A stretch of 64,000 nucleotides of DNA from Centroscyllium fabricii. Lineage: Eukaryota. The position numbers and the translations under genes were made by a program. The stretch lies in assembly GCA_051313645.2 (NCBI GenBank), contig JBNRSN020000028.1, forward strand, positions 9,982,001 through 10,046,000, given 5' to 3'. Numbering within the stretch: the first letter of the stretch is position 1; every line of letters starts with the position of its first letter. Under the pieces are notes generated by a model, which ran no database searches, had not been told where the DNA came from, and was given only the letters and a program-made list of their open reading frames with translations. Shown here piece by piece: positions 1-64,000 of this stretch.

Positions 1-138
1 GTTGTCACTCCACTCTGCGAGTTAGAAGTTACGAGATGGATCTCCACTCTATACTGAAAACGTGTAGTGCAAGTTGATAGTCCAGCGAGGTACTGAGGGA
101 GCGTTCCACTTTTACAATTAGTTGGGAACCATTTGCGG

Positions 139-382
139 AAAGATGTGTGGGTTAGGTTGATTGGCCATGATAAATTGACCCTTAGTGTTAGGGGGATTGA
201 ATATGTGGGGTTACGGGAATAGGGTGGGATATGTGTCGGTGCAGGCTCGATATGGATATGGGGAGAGGGTAGGGACGGGGTGCTGGGTTTGGATGATCAG
301 CCATGATCTCATTGAATGGCGGAGCAGGCTCGAAGGGCCGAATGGCCTACTCCTGCTCCTAGTTTCTATGTTTCTATGTTTC
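139..382 (+). mobile_element. HE1-like SINE, 5'-truncated
   Basis: Matches the 3' half of the full copies; CR1-type tail ending (tttctatg)n. Confidence 0.85.
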
Positions 383-660
383 GATTTGGTGAGTCCTGTG
401 CACGGATGTATAACTGGTAGTCTTACCTGTTTAAGGCATAATAAATATGTCTGGCTTGGGTTATAAGCAGAATACATTTTTAAAAATATACAGTCACATA
501 AGCCTAATAATTAGCAATGGTTAATTAAAATGGGTTGTGCAGATAGTTTCATAATAATGAGAATGAGTGATACCAAGTATTCAAATATAACCCCCAGACA
601 GAGCAGCAATCTCCTAAAGTTAGTCTGAAGGGAGTTTTTGCTAAAGAGCGCATTGCTGTG

Positions 661-723
661 TGAATGCTGGTGGTAACTATAAGCTGCTCTTTGGAAAAGG
701 GACAACGTTAACGGTGGAGCCAA
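661..723 (+). CDS. TRAJ: J1, family A: NAGGNYKLLFGKGTTLTVEP
   Basis: Nonamer agtttttgc 633-641, 12-bp spacer, heptamer tgctgtg 654-660, donor gtaggt at 724. Confidence 0.92.
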
Positions 724-885
724 GTAGGTATTCATGAATGACTATTTACTTACAAATATGTGTGCGTTCTCTATACTGCCCACACTGTATCAAATCATTT
801 CGCTATACGATCAATTAATCCTGAATATTGGAACATTTATGCAGCTTCTTATTGGAGTATGGATATGATCATTCAGTTATCATGA

Positions 886-1288
886 GGGCAGCACGGTGGC
901 ACAGTGGTTAGCATTGTTGTCTCACAGCACTGGTGACCCGGGTTCAAATCCAGCCTCAGGTACTATCTGTGTGGAGTTTGCACATTTTCCCCGTGTCTGC
1001 GTGGGTTTCCTCCGGGTGCTCCGGTTTCCTCCCACAGTCCAAAGATGTGCGGGTTAGGTTGATTGGCCAGGATAAATTGACCCTTAGTGTTAGGGGGATT
1101 GAATATGTGGGGTTACGGGGATAGGGTGGGATATGTGTCGGTGCAGGCTCGATAGGGATTGAGGGATATGGGGAGAGGGCAGGGGCGTGGTACTGGGTTT
1201 GGATGATCAGCCATGATCTCATTGAATGGCGGAGCAGGATCGAAGGGCCGAATGGCCTACTCCTGCTCCTAGTGTCTATGTTTCTATG
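886..1288 (+). mobile_element. HE1-like tRNA-derived SINE (V-SINE type), full length
   Basis: A box tggcacagtgg, B box ggttcaaatcc, core tctgcgtgggtttcctccgggtgctccggtttcctccc, CR1/HER1-like tail gggccgaatggcctactcctgctcct. Confidence 0.88.
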
Positions 1289-1976
1289 AGTGATGGTTCT
1301 GAGCAGTGCAGTTAATTGTCTGCCCATTAAGCACCTTATTTACCGAAACTGATTATGTTGAACATGATATTGGAGTATGGATATCATAATGCAGGCTTAT
1401 TGCCAGCATTATAATCTTCAATTAAAGACTACAATGCCTACAATCACCTTGAAACGAATTACCAGCTATTGACGTTACCGACAGGACAATAAAGACACAC
1501 GACTGTAATAGAACAACCTAAGCTTTCGTTAATGAACCAACCGACTGGCATTGGGAGAGAAGTGTCAGAAATCCTAGGTTAGCTCAGTTGTTGTCAGCCC
1601 GTCCTTTGAGATGGATCGGTGCGAGCTGCATCACCGCCCCATACATAAAACATGTAATGCAAGTTGATAGTCCAGGGATGAACGGAGGGAGGGTTCCAAT
1701 TTCAGGACAACTTAGGAAGCACTCGGAGAGTTCTGGTGAACAGATATTTAAATGGCAACCTTAGCTTTTTAATGCACCAGGGATAATTCATGCTTCAGGT
1801 ATCAGCAGAATATTTTTTTAAGTCATATGTGCTTAAATAATATCAATATTTATTTAAAATGGTTTGTACAGAAATTTCCATTATAATGGGATTTGGTGAT
1901 AACATGTATTCAGACAGAGCAGCAATGTACAAAAGTTAGTCTGAAGGGGGTTTTTGTCAAAGGCCGCAATGCTGTG

Positions 1977-2039
1977 TGAGTGGTGGAGCTGGAGATAAGC
2001 TTATCTTTGGAAAAGGGACACAGTTAACTGTGGAGCCAA
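1977..2039 (+). CDS. TRAJ: J2, family A: SGGAGDKLIFGKGTQLTVEP
   Basis: 12-RSS with consensus nonamer ggtttttgt; FGKG; donor gtaagt. Confidence 0.92.
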
Positions 2040-2459
2040 GTAAGTATTCATCAAGGACTACTGACTGTGTATTTACTTACATATCTGAGTGTGTTCTCTG
2101 CACTGCCCACAATGTATCAGATCATTTCTCTAAATCCAATTATGCCTGAATATTGTAGCATTTATGCAGCTCCGCATTGGAGTAGGGATATGATAGTTCG
2201 GGGAATAATGACAGATTATGCATTTGTTAATATTTTAACGTGGAATATTGATAATCCATATATATAACGTATAGTTGATTTTGTAGATAGTCAATCTGCT
2301 TGGCATCAGGTGAAGGCTTTCTGCACTGGCGGGTAATGCATTGTGTAAAATCTCAATTTATGATGTGCAAACCAAGTAATCAAACCTAACCGCCAAAAAC
2401 AGCAGGAATGAAGCGAAGTTAGTCTGAGGGGAGTTTTTACTAAAGGGAGCAATGCTGTG

Positions 2460-2519
2460 TGAATGATGGAGGTTACAAACTAACATTTGGATCTGGGACC
2501 AAACCAATGGTGCAGCCAA
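2460..2519 (+). CDS. TRAJ: J3, family B (chimeric type): NDGGYKLTFGSGTKPMVQP
   Basis: 12-RSS (nonamer agtttttac); FGSG; donor gtaaga; L->P in the G strand. Confidence 0.85.
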
Positions 2520-3215
2520 GTAAGAGAAGTTTAATTCTGTATTTTCTATTGTGATGATCACAGTCAAAATATTGTTATGTTAATAAGCATCACCAGCTCG
2601 TTATGATTAAAGGTAACTATTAGCAAAAACTGAACAGGCTGGGGTTCAGTTTTCTGGGAAAGGGAAGGCTGAAGGGTGATTAATAGAGGTCATCAACATT
2701 ATGAAGGGGTTAGAGTTATGGAACATCTTTCCACTTGTTGGGGAGACCAAAACTAGGCCTCACCTGTATAACATATTCCTTAATAAATTCAATGAAGAAT
2801 TCAGGAAAAAGTTATTTACCCAGAGAGTGCTTAGAATGTGGAACTCGCTACTACATGGAGTAGTTGATGGGACTAACATAGATGCACTTAACATAAACAC
2901 ATGAGGGGGATAGGAATAGGAGGATCTGCAGAGTGGGTTAGAAAAAGAAGGGAGGGAGGAGGCTTGTATGGAGCATAACCCCGGGCACAGAACACTTGGG
3001 CTTAATGGCCTGATTCTGCGCTGTAAATTCGATGTAATTCAATGTAAAAGTTATTTGTTATGGAAGATATTAACTCTTTGCTCATCATAAATTCAAAGGG
3101 AAAAATAAAAGTTCCTAAACTCATAAAACGGATGGTTCTTTAACAGATAACAAGTGATGCAATGTCTGCGAATGTCTGGCTGGGGAAGGTTTTAGTATGA
3201 GTATATCAGGCTGTG

Positions 3216-3275
3216 TGAATGTTGCTAATACTAAGCTTAGCTTTGGATCTGGGACCAGGCTCAATGTTATACCAA
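3216..3275 (+). CDS. TRAJ: J4, family C: NVANTKLSFGSGTRLNVIP
   Basis: ggttttagt-12-ggctgtg; FGSG; donor gtaagt. Confidence 0.9.
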
Positions 3276-3350
3276 GTAAGTGAGATGTTGAAAGATGTCT
3301 CTTTTATGTGTTAGAGCAAGTCAACAAATTAATTAAAATGTGGATCAAAG

Positions 3351-3643
3351 AATAATAATAATAATACAACTTTTATTGTCATTATACAATGTACAAGTAC
3401 ATGAGCAACGAAATGTGATCTTGCAAGCTCCCAAGAGTCCAGCAAAGCCGCTGCGCCGGTGCGCGCCGCCATTCCATCTTTCCCTCATTTCGACAATCTT
3501 CAGCCAACCGCCCCTCTCCGGGGCCCTTTTTGTGACCTTCTGCACCTGGTATTCCCTGGTGGTTACCCATCCAAGTACTAACAAGGCCTGGCTCTGTTTA
3601 GCTTCCAAGCCTTGCCACTGGCCCTGTCCCTAGTCCCAGGAAC
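3351..3643 (-). mobile_element. 5S rRNA-derived SINE-like insertion with Rex1/Babar-like tail
   Basis: Minus strand 3537-3610 matches the 3' half of 5S rRNA (ggaagctaa..gttagtacttggatggg..gggaatacc.ggtgc); ends aatgacaataaaagttg(tat)n; absent from paralogous units. Confidence 0.75.
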
Positions 3644-3745
3644 AGTGTCAGAACTGATCATTTTGCTCTGTTGCTGTCAGCCCATCCTTCGAATTGGAAA
3701 GTTGTGAGATGGATCCGCACTCTATACCGAAAACATGTAATGCAA

Positions 3746-4415
3746 GGGTGGCATGGTGGCATAGTGGTTAGCACTGTTGCCTTCGTCCAAAGATGTGCGG
3801 GTTAGGTTGATTGGCCATGACAAATTGACCCTTAGTGTTAGTTGGATTGAGTGTGTGAGGTTATGGTGATAGGGTGGGATATGTGTTGATGCAGGCTCGA
3901 TAGGGATTGAGGGATGTGGGGAGAGGGCAGGGGCGGGATACTGGGTTTGGATGATCAGCCATGATCTCATTGAATGGCGGAGCAGGCTCGAAGGGCCGAA
4001 TGGCCTACTCCTGCTCCTAGTTTCTATGTTTCGATGTTTCTATGTTTCTTACAGCACTGGAGACCCGGGTTCAAATCCAGCCTCGGGTAACATCTGTGTG
4101 GAGTTTGCACATTCTCCCCGTGTCTGCGTGGGTTTCCTCCGGGTGCTCCGGTTTCCTCCCACAGTCCAGAGATGTGCGGGTTAGGTTGATTGGCCAGGAT
4201 AAATTGACCCTTAGTGTTAGGGGGATTGAATATGTGGGGTTACGGGAATAGGGTGGGATATGTGTCGGTGCAGGCTCGATGGGGATCGAGGGATATGGGG
4301 ACATTGCAGGGACGAGGTGCTGGGTTTGGATGATCAGCCATGATCTCATTGAATGGCGGAGCAGCCTCGAAGGGCCGAATGGCCTACTCCTGCTCCTATC
4401 TTCTATGTTTCTATG
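3746..4415 (+). mobile_element. Two tandem HE1-like SINEs (internally deleted copy followed by a head-truncated copy)
   Basis: Two CR1-type tails, ending near 4045 and 4415. Confidence 0.85.
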
Positions 4416-4736
4416 TAAGGTGATATTCCAGTGCAGTACTGAGGGAGGCTTCCACTTTCAAAACTAATTGTTAAGATATCAGCGAGTTCTGCTGATCTGA
4501 TATATAAATGCTTCATAATGCACAAGAAATAATTCATGTTTGGGTTATAACCAGAGTAAAAATGTTAAATGGACATGTATGCCTAATAATTATCAATGTC
4601 CATTTAAAATGGTTTGTCGAGAAAGTTTCACAATAATGGGATGGAGTGATCCCAGGTATTCAAATATAACCGCCAGACAGAGCAATGCACTAAAGCTAGC
4701 ATGGAGGGAGTTTTTGTTAAAGGGGGCAACGCTGTG

Positions 4737-4799
4737 TGAATACTGGAGCTAGCGATAAGCTTATATTTGGAAAAGGGACAAAGTTAACCGTGGAGCCAA
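4737..4799 (+). CDS. TRAJ: J5, family A: NTGASDKLIFGKGTKLTVEP
   Basis: 12-RSS, FGKG, GT donor. Confidence 0.92.
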
Positions 4800-5678
4800 G
4801 TAGGTATTCAATAATAACTATAGACTGTCTATTTACATACATATATGTGTGTGTTCTCTGGACTGCCTACAATGCATCAAAGAATTTCTCTAAATGTTCA
4901 ATTACTCCTAAATAGTGGAACTTTTATCATTACTTATTGGAGTATGGATGTGATAATTCAGTTATCATGAGTGATGGTTCTGATCAGTGCAGTTAAGTTT
5001 CTGCCATTATGCACCTTATTAACCTAAATTGATTGTCTGAATTGAACATGATATTGGAGTATGGATATCATAATTCAGGATTATTGCCAGCATTATACCC
5101 TTCAATTAAAGACTATAATGCTCACAGTAATCTTGAAACTGATTGCCATCTATTGACGTTAACGAGAGGACAATAAAGACACACGACTGTAATAGAACAA
5201 CCTAAGCTGTCATTATTGAACCTACTGATTGACATTGGCAGGGAAAGGTGTCAGAATTCCTAGGCTTGCTGTGCTGTTGTCACTCCATTCTTTGAGTTAG
5301 AAAGTTGTGAAATGGATCCTCACTCCACACCGAAAACTGTAATGCAAGCTTATAGCCCAGCGAGGTACTGAGGGAATGTTCCACTTTTAGAAGTACTTGG
5401 GAACTATTCGGAGAGTTCTGGTGATCTGATATATAAGTGGTAGACTCAGCTTTTTAATGCACAATAAATAATTTATGCTTGGGTTACAAACAGAATAGCA
5501 TGGTTAAAACGTTATTTATGCATAATAATTATCAATGGTTATTTAACATGGTTTGTACAGATAGTTTCACAGTAATGGGATTGAGTGATCCCAGGTATTC
5601 AAATATAACCGCCAGACAGAGCAGGAATGTATTAAAGTTAGTCTGAAGGGAGTTTTTGCTAAAGGGGGAAGTGCTGTG

Positions 5679-5741
5679 TGACTGGTGGAAATCTCAACAA
5701 GCTTATCTTTGGAAAGGGAACAAAGGTAACTGTGGAACCAA
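5679..5741 (+). CDS. TRAJ: J6, family A: TGGNLNKLIFGKGTKVTVEP
   Basis: 12-RSS, FGKG, GT donor. Confidence 0.92.
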
Positions 5742-6033
5742 GTAGGTATTCATTAATAACTACAGTCTGTCTATTTAATTAAATATGTGTGTGTTCACTG
5801 CACACAATGCATCAAATCAATTCTCTAAATGTTCAATTAATCCTGAATATTGGGACATTTATACAGCTGCTTATAGGACTATGGATATGATAATTCAGGC
5901 AAAAATGGGCATTTGTATGTAATATAACGTGGAATAATGTTAAAGCATATATATAATATACAGTGGATTTTGTAGATAGTCAATTGGCCTGACATCGGGT
6001 AAAATGGTTTATGCACTGGTATGTAATGCTGTG

Positions 6034-6090
6034 TAAGTAATCTCGATAAACTAACATTTGGATCTGGGACCAAACTAATGGTGCAGCCTA
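6034..6090 (+). CDS. TRAJ: J7, family B (native RSS type): SNLDKLTFGSGTKLMVQP
   Basis: ggtttatgc-12-tgctgtg; FGSG; donor gtaagt. Confidence 0.9.
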
Positions 6091-6337
6091 GTAAGTGAAG
6101 TTTAATTCTATATATTTATTATTGTGATGATCAGAGTCAAAATATTGCTTTGTTAATAAGTTTCGTCAGTTGGTTATAATTAAAGGTAGCTATCAGCAAA
6201 GACTGAACAGGCTGGGGATAATTTCTTTCGGAAAGACATGGCTGAAGGGTGATTAATAGAGGTCTTCAACATGATGAAGGGCTTAGACTTATAGAAGGTC
6301 TTTCCACTTGCTGGGGAGACCAAAACTAGGGCTCATC

Positions 6338-6712
6338 TGTGGCGCAGTGGTTAGCACTGCTGCCTAGCAATAAGGAGCTCCTGGGTTCGAATCCTGCTTT
6401 GTCCCGGGGACCTCTCTGCGTGGAGTTGGCATGTTCTCCCCGTGTGCGTGTGGGTTTCCTCCGGGTACTCCGGTTTCCTCCGGGTACTCCGGTTTCCTCA
6501 CCCAAAGACATGCAGGTTAGGTGAATTGAAGATACTAAAAAAAAAATGCCCATGAGTATGTGTGTGAGATATAGTTCTTAGATTTGGGGGAGATATGGGC
6601 TAGGGTAGGGTAAGAGGGGGGTGCTGGGTTTGGGTGATCAGCCAAGATCTCATCCAAAATGGCGAAGCAGGCTCGAAGGGCCCAATGGCCTACTCCTGTT
6701 TCTGCGTTTCTG
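6338..6712 (+). mobile_element. tRNA-derived V-SINE, second subfamily
   Basis: tggcgcagtggttagc...ggttcgaatcc head, V core with a small internal duplication, CR1-like tail. Confidence 0.8.
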
Positions 6713-6869
6713 TAATAAATCCAATAAAGAATTCAGAAGGAAGTTATTTATCCAGAGAGTGCTTAGAAAGTGGAGCTCGCTACTTCATGGAGTAGTTGAT
6801 GACAATAGCATAGATACATATAAGATAAGAACATAAGAGAGAAAGGATCAGACGGATCTGCAGAGAAGG

Positions 6870-7338
6870 TTTTTTTAATCCATTGATGAGATTTGGGCGT
6901 CGCTAGCTGGCTAGGCCTGCATTTAGTGCCCATTCCTAATTGCCCTTGAGAAGATGGTGGTGAGCCGCCATCTTGAACCGCTGCAGTCCATATGGTGTAG
7001 GTACACCCACAATATTGAGCTAGGCCATTTCAGAGGGCATTAATAGTCAACCACATTGCTGTGGGTCTGGAGTCACATGTAGGCCAGACCAGGTAAGGAC
7101 GGCAGATTTCCTTCCCTAAAGGACATTAGTGAACCAGATGGGTTTTTGCAACAATTGACAATGGTATCATGGTCGCCATTACTAAGACTAACATTTAATT
7201 CCAGAATTAAATTGAATTGAATTTAAATTCCACCAGCTGTCGTGGTGTGATTTGAACACATATCGTCAGAGCATTTGACTGAGCCTCTGGCTTACTAGTC
7301 TAGTGACATAACCACGACGCCACCGCCACCGGCTCCCC
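6870..7338 (-). mobile_element. Unrelated tRNA-derived SINE-like insertion
   Basis: Minus strand starts ggtggcgtcgtggttatgtcactagactag...gttcaaatc and ends in an A run; absent from paralogous cassettes. Confidence 0.7.
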
Positions 7339-7601
7339 CTAAAGTAGGGGGGGAAGGGACTTGTGCGGAGCATAAATCCGGGCACAGACCAGTTGGGCCG
7401 AATGGGTTGTTTCTGTGCTGCCAATTCTATGTAAGCTGTGTAAAACTGGTTTGATATGGAAGATATTAACTGTTTGCACATCATGAAGTCAACGGGAAAG
7501 AGAAAAGTTCACAAACTCAAACAACGGAAAGTTCTTTAACCAATAACAAATCATGTACTCTCTGGCTGGGGAAGGTTTTAGGGTCAGTATATCAGGCTGT
7601 G

Positions 7602-7661
7602 TGCATCTTGCTGTTAAGAAACTGGTCTTTAGATCTGGGACCAGGCTCAATGTTATACCAA
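7602..7661 (+). CDS. TRAJ: J8, family C with altered motif (FRSG): HLAVKKLVFRSGTRLNVIP
   Basis: ggttttagg-12-ggctgtg; first Gly of FGxG is Arg; donor intact; may be non-functional. Confidence 0.8.
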
Positions 7662-8180
7662 GTAAGTGAACTGTTTAAGGATGTTTGTTTTATGTGTTAG
7701 AGCATAACAGAGAAGCAGGTCAATAAAGTAATTGAAATAAGAATCAAATGGAGTAAAGTGACAGCAATTATAACTTTGCTCTGTTGCTGTCAGCCGATCC
7801 TTGAGTTAGAAAGTAGTGAGCTGGATCCTCACTCTATACCGAAAACATGCAATGCAAGGTGGTAGTCCAGCGCAGTACTGATGGAGGTTTACATTTCCAG
7901 AACTACTTGGGAAGCCTTGAGGGAGTTCTGGTGAACTGATATATAAATGGTAGCCATAGAGTATTAATGTAAAAAGTAAGTTCTGCTTGAGTGATAAACA
8001 TAATATATATTTAAAACAGAGATACCCAATAAATAACAATGGCCATTTGAAAACGGTTTCTGCAGATAGCCTCACAATTATGTTATTGAGTGATACCAGG
8101 TAGAATATAACCGCCAGAAAGATCAGCAATGAACTAAAGTTAGTCTGAAGGGAGTTTTTGCTAAAGGGTGCAATGCTGTG

Positions 8181-8243
8181 TGAATGTTGGAGCTATCAAC
8201 AAGCTTACCTTTGGAAAAGGGACAACGTTAACTGTTGAGCCAA
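8181..8243 (+). CDS. TRAJ: J9, family A: NVGAINKLTFGKGTTLTVEP
   Basis: 12-RSS, FGKG, GT donor. Confidence 0.92.
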
Positions 8244-8663
8244 GTAGGTATTCAGTAGTAACTACAGGCTGTCTATGTACTTACATATATGTGTATGATC
8301 CCTGCACTGCTAACACTGTATTAAATAATTTCTCTAAATGTTCCATTTTGACTGACTATTGGAACATTTATGCCGCGTCCTGTTGGAGTAGGGATATGAT
8401 AGTTCGGGAATAATGCAAGATTAGAAGTATGTTTCCAGTTTACCTGGAATATTGATAGTGCATATATATAACGTACAGTTGATTTCGTTGATAGTCAATC
8501 TGCTTGGAATCAGGTAAAGGGTTTCTGCACGGGCATGCAATGCGTTGTGCATAATCACAATTTATGCTGTACAAAACAAGTATTCAAACATAACGACCAG
8601 GCAGAGCAGGAATGGACTAAAGTTAGTCTGAAGGGAGTTTTTGCTAAAGGCTGCAATGCTGTG

Positions 8664-8723
8664 TGAATGTTGGAAGCTTCAAACTAACATTTGGACCTGG
8701 GACCAAACTAATGGTGCAACCAA
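8664..8723 (+). CDS. TRAJ: J10, family B (chimeric): NVGSFKLTFGPGTKLMVQP
   Basis: A-type 12-RSS, FGPG, GT donor. Confidence 0.9.
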
Positions 8724-8819
8724 GTAAGTGAAATTTAATTCTGCATTTGTCCATTATGTTGATCACAGGCAAAACCATTGTTTTGTTAATAAGTACTATC
8801 AGTTCGTTACAATTAAATG

Positions 8820-9240
8820 TAACTATCAGCATAGACTGAACAGGCTGGGGATCAGTTCTCTGGGAAAGAGAAGTTTGAAGGGTGATTAATGAAGGTCTTC
8901 AACATTATGAAGGGGTTAGACTTAGAGAAGATCGCTCCAGTTGTTGGGGAGACAAAAACTAGGGCTTCTCTGTATGATATAGTCATTAATAAATCAAATA
9001 ACGAATTCAGGAGAAAGTTATTTAACCAGAGAGTGCTTAGAATGTGGAACTCGCTACGATATGGAGTACTTGATGGGAATAGCATAGATGCATTTAAGAT
9101 AAGCACATGAGGGGGAAAGGATTAGAAGGATCTGCAGAAAGGGTTTGATAAAGTAGGGAGGGAGGAAGCTTGTGTGGAGCATAATCCCGGGCACACACCA
9201 GTTGGGCCGAATGGATTGTTTCTGTGCTGCCAATTCTATG
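8820..9240 (+). mobile_element. Decayed CR1/HER1-like LINE 3' fragment; representative of the copy present after every family B segment (16 copies)
   Basis: Degenerate translation such as KVFNIMKGLD..FRRKLFNQRVLRMWNSL resembles the CR1 ORF2 C-terminus; tail gggccgaatgg..tttctgtgctg. Confidence 0.8.
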
Positions 9241-9423
9241 TAATTTTATGTAAAGGTTATTTGGTATGGAAGATATTAACTCTTTGCACATCATAAATTC
9301 AAAAAGGGAAAGAAAAAAGTTCCAAAACTCAAAAAACTGGTGTTTCTTTAAGAAATAAGAAGTGATGTAATATCTGGGAATGGCTGGCTGGGGAAGGTTT
9401 TAGTATCAGTATATCAGGCTGTG

Positions 9424-9483
9424 TGAATCTTGCCAATGATAAGCTGCTCTTTGGATCTGGGACCAGGCTCAATGTTATACCAA
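9424..9483 (+). CDS. TRAJ: J11, family C: NLANDKLLFGSGTRLNVIP
   Basis: C-type 12-RSS, FGSG, GT donor. Confidence 0.92.
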
Positions 9484-9595
9484 GTAAGTGAGATGTTTAA
9501 GGATGTCTGTTTTATGTGTTAGAGCATAAAAGAGAAGAAAGTTAACAAATTAATTAAAATGTGGATCAAATGGAGAAAAGTGTCAGAAATCATAA

Positions 9596-9725
9596 CTTTG
9601 CTCTGTTGCTGTCAGTCCATCCTTGGAGTTAGAAAGTAGTGAGATGGATCCTCACTCTATACTGAAAACATGTAATGCAAGGCGATAGTCCAGCGCAGTA
9701 CTGAGGGAGGGTTACATTTTCAAGA
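9596..9725 (+). mobile_element. Decayed SINE head resembling a Deu-domain (SacSINE1-like) element; representative copy, found upstream of most family A segments
   Basis: gagttagaaag-ttgtg...cactc...ccagcgcagtactgagggag; resemblance recalled from memory, not aligned. Confidence 0.5.
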
Positions 9726-10003
9726 AGAACTACTTGGGAATCAATCGGAGATTTCTGCTGAACTGATACATAAATGGTAGCCTTTGTGCATTAATGAAAA
9801 AGGTACGCTTACCCTTGAGTGGTGAACAGAAAATATTTTTAAAAATCAGAGATACCTAATAAATAGCAATGGGCATTTGAAAACGGTTTCTGCAGATAGC
9901 ATCACAATTATTGCACTGAGTGATCCCAAGTGTTCAAATATAACCGCCAGAAAGAGCAGCAATATATTAAAATCAGTCTGAAGGGAGTTTTTGTTAAAGG
10001 GGG

Positions 10004-10066
10004 TGAATGATGGAGGGTTCAGTAAACTTATCTTTGCAAAAGGCACAAAGTTAACTGTGGAGCCAA
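10004..10066 (+). pseudogene. TRAJ: J12, family A pseudo-segment: NDGGFSKLIFAKGTKLTVEP
   Basis: About 10 bp deleted between nonamer and coding start, removing the heptamer; FGKG changed to FAKG. Confidence 0.85.
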
Positions 10067-10381
10067 GTAGGTATTCATTACTAACTATAGACTGTTTACT
10101 TACTGACATGTGTGAGTGTGTTCTATCAACTGTCCACAAACGTTTTCTCTATATGATCAATTAGTCCTGAATATTAGAACATTTTTGGCGCTTATTATTG
10201 CTGTATAGATATGATAATGCAGGTATCATGAGTGATGTTGGATTAACGCAAGAATATGCACTAGTTAATAATTAACCTAGAATACTGATAATGCCTAAAT
10301 ATAACAAGCAGTTCATTTCATAGATAGTCAACGTGGTTGGCATCAGGTAAAAGGGTTTAGGCACTGGGATGTAAGGCTGTG

Positions 10382-10438
10382 TGAATAATCTCAATAAACT
10401 TACATTTGGATCTGGGACCAGACTAATTGTGCAGCCAA
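10382..10438 (+). CDS. TRAJ: J13, family B (native): NNLNKLTFGSGTRLIVQP
   Basis: ggtttaggc-12-ggctgtg; FGSG; GT donor. Confidence 0.88.
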
Positions 10439-10696
10439 GTAAGAGAAGTTTAATTCTATATTTTCTGTCATGATTATCACACTTAAAACATTGTTTTGTG
10501 AATAAGTATCGTCAGTTCGTTACGATTGAAGGTAACTAACTATCAGCAAAGACTGAACCGGCTGGGGATCGGTTCTCTCGGAAAGACTAGGGCTGAAGGG
10601 TGATTAATAGAGGTTTTGAACATTGTGTTGGGGTTAGACTTATGGAAGAGCTTTCCACTTGTTGGGGAGACCAAAACTAGTGCTCCTCTGTGTGAG

Positions 10697-11093
10697 AGCA
10701 AAATACTGCGGAGGCTAGAAATCGGAAATAACATAGAAACATAGAAACATAGAAGATAGGAGCAGAAGTCGGCCATTCGGCCCTTCGAGCCTGCTCCGCC
10801 ATTCAATGAGATCATGGCTGATCATCCAAACCCAGTACCCTGCCCCTGCCCTCTCCCCACATCCCACGATCCCTATCGAGCCTGCACCGACCCATATCCC
10901 ACCTTATCCCCATAACCCCACATATTCAATCCCCCTAACACTAAGGGTCAATTTATAGTGGCCAATCAACCTAACCCGCAGGCCAGGCAGCATCCGTGGA
11001 GAGAGAAACAGAGTTAAGGTTGCAGGTCGAAACCCTTCTTCAGAACTGAAACAAAAGCAGGAAATTAAACAGATTCAAAAGCAAGTTTGAGGG
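10697..11093. mobile_element. Penelope-like terminal fragment interrupted by a minus-strand HE1-like SINE (10731-10980)
   Basis: aaaatactgcggaggctagaaat...caggcagcatccgtggagagagaaacag resembles the element at 55.4 kb. Confidence 0.6.
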
Positions 11094-11860
11094 CTGTATG
11101 ATATAGTTACTAATCAATCCAATAAATAATTCAGGAGAAATTTGTTTTCCCAAAGGGTGGTTAGAATGTGGAATTCGTTGTTGCATGGAATAATTGATGG
11201 GAGTAGCATCGATGCATTTAAGATAAGTCCATTGGGAGAAAGGATTGGAAGGATCTGCAGAGAGGATCTGATAAAGTAAGGAGGGAGGAGGCTTGTGTGG
11301 AGCATAATCCCGGGCACGGAACACTTGGACCGAATGGATTGTTTCTGTGCTGCCAATTCCATGTAATTATATGTAAAAGCACAAAAGAGTAGCAGGTCAA
11401 CAAATTGATTAATTGAAATGTGGGGCAAATGAAATGTGTGTCAGAAATTGTAACTTTGCTTTGTTGCTGGGTGCCTTTCCTTGGGTTAGAAAGTTGTGAG
11501 ATGGATCCTCAGTCTATACCAGAAACGTGGAATGCAATGGGATATTCCAGCGCAGTACTGAGGGAGGGTTGCACTCTCAGTACTACTTGGGAAGCATTGG
11601 GAGAGATCTTGTGAACTGATGTATAAATGGTAGCCTTAGATTATTAATGAAAAAAGAACGCTTGAGTGGTAAACAGAATATATTTTTATAAACCAGAGAT
11701 ACCTAATAAATAACAACGGCCATTTGAAAACGGTTTTTACAAATAGCCTCACAATGATGGCATTGGGTGATACCAAGTATTCACATATAACCGCCAGAAA
11801 GAGCAGCAATGATCTAAAGTTAGTCTGAAGGGAGTTTTTGCTAAAGGGGGTAATGCTGTG

Positions 11861-11923
11861 TGAATGCTGGAAGTGCCAGGAAGCTTATATTTGGAAAAGG
11901 GACAAAGTTAACTGTGGAGCCAA
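11861..11923 (+). CDS. TRAJ: J14, family A: NAGSARKLIFGKGTKLTVEP
   Basis: 12-RSS, FGKG, GT donor. Confidence 0.92.
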
Positions 11924-12646
11924 GTAGGTAATCATTAATAACTATAGACTGTCTATTTACTGGTGTGTATGTTCTCTGAACTGCCCACAACTAGTTTCTT
12001 TATACGATCAATTAATCTTGAATATTGGAATATTTATTCTGCTTCTTACTGGAGTATAGATATCATATTGCAGGATTGTTGCCAGCATTATAATCTTTAA
12101 TTAAAGTCTATAATGATTACAATCATCTGGGAACTATTTACCAGCAATTGACGTTAACTATAGGACAATAAAGACACATGCCTGTAATAGAACAACATAA
12201 GCTCTCATTAATGAACCAACCGGCTGACATTGGGAGAGAAGTGTCATAAATCCTAAGGTTTGCTCTGTTGTTGTCAGCCCGTCCTGTGCATTAGGAATTT
12301 GCGAGATGGATCCACGCTCTTTTTCGAAAACATGTAATGCAAGTTGATAGTCCAGCGAAGTTCAGAAGGAGGGTTCCACTTCCAGAACTACTTTGGAAAC
12401 CTTCGGGGAACTCTAGTGATCTTCTGTATAAATGGTAGCCTTAGCATTGCAATCCACAAGAAATGAGACATGCTTCGGTTATCAACAGAATATTTTAATA
12501 ACAATGTCACCTTTGCCTAATACTTAAAATGTTTTGTGCAGATAGTTTCACAATAATGGGAATGAGTAGTGGGTATTCAAATAAAAGCGCAGTAATCTAC
12601 TAAAATTAGTCTGATGGGAGTTTTTGTTAAAGGCCGCAATGCTGTG

Positions 12647-12709
12647 TGAATCTTGGAGGTATCAATAAGCTTATCTTTGGAAAAGGGACCAGGTTAACTG
12701 TGGAGCCAA
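12647..12709 (+). CDS. TRAJ: J15, family A: NLGGINKLIFGKGTRLTVEP
   Basis: 12-RSS, FGKG, GT donor. Confidence 0.92.
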
Positions 12710-13540
12710 GTAGGTATTCATTAATAACTGTAGACTGTCTATTTACTTACATATTTGAGTGTGTTCTCTGAACTGCCCAACTTGTATCAAATCATTTCTC
12801 TGAATGTGCAATTAATCCTGAATATTGGAACATTTATGCTGCGTATTATTGCAGTGTGGATATGATAATCAGGTATGATGAGTGATGGTTCAGATCAGTG
12901 CAGATAACGTTCCTACATTAAGCACTGTATTAACCTAAAATGATTATCTGAGTTGAACACGATATTGGAGTATGGATATCATAATTCAGGATTATTGCCA
13001 GCATTATAATCTTTAATTGAAGACTACAATGCCTACAATCATTTTGAAACGAATTACCAGCTATTGACGTTAACTGCCGAACAATAAAGACAGGTGGCTG
13101 TAATAGAACAACCTAAGCTGTTATTAGTGAACGGGCAGACTGAAAGTGGGAGAGACGTGTCAGAAATCCGATGTTTTGTCAGTTGTTATAAGCCCAACCT
13201 GTGCGTTAGAAAGTTTTGAGATGGATCTCCGCACCATACAAAAACATGCAAGAACCTTTATAGCCCGTCGAGGTACAGAGGAAGTGTTCCACTTTGAGAA
13301 ATATTTGGGAAGCACACAGGGATACCTTTATACTGCTCAAGAAATAAGTCCTGCTTGGATTATTAACAGAATATTTTCTTTAAAATGTCACATATCCGTA
13401 ATAATTAAAATGATGCATACAGATAGTTTCACAATAATGGGATTGAGTGATCCCAAGTATTCAAATGTCGCTGCCAGGCAGAGCAGTAATCTACTAAAGT
13501 TAGTCTGAAGGGAGTTTTTGCTAAAGGGGGAAGTGCTGTG

Positions 13541-13603
13541 GGAACCTTGGAGCTAATACCAAGCTTACCTTTGGAAAAGGGACAAAGTTAACTGTGGAGC
13601 CAA
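13541..13603 (+). CDS. TRAJ: J16, family A: NLGANTKLTFGKGTKLTVEP
   Basis: 12-RSS, FGKG, GT donor. Confidence 0.92.
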
Positions 13604-13926
13604 GTAGGTATTCATTAATAACTACAGACTGTCTATTTACTTACATATTTGAGTGTGTTCTCTGAACAGCCCAACTTGTATCAAATCATTTCTCTGAATG
13701 TGCAATGACTCCTGAATATTGGAACATTTATGCCGCGTATTATTGCAGTATGGATATGATCATTCAGGTGTCATGGGTGATGCCGGATTAATGCACGGAT
13801 ATGCATTTGTTAATAATTAACCTTGAATATTGATAATGCATAATTATAACATAGAGTTCATGTCATAGATAGTCAATATGTTTGGCATCGGGTAAAAGGG
13901 TTTATGCACTGGTGTGTAATGCTGTG

Positions 13927-13983
13927 TGAATAATCTCAATAAACTAACATTTGGATCTGGGACCAAACTCATGGTGCAGCCAA
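13927..13983 (+). CDS. TRAJ: J17, family B (native): NNLNKLTFGSGTKLMVQP
   Basis: ggtttatgc-12-tgctgtg; FGSG; GT donor. Confidence 0.9.
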
Positions 13984-14669
13984 GTAAGTGAAGGTTAATT
14001 CTGCATCTTCTACTAGCATGATCACAGTCAAAACATTGTTTTGTTAATAAGTAGCGTCAGCTCGTTACAATAAAAGGCAAATGTCAGCAAAGACGGAGCA
14101 GGCTGGGGATCAGTTCTCTCAGAAAGAGACGGCTGAACGGTGATTAATAGAGGTCATCAACATTATGAAGTGTTCAGACTTATAGAAGATCTTTCCACTT
14201 GTTGGGGAGACTAGAACTGAGGCTCCTCTGTATGACATAGTTACCAATAAATTCAATAAGGAATGCAGGAGAAATTTACTTACCCAGAGAGTGCTTAGAA
14301 TGTGGAAATCGCTACTGCATGGAGTGGTTGATGGGAATAGCATAGATGCATTTAAGATAAGTACATGAGGGAGAAAGGATTAGAAGGATCTGCAGAAAGG
14401 GTTTGATAAATTAGGGAGGGAGGAGGTTTGTGTGGAGCATAAACCCTGGCACAGACCAGTTGGGCCGAATGGATTCTTTCTGTGCTGCCAATTCTATGTA
14501 ATTCTATGTAAAAAGTATTTGATATGGAAGATATTAACTGTTTGCACATCAGGAAGTCAAAGGGAAAGATAAAAGTTCACAAACTCAAAAAACGGATAGT
14601 TCTTTAAGAAATAACAAGTGATGTAATGGCTGGCTGGGGGAGGTTTTAGGGTCAGTATATCCGGCTGTG

Positions 14670-14729
14670 TGCATCTTGCTGATAAGAAACTGACCTTTGG
14701 ATCTGGGACCAGGCTCAATGTTATACCAA
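14670..14729 (+). pseudogene. TRAJ: J18, family C with broken splice donor: HLADKKLTFGSGTRLNVIP
   Basis: RSS and frame intact, but the donor reads ataagt (GT->AT at 14730). Confidence 0.82.
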
Positions 14730-14986
14730 ATAAGTGAGATGTTTAAGGATGTTTGTTGTATGTGTCAGAGCATAACAGAGAAGCAGGTCGACAAATGAAT
14801 TAAAATGTGGATCAAATGAAGAAAATGTCAAAAAACATAACTTTGCTCTGTTGCTGTCAGCCCATCCTTGAGTTAGAAAGTTGTGAAATGGCTCCTACCC
14901 AAAACATGTAATGCAAGTTGATAGTTCAGCGCAGTACTGAGGGAGGGTTCCACTTTCAGAACTACTAGGGAAGCATTCGGAGATTT

Positions 14987-15382
14987 ACATAGAAACATAG
15001 AAGATAGGAGCAGGAGTAGACCATTCGGCCCTTCGAGCCTGCTCCGCCATTCAATGAGATCATGGCTGATCATCCAAACCCAGTATCCCACCCCTGCCCT
15101 CTCCCCATATCTCTCGATCCCTATCGAACCTGCACTGACACACATCCCACCCTATCCCCGTAACCCCACATATTCAATCCCCCAAACACTAAGGGTCAAT
15201 TTATCATGGCCAATTAACGTAACCTGCACATCTTTGGACTGTGGGAGGAAACCGGAGGAAACCCACGCAGACACGGGGAGAATGTGCAAACTCCACACAG
15301 ATAGTATCCGAGGCTGGATTTTGAACCCGGGTCTCCAGTGCTGTGAGACAACCGTGCTAACCACTGTGCCACCGTGCCGCCC
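14987..15382 (-). mobile_element. HE1-like SINE, full length
   Basis: Reverse complement of the 886-1288 family. Confidence 0.88.
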
Positions 15383-15395
15383 CTTCTTTCTTGTG

Positions 15396-15929
15396 ATAGA
15401 ACATAACATAGAACATAGAACATACAGCACTGTACAGGCCCTTGGGCCCTCAATGTAGTGCTGTGCTTAGTCCGTCTGATTTTTCCTGTCCCCCCTACTC
15501 TTCCTTCCCCTCCATGTACCTATCTATCATCCTTTTAAAAGCACCCAGACTGTCTGCATCCACTATTTCAGATGGTAGCCTATTCCACTCCCCGACCACT
15601 CTCTGTGCAAAGAACTTGCCCCTGCCAACCCTTCTGAATCTTCCTCCTTGAATCTTGTGCTCGTGCCCTCTTGTTGTCGTTCTTCCCACCCGGGGAAACA
15701 GTCTCTGCACGTTTACTCTATCGATCCCCTTCATCATCTTAAACATCTCTATTAAGTCCCCCCTCTTCCTTCTCCGTTCCAGGGAGAAGAGTCCCAGCTC
15801 CCTCAACCTCTCCTCGTACGACTTTCCCCCCATTCCCGGCAGCATCCTGGTGAATCTCCTCTGTACCCTCTCCAACGCCTCCACATCCCTCCTGTAGTAC
15901 GGTGCCCAGAACTGCACACAGTACTCCAA
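15396..15929 (-). mobile_element. CR1 LINE 3' fragment (ORF2 C-terminus and 3' UTR)
   Basis: EYCVQFWAPYYRRDVEALERVQRRFTRMLPG..YEERLRELGLFSLERRR.RGDLIE. Confidence 0.92.
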
Positions 15930-16178
15930 GTCTGATATATAAATGGTAACCTTAGCTTATTAATGAAAAAAGTAGGTTCTAGTTGAGTGATAAACATAAC
16001 ATATTTTAAATCAGAGATACCTAATAAATAACAATGGGCAGTTGAAAACGCTTTCCACAGATAGTATCACAATTATGGCATTGAGTGATCCCATGTGTTC
16101 AAATACAACCGCCAGACAGAGCAGCACTGAATTAAAGTCAGTCTGAAGGGAGTTTTTGCTAAAGGGGGAAACGCTGTG

Positions 16179-16241
16179 TGACTGATGGAGGTTTCAACAA
16201 GCTTATCTTTGGAAAAGGGACAAAGTTAACTGTTGAACCAA
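16179..16241 (+). CDS. TRAJ: J19, family A: TDGGFNKLIFGKGTKLTVEP
   Basis: 12-RSS (cgctgtg), FGKG, GT donor. Confidence 0.92.
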
Positions 16242-16608
16242 GTAGGTATTCATTATTAACTATAGATTTTCTATTTACTTACATATATGCGTGACTTCTC
16301 GGCACTGCTGACAATGTATCAAATGATGTCTTGATATGTTCAATTATGCCTGAATATTGGAACATTTATGCCACTTCTTATTGGAGTAGGGATATGATCA
16401 TTCAGGGAATAATGCAAGATTAGGCATTTGTTAATAATTTAACCTGGAATATTGATAATGCGTGTATATAACGTACAGTTGATGTTGTAGATAGTCAATC
16501 TGCTTGGCATCAGGTAAGGGGTTCCTGTACGGGCATGTAATGCATTGTGCAAAATTTCAGCTTATGATTTACAAACCAAGGAATCAAACATAACGGCCAG
16601 ACAGAGCA

Positions 16609-16832
16609 GTTTATTTGCCATATGTAACTAGTACAATGGAATGCTTACTCCCCATTCACTCCCACACTTATAAATGAAGAAAAGCACAAGGTAAAAAGGT
16701 AAAAACAAGTGTAAATATAGAAACAAATTAGTAATCAGAAAAACAGATAAATAACAATTGCCGTTAGCAGTTCAGTAGGCGCACTGCCTGTGGATAAAAA
16801 CTGTTTTTGAATCTGCTGGTCCTGGTTCGGAT
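16609..16832 (-). mobile_element. Rex1/Babar LINE 3' end
   Basis: Minus strand translates IRTRTSRFKNSFYPQAVRLLN, then a UTR ending ggcaaataaa. Confidence 0.8.
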
Positions 16833-16867
16833 CTGAGGGGGTTTTTGCCAAAGGGCACAATGCTGTG

Positions 16868-16927
16868 TGAATGATGGAGGTTACAAACTAACATTTGGAT
16901 CTGGGACCAAACTAATGGTGCAGCCAA
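16868..16927 (+). CDS. TRAJ: J20, family B (chimeric): NDGGYKLTFGSGTKLMVQP
   Basis: A-type 12-RSS, FGSG, GT donor. Confidence 0.9.
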
Positions 16928-17324
16928 GTAAGAGAAGTTTAATTCTGTATTCTCTATTGGGATGATCACAATCAAACATTGTTTTGTTAATAAGTATCGT
17001 CAGTTCGTTATATTTATAGGTAACTCTCAGCATAGACTAAAAGGCTAATAGAGGTCTTCAACAATATGAAGTGTTTAGACTTATAGAAGATCATTCCACC
17101 TGTTGGGGAGACCAAAACTAGGCCTCCTCTGTATGATATAGTCATTAATAAATCCAATAAAGAATTCAGGAGAACGTTATTTACCCAGAGAGTGGTTAGA
17201 ATGTAGAACTCGCTACTACATTGGAGTGGTTGATGGGAATAACATGGATGCATTTAAGATAAGCACATGATGGGGAAAGGATTAGAAGGATCTGCAGAGA
17301 GCGTTTGATAAAGTAGGGAGGGAG

Positions 17325-17725
17325 GAAACATAGAAACATAGAAGATAGGAGCAGGCCAATTGGCCCTTCGAGCCTGCTTCGCCATTCAACGAGATCATGG
17401 CTGATCATCCAAACCCAGTACCCCGTCCCTGCCTTCCCCCCATATCCCTCGATCCCTATCGAGGCTGCACTGACACATATTTCACGCTATCCCCTAACCC
17501 CACATACTTAATCGCCCTAACACTAAGGGTCAATTTATCCTGGCCAATCAACCTAACCCGCACATCTTTGGACTGTGGGAGGAAACCGGAGCACCCGGAG
17601 GAAACCCACGAAGACACGGGGAGAATGTGCAAACTCCACACAGATAGTCACCCGAGGCCGGATTTGAACCCGGGTCTCCAGTGCTGTAAGGCAACAATGC
17701 TAACCACTATGCCACCGTGCCGCCC
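17325..17725 (-). mobile_element. HE1-like SINE, full length
   Basis: Reverse complement of the 886-1288 family. Confidence 0.88.
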
Positions 17726-17984
17726 AAAATTCAGGAGGCTTGTGTGGACTATAAACCCGGGCATTGAATAGTTGGACCGAATGGGTTGTTTCTGTGCCGC
17801 CAATTCTATGTAATTCTATGTAGAGGTTATTCGGTATGGACGATATTAACAATTTGCTCATCATCAATTCAAAGATAAAAGTTGCAAAACTCATAAACGG
17901 ATTGGTATTTAATAGATACCAAGTGATGTAATGTCTGAGAATGCCTGGCTGGGGAAGATTTTAGTGTTAGTGTATCAGGCTGTG

Positions 17985-18044
17985 TGAATCTTGGTACTGC
18001 TAGGCTACTCTTTGGATCTGGGACCAGGCTCAATGTTATACCAA
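17985..18044 (+). CDS. TRAJ: J21, family C: NLGTARLLFGSGTRLNVIP
   Basis: gattttagt-12-ggctgtg; FGSG; GT donor. Confidence 0.88.
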
Positions 18045-18521
18045 GTAAGTGAGATGTTTAAGGATGTCTGTTTTATGTGTTAGAGCATAAACGAGAATCT
18101 GATCTACAAATAAATTAAAACCTGGATCTGTTGCTTCGAGTTAGAATGTTGTGAGATGGATTCTCAGTCTATACTGAAAACGTGTAATGCAAGGTGATAG
18201 TCCAGCGCAGAACTGAGGGGGGGGGGGTCCACTTTCAGAACTGTTTGGGAATCTGTCAGCGAGTTCTGGTGATCTGATATATAAATGGAAGTCTTTGCTT
18301 CTTAATGCACAAGAAATAATTCATGTTTGCGTTATAAACAGAGTAAAAATGTTAAAAGGCCATGTGTGCCTAATGATTATAAATGGTCATTTAAAATGGT
18401 TTGTGGAGAATGTTTCACAATAATGGAGTGATCCAAAGTATTCAAATATAACCGCCAGACAAAACAGCAATGCATTAAAGTTAGTCTGAGGGGAGTTTTT
18501 GTTAAAGGGGGCAATGCTGTG

Positions 18522-18584
18522 TGAATGCTGCAGCTAACGATAAGCTTATATTTGGAAAAGGGACAAAGTTAACTGTGGAGCCAA
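18522..18584 (+). CDS. TRAJ: J22, family A: NAAANDKLIFGKGTKLTVEP
   Basis: 12-RSS, FGKG, GT donor. Confidence 0.92.
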
Positions 18585-19371
18585 GTAGGTATTCATTAAT
18601 GACTATAGACTGTCGTTTTACTTACAGATATGTGTGTGTTCTCTGAACTGCGTACAATGCATCAAATCATTTCTCTAAATGTTCAATTAATCCTGAATAT
18701 TGGAACATTTATTATTTCTTATTGGAGTATAGATATGATAATTCAGTTATCATGAGTGATGGTTCTGATCAGTGCAGTTAATTGTCTGCCATTATGCACC
18801 ATATGACCGAACAATTATGATCTGAATTGAACATGATTTTGGAGTATGGATATCATAATTCAGGGTTATTGCCAGCATTATAACCTTCAATTAAAGACGC
18901 TATTGCTAACAATCACCTTGAAACTATGCACCAGCTATTGACGCTAACGACAGGACAATAAACACACATGACTGCAATTGATCAGCCTTATCTTTCATTA
19001 ATGAACCTACCGATTGACATTGGGAGAGAGGTGTCAGAAATCGTAGGTTACCTCAGTTGCTGTCACTCCATTCTTTGAGTTAGAAAGTTGCGAGGTGGAA
19101 CCCCACGCTATGATTAAAATTAATATATAAATGGTAGAGTTAGCTTCTTAATGCATAAGAACTAAGTTATGCTAGGGTTATAAACAGCATATAAAAGTTT
19201 AGAAGTCATTTATGCATAACAATTGTCAATGGTTATTTAAAATGGTTTCTACAGATAGTTCACAACAATGAGATTAAGTGATCCCAAGTATTCAAATATA
19301 ACCGTCCGACAGGGCAGGAATATACAAAGGTTAGTCTGAGGGGAGTTTTTGTTAAAGGGCGCACTGCTGTG

Positions 19372-19434
19372 TGAATGCTGGAGCCAACTATAAGCTTATC
19401 TTTGGAAAAGGGACACAGTTAACTGTGGAGCCAA
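19372..19434 (+). CDS. TRAJ: J23, family A: NAGANYKLIFGKGTQLTVEP
   Basis: 12-RSS, FGKG, GT donor. Confidence 0.92.
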
Positions 19435-19856
19435 GTAGGTATTCATTAATGACTATAGACTGTCTATTTACTTACATATCTGAGTGTGTTCTCTGCACTG
19501 CCCAAAATGTATCAAATCATTTCTCTAAATGTTCAATTACTCCTGAATATTGGAGCAGTTTTGCAGCTTCTTATTGGAGTAGGGACATGATAGTTCAGGA
19601 AATAACGCAAGAATAGGCATTTGTTAATAATTCAACGTGGAATATTGATAATCCATATATTTAACGTATAGTTGATTTTGTAGATAGTCAATCTGCTTGG
19701 CATCAGGTAAAGGCTTTCTGCACTGGCGGGTAATGCATTGTGCATAATCTCAATTTATGATGTACAAACCAAGGATTGAAACATAACGGCCAGAAAGAGC
19801 AGCACTGAACTAAAGTTAGTCTGAAGGGAGTTTTTGCCAAAAGGCGCAATGCTGTG

Positions 19857-19916
19857 TGAATGCTGGAGGTTACACACCAACATTTGGCTCTGGGACCAAA
19901 CTAATGGTGCAGCCAA
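19857..19916 (+). CDS. TRAJ: J24, family B (chimeric): NAGGYTPTFGSGTKLMVQP
   Basis: A-type 12-RSS, FGSG, GT donor. Confidence 0.9.
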
Positions 19917-19955
19917 GTAAGCAAAGTTTAATTCTGTATTTTCTATTATGATGAT

Positions 19956-20178
19956 GTGGAGGTGCCGGTGTTGGACTGGGGTGGACAAATGCAAGAAGTC
20001 ACACAACACCAGGTTATAGTCCAACAGTTTTATTTTCAATCACAAGCTTTCGGAGCTTCTGCCCCTTCGTCAGGTGAAAGAGAAGCTTCTCTTTCACCTG
20101 ACGAAGGGGCAGAAGCTCCGAAAGCTTGTGATTTTAAATAAAACTGTTGTACTATAACCTGGTGTTGTGTGACTTCTT
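19956..20178. mobile_element. Penelope-type palindromic insertion with 15-bp target-site duplication
   Basis: 186-bp inverted repeat at 19993-20178; direct repeat ttctattatgatgat at 19941-19955 and 20177-20191. Confidence 0.8.
20094..20131 (+). ncRNA. Putative minimal hammerhead ribozyme (mirror copy on - strand at 20040-20077)
   Basis: tcac-CTGACGA-a-ggggc(agaa)gctcc-GAAA-gctt-gtga: core motifs with stem I, stem II and a short palindromic stem III, as in Penelope-associated hammerheads. Confidence 0.6.
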
Positions 20179-20853
20179 CTATTATGATGATCACAGTCAA
20201 AACATTGTTTTGTTAATAGGCATCATCAGTTCGTTGCAATTAAAGATATGTATCAGCAAAAACTGAACAGGCTCGGGATCGGTTCTCTGGGAAACTGAAG
20301 CCTGAAGGCTGACCTACTAGAGGACTTTAACATTATGCATCATTTTGGTAGGTTAGACATAGAGAAGATCTTTCCACGTGTTGGTGAGACCAAAGCTAGG
20401 GCTCATCAATATTGGATAGACACTAATAAATCCAATAATGGACTCAGGAGAAAATTATTTACCCAGAGAGTGGTTAGAATGTGAAACTCGCTACTGCATG
20501 AAGTAGATGATGGTAATAGCATAGATGCATTTAAGATAAGCCCATTGGGAGAAAGGATTAGAAGGCTCTGCAGAGAGGCTTTGATACAGTAAGGAGAGAG
20601 GAGGCTTGTGTGGAGCATATACCCGGGCACGGACCGGTTGGGCCGAATGGGTTGTTTCTGTGCAGCGAATTCTGTGTCATTCTAAGTAAATGTTATTTGG
20701 TATTGACACCTTTCACATCATAAGTTTAAAGGGAAAAGCAAACATTGCAAAACTTAACTCAAAAAACAGATGCTTCTTTAAGAAACATCAAGTGATGTAA
20801 TGTCTGGGAATGTCTGGCTGGGGAAGGTTTTAGTATCAGCATATCAGGCTGTG

Positions 20854-20913
20854 TGAATGTTGGTACTACTAAGCTTATCTTTGGATCTGGGACCAGGCTC
20901 AATGTTATACCAA
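20854..20913 (+). CDS. TRAJ: J25, family C: NVGTTKLIFGSGTRLNVIP
   Basis: C-type 12-RSS, FGSG, GT donor. Confidence 0.92.
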
Positions 20914-21410
20914 GTAAGTGAGATGTTTAAAGATGTCTGTTTTATGGGTGAGAGCGTAAAAGAGAAGAAAGTTAACAAATTAATTAAAATGTGGATCAAC
21001 TAGAGAAAAGTGTCAGAAATCATAACTTTGCTCTGTTGCTGTCGGTCCATCCTCCGAGTTAGAAAGTTGTGAGATGGATCCTAAACCTGTAATGCAAGGT
21101 GATGGTCCGGCGCAGTACTGAGGGAGGGTTACATTTTCAGAACTACTTGGGAAGCATTCGAGAGTTCTGGTGAACTAATATATAAATGGTAGCCTTAGCT
21201 TATTAATGAAAAAAGTCCTGCTTGAGTGATAATCATAATATGTTTTAAATCAGAGATACCTAATAAATAACAATGGGTATTTGAAAACGGTTTCTACAGA
21301 TAGCATCACAATTATGGCATTGGGTGATACCAAGAATCAAATATAATCGCCAGACAGAGCAGCAATGATCTAGTCTGAAGGGAGTTTTTGTTAAAGGGGG
21401 CAATGCTGTG

Positions 21411-21473
21411 TGAATGATGGACTTGGCAACAAGCTTATCTTTGGAAAAGGGACAAAGCTAACTGTAGAGCCAA
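21411..21473 (+). CDS. TRAJ: J26, family A: NDGLGNKLIFGKGTKLTVEP
   Basis: 12-RSS, FGKG, GT donor. Confidence 0.92.
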
Positions 21474-21890
21474 GTAGGTATTCATTAATAACTATAGACT
21501 GTCTATTTACTTACATATCTGAGTGTGTTCTCTGCACTGTCCACAATGTATCAAATAATTTCTATAAATATTCAGTTCAACTTGAATATCGGAACGTTTG
21601 TGTCACTTCTTAATGTGGTATCGATATGATAATTCAGGGAATAATGCAAGATTCTGCATGTGTTAGTATGCTAACCTGCAATATTGATAAGGCATATACA
21701 TAATGTATAGTTAATTTCATAGATAGTCAATCTGCTTGGCATCAGGTAACGTGTTACGGGTCTGTAGTGCATTGTGCATAATCTCAATTTATGGTGTACA
21801 AATCACGTATTCAAACATAACGGCCAGAAAGAGCAGGAATGTACTAAAGTTAGTCTGAAGGGAGTTTTTGCCAAAGGGCGCAATGCTGTG

Positions 21891-21950
21891 TGAATGCTGG
21901 AGGTTACAAACTAATATTTGGATCTGGGACCAAGCTAATGGTGCAGCCAA
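21891..21950 (+). CDS. TRAJ: J27, family B (chimeric): NAGGYKLIFGSGTKLMVQP
   Basis: A-type 12-RSS, FGSG, GT donor. Confidence 0.9.
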
Positions 21951-22202
21951 GTAAGGGAAATTTAATTCTGTATTTTCTATTGTGATGATCACATGTGTTG
22001 TTAATAAGTATGATCAGCTCGTTACAATTAACGGTAACTATCAGCAAAGACTGAACAGGCTGGGGATCAGTTCTCTGGGAAACAGAAGGCAGATGGGTGA
22101 TTAATAGAGGTCATCAACATTATGAAGGGGTTAGACTTATAGAAGATCTTTCCACTTGTTGGGGAGACCAAAACTAGGGCTCATCTGCATGATATAGTCA
22201 AA

Positions 22203-22433
22203 GGCCTGGATAAATTGACCCTTAGTGTTAGGGGGATTGAATGTGTGGGGTTACAGGGATAGGGTGGGATGTGTGTCAGTGCAGGATCGATAGTGATCGA
22301 GGGATATGGGGACAGGGCAGGGACAGGGTATTGGGTTTGGATGATCAGCCATGACTTATTGAACGGCGGAGCAGGCTCGAAGGGCCGAATGGCCTACTCC
22401 TGCTCCTATCTTCTATGTTTCTATGTTTCTATG
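22203..22433 (+). mobile_element. HE1-like SINE, 5'-truncated
   Basis: 3' half plus tail. Confidence 0.85.
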
Positions 22434-22863
22434 TTAATAAATTCAATAAAGAATTCAGGAGAAGGTTACTTAGGCAGCGAGTGCTTAGAAGGTGGAACTC
22501 GCTACTATATGGAATAGTTGATGGGAATAGCATAGATGCACTTAAGATAAGCCCATTGGGAGAAAGGATTGGAAGGATCTGCAGAGAAGGATAAATAAAG
22601 TAGTGAGAGAGGAGTCTTGTGTGGAGCATATACCCGGGCACAGAGCACTTGGGCCGAATGGGTTGTTTGTGTGCTGCCAATTCTTTGTAATTCTATGTAA
22701 AAGTTATTTGGTATGGAAGATATTAACAGTTTGCACAGCATAAATTCAAAGGAAAATGTACACATTCCACAAATTAACTCAAAAACAGATGGTTCTTTAA
22801 GAAATAACAATTGATGTAATGTCTGGCTGGGGAATGTTTTAGGAATTAGTATATCAGGCTGTG

Positions 22864-22923
22864 TGAGTATTACTGCTGATAAGCTGGTCTTTGGATCTGG
22901 GACCAGACTGAATGTTATACCAA
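22864..22923 (+). CDS. TRAJ: J28, family C: SITADKLVFGSGTRLNVIP
   Basis: tgttttagg, 13-bp spacer, ggctgtg; FGSG; GT donor. Confidence 0.85.
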
Positions 22924-23449
22924 GTAAGTGAGCTGTTTAAGGATGTCTGTTTTATGTCTTAGAGCATAAAAGAGAAACAGGTCAACAAATTAATTGAAAT
23001 AAGAATCAAATGGAGAAAAGTGACAGAAATCATAACTTTGCTCTGTTGCTGCCAGCCCATCCTTGAGTTAGAAAGTAGTGAGCTGGATCCTCACTCTGTA
23101 CCGAAAACATGCAATGCAAGGTGATAGTCCAGTGCAGTACTGAGGGAGGGTTACATTAACAGAACTACTTGGGAAGCCTTCAGGGAGTTCTGGTGAACTG
23201 ATATATAAATGGTAGCCTTAGAGTATTAATGCAAAAAGTAAGTTCTGCTTGAGTGATAAACATAATATATATTTAAATCAGAGATACGTAATGACTAACA
23301 ATGGGCATTTGAAAATGGTTTCTGCAGATAGCCTCACAATTATGGCATTGGGTGATACCAACCAAGTATTCAAATATAACCGCCAGACAGATCAGCAATG
23401 ATCTAAAGTTAGTCTGAAGGGAGTTTTTGCTACAGGGGGCAATGCTGTG

Positions 23450-23512
23450 TGAATGACGGAGGTTTCAATAAGTTTATCTTTGGAAAAGGGACAAAGTTAA
23501 CTGTTGAGCCAA
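23450..23512 (+). CDS. TRAJ: J29, family A: NDGGFNKFIFGKGTKLTVEP
   Basis: 12-RSS, FGKG, GT donor. Confidence 0.92.
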
Positions 23513-23927
23513 GTAGGTATTCATTAATAACTATAGATTGTCTATTTACTTACATATATGTGTGAGTATTCGTCACTGCTGACAATTGATCAAATAATCT
23601 CTCTAAATGTTCAATTTTGCCTGAATATTGGAACATTGATGCCGCTTCTTAATGGAGTAGGGATATGATAATTCAGGGAATAAGGCAAGATTAGGCATTT
23701 GTTAATAATTCAACCTGGAATATTGATAATGCATGTATATAGCGTACAGTTGATTTCCTAGATAGTCAATCTGCTTGGCATCAGTTTTCTGCACTGGTGG
23801 GTAATGCATTGTGCATAATCTCAATTTATGATTTACAAACCAAGGAATCAAACATAACGGCCAGACAGAGCAGGAATGCACTAAAGTTAGTCTGAGAGGG
23901 GTTTTTGCCAAAGGGCGCAATGCTGTG

Positions 23928-23987
23928 TGAATGATGGAGGTTACAAATTGACATTTGGATCTGGGACCAAGCTAATGGTGCAGCCAA
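23928..23987 (+). CDS. TRAJ: J30, family B (chimeric): NDGGYKLTFGSGTKLMVQP
   Basis: A-type 12-RSS, FGSG, GT donor. Confidence 0.9.
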
Positions 23988-24678
23988 GTAAGAGAAGTTT
24001 AATTCTGTATTTTCTATTGGGATGATCACAGTCATTGTTTTGTTAATAAGTATCGTCAGTTCGTCACAATTAAAGGTAACTATCAGCAAAGACTGAACAG
24101 GCTGGGGATCAGTTCTCTGGGAAACAGAAGGCTGAAGGGTGATTAATAGAGGTCTTCAACATTATGAAGCGGTTAGACTTATAGAAGATCTTTCCACTTG
24201 TTGGGGAGACCAACACTAGGGCTGCTCTGTATGATATAGTCATTAATAAATCCAATAAAGTAATCAGGAGAATGTTATTTACCCAGAGAGTGCTTAGAAT
24301 GTGGAATTCGCTACCATATGGAGTACTTGATGGGAATAGCATAGATACAGTTAAGATAAGCACATGAGGGGGAAAGGATTAGAAGGATCTCTAGAGAGGG
24401 TTTGCTAAAGTAGGGAGGGAGGAGGCTTGTGTGGAGTATAATCCCGGGCACAGAACACTTGGGCTGAATGGTCTTTTTCTGTGCAGCCAATTCTATGTAA
24501 TTCTATGTTAATATGATTTGGTATGGAAGATATTAACTGGTTGCACATCACGAATTCAAAGGGAAAGATAAAAGTTATAAAACTCAGAAAACGGGTGGTT
24601 CTTTAAGAAATAACAAGTGATGAAAAATCTGGGAATATATGGCGGGGGAAGGTTTTAGTATCAGCATATCAGGCTGTG

Positions 24679-24738
24679 TGAATGTTGCTGGTAATAAGCT
24701 ACTGTTTGGATCTGGGACCAGGCTCAACGTTATACCAA
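24679..24738 (+). CDS. TRAJ: J31, family C: NVAGNKLLFGSGTRLNVIP
   Basis: C-type 12-RSS, FGSG, GT donor. Confidence 0.92.
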
Positions 24739-25259
24739 GTAAGTGAGATGTTTAAGGATGTCTGTTTTATGGGTTAGAGCATAAAAGAGAAGAAAGTTAA
24801 CAAATTAATGAAATAGCGGATCAAATGGAGAAAAGTGTCAGAAATCATAACTTTGCTCTGTTGCTGTCAGTCCATCCTTCGAGTTAGAAAATAGTGAGCT
24901 GGATCCTCAGTCTGTACCGAAAACATGTAATGCAAGGTGGTAGTCCAGCGCAGTACTGAGGGAGGGTCACATTAACAGAACTACTTGGGAATCAAACGGA
25001 GAGTTCTGATGAACTGATATATAAATGGTAGCCGTAGATTATTAATGAAAAAAAGTAAGTTAAGATTGAGTCATGAACAGAATTATTTTTAATCAGATAT
25101 ACCTAATAAATAAGACTGGGCATTTGAAAACGGTTTCTACAGATAGTATCACAATCATGGCATTGGGTGATACCAAGAATTAAATATAACCGCCAGACAG
25201 AGCAGAAATGCACTAACGTTAGTCTGAAGGGAGTTTTTGCTATAGGGAGTAATGCTGTG

Positions 25260-25325
25260 TGAATGTTGGAGCTGGTGGCAACAAGCTTATATTTGGAAAA
25301 GGGACAAAGTTAACCGTGCAGCCAA
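25260..25325 (+). CDS. TRAJ: J32, family A (longest): NVGAGGNKLIFGKGTKLTVQP
   Basis: 12-RSS, FGKG, GT donor; one extra codon. Confidence 0.92.
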
Positions 25326-26221
25326 GTAGGTATTCATTAATAACTATAGACTGTCTATTTACATACGTATATGGGCGTGTTCTCTTCACAGTTTACAAGG
25401 TATCAAATCATTTATCCAAATGTTCGATTAGTCCTAAATATTGGGACATTTATTATTTATTATTGGAATAAGTAAAGTATTATGTGCGATGGTTCTGATA
25501 AGTGGAGTTAATTTTCTGCCATTTTGCACCTTATTAACCTAAAATGATCATCTGAATTGAACATGATATTGGAGTATGGATATCATAATTCAGGATTATT
25601 GCCAGCATTATAACCTTCAACTAAAAACACTACTGCTTACAATCATCTTGAAACTAATTGCCATCTATTGATGTTAACGACAGGACAATAAAGACACTTG
25701 GCTGTAATAGAACAACCTAAACTCTCATTAATGAACCTACTGATTGACATTGGCAGGGAAAGTTGTCAGAATTCCTAGGCTTGCTGTGTTGTTGTCACTC
25801 CATTCTTTGAGTTAGAAAGTTGCGAGGTGGATCCTCACTCTACACCAAAACCTGTAATGCAAGTTGATAGACCAGCGAGGTACTGAGGAAGGGTTCCATT
25901 TTCAGAACTACTTGGGAATGTTCCACTTTTAGAAGTACTTGGGAAGTATTCGGAGAGTTCTGGTGAACTGATATATGAATGGTAGCCTTAACTCTTTAAT
26001 GCACAAGAAATAAGCCGTGCTTGGGTTACAAACAGAATTTTTAAAAATTAAATATTATTTCGCTTTCATAATTATCAATAGTTATTTAAAATGGTTTGTA
26101 CAGATCGTTTCACAGTAATAGGATTGAGTGATCCCAAGTATTCAAGTACAACCGCCAGACAGAGCAGCAATGTATTAAAGTTAGTCTGAAGGCAGTTTTT
26201 GCTAAAGGCCGCAATGCTGTG

Positions 26222-26284
26222 TGAATACTGGAAATCTCAACACGCTTATTTTTGGAAAAGGGACAAAGTTAATTGTGGAGCCAA
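26222..26284 (+). CDS. TRAJ: J33, family A: NTGNLNTLIFGKGTKLIVEP
   Basis: 12-RSS, FGKG, GT donor. Confidence 0.92.
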
Positions 26285-26591
26285 GTAGGTATTCATTAAT
26301 AATTATAGACGGTCTATTTACTTACATATGAGTGTGTGTTCTCTGCACTGTCCACAACGTGTCAAATCAATTCTCTCAATGTTCAATTAATCCTGAATAT
26401 TGGAACATTTGTGCCACTGTTTATTGGAGTAGGGATATGATAATTCAGGCAATAATGCAAAAATGGGCATTTGTATATAATATAACCTGGAATATTGATA
26501 AAACATAAATATAACATACAGTTGATATTGTAGATAGTCAATATGCCTGGCATCGGGTAAAATGGTTTATGCACTGGGATGTAATGCAGTG

Positions 26592-26648
26592 TGAGTAATC
26601 TCAATAAACTAACATTTGGATCTGGAACCGAACTAATGGTGCGGCCTA
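26592..26648 (+). CDS. TRAJ: J34, family B (native): SNLNKLTFGSGTELMVRP
   Basis: ggtttatgc-12-tgcagtg; FGSG; GT donor. Confidence 0.87.
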
Positions 26649-26867
26649 GTAAGTGAAGTTTAATTCTATAATTTTATTGCGACGATTACAGTCAATACAA
26701 TGTTTTGTTAATAAGCATCATCAGTTCGTTACAATTAAAGGTAACTATCAGCAAAGACTGAACAGGCTTGAGATTAGTTCTCGCAGAAGGACAAGTCTGA
26801 AGGGTGATTAATAGAGGTCTTCAACATTATGAAGCGGTTAGACTTATAGAAGATCTCTCCACTTGTT

Positions 26868-27038
26868 GGGGATAGGGTGGGATATGTGGTGGTGCAGGCT
26901 CGATAGGGATCGAGGGATATGGGGAGAGGGCAGGGGCGGGATACTGGGTTTGGATGATCAGCCATGAACTCATTGAATGGCGGAGCAGGCTCGAAGGGCC
27001 GAATGGCCTACTCCTGCTCCTAGTTTCTATGTTTCTAT
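26868..27038 (+). mobile_element. HE1-like SINE, 3' fragment
   Basis: 3' part plus tail. Confidence 0.85.
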
Positions 27039-27579
27039 CTAGGGCTCCTCTGTGTGATATAGTCATTAATAAATCCAATAATGAATTCAGGAGAAAGTAA
27101 TTTACCTAGAGAGCGGTTACAATGTGAAACTCGCTACTACATTGGAGTACTTGATGGGAATAGCACAGATGCACTTAAGATAGGCACATGAGGGAGAAAG
27201 GATTAGGAGGATCTGCAGAGAGCGTTTGATAAATTAGAGAGGGAGGAGGTTTGGGTGGACCATAAACCCGGGCACAGGCCAGTTGCCCGAATGGATTCTT
27301 TCTGTGCTGCCAATTCTATGTAATGCTATGTGAAAGCACAAAAGAGAAGCAGGTCAACAACTTAATTAAAATGTGGATCAAATGAAGAAAGTATCAGAAA
27401 ACATAACTTTGCTCTGTTGCTGGCAGACCATCCTTGAGTTAGAAAGTTCTGAGCTGGGTCATCACGCTTTACTGAAAAGATGTAATGGAAATCGATACTC
27501 CAGCACAGTACTGAGGGAGGGGTCCACTTTCAGAACTACTTGCGATGCATTCGGGGAATTCTGGTGATCTGATATATAA

Positions 27580-28127
27580 ATTCAATTCAATTCAATTCAA
27601 GTTTTATTGTCATTGCAGAGTACTAGTACAACACAACGAGACGAAGACTCGACGCTCCCGAGAGTAGTGCAAATAAATTGCATGCAAATTGCATACAGAA
27701 AAGTACATGTTCAGGCATCGGAGGAGGACAGTGTTAATGACTGGTCTTCCGGGGATTGCAGGACTTTGGTGGCTGGCTCCCTGTTGTCCCTGTCGAAGCG
27801 AGCGTAGAAGTTGTTGAGTTCCTCCGGTAGGGAGGCATCGCTGGTCGGGGGGCTGGTGTTTCTGCACTTGTAGTCCGTGATGGACTGTATGCCTTGCCAC
27901 ATACGTCGAGGGTCCGAGTTGTTGTGAAAGTGTTCCTCTATCTTCAGTGTCTGATTCCGTTTGGCAGACCTGATACCCCTCTTTAGGTCGGCCCTGGCTG
28001 TGCTGTAAGCCGCCACATCCCCAGATTTGAAAGCTGTGTCACGCACCTTCAGCAGCGAGCGGACCTCCCCATTCATCCAGGGTTTCTGGTTGGGGAATGT
28101 CTTGATGGTTTATTGGGTAGTGACTAA
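27580..28127 (-). mobile_element. Rex1/Babar LINE fragment, internally deleted
   Basis: FPNQKPWMNGEVRSLLKVRDTAFKSGD..RRMWQGIQSITDYK..ELNNFYARFD, joined to a tail aatgacaataaaac(ttgaa)n. Confidence 0.88.
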
Positions 28128-28366
28128 GGGTAGCCTTAGAGTATTAATGTAAAAAGTACGTTTATCCTTGAGTGATGACCAGGATATATATTTAAAAATC
28201 AGAGATACCTAATAAATAACAACGGGCATTTGAAAACGGTTTCTACAGATAGCCTCACAATTATGGCATTGGGTGATCCCAAGTATTCAAATATAACCGC
28301 CAGACAGAGCAACAACGCACTAACGTTAGTCTGAAGGGAGTTTTTGCTAAAGGGGGCAATGCTGTG

Positions 28367-28429
28367 TGAATGCTGGAGGTGCCACCAAACTTATATTTGG
28401 AAAAGGGACAAAGTTAACTGTTGAGCCAA
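28367..28429 (+). CDS. TRAJ: J35, family A: NAGGATKLIFGKGTKLTVEP
   Basis: 12-RSS, FGKG, GT donor. Confidence 0.92.
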
Positions 28430-28789
28430 GTAGGTATTCATTAATAACTGTAGATGGTCCATTTGCTTACATATCTGAGTGTGTCCTCTGCACTGCCCAC
28501 ATCACATTGGAGTAGGGATGTGAGAATTAATGGAATAATTGAAGAATAGGCATTTGTTCATAATTTAACCTGGAATATTGAGAATGCATATATAAAACGT
28601 ACAGTTGATTTCATAGATAATCAATATGGTTGGCATCAGGTCAACGGTTTCTGTCCTGGCATGTAATGCATTGTGCATAAGCACAACTTATGCTGTACAA
28701 ACCAAGTATTCAAACATAGCGGCCAGAAAGAGCAACAATTAACTAAAGTTAGTCTGAAGGGAGTTTTTGCTAAAGGCTGCAATGCGGTG

Positions 28790-28849
28790 TGAATGTTGGA
28801 GGTTTCAAACTAACATTTGGATCTGGGACAAAACTAATGGTGCAGCCAA
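28790..28849 (+). CDS. TRAJ: J36, family B (chimeric): NVGGFKLTFGSGTKLMVQP
   Basis: A-type 12-RSS, heptamer tgcggtg; FGSG; GT donor. Confidence 0.88.
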
Positions 28850-29559
28850 GTAAGAGAAGTTTAATTCTGTATTTTTATTGTGATGATCACAGTTTAAAAC
28901 ATTGTTTTACTAATAAGTGCTGTCAGTTCGTTGCAATTAAAGGTAAACATTACCAAAGACTGAGCAGTCTGGGGATCAGTTCTCTGGGAAAGAGAACTGA
29001 TCCCCAGCTGAAGGGTGCCTTAATACAGGTCTTCAACATGATGAAGGGGTCAGACTAATAGAAGATCTTTCCACTTGTTGGGGAGACCAAAACTAGTGAT
29101 CCTCTGTATCATACAGTCATTAATATATCCAATAAAGAATTCAGGAGAGCGTTATTTACCCAGAGAGTGCTTAGAATGTAGAACTCACTACTATATAGAG
29201 TAGCTGATGGGAATAGCACAGATGCATTTAGGATGCGCCCATTGGGAGAAAGGATTAGAAGGATCTGCAGAGAGGATTTGATAAAGTGGGGAGAGAGGAG
29301 GCTTGTGTGGAATATAAACCCGGGCACAGACCAATTGGGCAGAATGCGTTGATTCTGTGCAGCCAATTCTGTGTAATTCTATGGTAATGTTATTTGCTAT
29401 GGAAGATATTAACTGGTTGCACGTCATAAATTCAAAGGGTCATGTAAACATTCCACAACTTAACTCAAAAAACGGATGGTTCTTTAAGAAATAACAAATG
29501 ATGTAATGTCTGGGAATGTCAGGCTGGGGAAGGTTTTAGTATCAGTATGTCAGGCTGTG

Positions 29560-29617
29560 AATGCTGCTGATTATAAGCTGATCTTCGGATCTGGGACCAG
29601 GCTCAATGTTATACCAA
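29560..29617 (+). CDS. TRAJ: J37, family C: NAADYKLIFGSGTRLNVIP
   Basis: C-type 12-RSS; lacks the leading TG of its paralogues; FGSG; GT donor. Confidence 0.9.
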
Positions 29618-30132
29618 GTAAGTTAGATGTTTAGGATGTCTGTTTTATGTGTCAGCGCATAAAAAAGAAGCAGGTCAACAAATTAATTAAAATGTGGATC
29701 AAATTGAAAAAAAGTGACAGAAACCACAACTTTGCTCTGTTGCTGTCAGTCCATCCTTCGAGTTAGAAAGTCGTGAGCTGGATCCACACTCTGTACCAAA
29801 AGCATGTGATGCAAGGTGATAGTCCAGTGCAGTATTGACGGATGGTTACATTTCTAGAACTACTTGGGAAGCATTCGGAGAGTTCTGGTGAACTGATATA
29901 TAAATGGTAGCGTTAGAGTATTAATGTAAACAGTACGTTTTGCTTGCGTTAATAATCTTAGGAAAAGCAGACAGGGCTAAAAATTAAAAATGGACATTTT
30001 ACAAACGATTTCTACAAATATCACAATTATGGGATTGTGTGGAACCAAGTAATCAAATATAACCGCCAGACAGAGCAGCAATGTACTAAAGTTCGTCTGA
30101 AGGGGGTTTCTGTTAAAGGGGGCAATGCTGTG

Positions 30133-30195
30133 TGAATGCTGGAGCTGGCAGCAAGCTTATCTTTGGAAAAGGGACAAAGTTAACTGTTGAGCCAA
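30133..30195 (+). CDS. TRAJ: J38, family A: NAGAGSKLIFGKGTKLTVEP
   Basis: 12-RSS (ggtttctgt), FGKG, GT donor. Confidence 0.9.
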
Positions 30196-30390
30196 GTAGG
30201 TATTCATTAATAACTACAGGCTGTCTATTTACTTACATACATGTGTGTTTTCACTGAACGGCTGACAATGTATCAAATCATTTCTCAAAATATTCAATTA
30301 CTCCTGAATATTGTAGCATTTACTGGTGTATGGTTATGATAATTCAGGGAATAAAGCAAGAATAGGCATTTGTTCATAAATTAACCTGGA

Positions 30391-30808
30391 ATAGAAACAT
30401 AGAAACATAGAAACATAGAAAGTAGGAGCAGGAGTAGGCCATTCGGCCCTTCGAGCCTGCTCCGCCATTCAATGAGACCATGGCTGATCATCCAAACCCA
30501 GTAACCGATCCCTGCCCTCTCCCTATATCCCTCGATCCCTATCGAGCCTCCACCGACACATATCCCACCCTATCCCCGTAACCCCACATATTCAATCCCC
30601 CTAACACTAAGGGTCAATTTATCATGGCCAATCAACCTAACCCGCACATCTTTGGACTGTGGGAGGAAACCGGAGCACCCGGAGGAAACCCACGCAGACA
30701 CAAGGAGAATGTGCAAACTCCACACAGATAGTACCCGAGGCTGAATTTGAACCCGGGTCTCCAGTGCTGTGAGACAACAGTGCTAACCACTGTGCCACCG
30801 TGCTGCCC
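30391..30808 (-). mobile_element. HE1-like SINE, full length
   Basis: Reverse complement of the 886-1288 family. Confidence 0.88.
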
Positions 30809-31034
30809 ACTCTCTGGGTAAATATTGACAATGCATATATATAACGCACAGTATATTTTGTAGACCGTCATCTGCTTGGCATCACTAAAAGGTTTCTGTT
30901 CTGGCGGGTATTGCATTGTGCATAGTCTCAATTTATGAGGGGCAAATCAAGTATTCAAATAAAACGGCCAGAAAGTGCAGGAATGCACTAAAGTTAATCT
31001 GAAGGGGGGTTTTGCCAAAGGGCACAATGCTGTG

Positions 31035-31094
31035 TGAACGATGCAGGTTTCAAACTAACATTTGGATCTGGGACCAAACTAATGATTCGCCCAA
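31035..31094 (+). CDS. TRAJ: J39, family B (chimeric): NDAGFKLTFGSGTKLMIRP
   Basis: A-type 12-RSS, FGSG, GT donor. Confidence 0.9.
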
Positions 31095-31798
31095 GTAAGA
31101 GAAGTATAATTCTGTATTTTCTATCGGGATGATCACAGTCAAAACATTGCTTTGTTAATAAAAATCTTCAGTTGGTTACAATTCAAGGTAACTATCAGCA
31201 AAAACTGAACAGGCTGGGGATCAGTTCTGTGGGAAACAGAAGGCTGAAGGGTGAATTAATGAAGGTCTTCAACATTGTTGAGGGGTTAGAGTTATAGAAG
31301 ATCTTTCCACTTGTTGGGAAGACCAAAGCTACAGCTCCTGTGTATGATATTATTACTAACAAATCCAATAAAGTATTCAGGAGAATGTTGTTTTCCCAGA
31401 GAGTGCTTAGAATGTGAATCTCGCCACTATATATGAAGTAGTGGATGGGAATAGCATAGATGGATTTAATATAAGCCCATGAGGGGGAAAGGATTAGAAG
31501 GATCTGCAGAAAGGGTCTGATAATGTAGGGAGGGAGGAGGCTTGTGTGGAGCATAATCCCGGGCACACACCAGTTGGGCCGAATGGATTGTTTCTGTGCT
31601 GCCAAGTCTATGTAATTCTAAGTAACAGTTATTTGGTATGGAAGATATTAACTGTTTGCACATCAGAAATTCAAAGTCAAACGCAAACATTCCACAACCT
31701 AACTCAAAAAATGGTTGGTTCTTTAGGAAATAACAAGTGATGTAATGTCTGGGAATGTCTGGCTGGGGAAGGTTTTAGTATCAGTATATCAGGCTGTG

Positions 31799-31858
31799 TG
31801 AATGCTGCTGAATATAAGCTGGTCTTTGGATCTGGGACCAGGCTCAATGTTTTATCAA
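31799..31858 (+). CDS. TRAJ: J40, family C: NAAEYKLVFGSGTRLNVLS
   Basis: C-type 12-RSS, FGSG, GT donor. Confidence 0.9.
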
Positions 31859-32386
31859 GTAAGTGAGATGTTTCTGGATGTGTGTTTTATGTGTTAGAGC
31901 ACAAAACTGGAGCAGGTCAACAAATTAATTAAAATCTGGATCAAATAGAGAGAAGTGTCAGAAGTCATAATTTTGCTCTGTTGCTGTCAATCCATCCTTG
32001 GAGTTAGAAGGTAGTGAGATGGATCCACACTCTGTACCGAAAATATGCAATGCAAGGTGGTAGTCCAGCGCAGTACTGAGGGAGGGTTACATTAACAGAA
32101 CTACTTGGGAATCAAACGGAGAGTTCTGCTGAACCGATATATAAATGGTAGCCTTAGCTTATTAATGAAAAAAGTAAGTTAAGCTTGAGTGATGAACAGA
32201 ATGTTTTTTTTAAGAAAAATCAAATATACCTAATAAATAAGAATGAGCTTTTGAAAACGGTTTCTACAGATAGTATCACAATCATGGCATTGGGTGATAC
32301 CAAGAATTAAATATAACCGCCAGACAGAGCAGAAATGAACTAAAGTTAGTCTGAAGGGAGTTTTTGCTACAGGGAGTAATGCTGTG

Positions 32387-32449
32387 TGAATGTTGGAGGT
32401 GGCAACAAGCTTACCTTTGGAAAAGGGACAAAGTTAACCGTGGAGCCAA
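32387..32449 (+). CDS. TRAJ: J41, family A: NVGGGNKLTFGKGTKLTVEP
   Basis: 12-RSS, FGKG, GT donor. Confidence 0.92.
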
Positions 32450-33353
32450 GTAGGTATTCATTAATAACTATAGACTGTTTACATGCGTATATCGGCGTGT
32501 TCTCTTCACACTTTACAAAGTATCAAATCATTTCTCTAAATGTTCACTTACTCCTGAATATCGGGACATTTATTATTTATTATTGGAGTAAGGATATGAT
32601 AAGTAAATTATCATGAGTGATGGTTCTGATAAGTGGAGTTAATTTCCTGCCATCATGCACCTTATTAACCTAAAATGATAATCTGAATTGAACATGATAT
32701 TGGAGTATGGATATCATAATTCAGGATTATTGCCAGCATTATAACGTCCAACTAAAGACTTTAATGCTTACAATCATCTTGAAACTAATTGCCATCTATT
32801 GATGTTAACGACAGGACAATAAAGACACTTGGCTGTAATAGAACAACCTAAACTCTCATTAATGAACCTACTGATTGACATTGGCAGGGAAAGGTGTCAG
32901 AATTTATAGGTTAGCTGTGTTGTTATCACTCCATTCTTTGAGTTAGAAAGTTGCGAGGTGGATCCTCACTCTACACCGAAAACAGGTAATGCAAGTTGAT
33001 AGTCCAGCGAGGTACTGAGGAAGGGTTCCATTTTCAGAACTACTTGGGAATGTTCCACTTTTAGAAGTACTTGGGAAGTATTCGGAGAGTTCTGGTGAAC
33101 TGATATATGAATGGTAGCCTTAACGCCTTAATGCACAGGAAATAAGCCATGCTTGGGTTACAAATAGAACTTTAAAAAATTCAATATTATTTCGCTTAAA
33201 TAATTATCAATGGTTATTTAAAATGGTTTGTACAGAGAGTTTAACAGTAATAGGATTGAGCGATCCCAAATATTGAAATATAACCGCCAGTCAGAGCAGG
33301 AATGTACCAATGTTAGTCTGAGGGGAGTTTTTGCTAAAGGCCGCAATGCTGTG

Positions 33354-33416
33354 TGAATGCTGGAAATTTCAACAAGCTTATTTTTGGAAAAGGGACACAG
33401 TTAATTGTGGAGCCAA
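33354..33416 (+). CDS. TRAJ: J42, family A: NAGNFNKLIFGKGTQLIVEP
   Basis: 12-RSS, FGKG, GT donor. Confidence 0.92.
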
Positions 33417-33723
33417 GTAGGTATTCATTAATAGATATAGACGGTCTATTTACTTACATATGAGTGTGTATTCTCTGCACTGCCCACAATGTGTCAAATC
33501 AATTCTCTCACTGTTCAATTAATCCTGAATATTGGAACATTTATGCCACTGTTTATTGGAGTAGGGATATGATAATTCAGGCAATAATGCAAAAATGGGC
33601 ATTTGTATATAATATAACCTGGAATATTGATAAAACTTAAATATAACAAACAGTTGATTTTGTAGGTAGTCAATATGCCTGGCATCGGGTAAAATGGTTT
33701 ATGCACTGGGATGTAATGCAGTG

Positions 33724-33779
33724 TGAGTAATCTCAATAAACTAACATTTGGATCTGGACCAAACTAATGGTGCGGCCTA
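33724..33779 (+). pseudogene. TRAJ: J43, family B (native) frameshifted: SNLNKLTFGSGPN*
   Basis: 1-bp deletion (tctggacc vs tctgggacc) brings TAA in frame; could be a sequencing error in a G run. Confidence 0.78.
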
Positions 33780-34481
33780 GTAAGTGAAGTTTAATTTTAT
33801 ATTTTTATTGCGATGATTACAGTCAATACAATGTTATGTTAATAAGCATCATCAGTTCGTTACAATTAAAGGTAACCATCAGCAAAGACTGAACAGGCTG
33901 GGGATTAGTTCTCTGGGAAAGAGAGCTGATCCCCAGCTGATCAATAGAGGTTTACAACATGATGAAGTGGTTAGACTTATAGAAGATCTTTCCACTTGTT
34001 GGGCAGACCAGAACTAGGGATCCTCTCTATGATATAGTCATTAATAAATTTAATAAAGAATTCCGGAGAGCGTTATTTACCCAGAGAGTGCTTAGAATGT
34101 GGAACTCGCCAATATATGAAATAGTGGATGGGAATAGCATAGATGGATTTAATATAAGCCCATGAGGGGGAAATGATTAGAAAGATCTGCAGAGATGGTT
34201 TGATAAAGTAAGGAGGGAGGAGGCTTGTATGGAGCATAATCCCGGGCACAGACCAGTTGGGCCGAATGGGCTGTTTCTGTGCTGCCAATTCTATGTAATG
34301 CTTTGTTAATGTTATTTGCTATGGAAGATAGTAACTGTTTGCACATCAGAAATTCAAAGTCAAACGCAAACATTCCAAAACCTAACTCAAAAAATGGTTG
34401 GTTCTTTAGGAAATAACAAGTGATGTAATGTCTGGGAATGTCTGGCTGGGGAGGGTTTTAGTATCAGCATATCAGGCTGTG

Positions 34482-34541
34482 TGAATGTTGCTGATTATAA
34501 GCTGGTCTTTGGATCTGGGACCAGGCTCAATGTTATACCAA
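34482..34541 (+). CDS. TRAJ: J44, family C: NVADYKLVFGSGTRLNVIP
   Basis: C-type 12-RSS, FGSG, GT donor. Confidence 0.92.
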
Positions 34542-35066
34542 GTAAGTGAGATGTTTCTGGATGTGTGTTTTATGTGTTAGAGCACAAAACTGGAGCAGGT
34601 CAACAAATTAATTAAAATCTGGATCAAATAGAGAGAAGTGTCAGAAGTCATAATTTTGCTCTGTTGCTCTCAGCCCATCCTTGGAGTTAGAAAGTAGTGA
34701 GATGGATCCTCACTCTGTACCGAAAACATGTAATGCAAGGTGGTAGTCCAGCGCAGTACTGAGGGGGGGTCACATTAACAGAACTACTTGGGAATCAATC
34801 AGAGAGTTCTGGTGAACTGATATATAAATGGTAGCCTTAGCTTATTAATGACAATAGTAAGTTAAGATTGAGTGATGAACAGAATGTTATTGAAAAAAAT
34901 CTAATATACCTAATAAATAAGAATGAGCTTTTGAAAACGGTTTCTACAGATAGTATCACAATCATGGCATTGGGTGATACCAAGAATTAAATATAACCGC
35001 CAGACAGAGCAGAAATGAACTAAAGTTAGTCTGAAGGGAGTTTTTGCTACAGGGAGTAATGCTGTG

Positions 35067-35129
35067 TGAATGCTGTAGCTGGCAACAAGCTTACCTTTGG
35101 AAAAGGGACAAAGTTAACCGTGGAGCCAA
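35067..35129 (+). CDS. TRAJ: J45, family A: NAVAGNKLTFGKGTKLTVEP
   Basis: 12-RSS, FGKG, GT donor. Confidence 0.92.
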
Positions 35130-36033
35130 GTAGGTATTCATTAATAACTATAGACTGTTTACATGCGTATATCGGCGTGTTCTCTTCACACTTTACAAAG
35201 TATCAAATCATTTCTCTAAATGTTCACTTACTCCTGAATATCGGGACATTTATTATTTATTATTGGAGTAAGGATATGATAAGTAAATTATCATGAGTGA
35301 TGGTTCTGATAAGTGGAGTTAATTTTCTACCATTATGCACCTTATTAACCTAAAATGATAATCTGAATTGAACATGATATTGGAGTATGGATAACATAAT
35401 TCAGGATTATTGCCAGCATTATAACCTTCAACTAAAGACTTGATGCTTACAATCATCTTGAAACTAATTGCCATCTATTGATGTTAACGACAGGACAATA
35501 AAGACACTTGGCTGTAATAGAACAACCTAAACTCTCATTAATGAACCTACTGATTGACATTGGCAGGGAAAGGTGTCAGAATTTATCGGTTAGCTGTGTT
35601 GTTATCACTCCATTCTTTGAGTTAGAAAGTTGTGAGGTGGAACCCCACTCAACACCGAAAACAGGTAATGCAAGTTGATAGTCCAGCAAGGTACTGAGGA
35701 AGGGTTCCATTTTCAGAACTACTTGGGAATGTTCCACTTTTAGAAGTACTTGGGAAGTATTTGGAGAGTTCTGGTGAACTGATATATGAATGGTAGCCTT
35801 AACTCTTTAATGCACAAGAAATAAGCCATGCTTGGGCTACAAACAGAATTTTAAAAAAAAATCAATATTATTTCGCTTTACTATTTATTAATGGTATTTA
35901 AAATGGTTTGTACAGATAGTTTAACAGTAATAGGATTGAGTGATCCCAAATATTGAAATATAACCGCCAGACAGAGCAGCAATGGATTAAAGTTAGCCTG
36001 AAGGCAGTTTTTGCTAAAGGCCGCAATGCTGTG

Positions 36034-36096
36034 TGAATGCTGGAAATATCAACAAGCTTATTTTTGGAAAAGGGACACAGTTAATTGTGGAGCCAA
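36034..36096 (+). CDS. TRAJ: J46, family A: NAGNINKLIFGKGTQLIVEP
   Basis: 12-RSS, FGKG, GT donor. Confidence 0.92.
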
Positions 36097-36403
36097 GTAG
36101 GTGTTCATTAATAATTATAGACGGTCTATTTACTTACATATGAGTGTGTATTCTCTGCACTGCCCACAATGTGTCAAATCAATTCTCTCACTGTTCAATT
36201 AATCCTGAATATTGGAACATTTATGCCACTGTTTATTGGAGTAGGGATATGATAATTCAGGCAATAATGCAAAAATGGGCATTTGTATATAATATAACCT
36301 GGAATATTGATAAAACTTAAATATAACAAACAGTTGATTTTGTAGATAGTCAATATGCCTGGCATCGGGTTAAATGGTTTATGCACTGGGATGTAATGCA
36401 GTG

Positions 36404-36460
36404 TGAGTAATCTCAATAAACTAACATTCGGATCTGGGACCGAACTAATGGTACGGCCTA
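36404..36460 (+). CDS. TRAJ: J47, family B (native): SNLNKLTFGSGTELMVRP
   Basis: ggtttatgc-12-tgcagtg; FGSG; GT donor. Confidence 0.87.
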
Positions 36461-37171
36461 GTAAGTGAAGTTTGATTCTATATTTTTATTGCGATGATTA
36501 CAGTCAATACAATGTTTTGTTAATAAGCATCATCAGTTCGTTACAATAAAAGGTAACCATCAGCAAAGACTGAACAGGCTGGGGATTAGTTCTCTGGGAA
36601 AGAGAGCTGATCCCCAGCTGAAGGGTGATCAATAGAGGTCTTCAAAATGATGAAGTGGTTAGACTTACCGAAGATCTTTCCACTTGTTGGACAGACCAGA
36701 ACTAGGGATCCTCTGTGTGATATAGTCATTAATACATTTAATAAAGTATTCCGGAGAAAGTTTAGTTACCCAGAGAGTGCTTAGAATGTGGAACTCGTTA
36801 CTCTATGGAGTAGCTGATGGGAACAGCATAGATGCATTTAAGAGAAGCACATGAGGGAGGAAGGATTAGGAGGATCTGCAGAGAGGTTTTGATAAAATAG
36901 GGAGAGAGGAGGATTGTGTGGAGCATAAACCCGGGCACGGACCAGTTGGACCGAATGGGTCTGTTTCTTTGCTGCCAAGACGACGCAATTCTTTGTTAAT
37001 GTTATTTGCTATGGACGATTTTAACTGTTTGCACATCATAAATTCAAAGGGACATGTAAACATTCCACAACTTAACTCAATAAACGGATGATTCTTTAAG
37101 AAATAACAAGTGGTACAATAGCTGGGAATGTCTGGCTGGGGAGGGTTTTAGTATTAGTATATCTGGCTGTG

Positions 37172-37231
37172 TGAATCCTGGTATTGATAAGCTGATCTTC
37201 GGATCTGGGACCAGGCTCAATGTTATACCAA
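37172..37231 (+). CDS. TRAJ: J48, family C: NPGIDKLIFGSGTRLNVIP
   Basis: C-type 12-RSS, FGSG, GT donor. Confidence 0.92.
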
Positions 37232-37757
37232 GTAAGTGAGATGTTTAAGGATATGTGTTTTATGTGTCAGAGCATAAAAGAGAAGCAGGTCAACAAATTA
37301 ATTAAAATGTGGATCAAAGAGAGAAAAGTGACAGAAATCACAAGTTTGCTCTGTTGTTGTCAATCCATCCTTGGAGTTAGAAGGTAGGGAGCTGGATCCA
37401 CACTCTGTACCAAATATATGTGATGCAAGGTGATAGTCCAGTGCAGTACTGAGGGAGGGTTCCACTCTCAGAACTATTTGGAAAGCCTTCGGAGATTTCT
37501 GGTGATCTGATATATAAATGGTAGCCTCAATGTATTAATGAAAAAAGTAAGTTATGCTTGCGTTAATAATTTTATTATTTATTGTTTATCAGACAGGCCT
37601 AAACATTATCAATGGGCATTTTACAAACGATTTCGACAGGCAGTATCACAATTATGGGATTGTGTGAAACCCAGTAATCAAATATAACCGCCAGACAGAG
37701 CATCAATGTACTAAAATTAGCCTGAAGTGAGTTTTTGTTAAAGGGGGCAATGCTGTG

Positions 37758-37820
37758 TGAATGCTGGAGCTGGCAGCAAGCTTACCTTTGGAAAAGGGAC
37801 AAAGTTAACTGTTGAGCCAA
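37758..37820 (+). CDS. TRAJ: J49, family A: NAGAGSKLTFGKGTKLTVEP
   Basis: 12-RSS, FGKG, GT donor. Confidence 0.92.
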
Positions 37821-38230
37821 GTAGGTATTCATTAATAACTACAGATTGTCTATTTACTTGCATACACGTGTGTGTTCTCTGAACTGCTGACAATTTATCA
37901 AATCATTTCTCAAAATGTTCAATGACTCCTGAATATTGGAGTGTTTTTTTTGGAGTATGGATATGATAATTCAGGGGATAATGCAAAGAGCAGGCATTTG
38001 TTAATAAATTAACCTGGAATATTGATAATGCATATCTATAACGTACAGTATATTTTGGAGATCGTCAATCTGCTTGACATCACTAAAAGTTTTCTGTACT
38101 GGCGGGTACTGCATTGTGCATAATCTCAATTATGAGGGCAAATCAAATATTCAAATAAAACGACCAGAAAGAGCAGAAAGGCACTAAAGTTAATCTGAAG
38201 GGAGTTTTTGCCAAAGGGCACAATGCTGTG

Positions 38231-38290
38231 TGAATGATGGAGGTTTCAAACTAACATTTGGATCTGGGACCAAACTAATGGTTCACCCAA
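38231..38290 (+). CDS. TRAJ: J50, family B (chimeric): NDGGFKLTFGSGTKLMVHP
   Basis: A-type 12-RSS, FGSG, GT donor. Confidence 0.9.
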
Positions 38291-38989
38291 GTAAGAGAAG
38301 TTCAATTCTGTATTTTCTATTGGGATGATCACAGTCAAAGCATTTGTTTGTTAATAAGAATTGTCAGTTGGTTATAATTAAAGGTAACTATCAGCCAAAA
38401 CTGAACAGGCTGGGGATCAGTTCTCTGGGAAACAGAAGGCTGAAGGGTACTTTGTAGAGGTCTTCAGCATTATGAGGGGTTAGACTCATAGAAGATCTTT
38501 CCACTTGTTGGGGAGACCAAAACTAGAGCTCATCTCTATGATATGGTTACTAATAAATCCAATAACGAAATCAGGAGAAAACTATTTACTCAGAGAGTGC
38601 TTCGAATGTGAAACTCGCCACTATATGAAGTAGTTGATGAGGCTGGCATAGATGCATTTAAGATAAGCCCATTGGGAGAAAGGATTAGAAGGATTTGGAG
38701 AGAGGGTCTGATAAAGTAAGGAGGGAGGAGGCCTGGGTGGAGAATAAACCCGGGCACAGACCAGTTGGGCCGAATGGATTGTTTCTGTGCAGCCAATTCT
38801 TTGTAATTCTATGTAAATGTTATTTGCTATGGAAGATATTAACTGTTTGCACATCAGACATTGAAAGGGAAATGTAATCATTCCAAAACTTAAATCAAAA
38901 AATGGATGATTATTTAAGGAATAACAAATGATGTAATGTCTGGGAATGTCTGGCTGGGGAAGGTTTTAGTATTAGCATATTAGGCTGTG

Positions 38990-39049
38990 TGAATGTTGCT
39001 GGGACTAAGCTGCTCTTTGGATCTGGGACCAGGCTCAATGTTACACCAA
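38990..39049 (+). CDS. TRAJ: J51, family C: NVAGTKLLFGSGTRLNVTP
   Basis: C-type 12-RSS, FGSG, GT donor. Confidence 0.92.
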
Positions 39050-39567
39050 GTAAGTGAGATGTTTAAGGAAGTGTGCTTTATGTGTTAGAGCACAAAACTG
39101 GAGCAGGTCAACACATTACTTAAAATCTGGATCAAATAGAGAAAAATGTCAGAAATCACAACTTTTCTCTGTTGCTGTCAGCCCACCCTTCGAGTTAGAA
39201 AGTAGTGAGATGGATCCTGTTAAACTCTCTACCGAAAACATGTAATGCAAGGTAATAGTCCAGCGCAATGCTGAGGGAGGGTTCCACTTTCACAACTACT
39301 TGGGAAGCATTCGGAGAGTTCTGGTGATCTGATATTTAAATAGTAGCCTTAGCTTATTAATGAAAAAGGTAATTTATGCTTGAGTGATAAACAGAAAACA
39401 TTGTTTTAATCGGATATAACTAATGAGCATCTGAAAACGGTTTCTACAGAAATTATTACAAATGTAGAATTGGGTGCTACCAAGTATTCGAATATAACAG
39501 CCAGAAGGAGTAGCAATGTACTAAAGTTAGTCTGAAGGGGATTCTTGCTGAAGGGCTCAATGCTGTG

Positions 39568-39630
39568 TGACTGCTGGAGGGTTCATTCAGCTTATCTTTG
39601 GAAAAGGGACACAGTCAATTGTTGAGCCAA
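39568..39630 (+). CDS. TRAJ: J52, divergent family A: TAGGFIQLIFGKGTQSIVEP
   Basis: Heptamer intact, nonamer degenerate (gattcttgc); FGKG; GT donor; possibly poorly used. Confidence 0.8.
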
Positions 39631-39854
39631 GTAGGTATTCATTAATAACTATAGATACCTATTTACTTACATATATGAGTGGGTTCTCTGTACTGCCTAC
39701 AATATATCAAATCATTTCTCTTAATGTGCAACTATTCCTGAATATTGGAACATTTATGCCGCGTATTATTGCAGTATGGATATGATAATCAGGTATGATG
39801 AGTGATGGTTCTGATCAGTGCAGATAACTTTCCTACATTAAGTGCCGTATTAAT

Positions 39855-40254
39855 GGGCGGCACGGTGGCACAATGGTTAGCATTGTTGTCTCACAGCACT
39901 GGAGACCCGGGTTCAAATCCAGCCTCGCGTACTATCTGTGTGGAGTTTACACATTCTCCCCGTGTCTGCGTGGGTTTCCTCCGGGTGCTCCGATTTCCTC
40001 CCACAGTCCAAAGATGTGCGCGTTAGGTAGATTGGCCAGGATAAATTGACCCTTAGTGTTAGGGGGATTGAATATGTGGGGTTACGGGGATAGGGTGGGA
40101 TATGTGTTGATGCAGGCTTGATAGGGATATAGGGAGAGGGCATTGGCGGGGTGCTGGGTTTGGATGATCAGCCATGATCTCATTGAATGGCGGAGCAGGC
40201 TCGAAGGGCCGAATGGCCTACTCCTGCTCCTAGTTTCTATGTTTCTATATTTCT
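39855..40254 (+). mobile_element. HE1-like SINE, full length
   Basis: A/B boxes, core and tail; absent at the paralogous site near 12930. Confidence 0.88.
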
Positions 40255-40851
40255 AACCTAAAATGATTGTCTGAGTTGAACATGATATTGGAGTATGGAT
40301 ATCATAATTCAGGATTATTGCCAGCATTATAATCTTTAATTGAACACTGCAATGCCTACAATCATTTTCAAACGAATTACCAGCTATTGACGTTAACTGC
40401 CGATCAATAAAGACACATGGCTGTAATAGAACAACCTAAGCTGTTATTAGTGAACGGGCAGACTGAAAGTAGGAGAGAAGTGTCAGAAATCCGATGTTTT
40501 CCCAGTTGTTATAAGCCCAACCTGTGCGTTAGAAAGTTTTGAGATGGATCCCCGCACCATACATAAAACATGCAATAACCTTTATAGTCCATCGAGGTAC
40601 AGAGGAAGTGTTCCACTTTGAGAAGTACTTGGGAAGCACACAGCTGCTCAAGAAATAAGCCATGCTTGGCTAATTAACAGAATATTTTCTTTAAACTGTC
40701 ATATATGCGTAATAATTAAAATGGTGTGCACAGATGGTATCACAATAATGGGATTGAGTGATCCCAAGTATTCAAATGTCGCTGCCAGACAGAGCAGTAA
40801 TCTACTAAAGTTAGTCTGAAGGGAGTTTTTGCTAAAGGGGGAAGTGCTGTG

Positions 40852-40914
40852 TGAACCTTGGAGCTAATACCAAGCTTACCTTTGGAAAAGGGACAAAGTT
40901 AACTGTGGAGCCAA
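40852..40914 (+). CDS. TRAJ: J53, family A: NLGANTKLTFGKGTKLTVEP (same peptide as J16)
   Basis: 12-RSS, FGKG, GT donor. Confidence 0.92.
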
Positions 40915-41492
40915 GTAGGTAATCATTAATAACTACAGACTGTCTATGTACTTACATATCCGAGTGTGTTCGCTGTACTGCCCACAATGAGTCAAATCAT
41001 TTTTCTATATGATCAATTAATCCTGAATATTGGAACAGTTATGTCGGCTCTTACTGGAATATGGATATGATAATTCAGTTATTTTGTGATGGCTATAGCA
41101 AGTGCAGCTAATTGTCTGCAATTATGCACGTCATTAACTTAAAATGATGATCTGAAATGAGGATGATTACCTGCATCCATTTTCCTTTGGGAAAATGCCA
41201 AATAATGTTGTGTATTAAACAACAACAACAACTGAGTTCTGATGAACTGATATATGAAGGGTAGCCCTACATTTTAATGAGCAATTAATAAGTTATTCCT
41301 GGTTTATAAACAGGCTAAAAACAGCCATGTGTGTTTAATAATTCTCAGTGGTCATTTAAAACGATTTGTACAGAGAGTTTTCACGATAATGGGATTGAGT
41401 GATCCCAACTGTTCAAACATAACCGCCGGACAGAGCAACAATGTACTAAAGTGAGTCTGAGAGGAGTTTTTGTTAAAGGGAGCAATACTGTG

Positions 41493-41552
41493 TGAATGAT
41501 GGAACTTACAAGCTTATCTTTGGAAAAGGGACAAAGTTAACTGTTGAGCCAA
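41493..41552 (+). CDS. TRAJ: J54, family A: NDGTYKLIFGKGTKLTVEP
   Basis: 12-RSS (tactgtg), FGKG, GT donor. Confidence 0.92.
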
Positions 41553-41834
41553 GTAGGTATTCATTAATAACTATAGACTGTTTATGTACTTACATATATG
41601 TGTGTGTTCTCTGCACAGCCCACAATGTATCAAATCATATCTAAATGAATCCTGAATATTGTACATTTATATAGTAATTCGGGCATCCTGAGTGATGTGG
41701 GAATAATGTAAGATGAGGCACTTGTTATAATTTAACCTGGAATATTGATCATGTTCAAACATAATTGATTTCGTAGATAGTCAATATGCTTGGCATCAGG
41801 TGACAGGGTTTATGCAGTGGCATGTAATGCTGTG

Positions 41835-41891
41835 TAAATACTTTCAATAAACTAACATTTGGTTCTGGGACAAAACTAATGGTGCAACCAA
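41835..41891 (+). CDS. TRAJ: J55, family B (native): NTFNKLTFGSGTKLMVQP
   Basis: ggtttatgc-12-tgctgtg; FGSG; GT donor. Confidence 0.9.
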
Positions 41892-41981
41892 GTAAGTGAA
41901 GTTTAATTCTGCATCTTTTATTAAGATGACCATTGTCCAACCATTGCTTTGTTAATACGTATCATCAGTTCATTCGAATTC

Positions 41982-42166
41982 GGGTTACGGGGATAGGGTG
42001 GGATATGTGTCAGTGCAGGCTGGATAGGGATCGAGGGATATGGGGAGAGGGCAGGGGCAGGGTACTGGGTTTGGATGATCAGCCATTATCTCATTGAATG
42101 GCGGAGCAGGCTCGAAGGGCCGAATGGCCTACTCCTGCTCCTATCTTCTATGTTTCTATGTTTCTA
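41982..42166 (+). mobile_element. HE1-like SINE, 3' fragment
   Basis: 3' part plus tail. Confidence 0.85.
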
Positions 42167-42284
42167 AAGGTAAATAATAACTATCAGGAAAGACTGAATA
42201 GGCTAGGGATCATTTATCTAGACAAGATAAGACAGAGTGGTGACCATATGAAGGTCATTAACAGTATGAAGGGACTTCATAGGG

Positions 42285-42522
42285 TAGAAACATAGAAGAT
42301 AGAAGCAGGAGTAGGCCATTGGGCCCTTCAAGCCTGCTCCGCCATTCAATGAGATCATGGCTGATCATCCAAACCCAGCACCCTGCCTCTGCCCATAGAT
42401 CCCTATCGACCCTGCACCGACACATATCCCACCCTATCCCCGTAACCCCACATATTCAATCCCCCTAACACTAAGGGTCAATTTATCCTGGCCAATCAAC
42501 CTAACCCGCACCTCTTTGGACT
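42285..42522 (-). mobile_element. HE1-like SINE, 5'-truncated
   Basis: Reverse complement of the 3' half. Confidence 0.85.
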
Positions 42523-43031
42523 TAGACATAGATAAGGTCTTTCCACTTGTTGGGGAGACCAAAGATAGGGCTCAGCGATATGGGATAGGCATTAAATAAT
42601 CCAATAATGGATTCAGGAGACATTTATTTACCCGGAGAGTGCCTAGAATATGGAACTCGCTTCTACATGGAGTAGTGGATGGGAATAGCATAGATGCACT
42701 TAAGATAAGCCCATTGGAAGAAAGGATTCGAAGGATCTGCAGAGAGCGTTTAATAAAGTAGGGAGGGAGGAGGCTAGTGTGGAGCATATACCCGGGCACG
42801 GACCAGTTGGGCCGAATGGGTTGTTTCTGTGCTGCGAATTCTATGTAATTCTATGTTAAAGTTATTTGGTATGGAAGATATTAACAGTTTGTACATCATA
42901 AATTCAAAGAAAAATGTAAGCATTCCAAAAGTTACCTCATAAAACGGTTGATTCTTTAAGAAATAACAAGTGATGTAATGTCTGGGAATGTCTGGCTGGG
43001 GAATGTTTTAGTATCAGTATATCAGGCTGTG

Positions 43032-43088
43032 TGAATCTTGGTGATAAGCTGATCTTTGGATCTGGGACCAGGCTCAATGTTATCCCAA
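43032..43088 (+). CDS. TRAJ: J56, family C (last C): NLGDKLIFGSGTRLNVIP
   Basis: tgttttagt-12-ggctgtg; FGSG; GT donor. Confidence 0.9.
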
Positions 43089-43602
43089 GTAAGTGAGATT
43101 TTAAGGATGTCTGTTTTATGTGTTAACGCACAAAAGAGAAGCAGGTCAACAAATTCATTGAAATGTGGATCAAATGAAAAAAGTGTCAGAAAACATTACT
43201 TTGCTCTCTTGCTGTCAGCTCATCCTTGAGTTAGAAAGTTGTGAGATGGATCCTCAGTCTCTACCGAAAACATGTAATGCAAGGTCCAGCGCAATACTGA
43301 GGGAGGGTTACACTTTCAGAACTACTTGGGAATCAATCGGAGAGTTGTGCTGAACTGGTGTATAAATGATAGCCTTAGCATATTAATGAAAAAAGTAAGT
43401 TCTACTTGAGTGATGAAAAGAATAGTTTTAAAAATCAGATATACCTAATAAATAGCAATGGACATTTGAAAACGGTTTCTACAGATAGTATCACAATTAT
43501 GGCATTGGGTGATTCCAAGTATTTAAATATAACCGCCAGACAGAGCATCAATGTACTAAAGTTAGTCTGAATGGAGTTATTGCTAAAGGACTCAATGCTG
43601 TG

Positions 43603-43665
43603 TGAATGTTGGAGGTAATACCAAGCCGATCTTTGGAAAAGGGACAACGTTAATTATGGAGCCAA
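43603..43665 (+). CDS. TRAJ: J57, divergent family A: NVGGNTKPIFGKGTTLIMEP
   Basis: Nonamer agttattgc, heptamer intact, FGKG, GT donor. Confidence 0.85.
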
Positions 43666-43750
43666 GTAGGTATTCATAAATATCTAGAGAAGGTCTATTT
43701 ACTTAGATATGCGCATGTGTTCTCTGCACTGCTGACAATGTATCAAATTT

Positions 43751-44150
43751 GGGTGGCACGGTGGCACAGTGGTTAGCACTGTTGCCTCACAGCACTGGAG
43801 ACCCGGGTTCAAATCCAGCCTCGGATACTATCTGTGTGGAGTTTGCACATTCTCCCCGTGTCTGCGTGGGTTTCCTCCGGGTGCTCCGGTTTCCTCCCAC
43901 AGTCCAAAGATGTGCGGGTTAGGTTGATTGGCCAGGATAAATTGACCCTTAGTGTTAGGGGGATTGATATGTGGGGTTACGGGGATAGGGTGGGATATGT
44001 GTCGATGCAGGCTCGATAGGGATATGGGGAGAAGGCAGGGACAGGGTGCTGGGTTTGGATGATCAGCCATGATCTCATTGAATGGCGGAGCAGGCTCGAA
44101 GGGCCGAATGGCCTACTCCTGCTCCTATATTCTATGTTTCTATGTTTCTA
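43751..44150 (+). mobile_element. HE1-like SINE, full length
   Basis: A/B boxes, core, tail. Confidence 0.88.
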
Positions 44151-45009
44151 AATCATGTTTCTATAAATTCAATTAATCCTGAATATTAGAATATGTATTC
44201 CGCTTATTATTGGAGTATGTATTTCATAATTGAGGTATTCTGAGTGATGGTTCAGAACAGTCCAGCTGATTGTCTACCATTATGCATCTTCTTAACCTAA
44301 AACGATAATCTAAATTAACCATGATCACCTCCATCCATTTTCCTTCGGGAAAACGCCAAAAAAAGGTTGTGCATTAAGCAACAGCAACTTGTATTATCAA
44401 GCAAAATTTCACACCGAGGCACATAAAGAAATATTTGAATGGCTGATCAGGAGCACGAAGGTCTTAAGGAGATTCTTAAAGGAGGAGAGAGAAATAAAGA
44501 GGTGGATAGGTTTAGAGAGGGAATGCCAGTTCTTGGTGCCAAGTAGGTGGAAGAACCGACTGATATTTGATGAGAAAACTGTCAGAAATAGTAATAAGTT
44601 GGCTCAATTGCTTGGCAGCCCATTCTGTGCGTTGTAAAGTAGTGAGATGGATCCCCATTCCATAGGTGAAATATATAATCCAAGATGATATTCCAGGGAA
44701 GCACAGAGGGAGCGTTCCAACTTCAGAGGTACTTGAAAATGTATTGGAGGTTTCTGATGAACTAATATATAAATGGTAGCCCAACATGTTTTAACGCAAA
44801 AAGTAATATGTCGTGCTTAGGCAAAGAACAGGCTACAAATAGTCATGTATGCATTATGATTATCAATGGTCATTTAAAATGGTTTCTACAACTAGTACCA
44901 TAATAATGGCATTGGGCCATCCCAAGAATTCAATAATAACCACCAGACAGTGCAGCAATATACAAACGTTGGGCTTTAGGGAGTTTTTGTTAAAGGGCGC
45001 ACTGCTGTG

Positions 45010-45072
45010 TGAATGCTGGAGGTATCGATAAGCTTACCTTTGGAAAAGGGACAAAGTTAACTGTGGTGCCAA
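45010..45072 (+). CDS. TRAJ: J58, family A: NAGGIDKLTFGKGTKLTVVP
   Basis: 12-RSS, FGKG, GT donor. Confidence 0.92.
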
Positions 45073-45993
45073 GTAGGTATTCATTAATAACTATAGACTG
45101 TCTATTTACTTATATACACGAGTGTGTTCTCTGCACTGCCCACAATGTACCAAATCATTTCTCGATATGTTAATTAACTGCTGAATATTGAAACATTAAT
45201 CCCGTTTCTTATTGGCGTGAACATATGAAAATTCAGTTATCCAGTGATGGTTATGGGAAGTGCAGTTAATTGTCTGCCAGTGTGCCACCTATTAACCGAA
45301 AATTATTATTTGAATTGAACATGATTACCTGCAGCCATTTTCCTTTGGGAGAATGGCAACTAATGTTGTGTATTAAACAGAAACAACAACTTGTATTATT
45401 AAACACAATTTCACACCGAGCCACATAAAGAAATATTAGAATGGCTGATCGAAACCCTGATCCAGCACATATGTTTTAAGGAGATTATTAAAGGAGGAGA
45501 GATAAATAAAGAGGTGGCGAGCTTTAGGGAGAGAATGATGGACCTTGATGCCAAGGTAGCTGGAATAACCGACTGAGGTTTGGAGCGAAAAGTGTCAGAA
45601 ATCATAACTTGGCTCAATTGCTGTCAGTTCACCATTTGCGTTAGAATGCATCCACACTCGAGAGAAATATATAATCATAGATGGTAATCCAGGGAAGTAC
45701 AGAACACTTTCAGATGTACTTGGCAAGCATTCCGAGAGTGCTGACGAACTGATGTATAAATGGTAGCCCAATATTTTTAATTAACAATTCATAAGTTATT
45801 CCTGGGCTTTTAAGAGGCTTAAAATGTCATCTGTGCCTAATAATTCTCAATGGTCATTTAAAATGATTTGTACAGATAGTTCCAAACTAATGGGATAGAC
45901 TGATCCCAAGTATTCAAATGTAACTGCCAGACAGAGCAGCAACGTACTAAAGTTAGTCTGATGGGAGTTTTTGTTAAAGGGTTCAATGCTGTG

Positions 45994-46053
45994 TGATCTA
46001 TGGGGCTAACGAGCTCATCTTTGGAAAAGGGACAACGTTAACTGTGGAGCCAA
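45994..46053 (+). CDS. TRAJ: J59, family A: IYGANELIFGKGTTLTVEP
   Basis: 12-RSS, FGKG, GT donor. Confidence 0.9.
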
Positions 46054-46992
46054 GTAGGTATTCATTAATAACTACAGACTGTCTATTTACTGACATATAT
46101 GTGCGTTTTCTCTACACTGCCTGCATTGTATCAAATCATTTCTCTGTATGTCCAATTATTCCACAATATTGGAACATTTAGGTCGCTCCTTATTGGGGTA
46201 TGGATATGATCATTCAGATGTTATGAGTGATGGTTCTGATCAGTGCAGTTAATTGTCTGCCATTATGCACCATATTAATCTAAAATTATGATATGAATTG
46301 AACACGCTCACCTAGATCCATTTTCCTTTGAGAAAATGACAAATAATGCTGTGTATTAAACAACAACAATTACTTGTTTTATCGAACAAAAGTTCACACC
46401 GAGCCACATAATTAAATATTAGAATGGCTGATCAAATGCTTGTTCCAGCACGCAGGTCTCAAGGATACTACTTAAAGGAGGAGAGAGAAATAAACAGGTG
46501 GAGAGGTTTAGGGAGAGAATGCCAGCCATGGGTGCTTCGGTAGCTGAACCAACCGACTGTAGTTTGGAGAGAAAAGTGTCAGAAGTCATAACTTGGCTCA
46601 ATTGCTGCCAAGCCCATTCTGTGCGTTGGAAAATTGTGAGGTGGATTCCCACTCTAGGGATGAAACATATAATCCCAGATGATAATCCGGGGAAGAACTG
46701 AGGGATTGTTCCACTTTCAGAGGTTGTTGGAAACCTATTGGAGGTTTCTGATGAACTGACACATAGCCCAACATTTTTAATGAAAAAAAAAAGTCATGCT
46801 TAGGTTAGAAACAGGCTATAAAGAGTAATGATTGCATAATAATTATCAATGGTCATTTAAAATTGTTTGTACAGATAGTTTCACAATAATGGAATTGAGT
46901 GATACAAAGTATTCAAATATAACCGGCAGACAGAGCAGCAATGTACTAACGTTAGTCTGAAGGGAGTTTTTGTTAAAGGGAGCAATACTGTG

Positions 46993-47052
46993 TGAATGAT
47001 GGAACGAACAAGCTTATCTTTGGAAAAGGGACACAGTTAACTGTTGAGCCAA
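46993..47052 (+). CDS. TRAJ: J60, family A: NDGTNKLIFGKGTQLTVEP
   Basis: 12-RSS (tactgtg), FGKG, GT donor. Confidence 0.92.
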
Positions 47053-47960
47053 GTAGGTATTCATTAATAACTATAGACTGTCTCTTTACTTACATATATG
47101 TGTGTGTTCTCCGCAGTGCTGATCATATAGTAAATAATGTATCTACTTGATCAGTTAATCCTGGCTATTGGAACATGCATGTCGCTTCCTATTGGATTAT
47201 AGTTATGATCATTCAGGTATTATGATTGAAGGTTTTGACCAGGGCAGTTAATTCTCTGCTATTGCGCCCCTTGTTAAACTAAAATGATGATCTGAATGTA
47301 ATTCGATTACCTGCATCAATTTCCATTTGGGAAAACGCCAAATAATGTTGTGTAGTAAACAACAACTTGCATTATCAAACACAATTAGACGCCGCTCCAC
47401 ATAAATAAATATTAGAATGGCTGTTCGAGCGCAAAGGTTGTATGGAGAATATTAAATGAGGAGAGGTCAATAACGAGGGGGGGAATGACAGCCCTTGGTA
47501 CCTCGGAAGCTGAACCAACCGATTGAGGTTTGGAGGGTAAAGTGTCAGAAATCATAGCTTAGCTCAATTGCTGTCAGCTCAACAATTGCGTTGGTAAGTT
47601 GTGAGATGTATCCACACTGTGGAGAAATATATAATCCAAGCTGATAATGCAGGGAAGTACTGAGGGAGCGTTCCACTTTGAGAGGTTCTTGAAAATCTAT
47701 TGGAGATTTCTGATGAACTGATATGTGAATGGTAGCCCAACATTTTTAATTGAACAAAGAAATAAGCCATGCTTAGGCTACAAACAGGATACAAAATAGC
47801 CATGTGTGCACAATAATTATCAATGGCCATTTAAAATGGTTTCTACAAATAGTTCCATAATAATGGGATTGAGTGATATCAAGTATTCAGATATAACCGC
47901 CAGACAGAGTGTACAAAAGTTAGTCTGTAGGGAGTTTTTGTTAAAGGGTGCAATGCTGTG

Positions 47961-48020
47961 TGAATGCTGGGACTCAGAGGCTTACCTTTGGAAAAGGGAC
48001 AACGTTAACTGTTGAGCCAA
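47961..48020 (+). CDS. TRAJ: J61, family A: NAGTQRLTFGKGTTLTVEP
   Basis: 12-RSS, FGKG, GT donor. Confidence 0.92.
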
Positions 48021-48953
48021 GTAGGTATTCATTAATAACTATAGACTGTCTATTTACTTATATACATGTGTGTGTGTGTTCTCTGCACTGCCCACAATGT
48101 ACCAAATAATTTCTCTATATGTTAATTAACTCTGGACTATTGGAACATTTATGCCGCTTCTTCTTGGAGTGACCATATGAAAATGCAGTTATTTTGCGAT
48201 GCTTGTGGGAAGTGCAGCTAATTGTCTGCCATTGTGCCACTTATTAACCGAAAATGATTATTTGAATTGAGCATGATCACCTGGATCCATTTTCCTTTGG
48301 GAAAATGCCAAATAATGTTGTGTTTTAAACAGCAACAACAACTTGTATTATCATACAAAATTTCACACCGAGCCACATAATGGAATATAAGAATGGCTTG
48401 TTCCAGCACATAGGTTTTAAGGAGATTATTAAAGGAGAAGAGATACATGAAGAGGTGGATAGGTTTAGGGGGACCATGTCATCTCTTGGTGTCTAGGTAG
48501 CTGGAACAAGCGGCTGACGTTGGGAGAGAAAAGTGTCAGAAATCATAATCTGGTTCAATTGCAGTCAGCTCAACATTTGCGTTAGAACATTGTGAGATGT
48601 ATCCACACTCGAGAGAAATATGTAATCATAGATGATAATCCTGGAAATTACAGAGAGACTGGAGCAATTTCAGAGGTACCTGGCCCCTTTCGGAGAGTTC
48701 TGATGAACTGATATATAAATGGTAGCCCAACAGTTTTAGTAAACAATTAATAAGTTATTCTTGGGTCACAAAGAGTCCAAAAAAAGTCCTGCGTGTCTAA
48801 TAATTCCCAATGGTCATTTAAGATTGTTTGTACAGATAGTTTCACAATAATGCGATTGGGTGATCCCAAATATTCAAATATAACCGCCAGACAGAGCAGC
48901 AATGTACTAAGGTTAGTATGAGGGGAGTTTTTGTTAAAGGGGGCAATGCTGTG

Positions 48954-49016
48954 TCAACGTTGGAGGTTACAACAAGCTTATCTTTGGAAATGGGACAAAG
49001 TTAACTGTGGAGCCAA
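48954..49016 (+). CDS. TRAJ: J62, family A: NVGGYNKLIFGNGTKLTVEP
   Basis: 12-RSS, FGNG, GT donor. Confidence 0.92.
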
Positions 49017-49062
49017 GTAGGTATTCATTAATAACTATAGATTGTCTGTTTACTGTTTACAC

Positions 49063-49461
49063 CGGCACGGTGGCACAGTGGTTAGCATTGTTGCCTCACA
49101 GCACTGGAGACCCGGGTTCAAGTCCAGCCTCGGGTACTATCTGTGTGGAGTTTCCACATTCTCCCCGTGTCTGCCTGGGTTTCCTCCGGGTGCTCCGGTT
49201 TCCTCCCACAGTCCAAAGATGTGCGGGTTAGGTTGATTGGCCAGGGTAAATTGACCCTTAGTGTTAGGGGGATTGAATATGTGGGGTTACGGAGATAGGG
49301 TGGGATATGTGTTGGTGCAGGTTAGATAGGGATCGAGGGATATGGGGAGAGGGCAGGGACAGGGTACTGGGTTTGGATGATCAGCCATGATCTCATTGAA
49401 TGGCGGAGCAGGCTCGAAGGGCCGAATGGCCTACTACTGCTCCTATCTTCTATGTTTCTAT
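49063..49461 (+). mobile_element. HE1-like SINE, full length
   Basis: A/B boxes, core, tail. Confidence 0.88.
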
Positions 49462-50319
49462 ATGTGTGTGTTCTCTGAACTGCTGGCAATGTATCAAATC
49501 ATTTCTCTATCTGTTCAATAAATCCTGAATATTTGAACCTTTATGCCGGTTCTTATTGGAATCTGGATATGATCATTCAGATATTATCAGCGATGGTTTT
49601 GATCAGTGCAGTTAATTGTCTGCCATTGTGAACCTCATTAAGTTAAAATGATGATTTGCATTGAACACGAGTACCTGGATCCCTTTTCCTTTGGGGAAAC
49701 GCCAAACAATGTTGTGTATATTATGAACACAATTTCACAACGAGCCACATAAAGACATATTAGGACAGGACACCAAATGTTAGGTCCAGAACGTAGGTTT
49801 TGCGGATTGTCTTAACAGAGGAGAGAGACACACAGAGGTGGAAAGGTTTAGGGAGAAACTGACAGGCCTTGGTGCCGAGGAGCAGGACATTGCGACTGAC
49901 CTTGGGAGAGAAAAGTGTCAGAATCATAACTTGGCTCTATTGCTGCCAGCCCATCCTGTGTGTTGGAAAGTTGTGAGGTGGCTCCCCAATAGAGATGATA
50001 ATCTGGGGAAGTACTGAGGGAGTGTTCCACTTGCAGAGGTATTTGGAACTCTATTGGAGGTTTCTGATGAACTAATATATAAATGGCAGCCCAACATGTT
50101 TTAATGCAAAAGGAAATATGTCGTGCTTAGGCAAAGAACAGGCTACAAATAGTCATGTATGCACAATGATTATCAATGGTCATTTAAAATGGTTTCTACA
50201 GCTAGTTCCATAATAATGGCATTGGGCCATCCCAAGAATTCAATAATAACCACCAGACAGAGCAACAATATACAAATGTTGGGCTTTAGGGAGTTTATGT
50301 TAAAGGGCGCACTGCTGTG

Positions 50320-50382
50320 TGAACGTTGGAGGTAACGATAAGCTTACCTTTGGAAAAGGGACAAAGTTAACTGTGGTGCCAA
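50320..50382 (+). CDS. TRAJ: J63, family A: NVGGNDKLTFGKGTKLTVVP
   Basis: 12-RSS (agtttatgt), FGKG, GT donor. Confidence 0.9.
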
Positions 50383-51056
50383 GTAGGTATTCATTAATAA
50401 CTACAGACTGTCTATTTACTTATATACACGAGTGTGTTCTCTGCACTGCCCACAATGTACCAAATCATTTCTCGATATGTTAATTACCTCCTGAATATTG
50501 AAACATTAATCCCGTTTCTTATTGGCGTGACCATATGAAAATTCAGTTACCAGTGATGGTTATGGGAAGTGCAGTTAGTTGTCTGCCAGTGTGCCACCTA
50601 TTAACCTAAAATGATTATTTGAATTGAACATGATTACCTGCATCCATTTTCCTTTGGGAGAATGGTAAATAATGTTGTGCATTAAACAGCAACAACAACT
50701 TTTATTATTAAACACAATTTCACACCGAGCCACATAAAGAAATATTAGAATGGCTGATCGAAAGCTTGATCAGAGGTATTTGGAACTCTATTGGAGGGTT
50801 CTGATGAACTGTTGTTTAAATGGTAGCCCTACATTTTTAATGAAAAAAAGAAATAAGGTATTCTTAGGCTTTAGACAGGCTAAAAATAATCACGTGTGTC
50901 TAATAATTATCAATGGTGATTTTAAAAATGTTTTACAAACAGTTTTGCAATAATGGGATTGAGCGATACCAAGTATTCAAATATAACCGCCAGACAAAGC
51001 AGGAATGAACTAAAGTTGGTCTGAAGGGAGTTTTTGTTAAAGGGGAAAATGCTGTG

Positions 51057-51116
51057 TGAATGCTGGAGCTGACAAGCTTACCTTTGGAAAAGGGACAAAG
51101 TTAATTGTGGAGCCAA
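51057..51116 (+). CDS. TRAJ: J64, family A: NAGADKLTFGKGTKLIVEP
   Basis: 12-RSS, FGKG, GT donor. Confidence 0.92.
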
Positions 51117-51642
51117 GTAGGTATTAATTAATAACTGTAGACTGTCTATTTACTTAGATATATGTGTGTGTTCTCTGAACGACTGACAATGTGTCAAATC
51201 ATTTCTCTAAATGTTCAATCAATCCTGAATATTGGAACATTTAAGTCGCTTCCTTTTGGTGTGAGCGTATGGTAATTCACTTATTTTGGGATGGTTATGT
51301 GAAGTGCAGTTAACTTTCTGCCATTGTGAACATCATTAACTTAAAATGATGATCTAAATTTAGCATGATTACCTGGATCCATTTTCCTTTAGGAAAAGCC
51401 AGATAATGTTGTGTATCAACAACAACAACTTGCATTATCAACGAAAGTTTCACACCGAACAACATAAAGAAATATTAGAATGGCTGATCGAAAGCTTGAA
51501 TCAGCGCATGGGTCTTAAGGAGAGTAATAAAGCAGGAGAGAGAAACAAAGAGGCGGAGAGGTTTAGGGAGTCAATGACAGAGCTTTGTGCCTAGGTAGGT
51601 GGACCAACCGGCTGAAGTTTGGAGAGGCAATTGTCAGAAATT

Positions 51643-52047
51643 GGGCGGCACGGTGACACAGTGGTTAGCACTGTTACCTCACAGCACTGGAGACCCGGGT
51701 TCAAATCCAGCCTCGGGTACTATCTGTGTAGAGTTTGCACATTCTCCCCGTGTCTGCGTGGGTGTCCTCCGGGTGCTCCGGTTTCCTCCCACAGTCCAAA
51801 GATGTGCGGGTTAGGTTGATTGGCCATAATAAATTGACCCTTAGTGTTAGGGGGATTAAATATGTGGGGTTACGGGGATAGGGTGGGATATGTGTCGGTG
51901 CAGGCTCGATATCGAGGGATATGGGGAAAAGGCAGGGGCGGGGTACTGGGTTTGGATGATCAGCCATGATATCATTGAATGGCGGAGCAGGCTCGAAGGG
52001 CCGAATGGCCTACTCCTTCTCCTAGTTTCTATGTTTCTATGTTTCTA
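51643..52047 (+). mobile_element. HE1-like SINE, full length
   Basis: A/B boxes, core and tail; absent from the duplicate near 53860. Confidence 0.88.
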
Positions 52048-52261
52048 AATCTTAACTTGGCTCAGTTACTATCAGCTCAACATTTGCGTTGGAAGGTTGT
52101 GAGATGGACCCACATTCTGGAGAAATATATAATCCAAGATGATAGTCCACGGAAGTACAGAGACACCGGAGCACATTCAGAGGCACTTGGCAATATTTCC
52201 GAGAGTTCTGATGAACTGACATATAAATGGTAGCCCAACATTTTTAATGAGCAATTAATAA

Positions 52262-52370
52262 GCGGGGTACTGGGTTTGGATGATCAGCCATGATCTCATT
52301 GAATGGCGGAGCAGGCTCGAAGGGCCGAATGGCCGACTCCTGCTCCTAGTTTCTATGTTTCTTTGTTTCT
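52262..52370 (+). mobile_element. HE1/CR1-like 3' tail fragment
   Basis: Tail only; absent from the duplicate near 54075. Confidence 0.8.
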
Positions 52371-52561
52371 TGGGCCAAAACCAGGCTTCAAATGTCATGT
52401 GTGCCCAATAATTGTCAATGGCCATTTAAAATTATTTGTACAGGTAGTTTCAAAATAATGGGGTTGAGTGATCCTAAGTATTCAAATATAACCGCCAGAC
52501 AGAGCTGCAAGGTACTAAAGTGAGTCTGAGGGGAGTTTTTGTTATAGGGCTCAATGCTGTC

Positions 52562-52624
52562 TGAATGCTGCAGGTACCAATAAGCTTATCTTTGGAAAAG
52601 GGACAAAGGTAACTGTTGAGCCAA
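52562..52624 (+). pseudogene. TRAJ: J65, family A with defective RSS: NAAGTNKLIFGKGTKVTVEP
   Basis: Heptamer tgctgtC: the invariant terminal GTG (CAC on the other strand) is broken at 52561. Confidence 0.8.
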
Positions 52625-52965
52625 GTAGGTATTCATTAATAACTAAAGACTCTCCATTTACTTAGATATATGTGGGTGTTCTCTGAGCTGCTGACAATGT
52701 ATCAAATCATTTCTCTATATGTCCAAATAATTCTGAATATTGGAGCATTTATGTCGCTTCTTATTGGAGTATGGATATGATAATTCAATTATTTTGTGAT
52801 GATTATGGGAAGTGCGGTTAAGTGCCTGCCATTGTGAGCCCATTAACTTAAAATGATGATCTGAATTGAACATGATTATCTGCATCCATTTTCCTTTGGG
52901 TAAATGCCAAATAATGTTGTGTATTACACAACAACAACGAAGTTCTGATGAACTGATGTATAACT

Positions 52966-53037
52966 CTTTTGTGCAAAGGCCAAGCAGGATTCGAACCCGG
53001 CAGCTCCTTATTGCTAGGCAGCAGTGTTAACCACTGT
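52966..53037 (-). mobile_element. Head fragment of the second SINE subfamily (cf. 6338)
   Basis: Minus strand cagtggttaacactgctgcctagcaataaggagctgccgggttcgaatcctgc. Confidence 0.75.
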
Positions 53038-53275
53038 ATAAGTGGTTGCCCTACATTTTTAATGAACAATTAGTAAGTTGCTCTTGGGTATAAACAGGCA
53101 AAAAACAGTCATGTGTGCCTAATAATTCTCAATGGTCATTTAAAACGATTTGTACAGATGGTTTCGCGATAATGGGATTGAGTGATCCCAACTGTTCAAA
53201 TATAACCGCCTGACAGAGCAGCAATGTACTAAAGTGAGTCTGGGGGGAGTTTTTGTTAAAGGGAGCAATACTGTG

Positions 53276-53335
53276 TGAATGATGCAACTTACAAGGTTAT
53301 CTTTGGAAAAGGGACAAAGTTAACTGTGGAGCCAA
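53276..53335 (+). CDS. TRAJ: J66, family A: NDATYKVIFGKGTKLTVEP
   Basis: 12-RSS (tactgtg), FGKG, donor gtatgt. Confidence 0.9.
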
Positions 53336-54270
53336 GTATGTATTAATTAATAACTGTAGACTGTCTCTTTACTTAGATATATGTGTGTGTTCTCTGACCG
53401 ACTGACAATGTGTCAACTAATTTCTCTAAATGTTCAATCAATCCTGAATATTGGAACATTTAAGTCGCTTCCTTTTGGTGTGAGCGTATGGTAATTTACT
53501 TATTTTGGGATGGTTATGCGAAGTGCAGTTAACTTTCTGCCATTGTGAACATCATTAACTTAAAATGATGATCTAAATTGAGCATGATTACCTGGATCCA
53601 TTTTCCTTTAGGAAAAGCCAGATAATGTTGTGTATCAACAACAACAACTTACATTATCAACGAAAGTTTCACACCGAACAACATAAAGAAATATTAGAAT
53701 GGCTGATCGAAAGCTTGAATCAGCGCATGGGTCTTAAGGAGAGTAATAAAGCAGGAGAGAGAAACAAAGAGGCGGAGAGGTTGAGGGAGTCAATGACAGA
53801 GCTTTGTGCCTAGGTAGGTGGACCAACTGGCTGAAGTTTGGAGAGACAATTGTCAGAAATCTTAACTTGGCTCATTTGCTATCAGCTCAACATTTGCGTT
53901 GGAAGGTTGTGTGTTGGACCCACATTCTGGAGAAATATATAATCCAAGATGATAGTCCAGGGAATTACAGAGACACCGGAGCACATTCAGAGGAACTTGG
54001 CAATATTTCCGAGAGTTCTGATGAACTGACATATAAATGGTAGCCCAACATTTTTAATGAACAATTAATAAGCTATTCTTGGGCCAAAACCAGGCTTCAA
54101 ATGTCATGTGTGCCCAATAATTGTCAATGGCCATTTAAAATTATTTGTACACGTAGCTTCAAAATAATGGGATTGAGTGATCCTAAGTATTCAAATATAA
54201 CCGCCAGACAGAGCTGCAAGGTACTAAAGTGAGTCTGAGGGGAGTTTTTGTTATAGGGCTCAATGCTGTG

Positions 54271-54333
54271 TGAATGCTGCAGTTACCAATAAGCTTACCT
54301 TTGGAAAAGGGACAAAGGTAACTGTTGAGCCAA
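54271..54333 (+). CDS. TRAJ: J67, family A: NAAVTNKLTFGKGTKVTVEP
   Basis: 12-RSS, FGKG, GT donor. Confidence 0.92.
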
Positions 54334-54958
54334 GTAGGTATTCATTAATAACTATAGACTGTCTATGATCAGCCATGATCTCATGGCTGACTCCTGCTGC
54401 TGTCTTCCATGTTTCTATGTACTTACATATATGTGTGTGTTCTCTGAACTGCCTACAATGTACCAAATCATTTCTCTATATATCCAAATAATTCTGAATA
54501 TTGGAGCATTTATGTCGCTTCTTATTGGAGTATGGATATGATAATTCGATTATTTTGTGATGATTATGGGAAGTGCGGTTAAGTGTCTGCCATTGTGAGC
54601 CCATTAACTTAAAATGATGATCTGAATTGAACATGATTATCTGCATCCATTTTCCTTTGGGGAAATGCCAAATAATGTTGTGTATTACACAACAACAACG
54701 GGGTTCTGATGAACTGATATATAAATGGTTGCCCTACATTTTTAATGAACAATTAGTAAGTTGTTCTTGGGTATAAACAGGCTAAAAACAGTCATGTGTG
54801 CCCAATAATTCTCAATGGTCATTTAAAACGATTTGTACAGATAGTTTCGCGATAGTGGGATCGAGTGATCCCAACTGTTCAAATATAACCGCCTGACAGA
54901 GCAGCAATGTATTAAAGTGAGTCTGGGGGGAGTTTTTGTTAAAGGGAGCAATACTGTG

Positions 54959-55018
54959 TGAATGATGCAACTTACAAGGTTATCTTTGGAAAAGGGACAA
55001 AGTTAACTGTTGAGCCAA
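54959..55018 (+). CDS. TRAJ: J68, family A: NDATYKVIFGKGTKLTVEP (same peptide as J66)
   Basis: 12-RSS, FGKG, GT donor. Confidence 0.92.
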
Positions 55019-55381
55019 GTAGGTATTCATTAATAACTATAGACTGTCGTTTTACTTACATATATGTGTGTGTTCTCTGCATTGCCCACAATGTACCAAA
55101 TCATTTCTCTAAATGTCCAATTAATCCTGAATAGTGGAACGTTTATGGTCTTCTTATTGGAGTATGGATTTCATAATTCAGGTATTATGAGTGATGGATC
55201 TGATCAGTCCAGTTAATTTTATACCATTGTGCATCTTCTTAATCTAAAATTATGCTCCAAATTGAACACGATCAGCCCAATCGATTTTCCTTTGGGAAAA
55301 TGTTAAATCATGTTGTGTATTAAACAACAACGACAATTACTTGAATTATCAACCACAATTTCACCCCGAGCCACATAAAGA

Positions 55382-55594
55382 TATCTTAGCAATGCTCAGC
55401 AGATCAGGCAGCATCTGTAGAGAGAGAAAACACGTTAGCGTTTCAGGTCAAGGGCTCTTCGTCAGAACTGGCGAAATTATGACGAATGTCCATCCACCTG
55501 AAACGTCTCTACGGATGCTGCCTGACCTGCTGAGTATTTCTAGAATGTGCCGCTTTTATTTCATATTTCCAGCATCCGCAGTATTTGGCTTTTG
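55382..55594. mobile_element. Penelope-type imperfect inverted-repeat insertion with a decayed hammerhead core
   Basis: Arms ctcagcagatcaggcagcatc / gatgctgcctgacctgctgag; minus strand CTGACGA..GAAA at 55441-55465. Confidence 0.6.
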
Positions 55595-55900
55595 TAAAGA
55601 AATATTAGAATGGCGGGTCAAAAGCTTGCTCCTGCAGCAGCTAGATCTTAAGGAGGAGAGAGAAATAAAGAGATGAAGAGGTTTCGGGAGAGAAAGCCAG
55701 ACCTTGGTGCCGAGGTCGGTGGACCAACCGACTGAAACTGCGAGAGAAAAGCGTCAGAAATCATGCCTTTGCTTAATTTCTGACAGCCCATCCTGTATGT
55801 TAGAGAGTTGTGAGATGGATCCACACTCCAGAGATGACACAGCAAATCCAAGATGATAATCCGAGGAATTACTGAGGGAGGGTTCCACTTTCAGAGATGC

Positions 55901-56348
55901 TTCTTCAGCTATGAAGAGAGACTGGACAGGCTGGGGTTGTTTTCCTTGGAGCAGAGAAGGCTGAGGTGGGACCTGATTGAGGTGTACACAATTATGAGGG
56001 GCATAGATAGGGTGGATATAAAGGAACCTTTCCCCTTGGCAGAGGGGTCAATAACCAGGGTGCATAGTTTCAAGGTAAGGGGCAGGAGGTTTAGAGGGGA
56101 TTTGAGGAAGAACTGTTTCACCCAGAGGGTGGTTGGAATCTGGAACTCACTGCCTGAAAGGGTGGTAGAGGCAGGAACCCTCACAACATGCAAGAAGCAT
56201 TTAGATGAGCACTTGAAATGTCACAGCAGACAAGGCTATGGACCAAATGCTAGAAAATGAGATTAGAATAGACAGGACTTGATGGCCGGTGCGGACACGA
56301 TGGGCTGAAGGGCCTCTTTCTGTGCTGTATAACTCTATGACTCGATGA
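55901..56348 (+). mobile_element. CR1 LINE 3' fragment
   Basis: SYEERLDRLGLFSLEQRRLR.DLIEVY.IMRG..FTQRVVGIWNSLP plus tail. Confidence 0.92.
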
Positions 56349-56621
56349 AATCTATTGGCGAGCTCTGATAAGCTGATATTTAAATGGTAGCTCTACATTT
56401 TTAATGAAAAAGATAAAACAAGTCATGCTTAGGCTATTAACAGGTTAAATATAGTCATGTGTGCATAATAATTACCAATGGTCATTTGAAATGATTTGTA
56501 CCGATAGTTTCACAACAATGGGATTGGGTGATCCCAAGTTTTCAAATATAACCGCCAGACAGAGCAGCAATGTACTGAAGTTAGTCTGAAGGGTGTTTTT
56601 GTTAAAGGGCGCAATGCTGTG

Positions 56622-56684
56622 TGAATGCTGGAGGTTTCAATAAGCTTACCTTTGGAAAAGGGACAAAGTTAACTGTGGAGCCAA
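56622..56684 (+). CDS. TRAJ: J69, family A: NAGGFNKLTFGKGTKLTVEP
   Basis: 12-RSS, FGKG, GT donor. Confidence 0.92.
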
Positions 56685-56867
56685 GTAGGTATTCATTAAT
56701 AACTATAGAAGTCTATTCACTTACATATATGTGTGTGTGTTATCTGAACGGCTGACAATGTATCAAATCATTTCTCTATATGTTCAATTACTCCTGAATA
56801 GTGGACCATTAATGCCACATCTTATTGAAGTATGGATATGACAATTCAGATAATCTGGGTAATAATA

Positions 56868-57261
56868 GGGTGGCACGGTGGCACAGTGGTTAGCACTGTT
56901 GTCTCACAGCACTGGAGACCCGGGTTCAAATCCGGCCTCGGGTGACTATCTGTGTGGAGTTTGCACATTCTCCCCGTGTCTGCGTGGGTTTCCTACGGGT
57001 GCTCCGGTTTCCTCCCACAGTCCAAAGATGTGCGGGTTAGGTTGATTCGCCATGATAAATTGACCCTTAGTATTAGGGGATTAAATATGTGGGGTTACGG
57101 GGATCGAGTGGGATATGTGTTGATGCAGGTTCGATAGGAATCGAGGGATATGGGGGAGGGCAGGGGCGGGATACTGGGTTTGGATGATCAGCCATGATCT
57201 CATTGAATGGCAGAGCAGGCTCGAAGGGCCGAATGGCCTACTCCTGCTCCTATCTTCTATG
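56868..57261 (+). mobile_element. HE1-like SINE, full length (3' end reduplicated at 57418-57525)
   Basis: A/B boxes, core, tail. Confidence 0.88.
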
Positions 57262-57563
57262 AGTGATAGTTCTGATCAGTGCAGTTCATTGTCTGCCATT
57301 GTGCACATTCTTATTTTAAAATGATAATCTGAATTGAACATGATTACCTTTTGGATTCTGCCAAATAATGATGTGCATTAAACAACAGCAACCTGTATCA
57401 TCAAACAAAATTTCACAGGGAGGGCAGGGGCGGGATACTGGGTTTGGATGATCAGCCATGATCTCATTGAATGGCGGAGCAGGCTCGAAGGGCCGAATGG
57501 CCTACTCCTGCTCCTATCTTCTATGAGTGATAGTTCTGATCAGTGCAGTTCATTGTCTGCCAT

Positions 57564-57608
57564 GCCCCGGCCTGCTAGTCTAGAACGCCCGATCCCAAGT
57601 TGACCTCG

Positions 57609-57641
<33 letters not shown>

Positions 57642-57783
57642 GGATGGGAGACCATCGGGGAAGACCAGGTGCAATAGCAGGCAGTGACCACGGAGGAGGC
57701 GCTAACGCGCGGTCAAAAAGCAGACCGTTAACCGGTCTGTTAAAAACTCCATCCACCACTTCGAAAGAAGATACGACAAGAAG
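57564..57783 (+). mobile_element. 5S rRNA-derived SINE (SINE3-like) with 12-bp target-site duplication
   Basis: cgcccgatc..tcggaagctaagcag.gtcaggcctggtcagtacttggatgggagacc..ggaa.accaggtgc; TSD attgtctgccat at 57552-57563 and 57784-57795. Confidence 0.82.
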
Positions 57784-58520
57784 ATTGTCTGCCATTGTGC
57801 ACATTCTTATTTTAAAATGATAATCTGAATTGAACATGATTACCTTTTGGATTCTGCCAAATAATGATGTGCATTAAACAACAGCAACCTGTATCATCAA
57901 ACAAAATTTCACAGCAAGCCACCTACAGAAATATTGCAGTGGCTAATCGAAAGCTTGATTCACAACGTAGGTTTTAAGGAGCGTCTTAAAGGGTGAGAGT
58001 GAGTTAAAGGGATGAACAGGTTTGGGTGGGGGGGGGGGGTGGATTCCAGAGCTTGCTGCCTAGGTAGCTAGACCAACCGACCGAAATTTAGAGAGACTAA
58101 TGTCAGAAATAATAACTTGGCTCAAATGCTGACAGCCCATTCTGTGCATTAGAAAGTTGTAAGATGAATCCACGCTCTAGAGAAACATATAATCCAAGCT
58201 GATAATCCGGGGAAGTACAGAGAGACTGGAGCACTGTCAGAGTTACTTGACAATCTTTTAGTGTGTTAGGATGAATTGATATATAAATAGTTGCACTGCA
58301 TTTTAATGAACAATTAATAAGTTATTGGGTTATTAAAAGGCTGCTTAAAAATGTCAAGTGTGCCGAATAATTCTGAATGGTCATTTAACACGATTTTTAC
58401 AGACAGTTTCACAATAATGGGACTGAGCGATCCCAAGTATTCAAATATAACCGCCTGACAGAGCAGCAATGTACTAAAGTGAGTCTGGGGGGAGTTTTTG
58501 TTAAAGGGCGCAGTGCTGTG

Positions 58521-58580
58521 TGTATGCTGGATCCAACAAGCTTATCTTTGGAAAAGGGACAAAGTTAACTGTTGAGCCAA
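58521..58580 (+). CDS. TRAJ: J70, family A: YAGSNKLIFGKGTKLTVEP
   Basis: 12-RSS, FGKG, GT donor. Confidence 0.92.
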
Positions 58581-59205
58581 GTAGGTATTCATTAATAAAT
58601 ATAGACTGTCTATGATCAGCCATGATCTCATAGCTGACTCCTGCTGCTATCTTATATGTTTCTATGTACTTACATATATGTGTGTGTTCTCTGAACTGCC
58701 TACAATGTACCAAATAATTTCTCTATATGTTCAAATAATCCTGAATATTGGAACATTTATGTCGCTTCTCCTTGGAGTAAGCATGTGATAAATCAGTTAT
58801 ATTGTGATGGTTATGCAAAGTGGAGTTGCATGTCTGTCATTATGCATCACATTGACTTATAATGATGATCTGAATTGAACATGATTACTTGGATCCATTT
58901 TCCTTTGGGAAAATGCCAAATAATGTTGTGTATTAAACAACAACAACAACTGATTTCTGATTAAAGACATGAATGGTTGCCCTACATTTTAATGAACAAT
59001 TAATACGTTATTGTTTGGCTGTAAACAGGTTAAAATAGTCACGTGTGCCTAATAATTCTCAATTTGACTTTTACATGGTTTGTACAGAGAGTTTCACAAT
59101 AATGGGATTGGGTGATACCAAGGATTCAAATATAACCGCCAGACAGAGCAGCAATGTACTAAAGTTAGTCTGATGGGAGTTTTTGTTAAAGGGCGCAATG
59201 CTGTG

Positions 59206-59265
59206 TGAATGATGGAACTAGGAAGCTTACCTTTGGAACAGGGACAAAGTTAATTGTGCAGCCAA
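59206..59265 (+). CDS. TRAJ: J71, family A: NDGTRKLTFGTGTKLIVQP
   Basis: 12-RSS, FGTG, GT donor. Confidence 0.92.
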
Positions 59266-60193
59266 GTAGGTATTCATTAATAACTTCAGACCGTCTGCTT
59301 ACTTACATATATGCGTGTGTTCTCTGAACTGCTGACAATGTACCAAATCATGTTCAATTAATCCTGAATAGTGGAACATTTATGTCGGTTCTTACTGGAA
59401 TATGGATATGATAATTCAGGTATTTTGTCATGGTTATGGGAAGTGCAGTTAATTGTCTGCCATTGTGAACCTCATTAAGTTTAAATGATTATCTGAATTG
59501 AACATGATTACCTGGATCTATTTCCCTTTGGGAAAACGCCAATAAATGTTGTGTTTTAAGCAACAACAGCTCGTATTACCAAACAAAATTTCACACCGTG
59601 CCACATAAAGAAATATTAGGACAGGTGACCAAAAGCTTGGTGCCAGAAGGTAGGTTTAAATGAGCGTCTTAACAGAGGAGAGAGGCATAGTTGGAGAGGC
59701 TTAGGGAGAGAATGCTTGACCTTGGTACCTTTGTAGCTGAACCAACCGGCTGAAATTGGGAGATAACATTGTCAGAAATCATAACTTGGCTCAATTGCTG
59801 CCAGCCCATCCTGTGTGTTGGAAAGTTGTGAGGTGGATCCCCACACTCGAGATGAAACATATAATCCCAGATGTTAATCCAGGGAAGTGCTGAGGGTGGG
59901 CTCCACTTTCAGAGGTAACTGGAAACTTACTGGAGGTTTCTGATGAACTGTTATATAAACGGTAGCCCTACATTTTTAATGAACAATTAATAAGTTATTC
60001 CTGGGCTATTAACAGGCTTAAAAAAGTCGTGTGTGCCTAATAATTATCAATGGTAATTTAAAATGATTTGTACAGATGGTTTCACAATAATGGGGTTGAG
60101 TGATCCCAAGTATTCAAATGTAACCAACAGACAGAGCAGGAATGTGCTAAAGTTAGTCTGGAGGGAGTTTTTGTTAAAGGCCGCAATGCTGTG

Positions 60194-60256
60194 TGAATGA
60201 TGGAACTCTCAACAAGCTTATCTTTGGAAAAGGGACAAAGTTAACTGTTGAGCCAA
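60194..60256 (+). CDS. TRAJ: J72, family A: NDGTLNKLIFGKGTKLTVEP
   Basis: 12-RSS, FGKG, GT donor. Confidence 0.92.
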
Positions 60257-60832
60257 GTAGGTATTCATTAATAACGATAGACTGTTTATTTACTTACATA
60301 TATATGTGTGTGTTCTCTGCACTGCCCCGAATGTATCAAATCATTTCTCTATATGTTCAATTAATCCTGAATATTGGAACAATTATGTCGCTTCCTATGG
60401 GAGTAAGCATGTGATAAATCAGTTATTTAGTGATTGTTTTATGAAGTGCAGTTAAATGTCTGTCATTATGAACCACATTAAATTAAAATGATGATCTGAA
60501 TTGAACATGATTACTTGGATCCATTTTCTTTTGGGAAAATGCTGAATAATGTTGTGTATTAAGCAGTAACAACAACTGATTTCTGCTTAAAGATATATGG
60601 TTGGTTGCCCTACATTTTAATGAACAATTAAAAGTTACTCCTGGCCTATTAACAGGTTAGAATAGTCATGCGTGCCTAATTATTCTCAATGGTCATTTTA
60701 AATGGTTTGTACAGATAGTTTCACAATAATGAGATCCAGTGATACCAAGTATTAAAATATAACAGGCAGGCAAATCAGGAGTGTATTAAAGTTAGTAGGG
60801 AGGGAGTTTTTGTTAAAGGGCGCAATGCTGTG

Positions 60833-60892
60833 TGAATGATGCAACTAACAGGCTTATCTTTGGAAAAGGGACAAAGTTAACTGTGGTTCCAA
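60833..60892 (+). CDS. TRAJ: J73, family A: NDATNRLIFGKGTKLTVVP
   Basis: 12-RSS, FGKG, GT donor. Confidence 0.92.
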
Positions 60893-61389
60893 GTAGGTAT
60901 TCATTAATAACTATAGACTGTTTATTTACTTACATATATGTGTGTGTTCTCTGCACTGCCCAGAATGTATCAAATCATTTCTCTGTATGATCAATGAATC
61001 CTGAATATTGGAACATTCTTATTGGAGTAGGGATATGCTCATTCAGCTACCATGCGTTATGGTTCTCATCAGTGCCGTTAATTGTCTGCCATTATGCACC
61101 TTCTGAACCCTAAATAATTTTTTGAATTCAACATGATTCCCTGCATCCATTTTCCTTTGGGAAAATGCCAAATAACGTGATGCAATAAGCAACAACAACA
61201 AATTGCATTATTAAACCTACTTCACACCGAGACAAATCAACAAATGTTAGGATGATTGTTCATGAGCTTGCTCCAGTGAATAGGCTTTAAGCAGCGTTGT
61301 AAATGAGGAGGGTGAGATATGGAGGTGGAGAGGTTTACGGAGAGAATGTCAGACCTCGGTGCCTCGGTAGCTGAACCAACCGACTAACA

Positions 61390-61823
61390 TTACAGTCATA
61401 GAGTTATACAACACAGAAAGAGGCCCTTCAGCCCATTGAGTCCGCGCCGGCCACCAGGCCCTGTCTATTCTAATCGCATTTTCAGCATTTGGTCCGTAGC
61501 ATTGTATGCTATGGCATTGCAAGTGCTCACCTAAATGCTTCTTGAATGTTGTGAGGGTTCCTGCCTCTACCACCCTTTCAGGCAGTGAGTTCCAGATTCC
61601 AGCCACCCTCTGGGTGAAAAAGGTCTTCCTCAAATCCCCTCTAAAGCTCCTGCCCCTTACCTTGAAACTATGCCCACTTGTTATTGACCCCTCTACTAAG
61701 GGGAAAAGTTCCTTTCTATCTGCCCTATCTATGCCCCTCATTATTTTGTCCACCTCAATCAGGTCCCCCCTCAGCCTCCTCTGCTCCAAGGAAAACAACC
61801 CCAGCCGGTCCAGTCTTTCTTAT
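61390..61823 (-). mobile_element. CR1 LINE 3' fragment
   Basis: FSLEQRRLRGDLIEV..FFTQRVAGIWNSLP. Confidence 0.92.
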
Positions 61824-62259
61824 TAGGAGAGAAAAGAGTGAGAAATCATAACTTGGCTCAATTGCTGCCAGCCCATCGTCTGTGTTGGGAAATTATGAAA
61901 TGCGTCCACACTCTCGAGATCAAACATAGAATCCAAGATGATAACTCAGGGAAGTACTGAGGGAGGGTTCCAATTTCAGAGGTAATTGAAAAGTTACTGG
62001 AGGATTCTGATGAACTGACATATAAATGGTAGCCCAACATTTTTAATGAACAATTAGTAAGTTATTCCTGAGATATTAAGAGGCTTAAAAAGTCATGTGT
62101 GCCTCATACTTATCAATGGTCATTTTATATAGTCTGTAAATATCGTTTCACAATAATGAGATTCAGTGATACCAAGTATTCAAATATAACAGGCAGACAA
62201 AGCAGGAAAGTATTAAAGATAGCCTGGAGGGAGTTTTTGTTAAAGGGCGCAATGCTGTG

Positions 62260-62319
62260 TGAATGATGCAACTAGCAGGCTTATCTTTGGAAAAGGGACA
62301 AAGTTAACTGTGGTTCCAA
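62260..62319 (+). CDS. TRAJ: J74, family A: NDATSRLIFGKGTKLTVVP
   Basis: 12-RSS, FGKG, GT donor. Confidence 0.92.
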
Positions 62320-62814
62320 GTAGGTATTCATTAATAACTATAGACTGTTTATTTACTTACATATATGTGTGTGTTCTCTGCACTGCCCAGAATGTATCAA
62401 ATCATTTCTCTGTATGATCAATTAATCCTGAATATTGGAACATTCTTATTGGAGTAGGGATATGCTCATTTAGCTACCATGCGTTATGGTTCTCATCAGT
62501 GCCGTTAATTGTCTGCCATTATGCACCTTCTTAACCGTAAATAATTTTCTGAATTCAACATGATTCCCTGCATCCATTTTCCTTTGGGAAAATACCAAAT
62601 AACGTGATGCAATAAGCAACAACAACAAATTGCATTATCAAACATACTTCACACCGAGACAAATCAACAAATGTTAGGATGATTGTTCATGAGCTTGCTC
62701 CAGTGAATAGGCTTTAAGCAACGTTATAAATGAGGAGAGTGAGATATGGAGGTGGAGAGGGTTAGGGAGAGAATGTCAGACCTCGGTGCCTCGGTAGCCG
62801 AACCAACCGACGGA

Positions 62815-63249
62815 CATTACAGTCATAGAGTTATACAGCACAGAAAGAGGCCCTTCAGCCCATTGCGCCCACGCCGGCCACCAAGCCCTGTCTATTCTAA
62901 TGCCATTTTCAGCATTTGGTCTGTAGCATTGTATGCTATGCATTTCAAGTGCTCATCTAAATGCTTCTTGAATGTTTTTAGGGTTCCTGGCTTCACCACC
63001 GTTTCAGGCAGTGAGTTCCAGATTCCAACCACCCTCTGGGTGAAAAAGTTCTTCCTCAAAACTCCTCTAAAGCTCCTGCCGCTTACCTTGAAACTATGCC
63101 CCCTTGTTATTGACCCCTCTACTAAGGGGAAACGTTCCTTTATATCTACCCTATCTATGCCCCTCATAATTTTGTCCACCTCAATCTGGTCCCCCCTCAG
63201 CCTTCTCTGCTCCAAGGAAAACAACCCCAGCCTGTCCAGCCTTTCTTAT
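62815..63249 (-). mobile_element. CR1 LINE 3' fragment, co-duplicated with the J73/J74 unit
   Basis: Same boundaries and flanks as 61390-61823. Confidence 0.92.
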
Positions 63250-63685
63250 TAAGAGAGAAAAGTGTCAGAAATCATAACTTGGCTCAATTGCTGCCAGCCC
63301 ATCGTCTGTGTTGGGAAATTATGAAATGTGTCCACACTCTCGAGATCAAACATAGAATCCAAGATGATAATTCAGGGAAGTACTGAGGAAGGGTTCCAAT
63401 TTCAGAGGTAATTGGAAAGTTACTGGAGGGTTCTGATGAACTGACATATAAATGGTAGCCCAACATTTTTAATGAACAACTAGTAAGTTATTCCTGGGCT
63501 ATTAACAGGCTTCAAAAGTCATGTGTGCCTAATAATTATCAATGATCATTTAAAATGGTTTTTACAGATAGTTACACAATAATGAGATTGAGTGATACCA
63601 AGTATTCAAATACAACCGCCAGACAGAGCAGGAAAGTATTAAAGATAGCCTGGAGGGAGTTTTTGTTAAAGGGTGCAGGGCTGTG

Positions 63686-63745
63686 TGAATGTTGGAACTA
63701 ACAAGCTTATCTTTGGAAAAGGGACAAAGTTAACTGTGGAGCCAA
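63686..63745 (+). CDS. TRAJ: J75, family A: NVGTNKLIFGKGTKLTVEP
   Basis: 12-RSS (ggctgtg), FGKG, GT donor. Confidence 0.92.
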
Positions 63746-63851
63746 GTAGGTATTCATTAATAACTATGCACTGTTTATTTACTTACATATATGTGTGTGT
63801 TCTCTGCACTGCCTACAATGTATGAAATAATTTCTCTATATGATCAATTAA

Positions 63852-64000
63852 GATTCAACGAGGAAGATTCAGAAGGGATGGCAGGGGCAAGTTCTTTGCA
63901 CAGAGAGTGGTCGGGGAGTGGAATAGGCTACCATCTGAAATAGTGGATGCGGACAGTCTGGGAGCTTTTAAAAGGATGATAGATAGGTACATGGAGGGGA
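63852..64000 (+). mobile_element. CR1 LINE fragment running off the window end
   Basis: Near-identical to the reverse complement of about 15506-15654. Confidence 0.88.

Follow-up and report, generated by a model that had tools for sequence, protein, structure and literature searches.

The window, by which we mean the whole 64-kb stretch of DNA that was analysed, is quite probably the inner part of a TRA J cluster of a non-teleost fish, probably a cartilaginous one, in which founder cassettes were multiplied by unequal crossing-over and CDR3 was diversified by selection. The gene count of the array is unremarkable, but the array arose through repeated copying of a three-gene block. Coordinates are collected in Table 1.

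Layout of the J-segment array

A scan for J segments (RSS and FGxG) yielded 76 candidate rows, three of which were dropped: 17959 is a duplicate of 17957 shifted by 2 nt, and 20649 and 22268 are without FGxG or donor. Profile and blastn searches of the window added two segments, 9986 with a deleted heptamer and 52534 with a heptamer ending in GTC, and detected no J beyond the resulting 75. This agrees with the sequence-only reading, which had reported a 75-segment TRAJ array. All the segments are on the forward strand and have 12-bp-spacer signals. Seventy of them are intact: the frame is open, FGxG is present, the donor reads GT and the heptamer ends in GTG. The nonamer-12-heptamer arrangement is retained in 74 of the 75, and the heptamer ends in GTG in 73. 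All 75 coding sequences are distinct, and they encode 71 different peptides. Segments continue to each edge of the window, leaving the array open at both ends, as expected from the earlier suggestion that it is incomplete.

A strict RSS scan of the window gave 37 matches at spacer 12 on the forward strand, none at spacers 11, 13 or 22–24, and none on the reverse strand. No heptamer-first RSS on the forward strand and no credible V or C motif was found in the 64 kb, and the window contains no exon of the V, D or constant type. The published J-alpha nucleotide pattern, 33 nt as printed, has no matches; read as 34 nt, it matches 67 of the 75 segments, in which the distance from the F of FGxG to the GT donor is thus 34 nt. 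All 67 matches are on the forward strand, with none on the reverse strand and none in 100 base shuffles. Counted in this survey-like way, there are 67 J in 63 kb, with a spacing of about 940 nt per J. The coding part starts with TG in 69 of 74 segments, the RSS is in frame in 66 of 67 (98.5%), and entropy over the initial five nucleotides is 2.0 bits.

Identity of the locus

Judged by these sequence features, the array is most likely a TRAJ cluster, as had been proposed; J anatomy, the pattern matches and matches in the PDB support this assignment. With the profile of family C (defined below), the top 17 PDB matches all belong to alpha chains or to an alpha-beta construct, at the modest E-values of a short query. 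One A peptide, also a short query, matches mostly alpha chains, but a delta-chain construct ranks first, followed by several delta chains. A protein-database search for shark TCR chains with two 41-codon stretches of the window, one containing a C and one an A segment, gave three candidates for each and none with an E-value up to 10, which is weak evidence.

It is very improbable that these J genes belong to a different locus, such as a TRD, TRG or immunoglobulin light-chain array that has expanded. The A-type ends resemble delta J in the PDB matches, the salmon TRDJ is DKLTFGKAINLIVEP, and the window has no constant exon. However, fish TRD loci of the publications covered (PMC8656973 and PMC8559430 among them) have one or two J, J numbers at TRG and light-chain loci are much lower (PMC10322711), and the array fits the J-alpha survey in how many segments it has, in its span, in the TG start and in RSS phase. 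There is also no D or V signal on the forward strand of the window.

At TRA, RAG cuts the 12-RSS and joins a V-alpha segment, which carries a 23-RSS, to one J, and the J donor is spliced to TRAC. From this established biology, the segments of the array would be joined to V-alpha and spliced to TRAC in the same way. The conserved TG after the heptamer would correspond to the microhomology described for fish TRA joints.

Three families and a chimeric class

The 75 segments comprise 45 A, 16 B (9 B1 and 7 B2) and 14 C; the segment at 59178, B1 by the classification rule alone, is counted as A because its flanks are A-type. Coding identity is 0.84–0.90 within classes, 0.63–0.68 between the three families, and 0.80 between B1 and B2. 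The spacers upstream of A, from A to B and from B to C do not align with one another, so the three families did not arise by recent copying of a single unit. Across copies, by contrast, spacers of the same kind are alignable, as first noticed by eye, and 94.5% of the window is covered by one or more direct self-matches. The order of units described in the sequence-only reading was matched letter for letter, including two cassettes without C and 19 terminal A units. Among the first 56 units, 43 of the 55 transitions are A to B, B to C or C to A, compared with a mean of 17.9 and a maximum of 33 in 100,000 shuffles. In 37 of the 45 A, upstream flanks group according to where the segments lie in the array (Mantel r 0.25, p 0.0005).

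The B segments fall into two classes. Nine of the 16, termed B1, are chimeras in which an A-type patch of about 119 bp supplies the signal and 5′ codons, and a dead B signal is stranded upstream of the patch. The B1 RSS and the 62 nt upstream are 0.78 identical to A and 0.37 to B2, and the 3′ part is 0.89 identical to B2 and 0.60 to A. The orphan heptamer ends in TTG in all nine, and these RSS-like matches, without FGxG, were rejected as extra J segments. Support for one common origin of B1 is weak: the grouping has support of 61/83 on the LINE tree and is absent from the 3′ tree. The earlier claim of only three founders therefore holds in that few founders account for the window, but it misses this fourth class, formed from A and B. 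B1 represents a route to new J genes through replacement of the signal and 5′ end.

Table 1. Features of the window
Feature	Position	Strand	Description
J-segment array	633..63745	+	75 segments, each nonamer-12 bp-heptamer, 56–66 nt coding, splice donor
Cassette region	633..43088	+	56 segments (26 A, 16 B and 14 C) arranged as (A)n-B-C blocks
A-only tail	43575..63745	+	19 segments, about 0.7–1.0 kb apart absent insertions
Example A segment	633..723	+	KLxFGKGTxLTVEP type; 45 copies
Example B1 chimera	2316..2519	+	Orphan B-type RSS 2316, working A-type RSS 2432, B-type 3′ coding part
B1 RSS starts	2432, 8636, 16840, 19829, 21863, 23900, 28762, 31007, 38203	+	
B1 orphan RSS	2316, 8520, 16520, 19713, 21747, 23784, 28646, 30891, 38089	+	
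Example B2 segment	6006..6090	+	Own B-type RSS, 57 nt
B2 RSS starts	6006, 10354, 13899, 26564, 33696, 36376, 41807	+	
Example C segment	3188..3275	+	FGSGTRLNVIP type
C RSS starts, first seven	3188, 7574, 9396, 14642, 17957, 20826, 22836	+	
C RSS starts, last seven	24651, 29532, 31771, 34454, 37144, 38962, 43004	+	
Cassette without C	10354..11833	+	About 255 nt deletion spanning the C segment
Second cassette without C	26564–28339	+	About 265 nt deletion spanning the C segment
Pseudogene A	9986..10066	+	Heptamer and part of spacer deleted; FAKG
Pseudogene B2	33696..33779	+	FGxG with 1-nt deletion
C with altered donor	14642..14729	+	AT in place of GT
C with altered motif	7574..7661	+	FRSG in place of FGxG
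A with altered heptamer	52534..52624	+	Heptamer ends GTC
Old CR1-like LINE fragment, example	2630..3045	+	
Young SINE of about 400 bp, example	886..1288	+	One of 21 window matches
Recent tandem duplication, A-A-B2-C block	31950..37320	+	Offset about 2.68 kb; 93.9% identical
Recent tandem duplication, A unit and LINE insertion	60700..63545	+	LINE 61394–61821, 62821–63247; 94.4% identical

Duplication history

A LINE fragment lies behind all 16 B segments, about 110 nt downstream absent later insertions, so its insertion preceded the amplification, and the blocks that carry it are duplicates. Together with the unit order and the self-matches, this marker supports the proposed tandem amplification of an A-B-C block. 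The fragment is labelled CR1-like from its likeness to a searched LINE fragment with avian CR1-type matches. That search gave 123 matches, of which the named ones are avian CR1-type at about 42–51% identity and uninformative on taxon; a Pfam search of five LINE pieces found nothing credible. The old LINE copies, neutral DNA between units, have diverged by 0.157 (about 16%). A SINE has 21 matches in the window, in both orientations and at differing offsets, and presumably resembles the shark and ray V-SINE HE1. This family name appears in PMC4824008. An Rfam search gave one 5S-like match, which is the SINE head, and no tRNA was found in the window.

Two things were multiplied: a founder A-B-C block, which would already have contained the LINE fragment, and a lone A unit of about 0.9 kb. 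While duplication is directly visible, its probable mechanism is recurrent unequal crossing-over, accompanied now and then by deletions and by exchange between paralogues. One such exchange may have placed the A-type patch in a B gene, giving rise to B1, which was later amplified; the stranded B signal would then have lost its GTG. Recombination is detected by PHI in C (p 0.001) and, at window 100, in A (p 0.013); the test is not significant in A at window 30, in B1 or in B2. Duplicates of several ages, five defective J and two C deletions are features of a birth-and-death multigene family. The description of the array as satellite-like is wrong in kind, because divergence among the units is about 16%, selection acts on them and later retroposons interrupt them. 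A satellite is homogeneous, head-to-tail, of fixed period and non-coding; here, gaps between units range from 342 to 1899 nt and framework 4 (FR4) is under purifying selection. Tandem Repeats Finder reported no long-period array up to its 500 bp limit, and only eight short arrays.

We considered whether the array is partly an assembly artefact, made of haplotypes that escaped purging or of read-error copies placed one after another. Assemblies often lack shark TRA regions (in the rows covered from PMC10322711, 5 of 10 species have no J count), and the closest blocks comprise three pairs about 94% identical and one 95.6% identical. But even these closest blocks differ by several percent and all 75 coding sequences differ, making an artefact highly unlikely. 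Block identity spans 75–96%, with most blocks at 75–90%, the longest exact repeat is 246 bp, and retroposon positions are copy-specific. Moreover, differences gather in the codons of CDR3 and spare FR4, a pattern that errors would not produce.

Probable selection on CDR3 and framework 4

In 34 disjoint pairs, which are not fully independent given recombination, divergence is 0.149 in the flanks, which may themselves be constrained close to the gene. In the CDR3 core it is 0.303 at replacement and 0.174 at silent sites, and in FR4 0.040 and 0.111, respectively. Replacement in the CDR3 core is therefore twice the flank rate, and in FR4 a quarter of it; CDR3 replacement exceeds the flank in 27 of the 34 pairs (p 0.0008). 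Tree-based counts agree with the pair counts for A and C. In C, CDR3 replacement is 0.51 and silent change 0.10 (p 0.002). In A, CDR3 replacement does not differ significantly from its own CDR3 silent sites (p 0.23), and the signal vanishes over the whole 5′ part (p 0.22 and 0.08). B gives no CDR3 selection signal (p 0.58).

The same TRAJ array could instead carry a neutral CDR3, its excess arising from short gene-conversion tracts or local hypermutability such as AID-type hotspots. Exchange is frequent, as in A the distances between upstream flanks do not correlate with those between downstream flanks (Mantel r 0.08, p 0.19), and silent CDR3 sites of A are also raised (0.22). Conversion cannot exceed the family mean, however, and all-pair CDR3 replacement is 0.41 in A (63 nt) and 0.50 in C, compared with 0.15–0.30 in the flanks and the LINE divergence given above. 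The contrast between replacement and silent change in C also argues against neutrality. As for germline AID hypermutation, A upstream-flank WRC/GYW sites seem to vary slightly more than other C/G sites (0.175 at 13 sites and 0.11 at 24), but an AGCT hotspot just downstream shows a silent G to A change in only 1 of 44 A, leaving this mechanism unsupported. We thus regard a neutral CDR3 as unlikely and favor selection.

After duplication, purifying selection would have kept FR4, the signals and the frame, and diversifying selection would have altered four to five CDR3 codons, by which nearly identical copies came to encode 71 different peptides. Mammalian J-alpha segments are generally considered too diverged to reveal the origin of their array. 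Here, the neutral spacers act as an internal clock, against which selection on the germline portion of CDR3-alpha is directly measurable. Microhomology occurs in 28% of bamboo shark TRA joints, and in 46% of those without insertions (PMC10322711); since TRA joints in fish depend heavily on microhomology, selection could plausibly act on the variety of germline J.

More tentatively, and with the balance somewhat against it, most ancestral J-alpha segments may have been replaced by copies of three founders, germline CDR3-alpha diversity being rebuilt by positive selection on the four to five codons and by swaps of the signal plus 5′ end, as in B1. If so, the locus, whose spacers still align, would amount to a natural experiment, with dates, on the birth and diversification of J-alpha arrays, and the periodic spacing in bamboo shark would suggest that turnover of this kind may be usual among cartilaginous fishes.

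Comparison with other J-alpha arrays

Human TRA has about 61 J segments, which are mutually divergent. Human and mouse TRAJ share with the array the 12-RSS, FGxG and the 34 nt from F to donor, but in human the 5′ entropy is 6.1 bits, compared with 2.0 here, and the RSS phase is loose rather than in frame in 66 of 67.

The array had been presented as large, but its size is ordinary next to shark and teleost counts. By pattern count, the rows available in Supplementary Table 4 of PMC10322711 give five sharks 63, 66, 73, 84 and 156 J-alpha over 59–138 kb, at 880–1320 nt per J, with a TG start, 92–97% in-frame RSS and a first-five-nucleotide entropy of 2.3–3.2 bits. The array is comparable in count, span and spacing, slightly higher in RSS phase and lower in entropy. 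Its spacing and RSS phase also fit gar, whereas teleosts have mostly 400–900 nt per J among the rows covered. Annotated J-alpha number 128 in salmon (PMC8559430) and 111 in zebrafish (PMC8656973 and PMC8559430).

The description of the expansion as lineage-specific is weakened by the J spacing of bamboo shark. Bamboo shark J coordinates (PMC10322711) are periodic, with repeated spacings, and cassette amplification is therefore probably not peculiar to the lineage of the array. Giorgetti et al. 2023 (PMC10322711) give J counts and coordinates; in the accessible portions of that paper, families, cassette order, chimeras and selection are not described. Four J motifs were absent from the supplements of PMC5931798 and the readable supplements of PMC10322711, and a literature search, thin for subscription journals, found no description of the A-B-C cassette order.

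Channel catfish has a single array of 125 J in 55 kb, and its TRA diversity is attributed to a large number of J genes that undergo minimal trimming (PMC8656973). At 75% identity, catfish TRAJ form 21 subgroups (the largest of 12) and 54 singletons (PMC8656973), whereas three families and one chimera cover all 75 J here. Most Atlantic salmon TRAJ have trout counterparts, and the available part of PMC8559430 does not mention a three-gene cassette. Mouse Traj, about 60 segments, are all orthologous between the strains compared (10.1101/2024.09.05.611428). Block duplication is known for V genes, in the mouse Trav triplication (10.1101/2024.09.05.611428) and the catfish TRDV2-TRAV1-TRAV1-TRAV4 arrays (PMC8656973); like the array, these are multi-gene tandem blocks with pseudogenes, but they consist of V genes.

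Composition of the J-segment array

In a strict nonamer-spacer-heptamer scan of the window, all 37 matches had a 12-bp spacer and lay on the + strand; other spacer lengths and the - strand gave no match. From the 76 rows of a relaxed signal scan with an FGxG filter, three were removed (one shifted duplicate and two lacking motif or donor). Profile and blastn searching recovered J segments 9986 and 52534 in addition and detected no further J-like sequence in the window. Segment 59178 was reassigned from B1, a chimeric form of B, to A on the basis of its flanks. The order of the three J classes A, B and C given by the sequence-only reading is identical to our classified order; the observation is real and was well described. 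The A>B>C>A cycle accounts for 43 of the 55 steps between neighbours in the first 56 units, compared with a maximum of 33 among 100,000 shuffles. All 75 coding sequences are different, specifying 71 distinct peptides, and 70 segments are intact. Of 32 bins across the whole window, 31 have a positive GC skew (cumulative +4.98), as expected from repeated same-strand units.

Coordinates of the J-segment array and of individual features
Feature	Position	Strand	Description
J-segment array	633-63745	+	75 segments: 45 A, 16 B, 14 C
C segment	29532-29617		58 nt; TG after heptamer missing; sole otherwise intact segment with out-of-phase signal
Cassettes lacking C	10354-11833; 26564-28339		deletions begin at reference spacer position 524 in both; end at 780 and 791, 11 nt apart
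SINE remnant	54365-54420; 58612-58667		short; 32 nt downstream of each of A 54243 and A 58493
Insertion at B1 16840	16610-16824		unique, 215 bp, directly 5' of the signal; replaces part of the A-type patch
Insertion behind B1 19829	19957-20178		~220 bp; near-perfect inverted repeat (96.8% over 186 nt); apparent short target duplication; looks like a MITE-like element or fold-back SINE
5S rRNA-derived element	57570-57683	+	Rfam RF00001, 55 bits, within ~220-bp insertion; probably a 5S-derived SINE
5S rRNA-derived element	3541-3609	-	second, partial copy
Non-LTR retroelement fragment	27582-28124	-	single copy; 132-aa open frame 27711-28109; differs from CR1-type pieces; no match in Pfam search
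Young LINE 3' end	15495-15930; 63850-64000		two copies, opposite orientations, 97% identical

The segments fit the J-alpha geometry of Giorgetti et al. (PMC10322711), from whose available parts the geometry and nucleotide pattern were taken. As printed there, the pattern is one position short and has no match in the window; read as 34 nt, it has 67 matches on the + strand, none on the - strand and none in 100 shuffles of the window. A TG start is present in 69 of 74 segments. The signal is in frame in 66 of 67, and entropy over the first five bases is 2.0 bits, compared with 92-97% and 2.3-3.2 bits in five sharks and 73% and 6.1 bits in human (PMC10322711). PDB matches are mostly TCR alpha chains; the top match of one A peptide is a delta construct. 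On this sequence evidence the array very likely belongs to TRA, very likely rather than proven because no V, D or C exon was found within the 64-kb window and searches of protein databases with these J stretches turned up no shark receptor. J spacing, together with the apparent likeness of a SINE in the window to shark V-SINEs, suggests a cartilaginous fish as the source.

Duplication history and probable sequence exchange

Direct self-matches cover 94.5% of the window. Identity is 75-93% between long blocks and 93.9-95.6% in the closest pairs. Each spacer between neighbouring A segments is made up of an A downstream flank followed by an A upstream flank; the spacers upstream of A, between A and B and between B and C cannot be aligned with one another. 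An old CR1-like LINE fragment lies behind all 16 B segments, indicating that it was present in the founder block; its divergence is 0.157 among the 10 of 16 copies free of later internal insertions. A younger SINE of ~400 bp, which we take to resemble shark V-SINEs, has 21 matches in the window, and the seven full + strand copies are 0.058 apart. Its offsets differ between copies, so most amplification predates its spread; a LINE insertion common to the pair 60805/62232 shows that some duplication came afterwards. The shared SINE remnant marks duplication within the A-only tail (the last 19 units, 43575-63745). Two cassettes, or (A)n-B-C blocks, lost C through ~260-nt deletions, which may be a single event duplicated afterwards.

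The array had been called satellite-like; Tandem Repeats Finder, with periods up to 500, detected no satellite. An assembly artefact is unlikely, since no exact repeat is longer than 246 bp and the differences obey codon logic. PHI gave a recombination signal in C (p = 0.001; 13 of 14 segments) and, depending on its window size, in A (p = 0.013 at 100, 0.39 at 30; 37 of 45 segments), with no signal in B1 (6 of 9) or B2 (6 of 7). Together with the uncorrelated upstream and downstream flanks of A, this suggests sequence exchange among paralogues.

A chimeric fourth class

A fourth class, B1, comprises nine of the 16 B segments and is chimeric. In a comparison of 71 of the 75 segments, the B1 signal with 62 nt upstream is 0.78 identical to A and 0.37 to B2, the B segments with their own B-type signal; the last 43 coding nt with 20 intron nt are 0.89 identical to B2 and 0.60 to A. 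Upstream of B1 lies a leftover B-type signal with 14 nt of B coding sequence, 114-116 nt away in eight and 320 nt in one, through a later insertion. Its heptamer ends TTG in all nine. In the simplest reading, ~119 nt of A-type sequence would have entered a B gene once, by insertion or conversion, and the chimeric gene would then have been amplified. Monophyly of B1 is weakly supported, and either B-signal loss or patch gain may have come first.

Across all A, divergence is 0.19 in the 60 nt upstream of the signal and rises to 0.30 in the more distant flank. This stretch, also carried along in the B1 patch, may be a candidate germline promoter or accessibility element.

Probable selection on CDR3 codons

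Equal-length segments were paired through their far upstream flanks and the other regions then measured, giving 34 pairs (68 of 75 segments; five of odd length and two unpaired were left out). Near flanks differ at 0.149 per site. Replacement and silent differences are 0.303 and 0.174 in the CDR3 core (4-5 antigen-contacting codons), and 0.040 and 0.111 in framework 4. Replacement change in the core is higher than flank change in 27 of 34 pairs (p = 0.0008), and higher than silent change in the core (p = 0.014). The effect is greatest in C (0.51 versus 0.10, p = 0.002). In A, core replacement lies above the flanks (p = 8e-8) and is not significantly above silent change in the A core itself (p = 0.23); B has no replacement excess in the paired comparison. 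Parsimony counts for the core on upstream-flank trees gave p = 0.003 and 0.04 for A of 63 and 60 coding nt, 5e-5 for C and 0.5 for B1; with the whole 5' part, significance remains only in C. These data are good but not final evidence for diversifying selection at the CDR3 core, because the Fisher tests assume site independence and recombination blurs the pairs.

Comparison with other species

The sequence-only reading took the array to be larger than that of human TRA. Its size is ordinary: pattern counts in the available parts of PMC10322711 give 66 J in 59 kb for catshark, 73 in 64 kb for zebra shark, 63 in 72 kb for nurse shark, 84 in 111 kb for bamboo shark and 156 in 138 kb for epaulette shark, with no count there for five of 10 cartilaginous species; J-alpha number is 125 in catfish and 111 in zebrafish (PMC8656973), and 128 in salmon (PMC8559430). 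The cluster, very likely TRAJ, is of normal size, and its duplication history is unusually simple and easy to read.

Spacing was analyzed in 96 of 139 published bamboo-shark TRAJ rows (011-106; PMC10322711), excluding those before a 34-kb gap and past TRAC. The gaps alternate: 16 are near-equal at lag 2, where shuffles average 6.5 (p = 3e-4), and 11 at lag 4, where shuffles average 1.4 (p = 1e-4). They include an exact 1161-904-465 repeat. This periodicity indicates that J-alpha cassette duplication probably occurs in other sharks too, and, at the level of coordinates, it weakens the proposed lineage-specific expansion. Downstream of TRAC, supplementary file 15 of that paper has another 33 J-like rows, many of them on the - strand.

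The literature compared, in its accessible parts, included PMC5931798 with supplements, PMC12529555, PMC12227049, PMC12698447, 10.1101/2024.09.05.611428 and PMC4824008. It holds no description of the A/B/C order, a chimeric J or selection on germline J codons; such a description might still stand in closed journals, in figures or in one supplement made up of pictures. Size and uniqueness are less surprising than first proposed; the chimera and the selection signal add somewhat to the surprise. Among V genes, the duplication of blocks is a familiar process (PMC8656973, 10.1101/2024.09.05.611428). Catfish TRAJ, with 21 subgroups and 54 singletons in the accessible part of PMC8656973, is unlike the few families found here.

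Follow-up and report, generated by a model that had tools for sequence, protein, structure and literature searches.

In a TCR-alpha-type J array of Centroscyllium fabricii, gene conversion has probably homogenised the DNA surrounding a pair of J segments, with diversifying selection favouring distinct germline CDR3 residues in each copy. The two 423-bp stretches lie at an offset of 2680 in the window (the whole stretch of 64,000 nucleotides that was analysed; Table 1) and differ at exactly three sites: 32393 T/35073 C, 32396 G/35076 T and 32399 G/35079 C. Direct comparison of both stretches bears out the near-identity reported in a preliminary description of this DNA, as well as its placement of the differences at the second positions of three adjacent codons, the J frame reading NVGGGNKLT in copy 1 and NAVAGNKLT in copy 2. 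The probability that three random differences would all fall within the 15-nt CDR3 core is p = 3.6e-5, a post hoc value for a single pair, and the weight of the argument is carried by array-wide tests within one genome. A tandem duplication yielded two J copies ~2.68 kb apart, after which conversion would have evened out the surrounding DNA and selection would have kept the predicted antigen-contacting loop residues apart.

Table 1. Features of the J array and of the J pair, in window coordinates
Feature	Position	Strand	Details
TRAJ-type array, part inside window	633..63745	+	72 intact-motif J segments
Tandem duplication, ~2.68-kb period	31052..37969	+	contains both copies; 31052-35282 aligns to 33738-37969, 90.3%
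Identity island, copy 1	32223..32645	+	most likely a conversion tract
Identity island, copy 2	34903..35325	+	most likely a conversion tract
12-bp-spacer RSS, copy 1	32359..32386	+	nonamer 32359-32367, heptamer 32380-32386
J coding segment, copy 1	32387..32449	+	NVGGGNKLTFGKGTKLTVEP; starts TG; GT donor at 32450
Three variable CDR3 codons, copy 1	32392..32400	+	GTT GGA GGT (V G G)
12-bp-spacer RSS, copy 2	35039..35066	+	same sequence as copy 1 RSS
J coding segment, copy 2	35067..35129	+	NAVAGNKLTFGKGTKLTVEP; GT donor at 35130
Three variable CDR3 codons, copy 2	35072..35080	+	GCT GTA GCT (A V A)
Third close paralogue, NVGAGGNKLI	25260..25325	+	J 25292 in the text; one codon longer; outgroup to the pair
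J NAGAGSKLT	37758..37820	+	J 37787 in the text; next repeat register 3' of copy 2
J NAGAGSKLI	30133..30195	+	J 30162 in the text; other near-match to copy 2 CDR3 start

Anatomy and identity of the J array

The array comprises 111 J segments and extends beyond the window by ~38 kb at its start and 24 kb at its end. A recent expansion in four close families accounts for 84 of the 111, and the median J spacing is 850 bp in the expanded part versus 2035 bp in the old part. Family A is represented in the window by 44 intact units and one broken unit near 10,040, matching the 45 units counted previously. In the available part of Giorgetti et al. (2023, PMC10322711), TRAJ segments are recognised by FGXG, a GT donor 34 nt from F and a CLXTD(F/XF) constant exon after the J cluster, with the locus ordered trdc-traj-trac and the V genes carrying a 23-RSS. 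In the present array, 109/111 J have a GT donor at this 34-nt distance, counted from the first base of the F in FGXG. RSS scoring, based on the RSS consensus, placed a 5' RSS with a 12-bp spacer at all 72 J in the window, and all 40 flanking J among those listed preferred a 12-bp over a 23-bp spacer. Two traits in keeping with microhomology-guided joining are widespread, with one RSS phase kept in 107/111 J and a TG start in 99/111 J.

A constant exon of the C1-set type (Pfam PF07654, E 4e-7) lies ~3.7 kb after the last J and contains CLVTDFFP, which fits CLXTD(F/XF) but also the TRD signature CLXXXFXP, so that assignment of the exon rests on its position. Its PDB matches are generic Ig constant domains, and protein database searches with the exon found nothing, a named TRAC homologue included. 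A rough motif scan of the 62 kb before the first J found no TRDC-like exon, and a C1-set search in which 150 of 390 candidates were scored listed neither a TRDC exon nor the known downstream constant exon. C1-set matches (isotypes taken together) are clustered on many contigs, and the contig that carries the array has further clusters at 11-14 and 43-48 Mb. Such a layout would fit the numerous scattered Ig C1 clusters reported for cartilaginous-fish antigen receptors, part of which are TCR alpha/delta-linked (PMC12227049).

Replacement differences in CDR3 codons across the array

Seven alignments of kb-scale duplicates were analysed, with pairs picked by whole-alignment identity and without use of the J flanks. 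The CDR3 core differs at 11/78 first, 21/79 second and 4/78 third positions, and the comparison sites differ at 1095/12,631 (non-coding) and 5/242 (FR4 second positions); Fisher tests on the core differences gave p = 3e-4 and 3e-6, values that are optimistic because the alignments share ancestry. The preliminary description had set divergence of the 5' J codons against that of the flanks, and the two are not equal: second positions exceed non-coding DNA ~3-fold, and replacement sites as a whole do so 1.6-3.6-fold. Across the array, CDR3 codons 2-6 show more replacement differences than silent and non-coding ones, and FR4 shows the opposite pattern. Ratios from flank-chosen pairs, regarded as biased upward, were superseded by the kb-scale duplicate, tree-free diversity and parsimony tests.

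Tree-free diversity at the second positions of codons 2-4 in the 51 family-A J is 0.546 versus a flank mean of 0.231 (p = 0.001), and in family C (14 J) second positions reach 0.516 versus 0.223 in the flanks (p = 0.006); the same test on family B as a whole was not significant (p = 0.30). Parsimony on held-out flank trees requires 19 changes at position 2 of codon 2 and 3 at position 3, the flank mean being 4.95 changes over 288 columns, and core second positions fall within the top 0.3-2% of flank columns. Codon models fitted on flank trees only gave a CDR3 core omega of 4.15 (35 J; p < 1e-5), 2.20 (15 J; p = 0.09), 6.60 (11 J; p = 0.015) and 5.79 (9 J; p = 0.06), significant in two of the four J sets and alike in direction in all four, versus 0.23-0.27 when FR4 was fitted to these trees. 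Recombination among paralogues can raise omega artificially if the tree is fixed, and the slightly sub-neutral level of third positions makes internal omega an overestimate of the effect. Diversifying selection on germline CDR3 codons, as first proposed together with a codon dN/dS analysis, is supported by diversity, kb-scale duplicate and codon-model tests.

The further pairs named in the preliminary description were recovered: F/I (J42/J46) at 33383/36063, AGGI/VGGN (J58/J63) at 45039/50349, N/S (J73/J74) at 60859/62286 and, matched via a numbering offset, J65/J67 at 52591/54300, with G/V plus I/T. Identical CDR3 peptides are retained in the duplicates 26615/36427 and 13570/40881, NDGGYKLT occurs three times, and 53302/54985 has 0 CDR3 differences within a 4.8% tract. 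Selection for non-redundant codon combinations, or 'repulsion', was suggested by the family-A J of nine codons (35 J; 88 vs 110; p = 0.015) but is not claimed, because J of eight codons (15 J) show the opposite trend and family C shows none. The replacement excess would reflect selection on TCR-alpha CDR3 residues; in cartilaginous fish, where microhomology often guides V-J joining, the germline would largely set those residues.

A reading without positive selection holds that CDR3 replacements are near-neutral and that silent sites and flanks are limited by conversion and by DNA-level constraint such as AID motifs, microhomology or splicing. Third positions are indeed less diverse in the core (0.127) and FR4 (0.101) of family A than in the flanks (0.231). 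WRCH/DGYW motifs also number 194 in the core of the expanded J versus 137 +/- 10 under a composition-weighted synonymous null, a comparison in which the J copies are not independent; the core of 20 old J has no such excess (41 vs 38). Constraint of this kind is nevertheless a quite unlikely explanation, as position 2 stands above non-coding DNA also in pairs not chosen by flanks and against DNA >300 bp from any J, and as second positions rank so high among the flank columns.

A localised germline mutator hitting the J 5' end is a further candidate, whether AID at WGCW or faulty mending of nicks that RAG makes at the RSS. Ala codons here create WGCW, and core WGCW sites differ at 15/60. Such motifs are targets of somatic hypermutation in shark TCR-alpha according to the available account of nurse shark (PMC5931798), RAG-like rearrangement in shark germ cells has been reported for Ig genes in the accessible portion of PMC2193156, and, among the longest identical runs, four either cross a J or start <=25 bp from a J 3' end. 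However, WGCW sites in the flanks (0.121) resemble other non-CpG C:G sites (0.103-0.126), SYC cold-spot sites in the core are also high (6/29), and core positions 1/2/3 differ at 9/17/5 sites versus 8.6/8.0/7.4 expected after context correction. The silent G of AAG CTT (AGCT) is retained in 50/51 J, and an AID hotspot bias is seen neither there nor in the flanks. The five bases adjoining the cut site differ at only 3/92, which speaks against error-prone repair after RAG cutting. Mutagenesis by germline AID or RAG is thus not supported, and a mutator of either kind is very unlikely to account for the pattern.

Gene conversion around the J segments

Outside the identity island, the duplicate carries 67 events in 1761 non-coding columns (~4% diverged). 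The island is its longest identical run, at 408 with the CDR3 core masked versus a permutation maximum of 369 (0/20,000 category-preserving permutations reached it), and the longest-run test is significant in six of the seven kb-scale alignments. Because identity ends on both sides, the island is most likely a conversion tract; unequal crossover, which would predict identity across the full repeat unit, was rejected. A second example lies just past the window, where the J at 976 and 2946 of L005 have 4 differences in 465 bp, 3 of them replacement changes in the CDR3-coding part, against 7.3% divergence outside. The earlier proposal that flanks homogenise holds at the identity island but not in general, since divergence in kb-scale duplicates is 0.076-0.135 at <200 bp from J versus 0.045-0.060 at >300 bp. 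The near-J dip seen in flank-chosen pairs is partly due to choosing pairs on their flanks, and flank homogenisation is patchy.

Short-tract conversion had been offered as an alternative to selection. The island and the decay of linkage with distance (Spearman -0.14; 0/2000 permutations) speak for its occurrence, but it does not stand as an equal alternative, because the proposed search of other J for donor tracts found no exact donor of the AVA version in 264 kb (best 10 nt) and the GTA codon occurs once among the 51 family-A J. Micro-conversion could also reshuffle a few old CDR3 variants without current selection, copy 2 having received GCT..GCT from J 37787 or J 30162. Over 22 nt, each of them departs from copy 2 at a single base (in J 37787, this 22-nt stretch covers the heptamer/CDR3 start), J 37787 sits one repeat period 3' of copy 2, and a J at 43632 has a 23-nt exact match to the copy 1 version. 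With J 25292 as outgroup, the most parsimonious history combines a patch with one point change (3 vs 4 events), and CDR3 sites are almost unlinked to each other and to the flanks (r2 0.03-0.04). Against this, only two sites are informative and both carry common states (GCT..GCT in 4/35 J), J 37787 is a weak candidate as donor, and shared multi-codon haplotypes show no consistent excess (too few in the 35-J set, slightly too many in the 15-J set). Shuffling also leaves the placement of differences at second rather than third positions unexplained; conversion alone cannot create this bias, and micro-conversion by itself is an unlikely account.

For diversifying selection against a conversion background, two histories of this pair may be considered: conversion may have spared the CDR3, or a small patch from a neighbour may have arrived later together with at least one point mutation (GGA to GTA). 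One or other of these sub-histories, which are indistinguishable in one genome, probably applies, and they are preferred because, had all three replacements arisen after conversion while ~330 sites gained no neutral change, omega would have had to be very high. A broader scenario, in which a few founder J amplified to ~84 with CDR3 codons positively selected apart, adds that exchange starting at J, possibly at germline RAG nicks, homogenises flanks and swaps 5' ends, including an RSS-plus-CDR3-start cassette inserted into another J to found a new J family; this carries a small but real chance of being correct.

Read evidence

Merging of copies in assembly or polishing, or a somatic origin of the variants, is extremely unlikely. 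Polishing can yield perfect identity between near-copies, and the read evidence consists of contigs with popped bubbles from one study, possibly the assembly's own source. However, both J are unrearranged with an intact RSS, the copy-specific letters of each copy are present in contigs of both samples, and the downstream part of the island has ~2x single-copy depth in three runs (12.3/7.4, 19.3/9.0 and 19.1/8.8). The bias is moreover array-wide and frame-specific, which is unexpected from an artefact. The read comparison covered 31650-33800, and 32396 is not among the 40 of its 93 rows listed; X1 and X2 have C at 32393 and 32399, and X3 has the reference G at 32399. A contig with C at both sites could derive from J 37787 or J 30162, so that the reads suggest, but do not prove, the AVA version.

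Relation to known systems

In the available part of Giorgetti et al. (2023, PMC10322711), the cartilaginous-fish TRAJ locus resembles the present one in its large J cluster before one CLxTDF constant exon, its 34 nt from FGXG to donor, its fixed RSS phase and its 5' TG microhomology, but differs in that the present array is mostly a recent, closely spaced four-family expansion; the topic of that part is microhomology and junction diversity rather than selection among J paralogues. A 'peak of divergence' under gene conversion, with divergence held at a small selected target in conversion-homogenised duplicates, is described in the accessible text of PMC3924837 for red/green opsin and RHCE/RHD, alongside haplotype shuffling in MHC and Ig. 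Unlike those peaks, the target here is 3-5 codons of a 63-bp rearranging segment, and the peak is nearly without silent differences and is repeated over dozens of copies. Human germline TCR-alpha similarly shows selection on TRAJ residues that shape CDR3-alpha, with balancing selection around TRAJ37 (Mantena et al. 2026, PMC13396459); there, alleles of one old J gene are involved rather than young paralogues, and in the portion available the codon-level diversifying test is applied to V genes only. Hypermutation of nurse shark TCR-alpha (Ott et al. 2018, PMC5931798), as far as its available text extends, shares the locus type, the taxon group and replacement-biased CDR changes, but those changes are somatic, AID-hotspot-biased and in rearranged genes, unlike the present changes in unrearranged segments without hotspot preference. 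No report of selection of this type among TRAJ paralogues was found in searches of open-access main texts.

The pattern is real and solid, and its mechanism, selection against a conversion background, is already known and indeed textbook. Selection tests on J segments are mostly defeated by the age and shortness of these segments. Here, 84 young near-copies in one array permit direct measurement, with omega at ~2-6 in germline CDR3 codons versus ~0.25 in the FR4 part of that 63-bp segment. This supports the idea that germline J number and sequence face adaptive pressure under microhomology-guided TCR-alpha joining, and the omega contrast points to particular CDR3 codons for testing.

The focal pair and its array

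The two focal stretches are identical save for three sites (32393 T/C, 32396 G/T and 32399 G/C), as first described, and these alter consecutive CDR3 codons. Both contain a single J, which has an RSS with a 12-bp spacer, begins with TG, carries FGKG and is followed by a GT donor 34 nt from the F. The observation is real and extends to the whole array, which comprises 72 J of this type inside the window and, with 100 kb on either side, 111 plus-strand J (one minus-strand hit excluded). These begin about 38 kb ahead of the window and continue to 24 kb beyond it. The donor lies at 34 nt in 109 of the 111 J, 107 share a single RSS phase, 99 possess the TG start, and a C1-set exon with CLVTDFFP sits downstream of the last J, all of which agrees with the TRAJ/TRAC criteria of PMC10322711. 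A rough motif scan of the 62 kb ahead of the first J and a C1-set search that scored 150 of 390 candidates located no TRDC, and protein searches found no named homologue of the constant exon. The 7.2-Gb genome, probably that of an elasmobranch, contains numerous C1 exons in clusters, some on the array's own contig, which fits the elasmobranch arrangement outlined in PMC12227049. Rule-based grouping placed 84 J, spaced only about 850 bp apart, in four young families: A has 52 members, B 9, C 15 and D 8. Another 23 J are old and four are unassigned; about eight degenerate or missed units, found later, are excluded from the J statistics. The heptamer of expanded J is non-canonical, mostly TGCTGTG or GGCTGTG; CACTGTG or TACTGTG occurs in many of the old J that lie at either end of the array.

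Reads over the region came from four runs on two samples of one study, which may be the assembly's source. Read contigs on 31650-33800 show letters of both copies in both samples, and depth over the downstream island is about twice single-copy in three runs. At the two focal sites among the rows listed, 32393 and 32399, C occurs in the read labels X1 and X2, and X3 has the reference base at 32399; popped bubbles can conceal differences, and a C/C contig could derive from another J. The reads argue against an artefact, short of proving the variants.

Positions of the features discussed (window positions unless a flanking handle is given)
Feature	Position	Observation
Focal copy 1	32223-32645	GTT GGA GGT; NVGGGNKLT
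Focal copy 2	34903-35325	GCT GTA GCT; NAVAGNKLT
Third paralogue	25292	departs from both copies at identical sites within the island
Second pair (L005, just past the window)	L005:976, L005:2946	N/K, V/A, D/Y
Pairs keeping the same CDR3 peptide	53302/54985, 26615/36427, 13570/40881	
Family B units (examples)	2486, 19883, 21917, 23954, 38257	chimaera
J	14696	AT where GT donor expected
J	29584	no 5' TG, outside usual RSS phase
D-type J	33724-33779	frameshifted in the assembly sequence, where the FGXG region has lost one base (TTT GGA TCT GGA CCA); paralogues at 26615 and 36427 intact
Broken J units	about 7590-7650, about 10000-10080	one has TTT AGA for FG, one lacks a heptamer
Interspersed repeat	about 31190-31620, about 33980-34300	duplicated with the tandem unit
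Reading frame, 1067 aa	L011:2406-5606 (-)	downstream of constant exon
Reading frame, 479 aa	L012:8462-9898 (+)	downstream of constant exon

Replacement divergence in CDR3

The preliminary description extended the CDR3 replacement bias beyond the focal pair, and three fairer tests bear this out array-wide. A first test gave replacement divergence 1.6-3.6 times that of the flanks, a ratio biased upward because pairs were picked by flank similarity, and omitted pairs of unequal CDR3 length (0-5 per threshold). In seven kb-scale alignments, positions 1, 2 and 3 of the core (CDR3 codons 2-6) differ at 11/78, 21/79 and 4/78 sites, those of FR4 at 12, 5 and 20 of 242, and non-coding sequence at 1095/12,631 (Fisher p 3e-4 and 3e-6, both optimistic because the copies are related). 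At position 2 of codons 2-4, tree-free diversity reaches 0.546 in family A (51/52 J; flanks 0.231, p = 0.001) and 0.516 in family C (14/15 J; flanks 0.223, p = 0.006), whereas family B shows no significant excess (9 J, p = 0.30); third-position diversity is 0.127 in family A and 0.163 and 0.074 in the other two families tested. For codon 2, held-out parsimony counts 19 changes in the second position and 3 in the third. Under a codon model with flank trees, core omega is 4.15 (35 J, p < 1e-5), 2.20 (15 J, p = 0.09), 6.60 (11 J, p = 0.015) or 5.79 (9 J, p = 0.06), depending on the J set, and FR4 omega on identical trees is 0.23-0.27. It is safer to put the core replacement excess at about three times the neutral level, given that recombination can inflate omega and that third positions lie slightly below neutral.

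The second pair repeats the focal picture, with 4 differences over 465 bp (0.9%) in its tract, 7.3% outside and three CDR3-coding replacements. Counter-examples include the tabulated pairs and three NDGGYKLT copies.

Germline mutators were weighed as a cause of these changes. Germline AID was tested because Ala codons form WGCW motifs in this context and somatic hypermutation at WGCW-type motifs is described for shark TCR-alpha (PMC5931798). It does not fit: flank WGCW divergence (0.121) resembles that of other non-CpG C:G sites (0.103-0.126; CpG sites, 0.236), the context-corrected expectation at core positions 1/2/3 is 8.6/8.0/7.4 against 9/17/5 observed, and the silent G of AAG CTT is retained in 50/51 J. 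Nor does error-prone RAG repair fit, as the five bases adjoining the RAG cut differ at only 3/92. For shark Ig genes, PMC2193156 reports RAG activity in the germline. Four of the longest identical runs cover a J or begin within 25 bp of its 3' end, which is only a lead, as J lie so close together and are the most conserved pairing seeds.

In the K-L codons, AID-type WRCH/DGYW motifs are more numerous than a composition-weighted synonymous null predicts, both for young J (201 vs 115) and for old ones (43 vs 29); in the core, only young J show an excess. Hotspots were possibly retained for somatic hypermutation, although the copies are not independent.

Probable conversion and possible histories of the focal pair

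The focal pair lies within a tandem duplication of period about 2.68 kb, whose non-coding part holds 67 events in 1761 columns, against none in the island outside CDR3. No run as long as the island arose in 20,000 permutations, the longest-run test is significant in 6/7 kb-scale alignments, and linkage falls with distance (family A, 96 informative sites). Conversion is the most likely origin of the island. The suggested homogenisation of flanks is patchy rather than general near J: sequence within 200 bp of a J is no less diverged (0.076-0.135) than sequence more than 300 bp away (0.045-0.060).

The donor search found no exact donor for AVA (copy 2) in 264 kb, and a single J among 51 of family A has GTA at codon 3; at least one of the three changes is therefore a new point mutation. 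The other two agree with the J at 37787, which lies one register downstream, and with the J at 30162; the flanks of these J are 15-30% diverged. In this single genome, the shortest history would combine a short patch from either with one mutation, but each of the two states is common. Another possibility is that two one-sided tracts left an older CDR3 intact, in line with the 'peak of divergence' model (PMC3924837). Three new replacements after a full tract would need omega far above the array's.

The mechanism is already known, and the array is probably a further case of conversion combined with selection, as in opsin, RH and MHC duplicates. TRAJ selection is reported for human alleles (TRAJ37; PMC13396459); the open-access literature searched yielded no account of omega exceeding 1 between TRAJ paralogues, and the supplementary J tables of PMC10322711 may extend to related arrays.

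Further features

The J at 53302 is a mosaic, its upstream flank and CDR3 resembling 54985 and its downstream 460 bp sharing 97.7% identity with 51083, with the switch point inside the J. Family B units match D-type sequence through D coding base +13, with the D RSS decayed, followed by about 119 bp that take in an upstream flank, RSS and initial CDR3 codons of A type, and D again from +14. The pattern suggests a clean insertion in the germline, which would have given the unit a different RSS and CDR3 start and so established a new J family. Diverged copies of the interspersed repeat occur elsewhere in the region. The two long reading frames in the flanking sequences L011 and L012 resemble each other and are retroelement-like by appearance.
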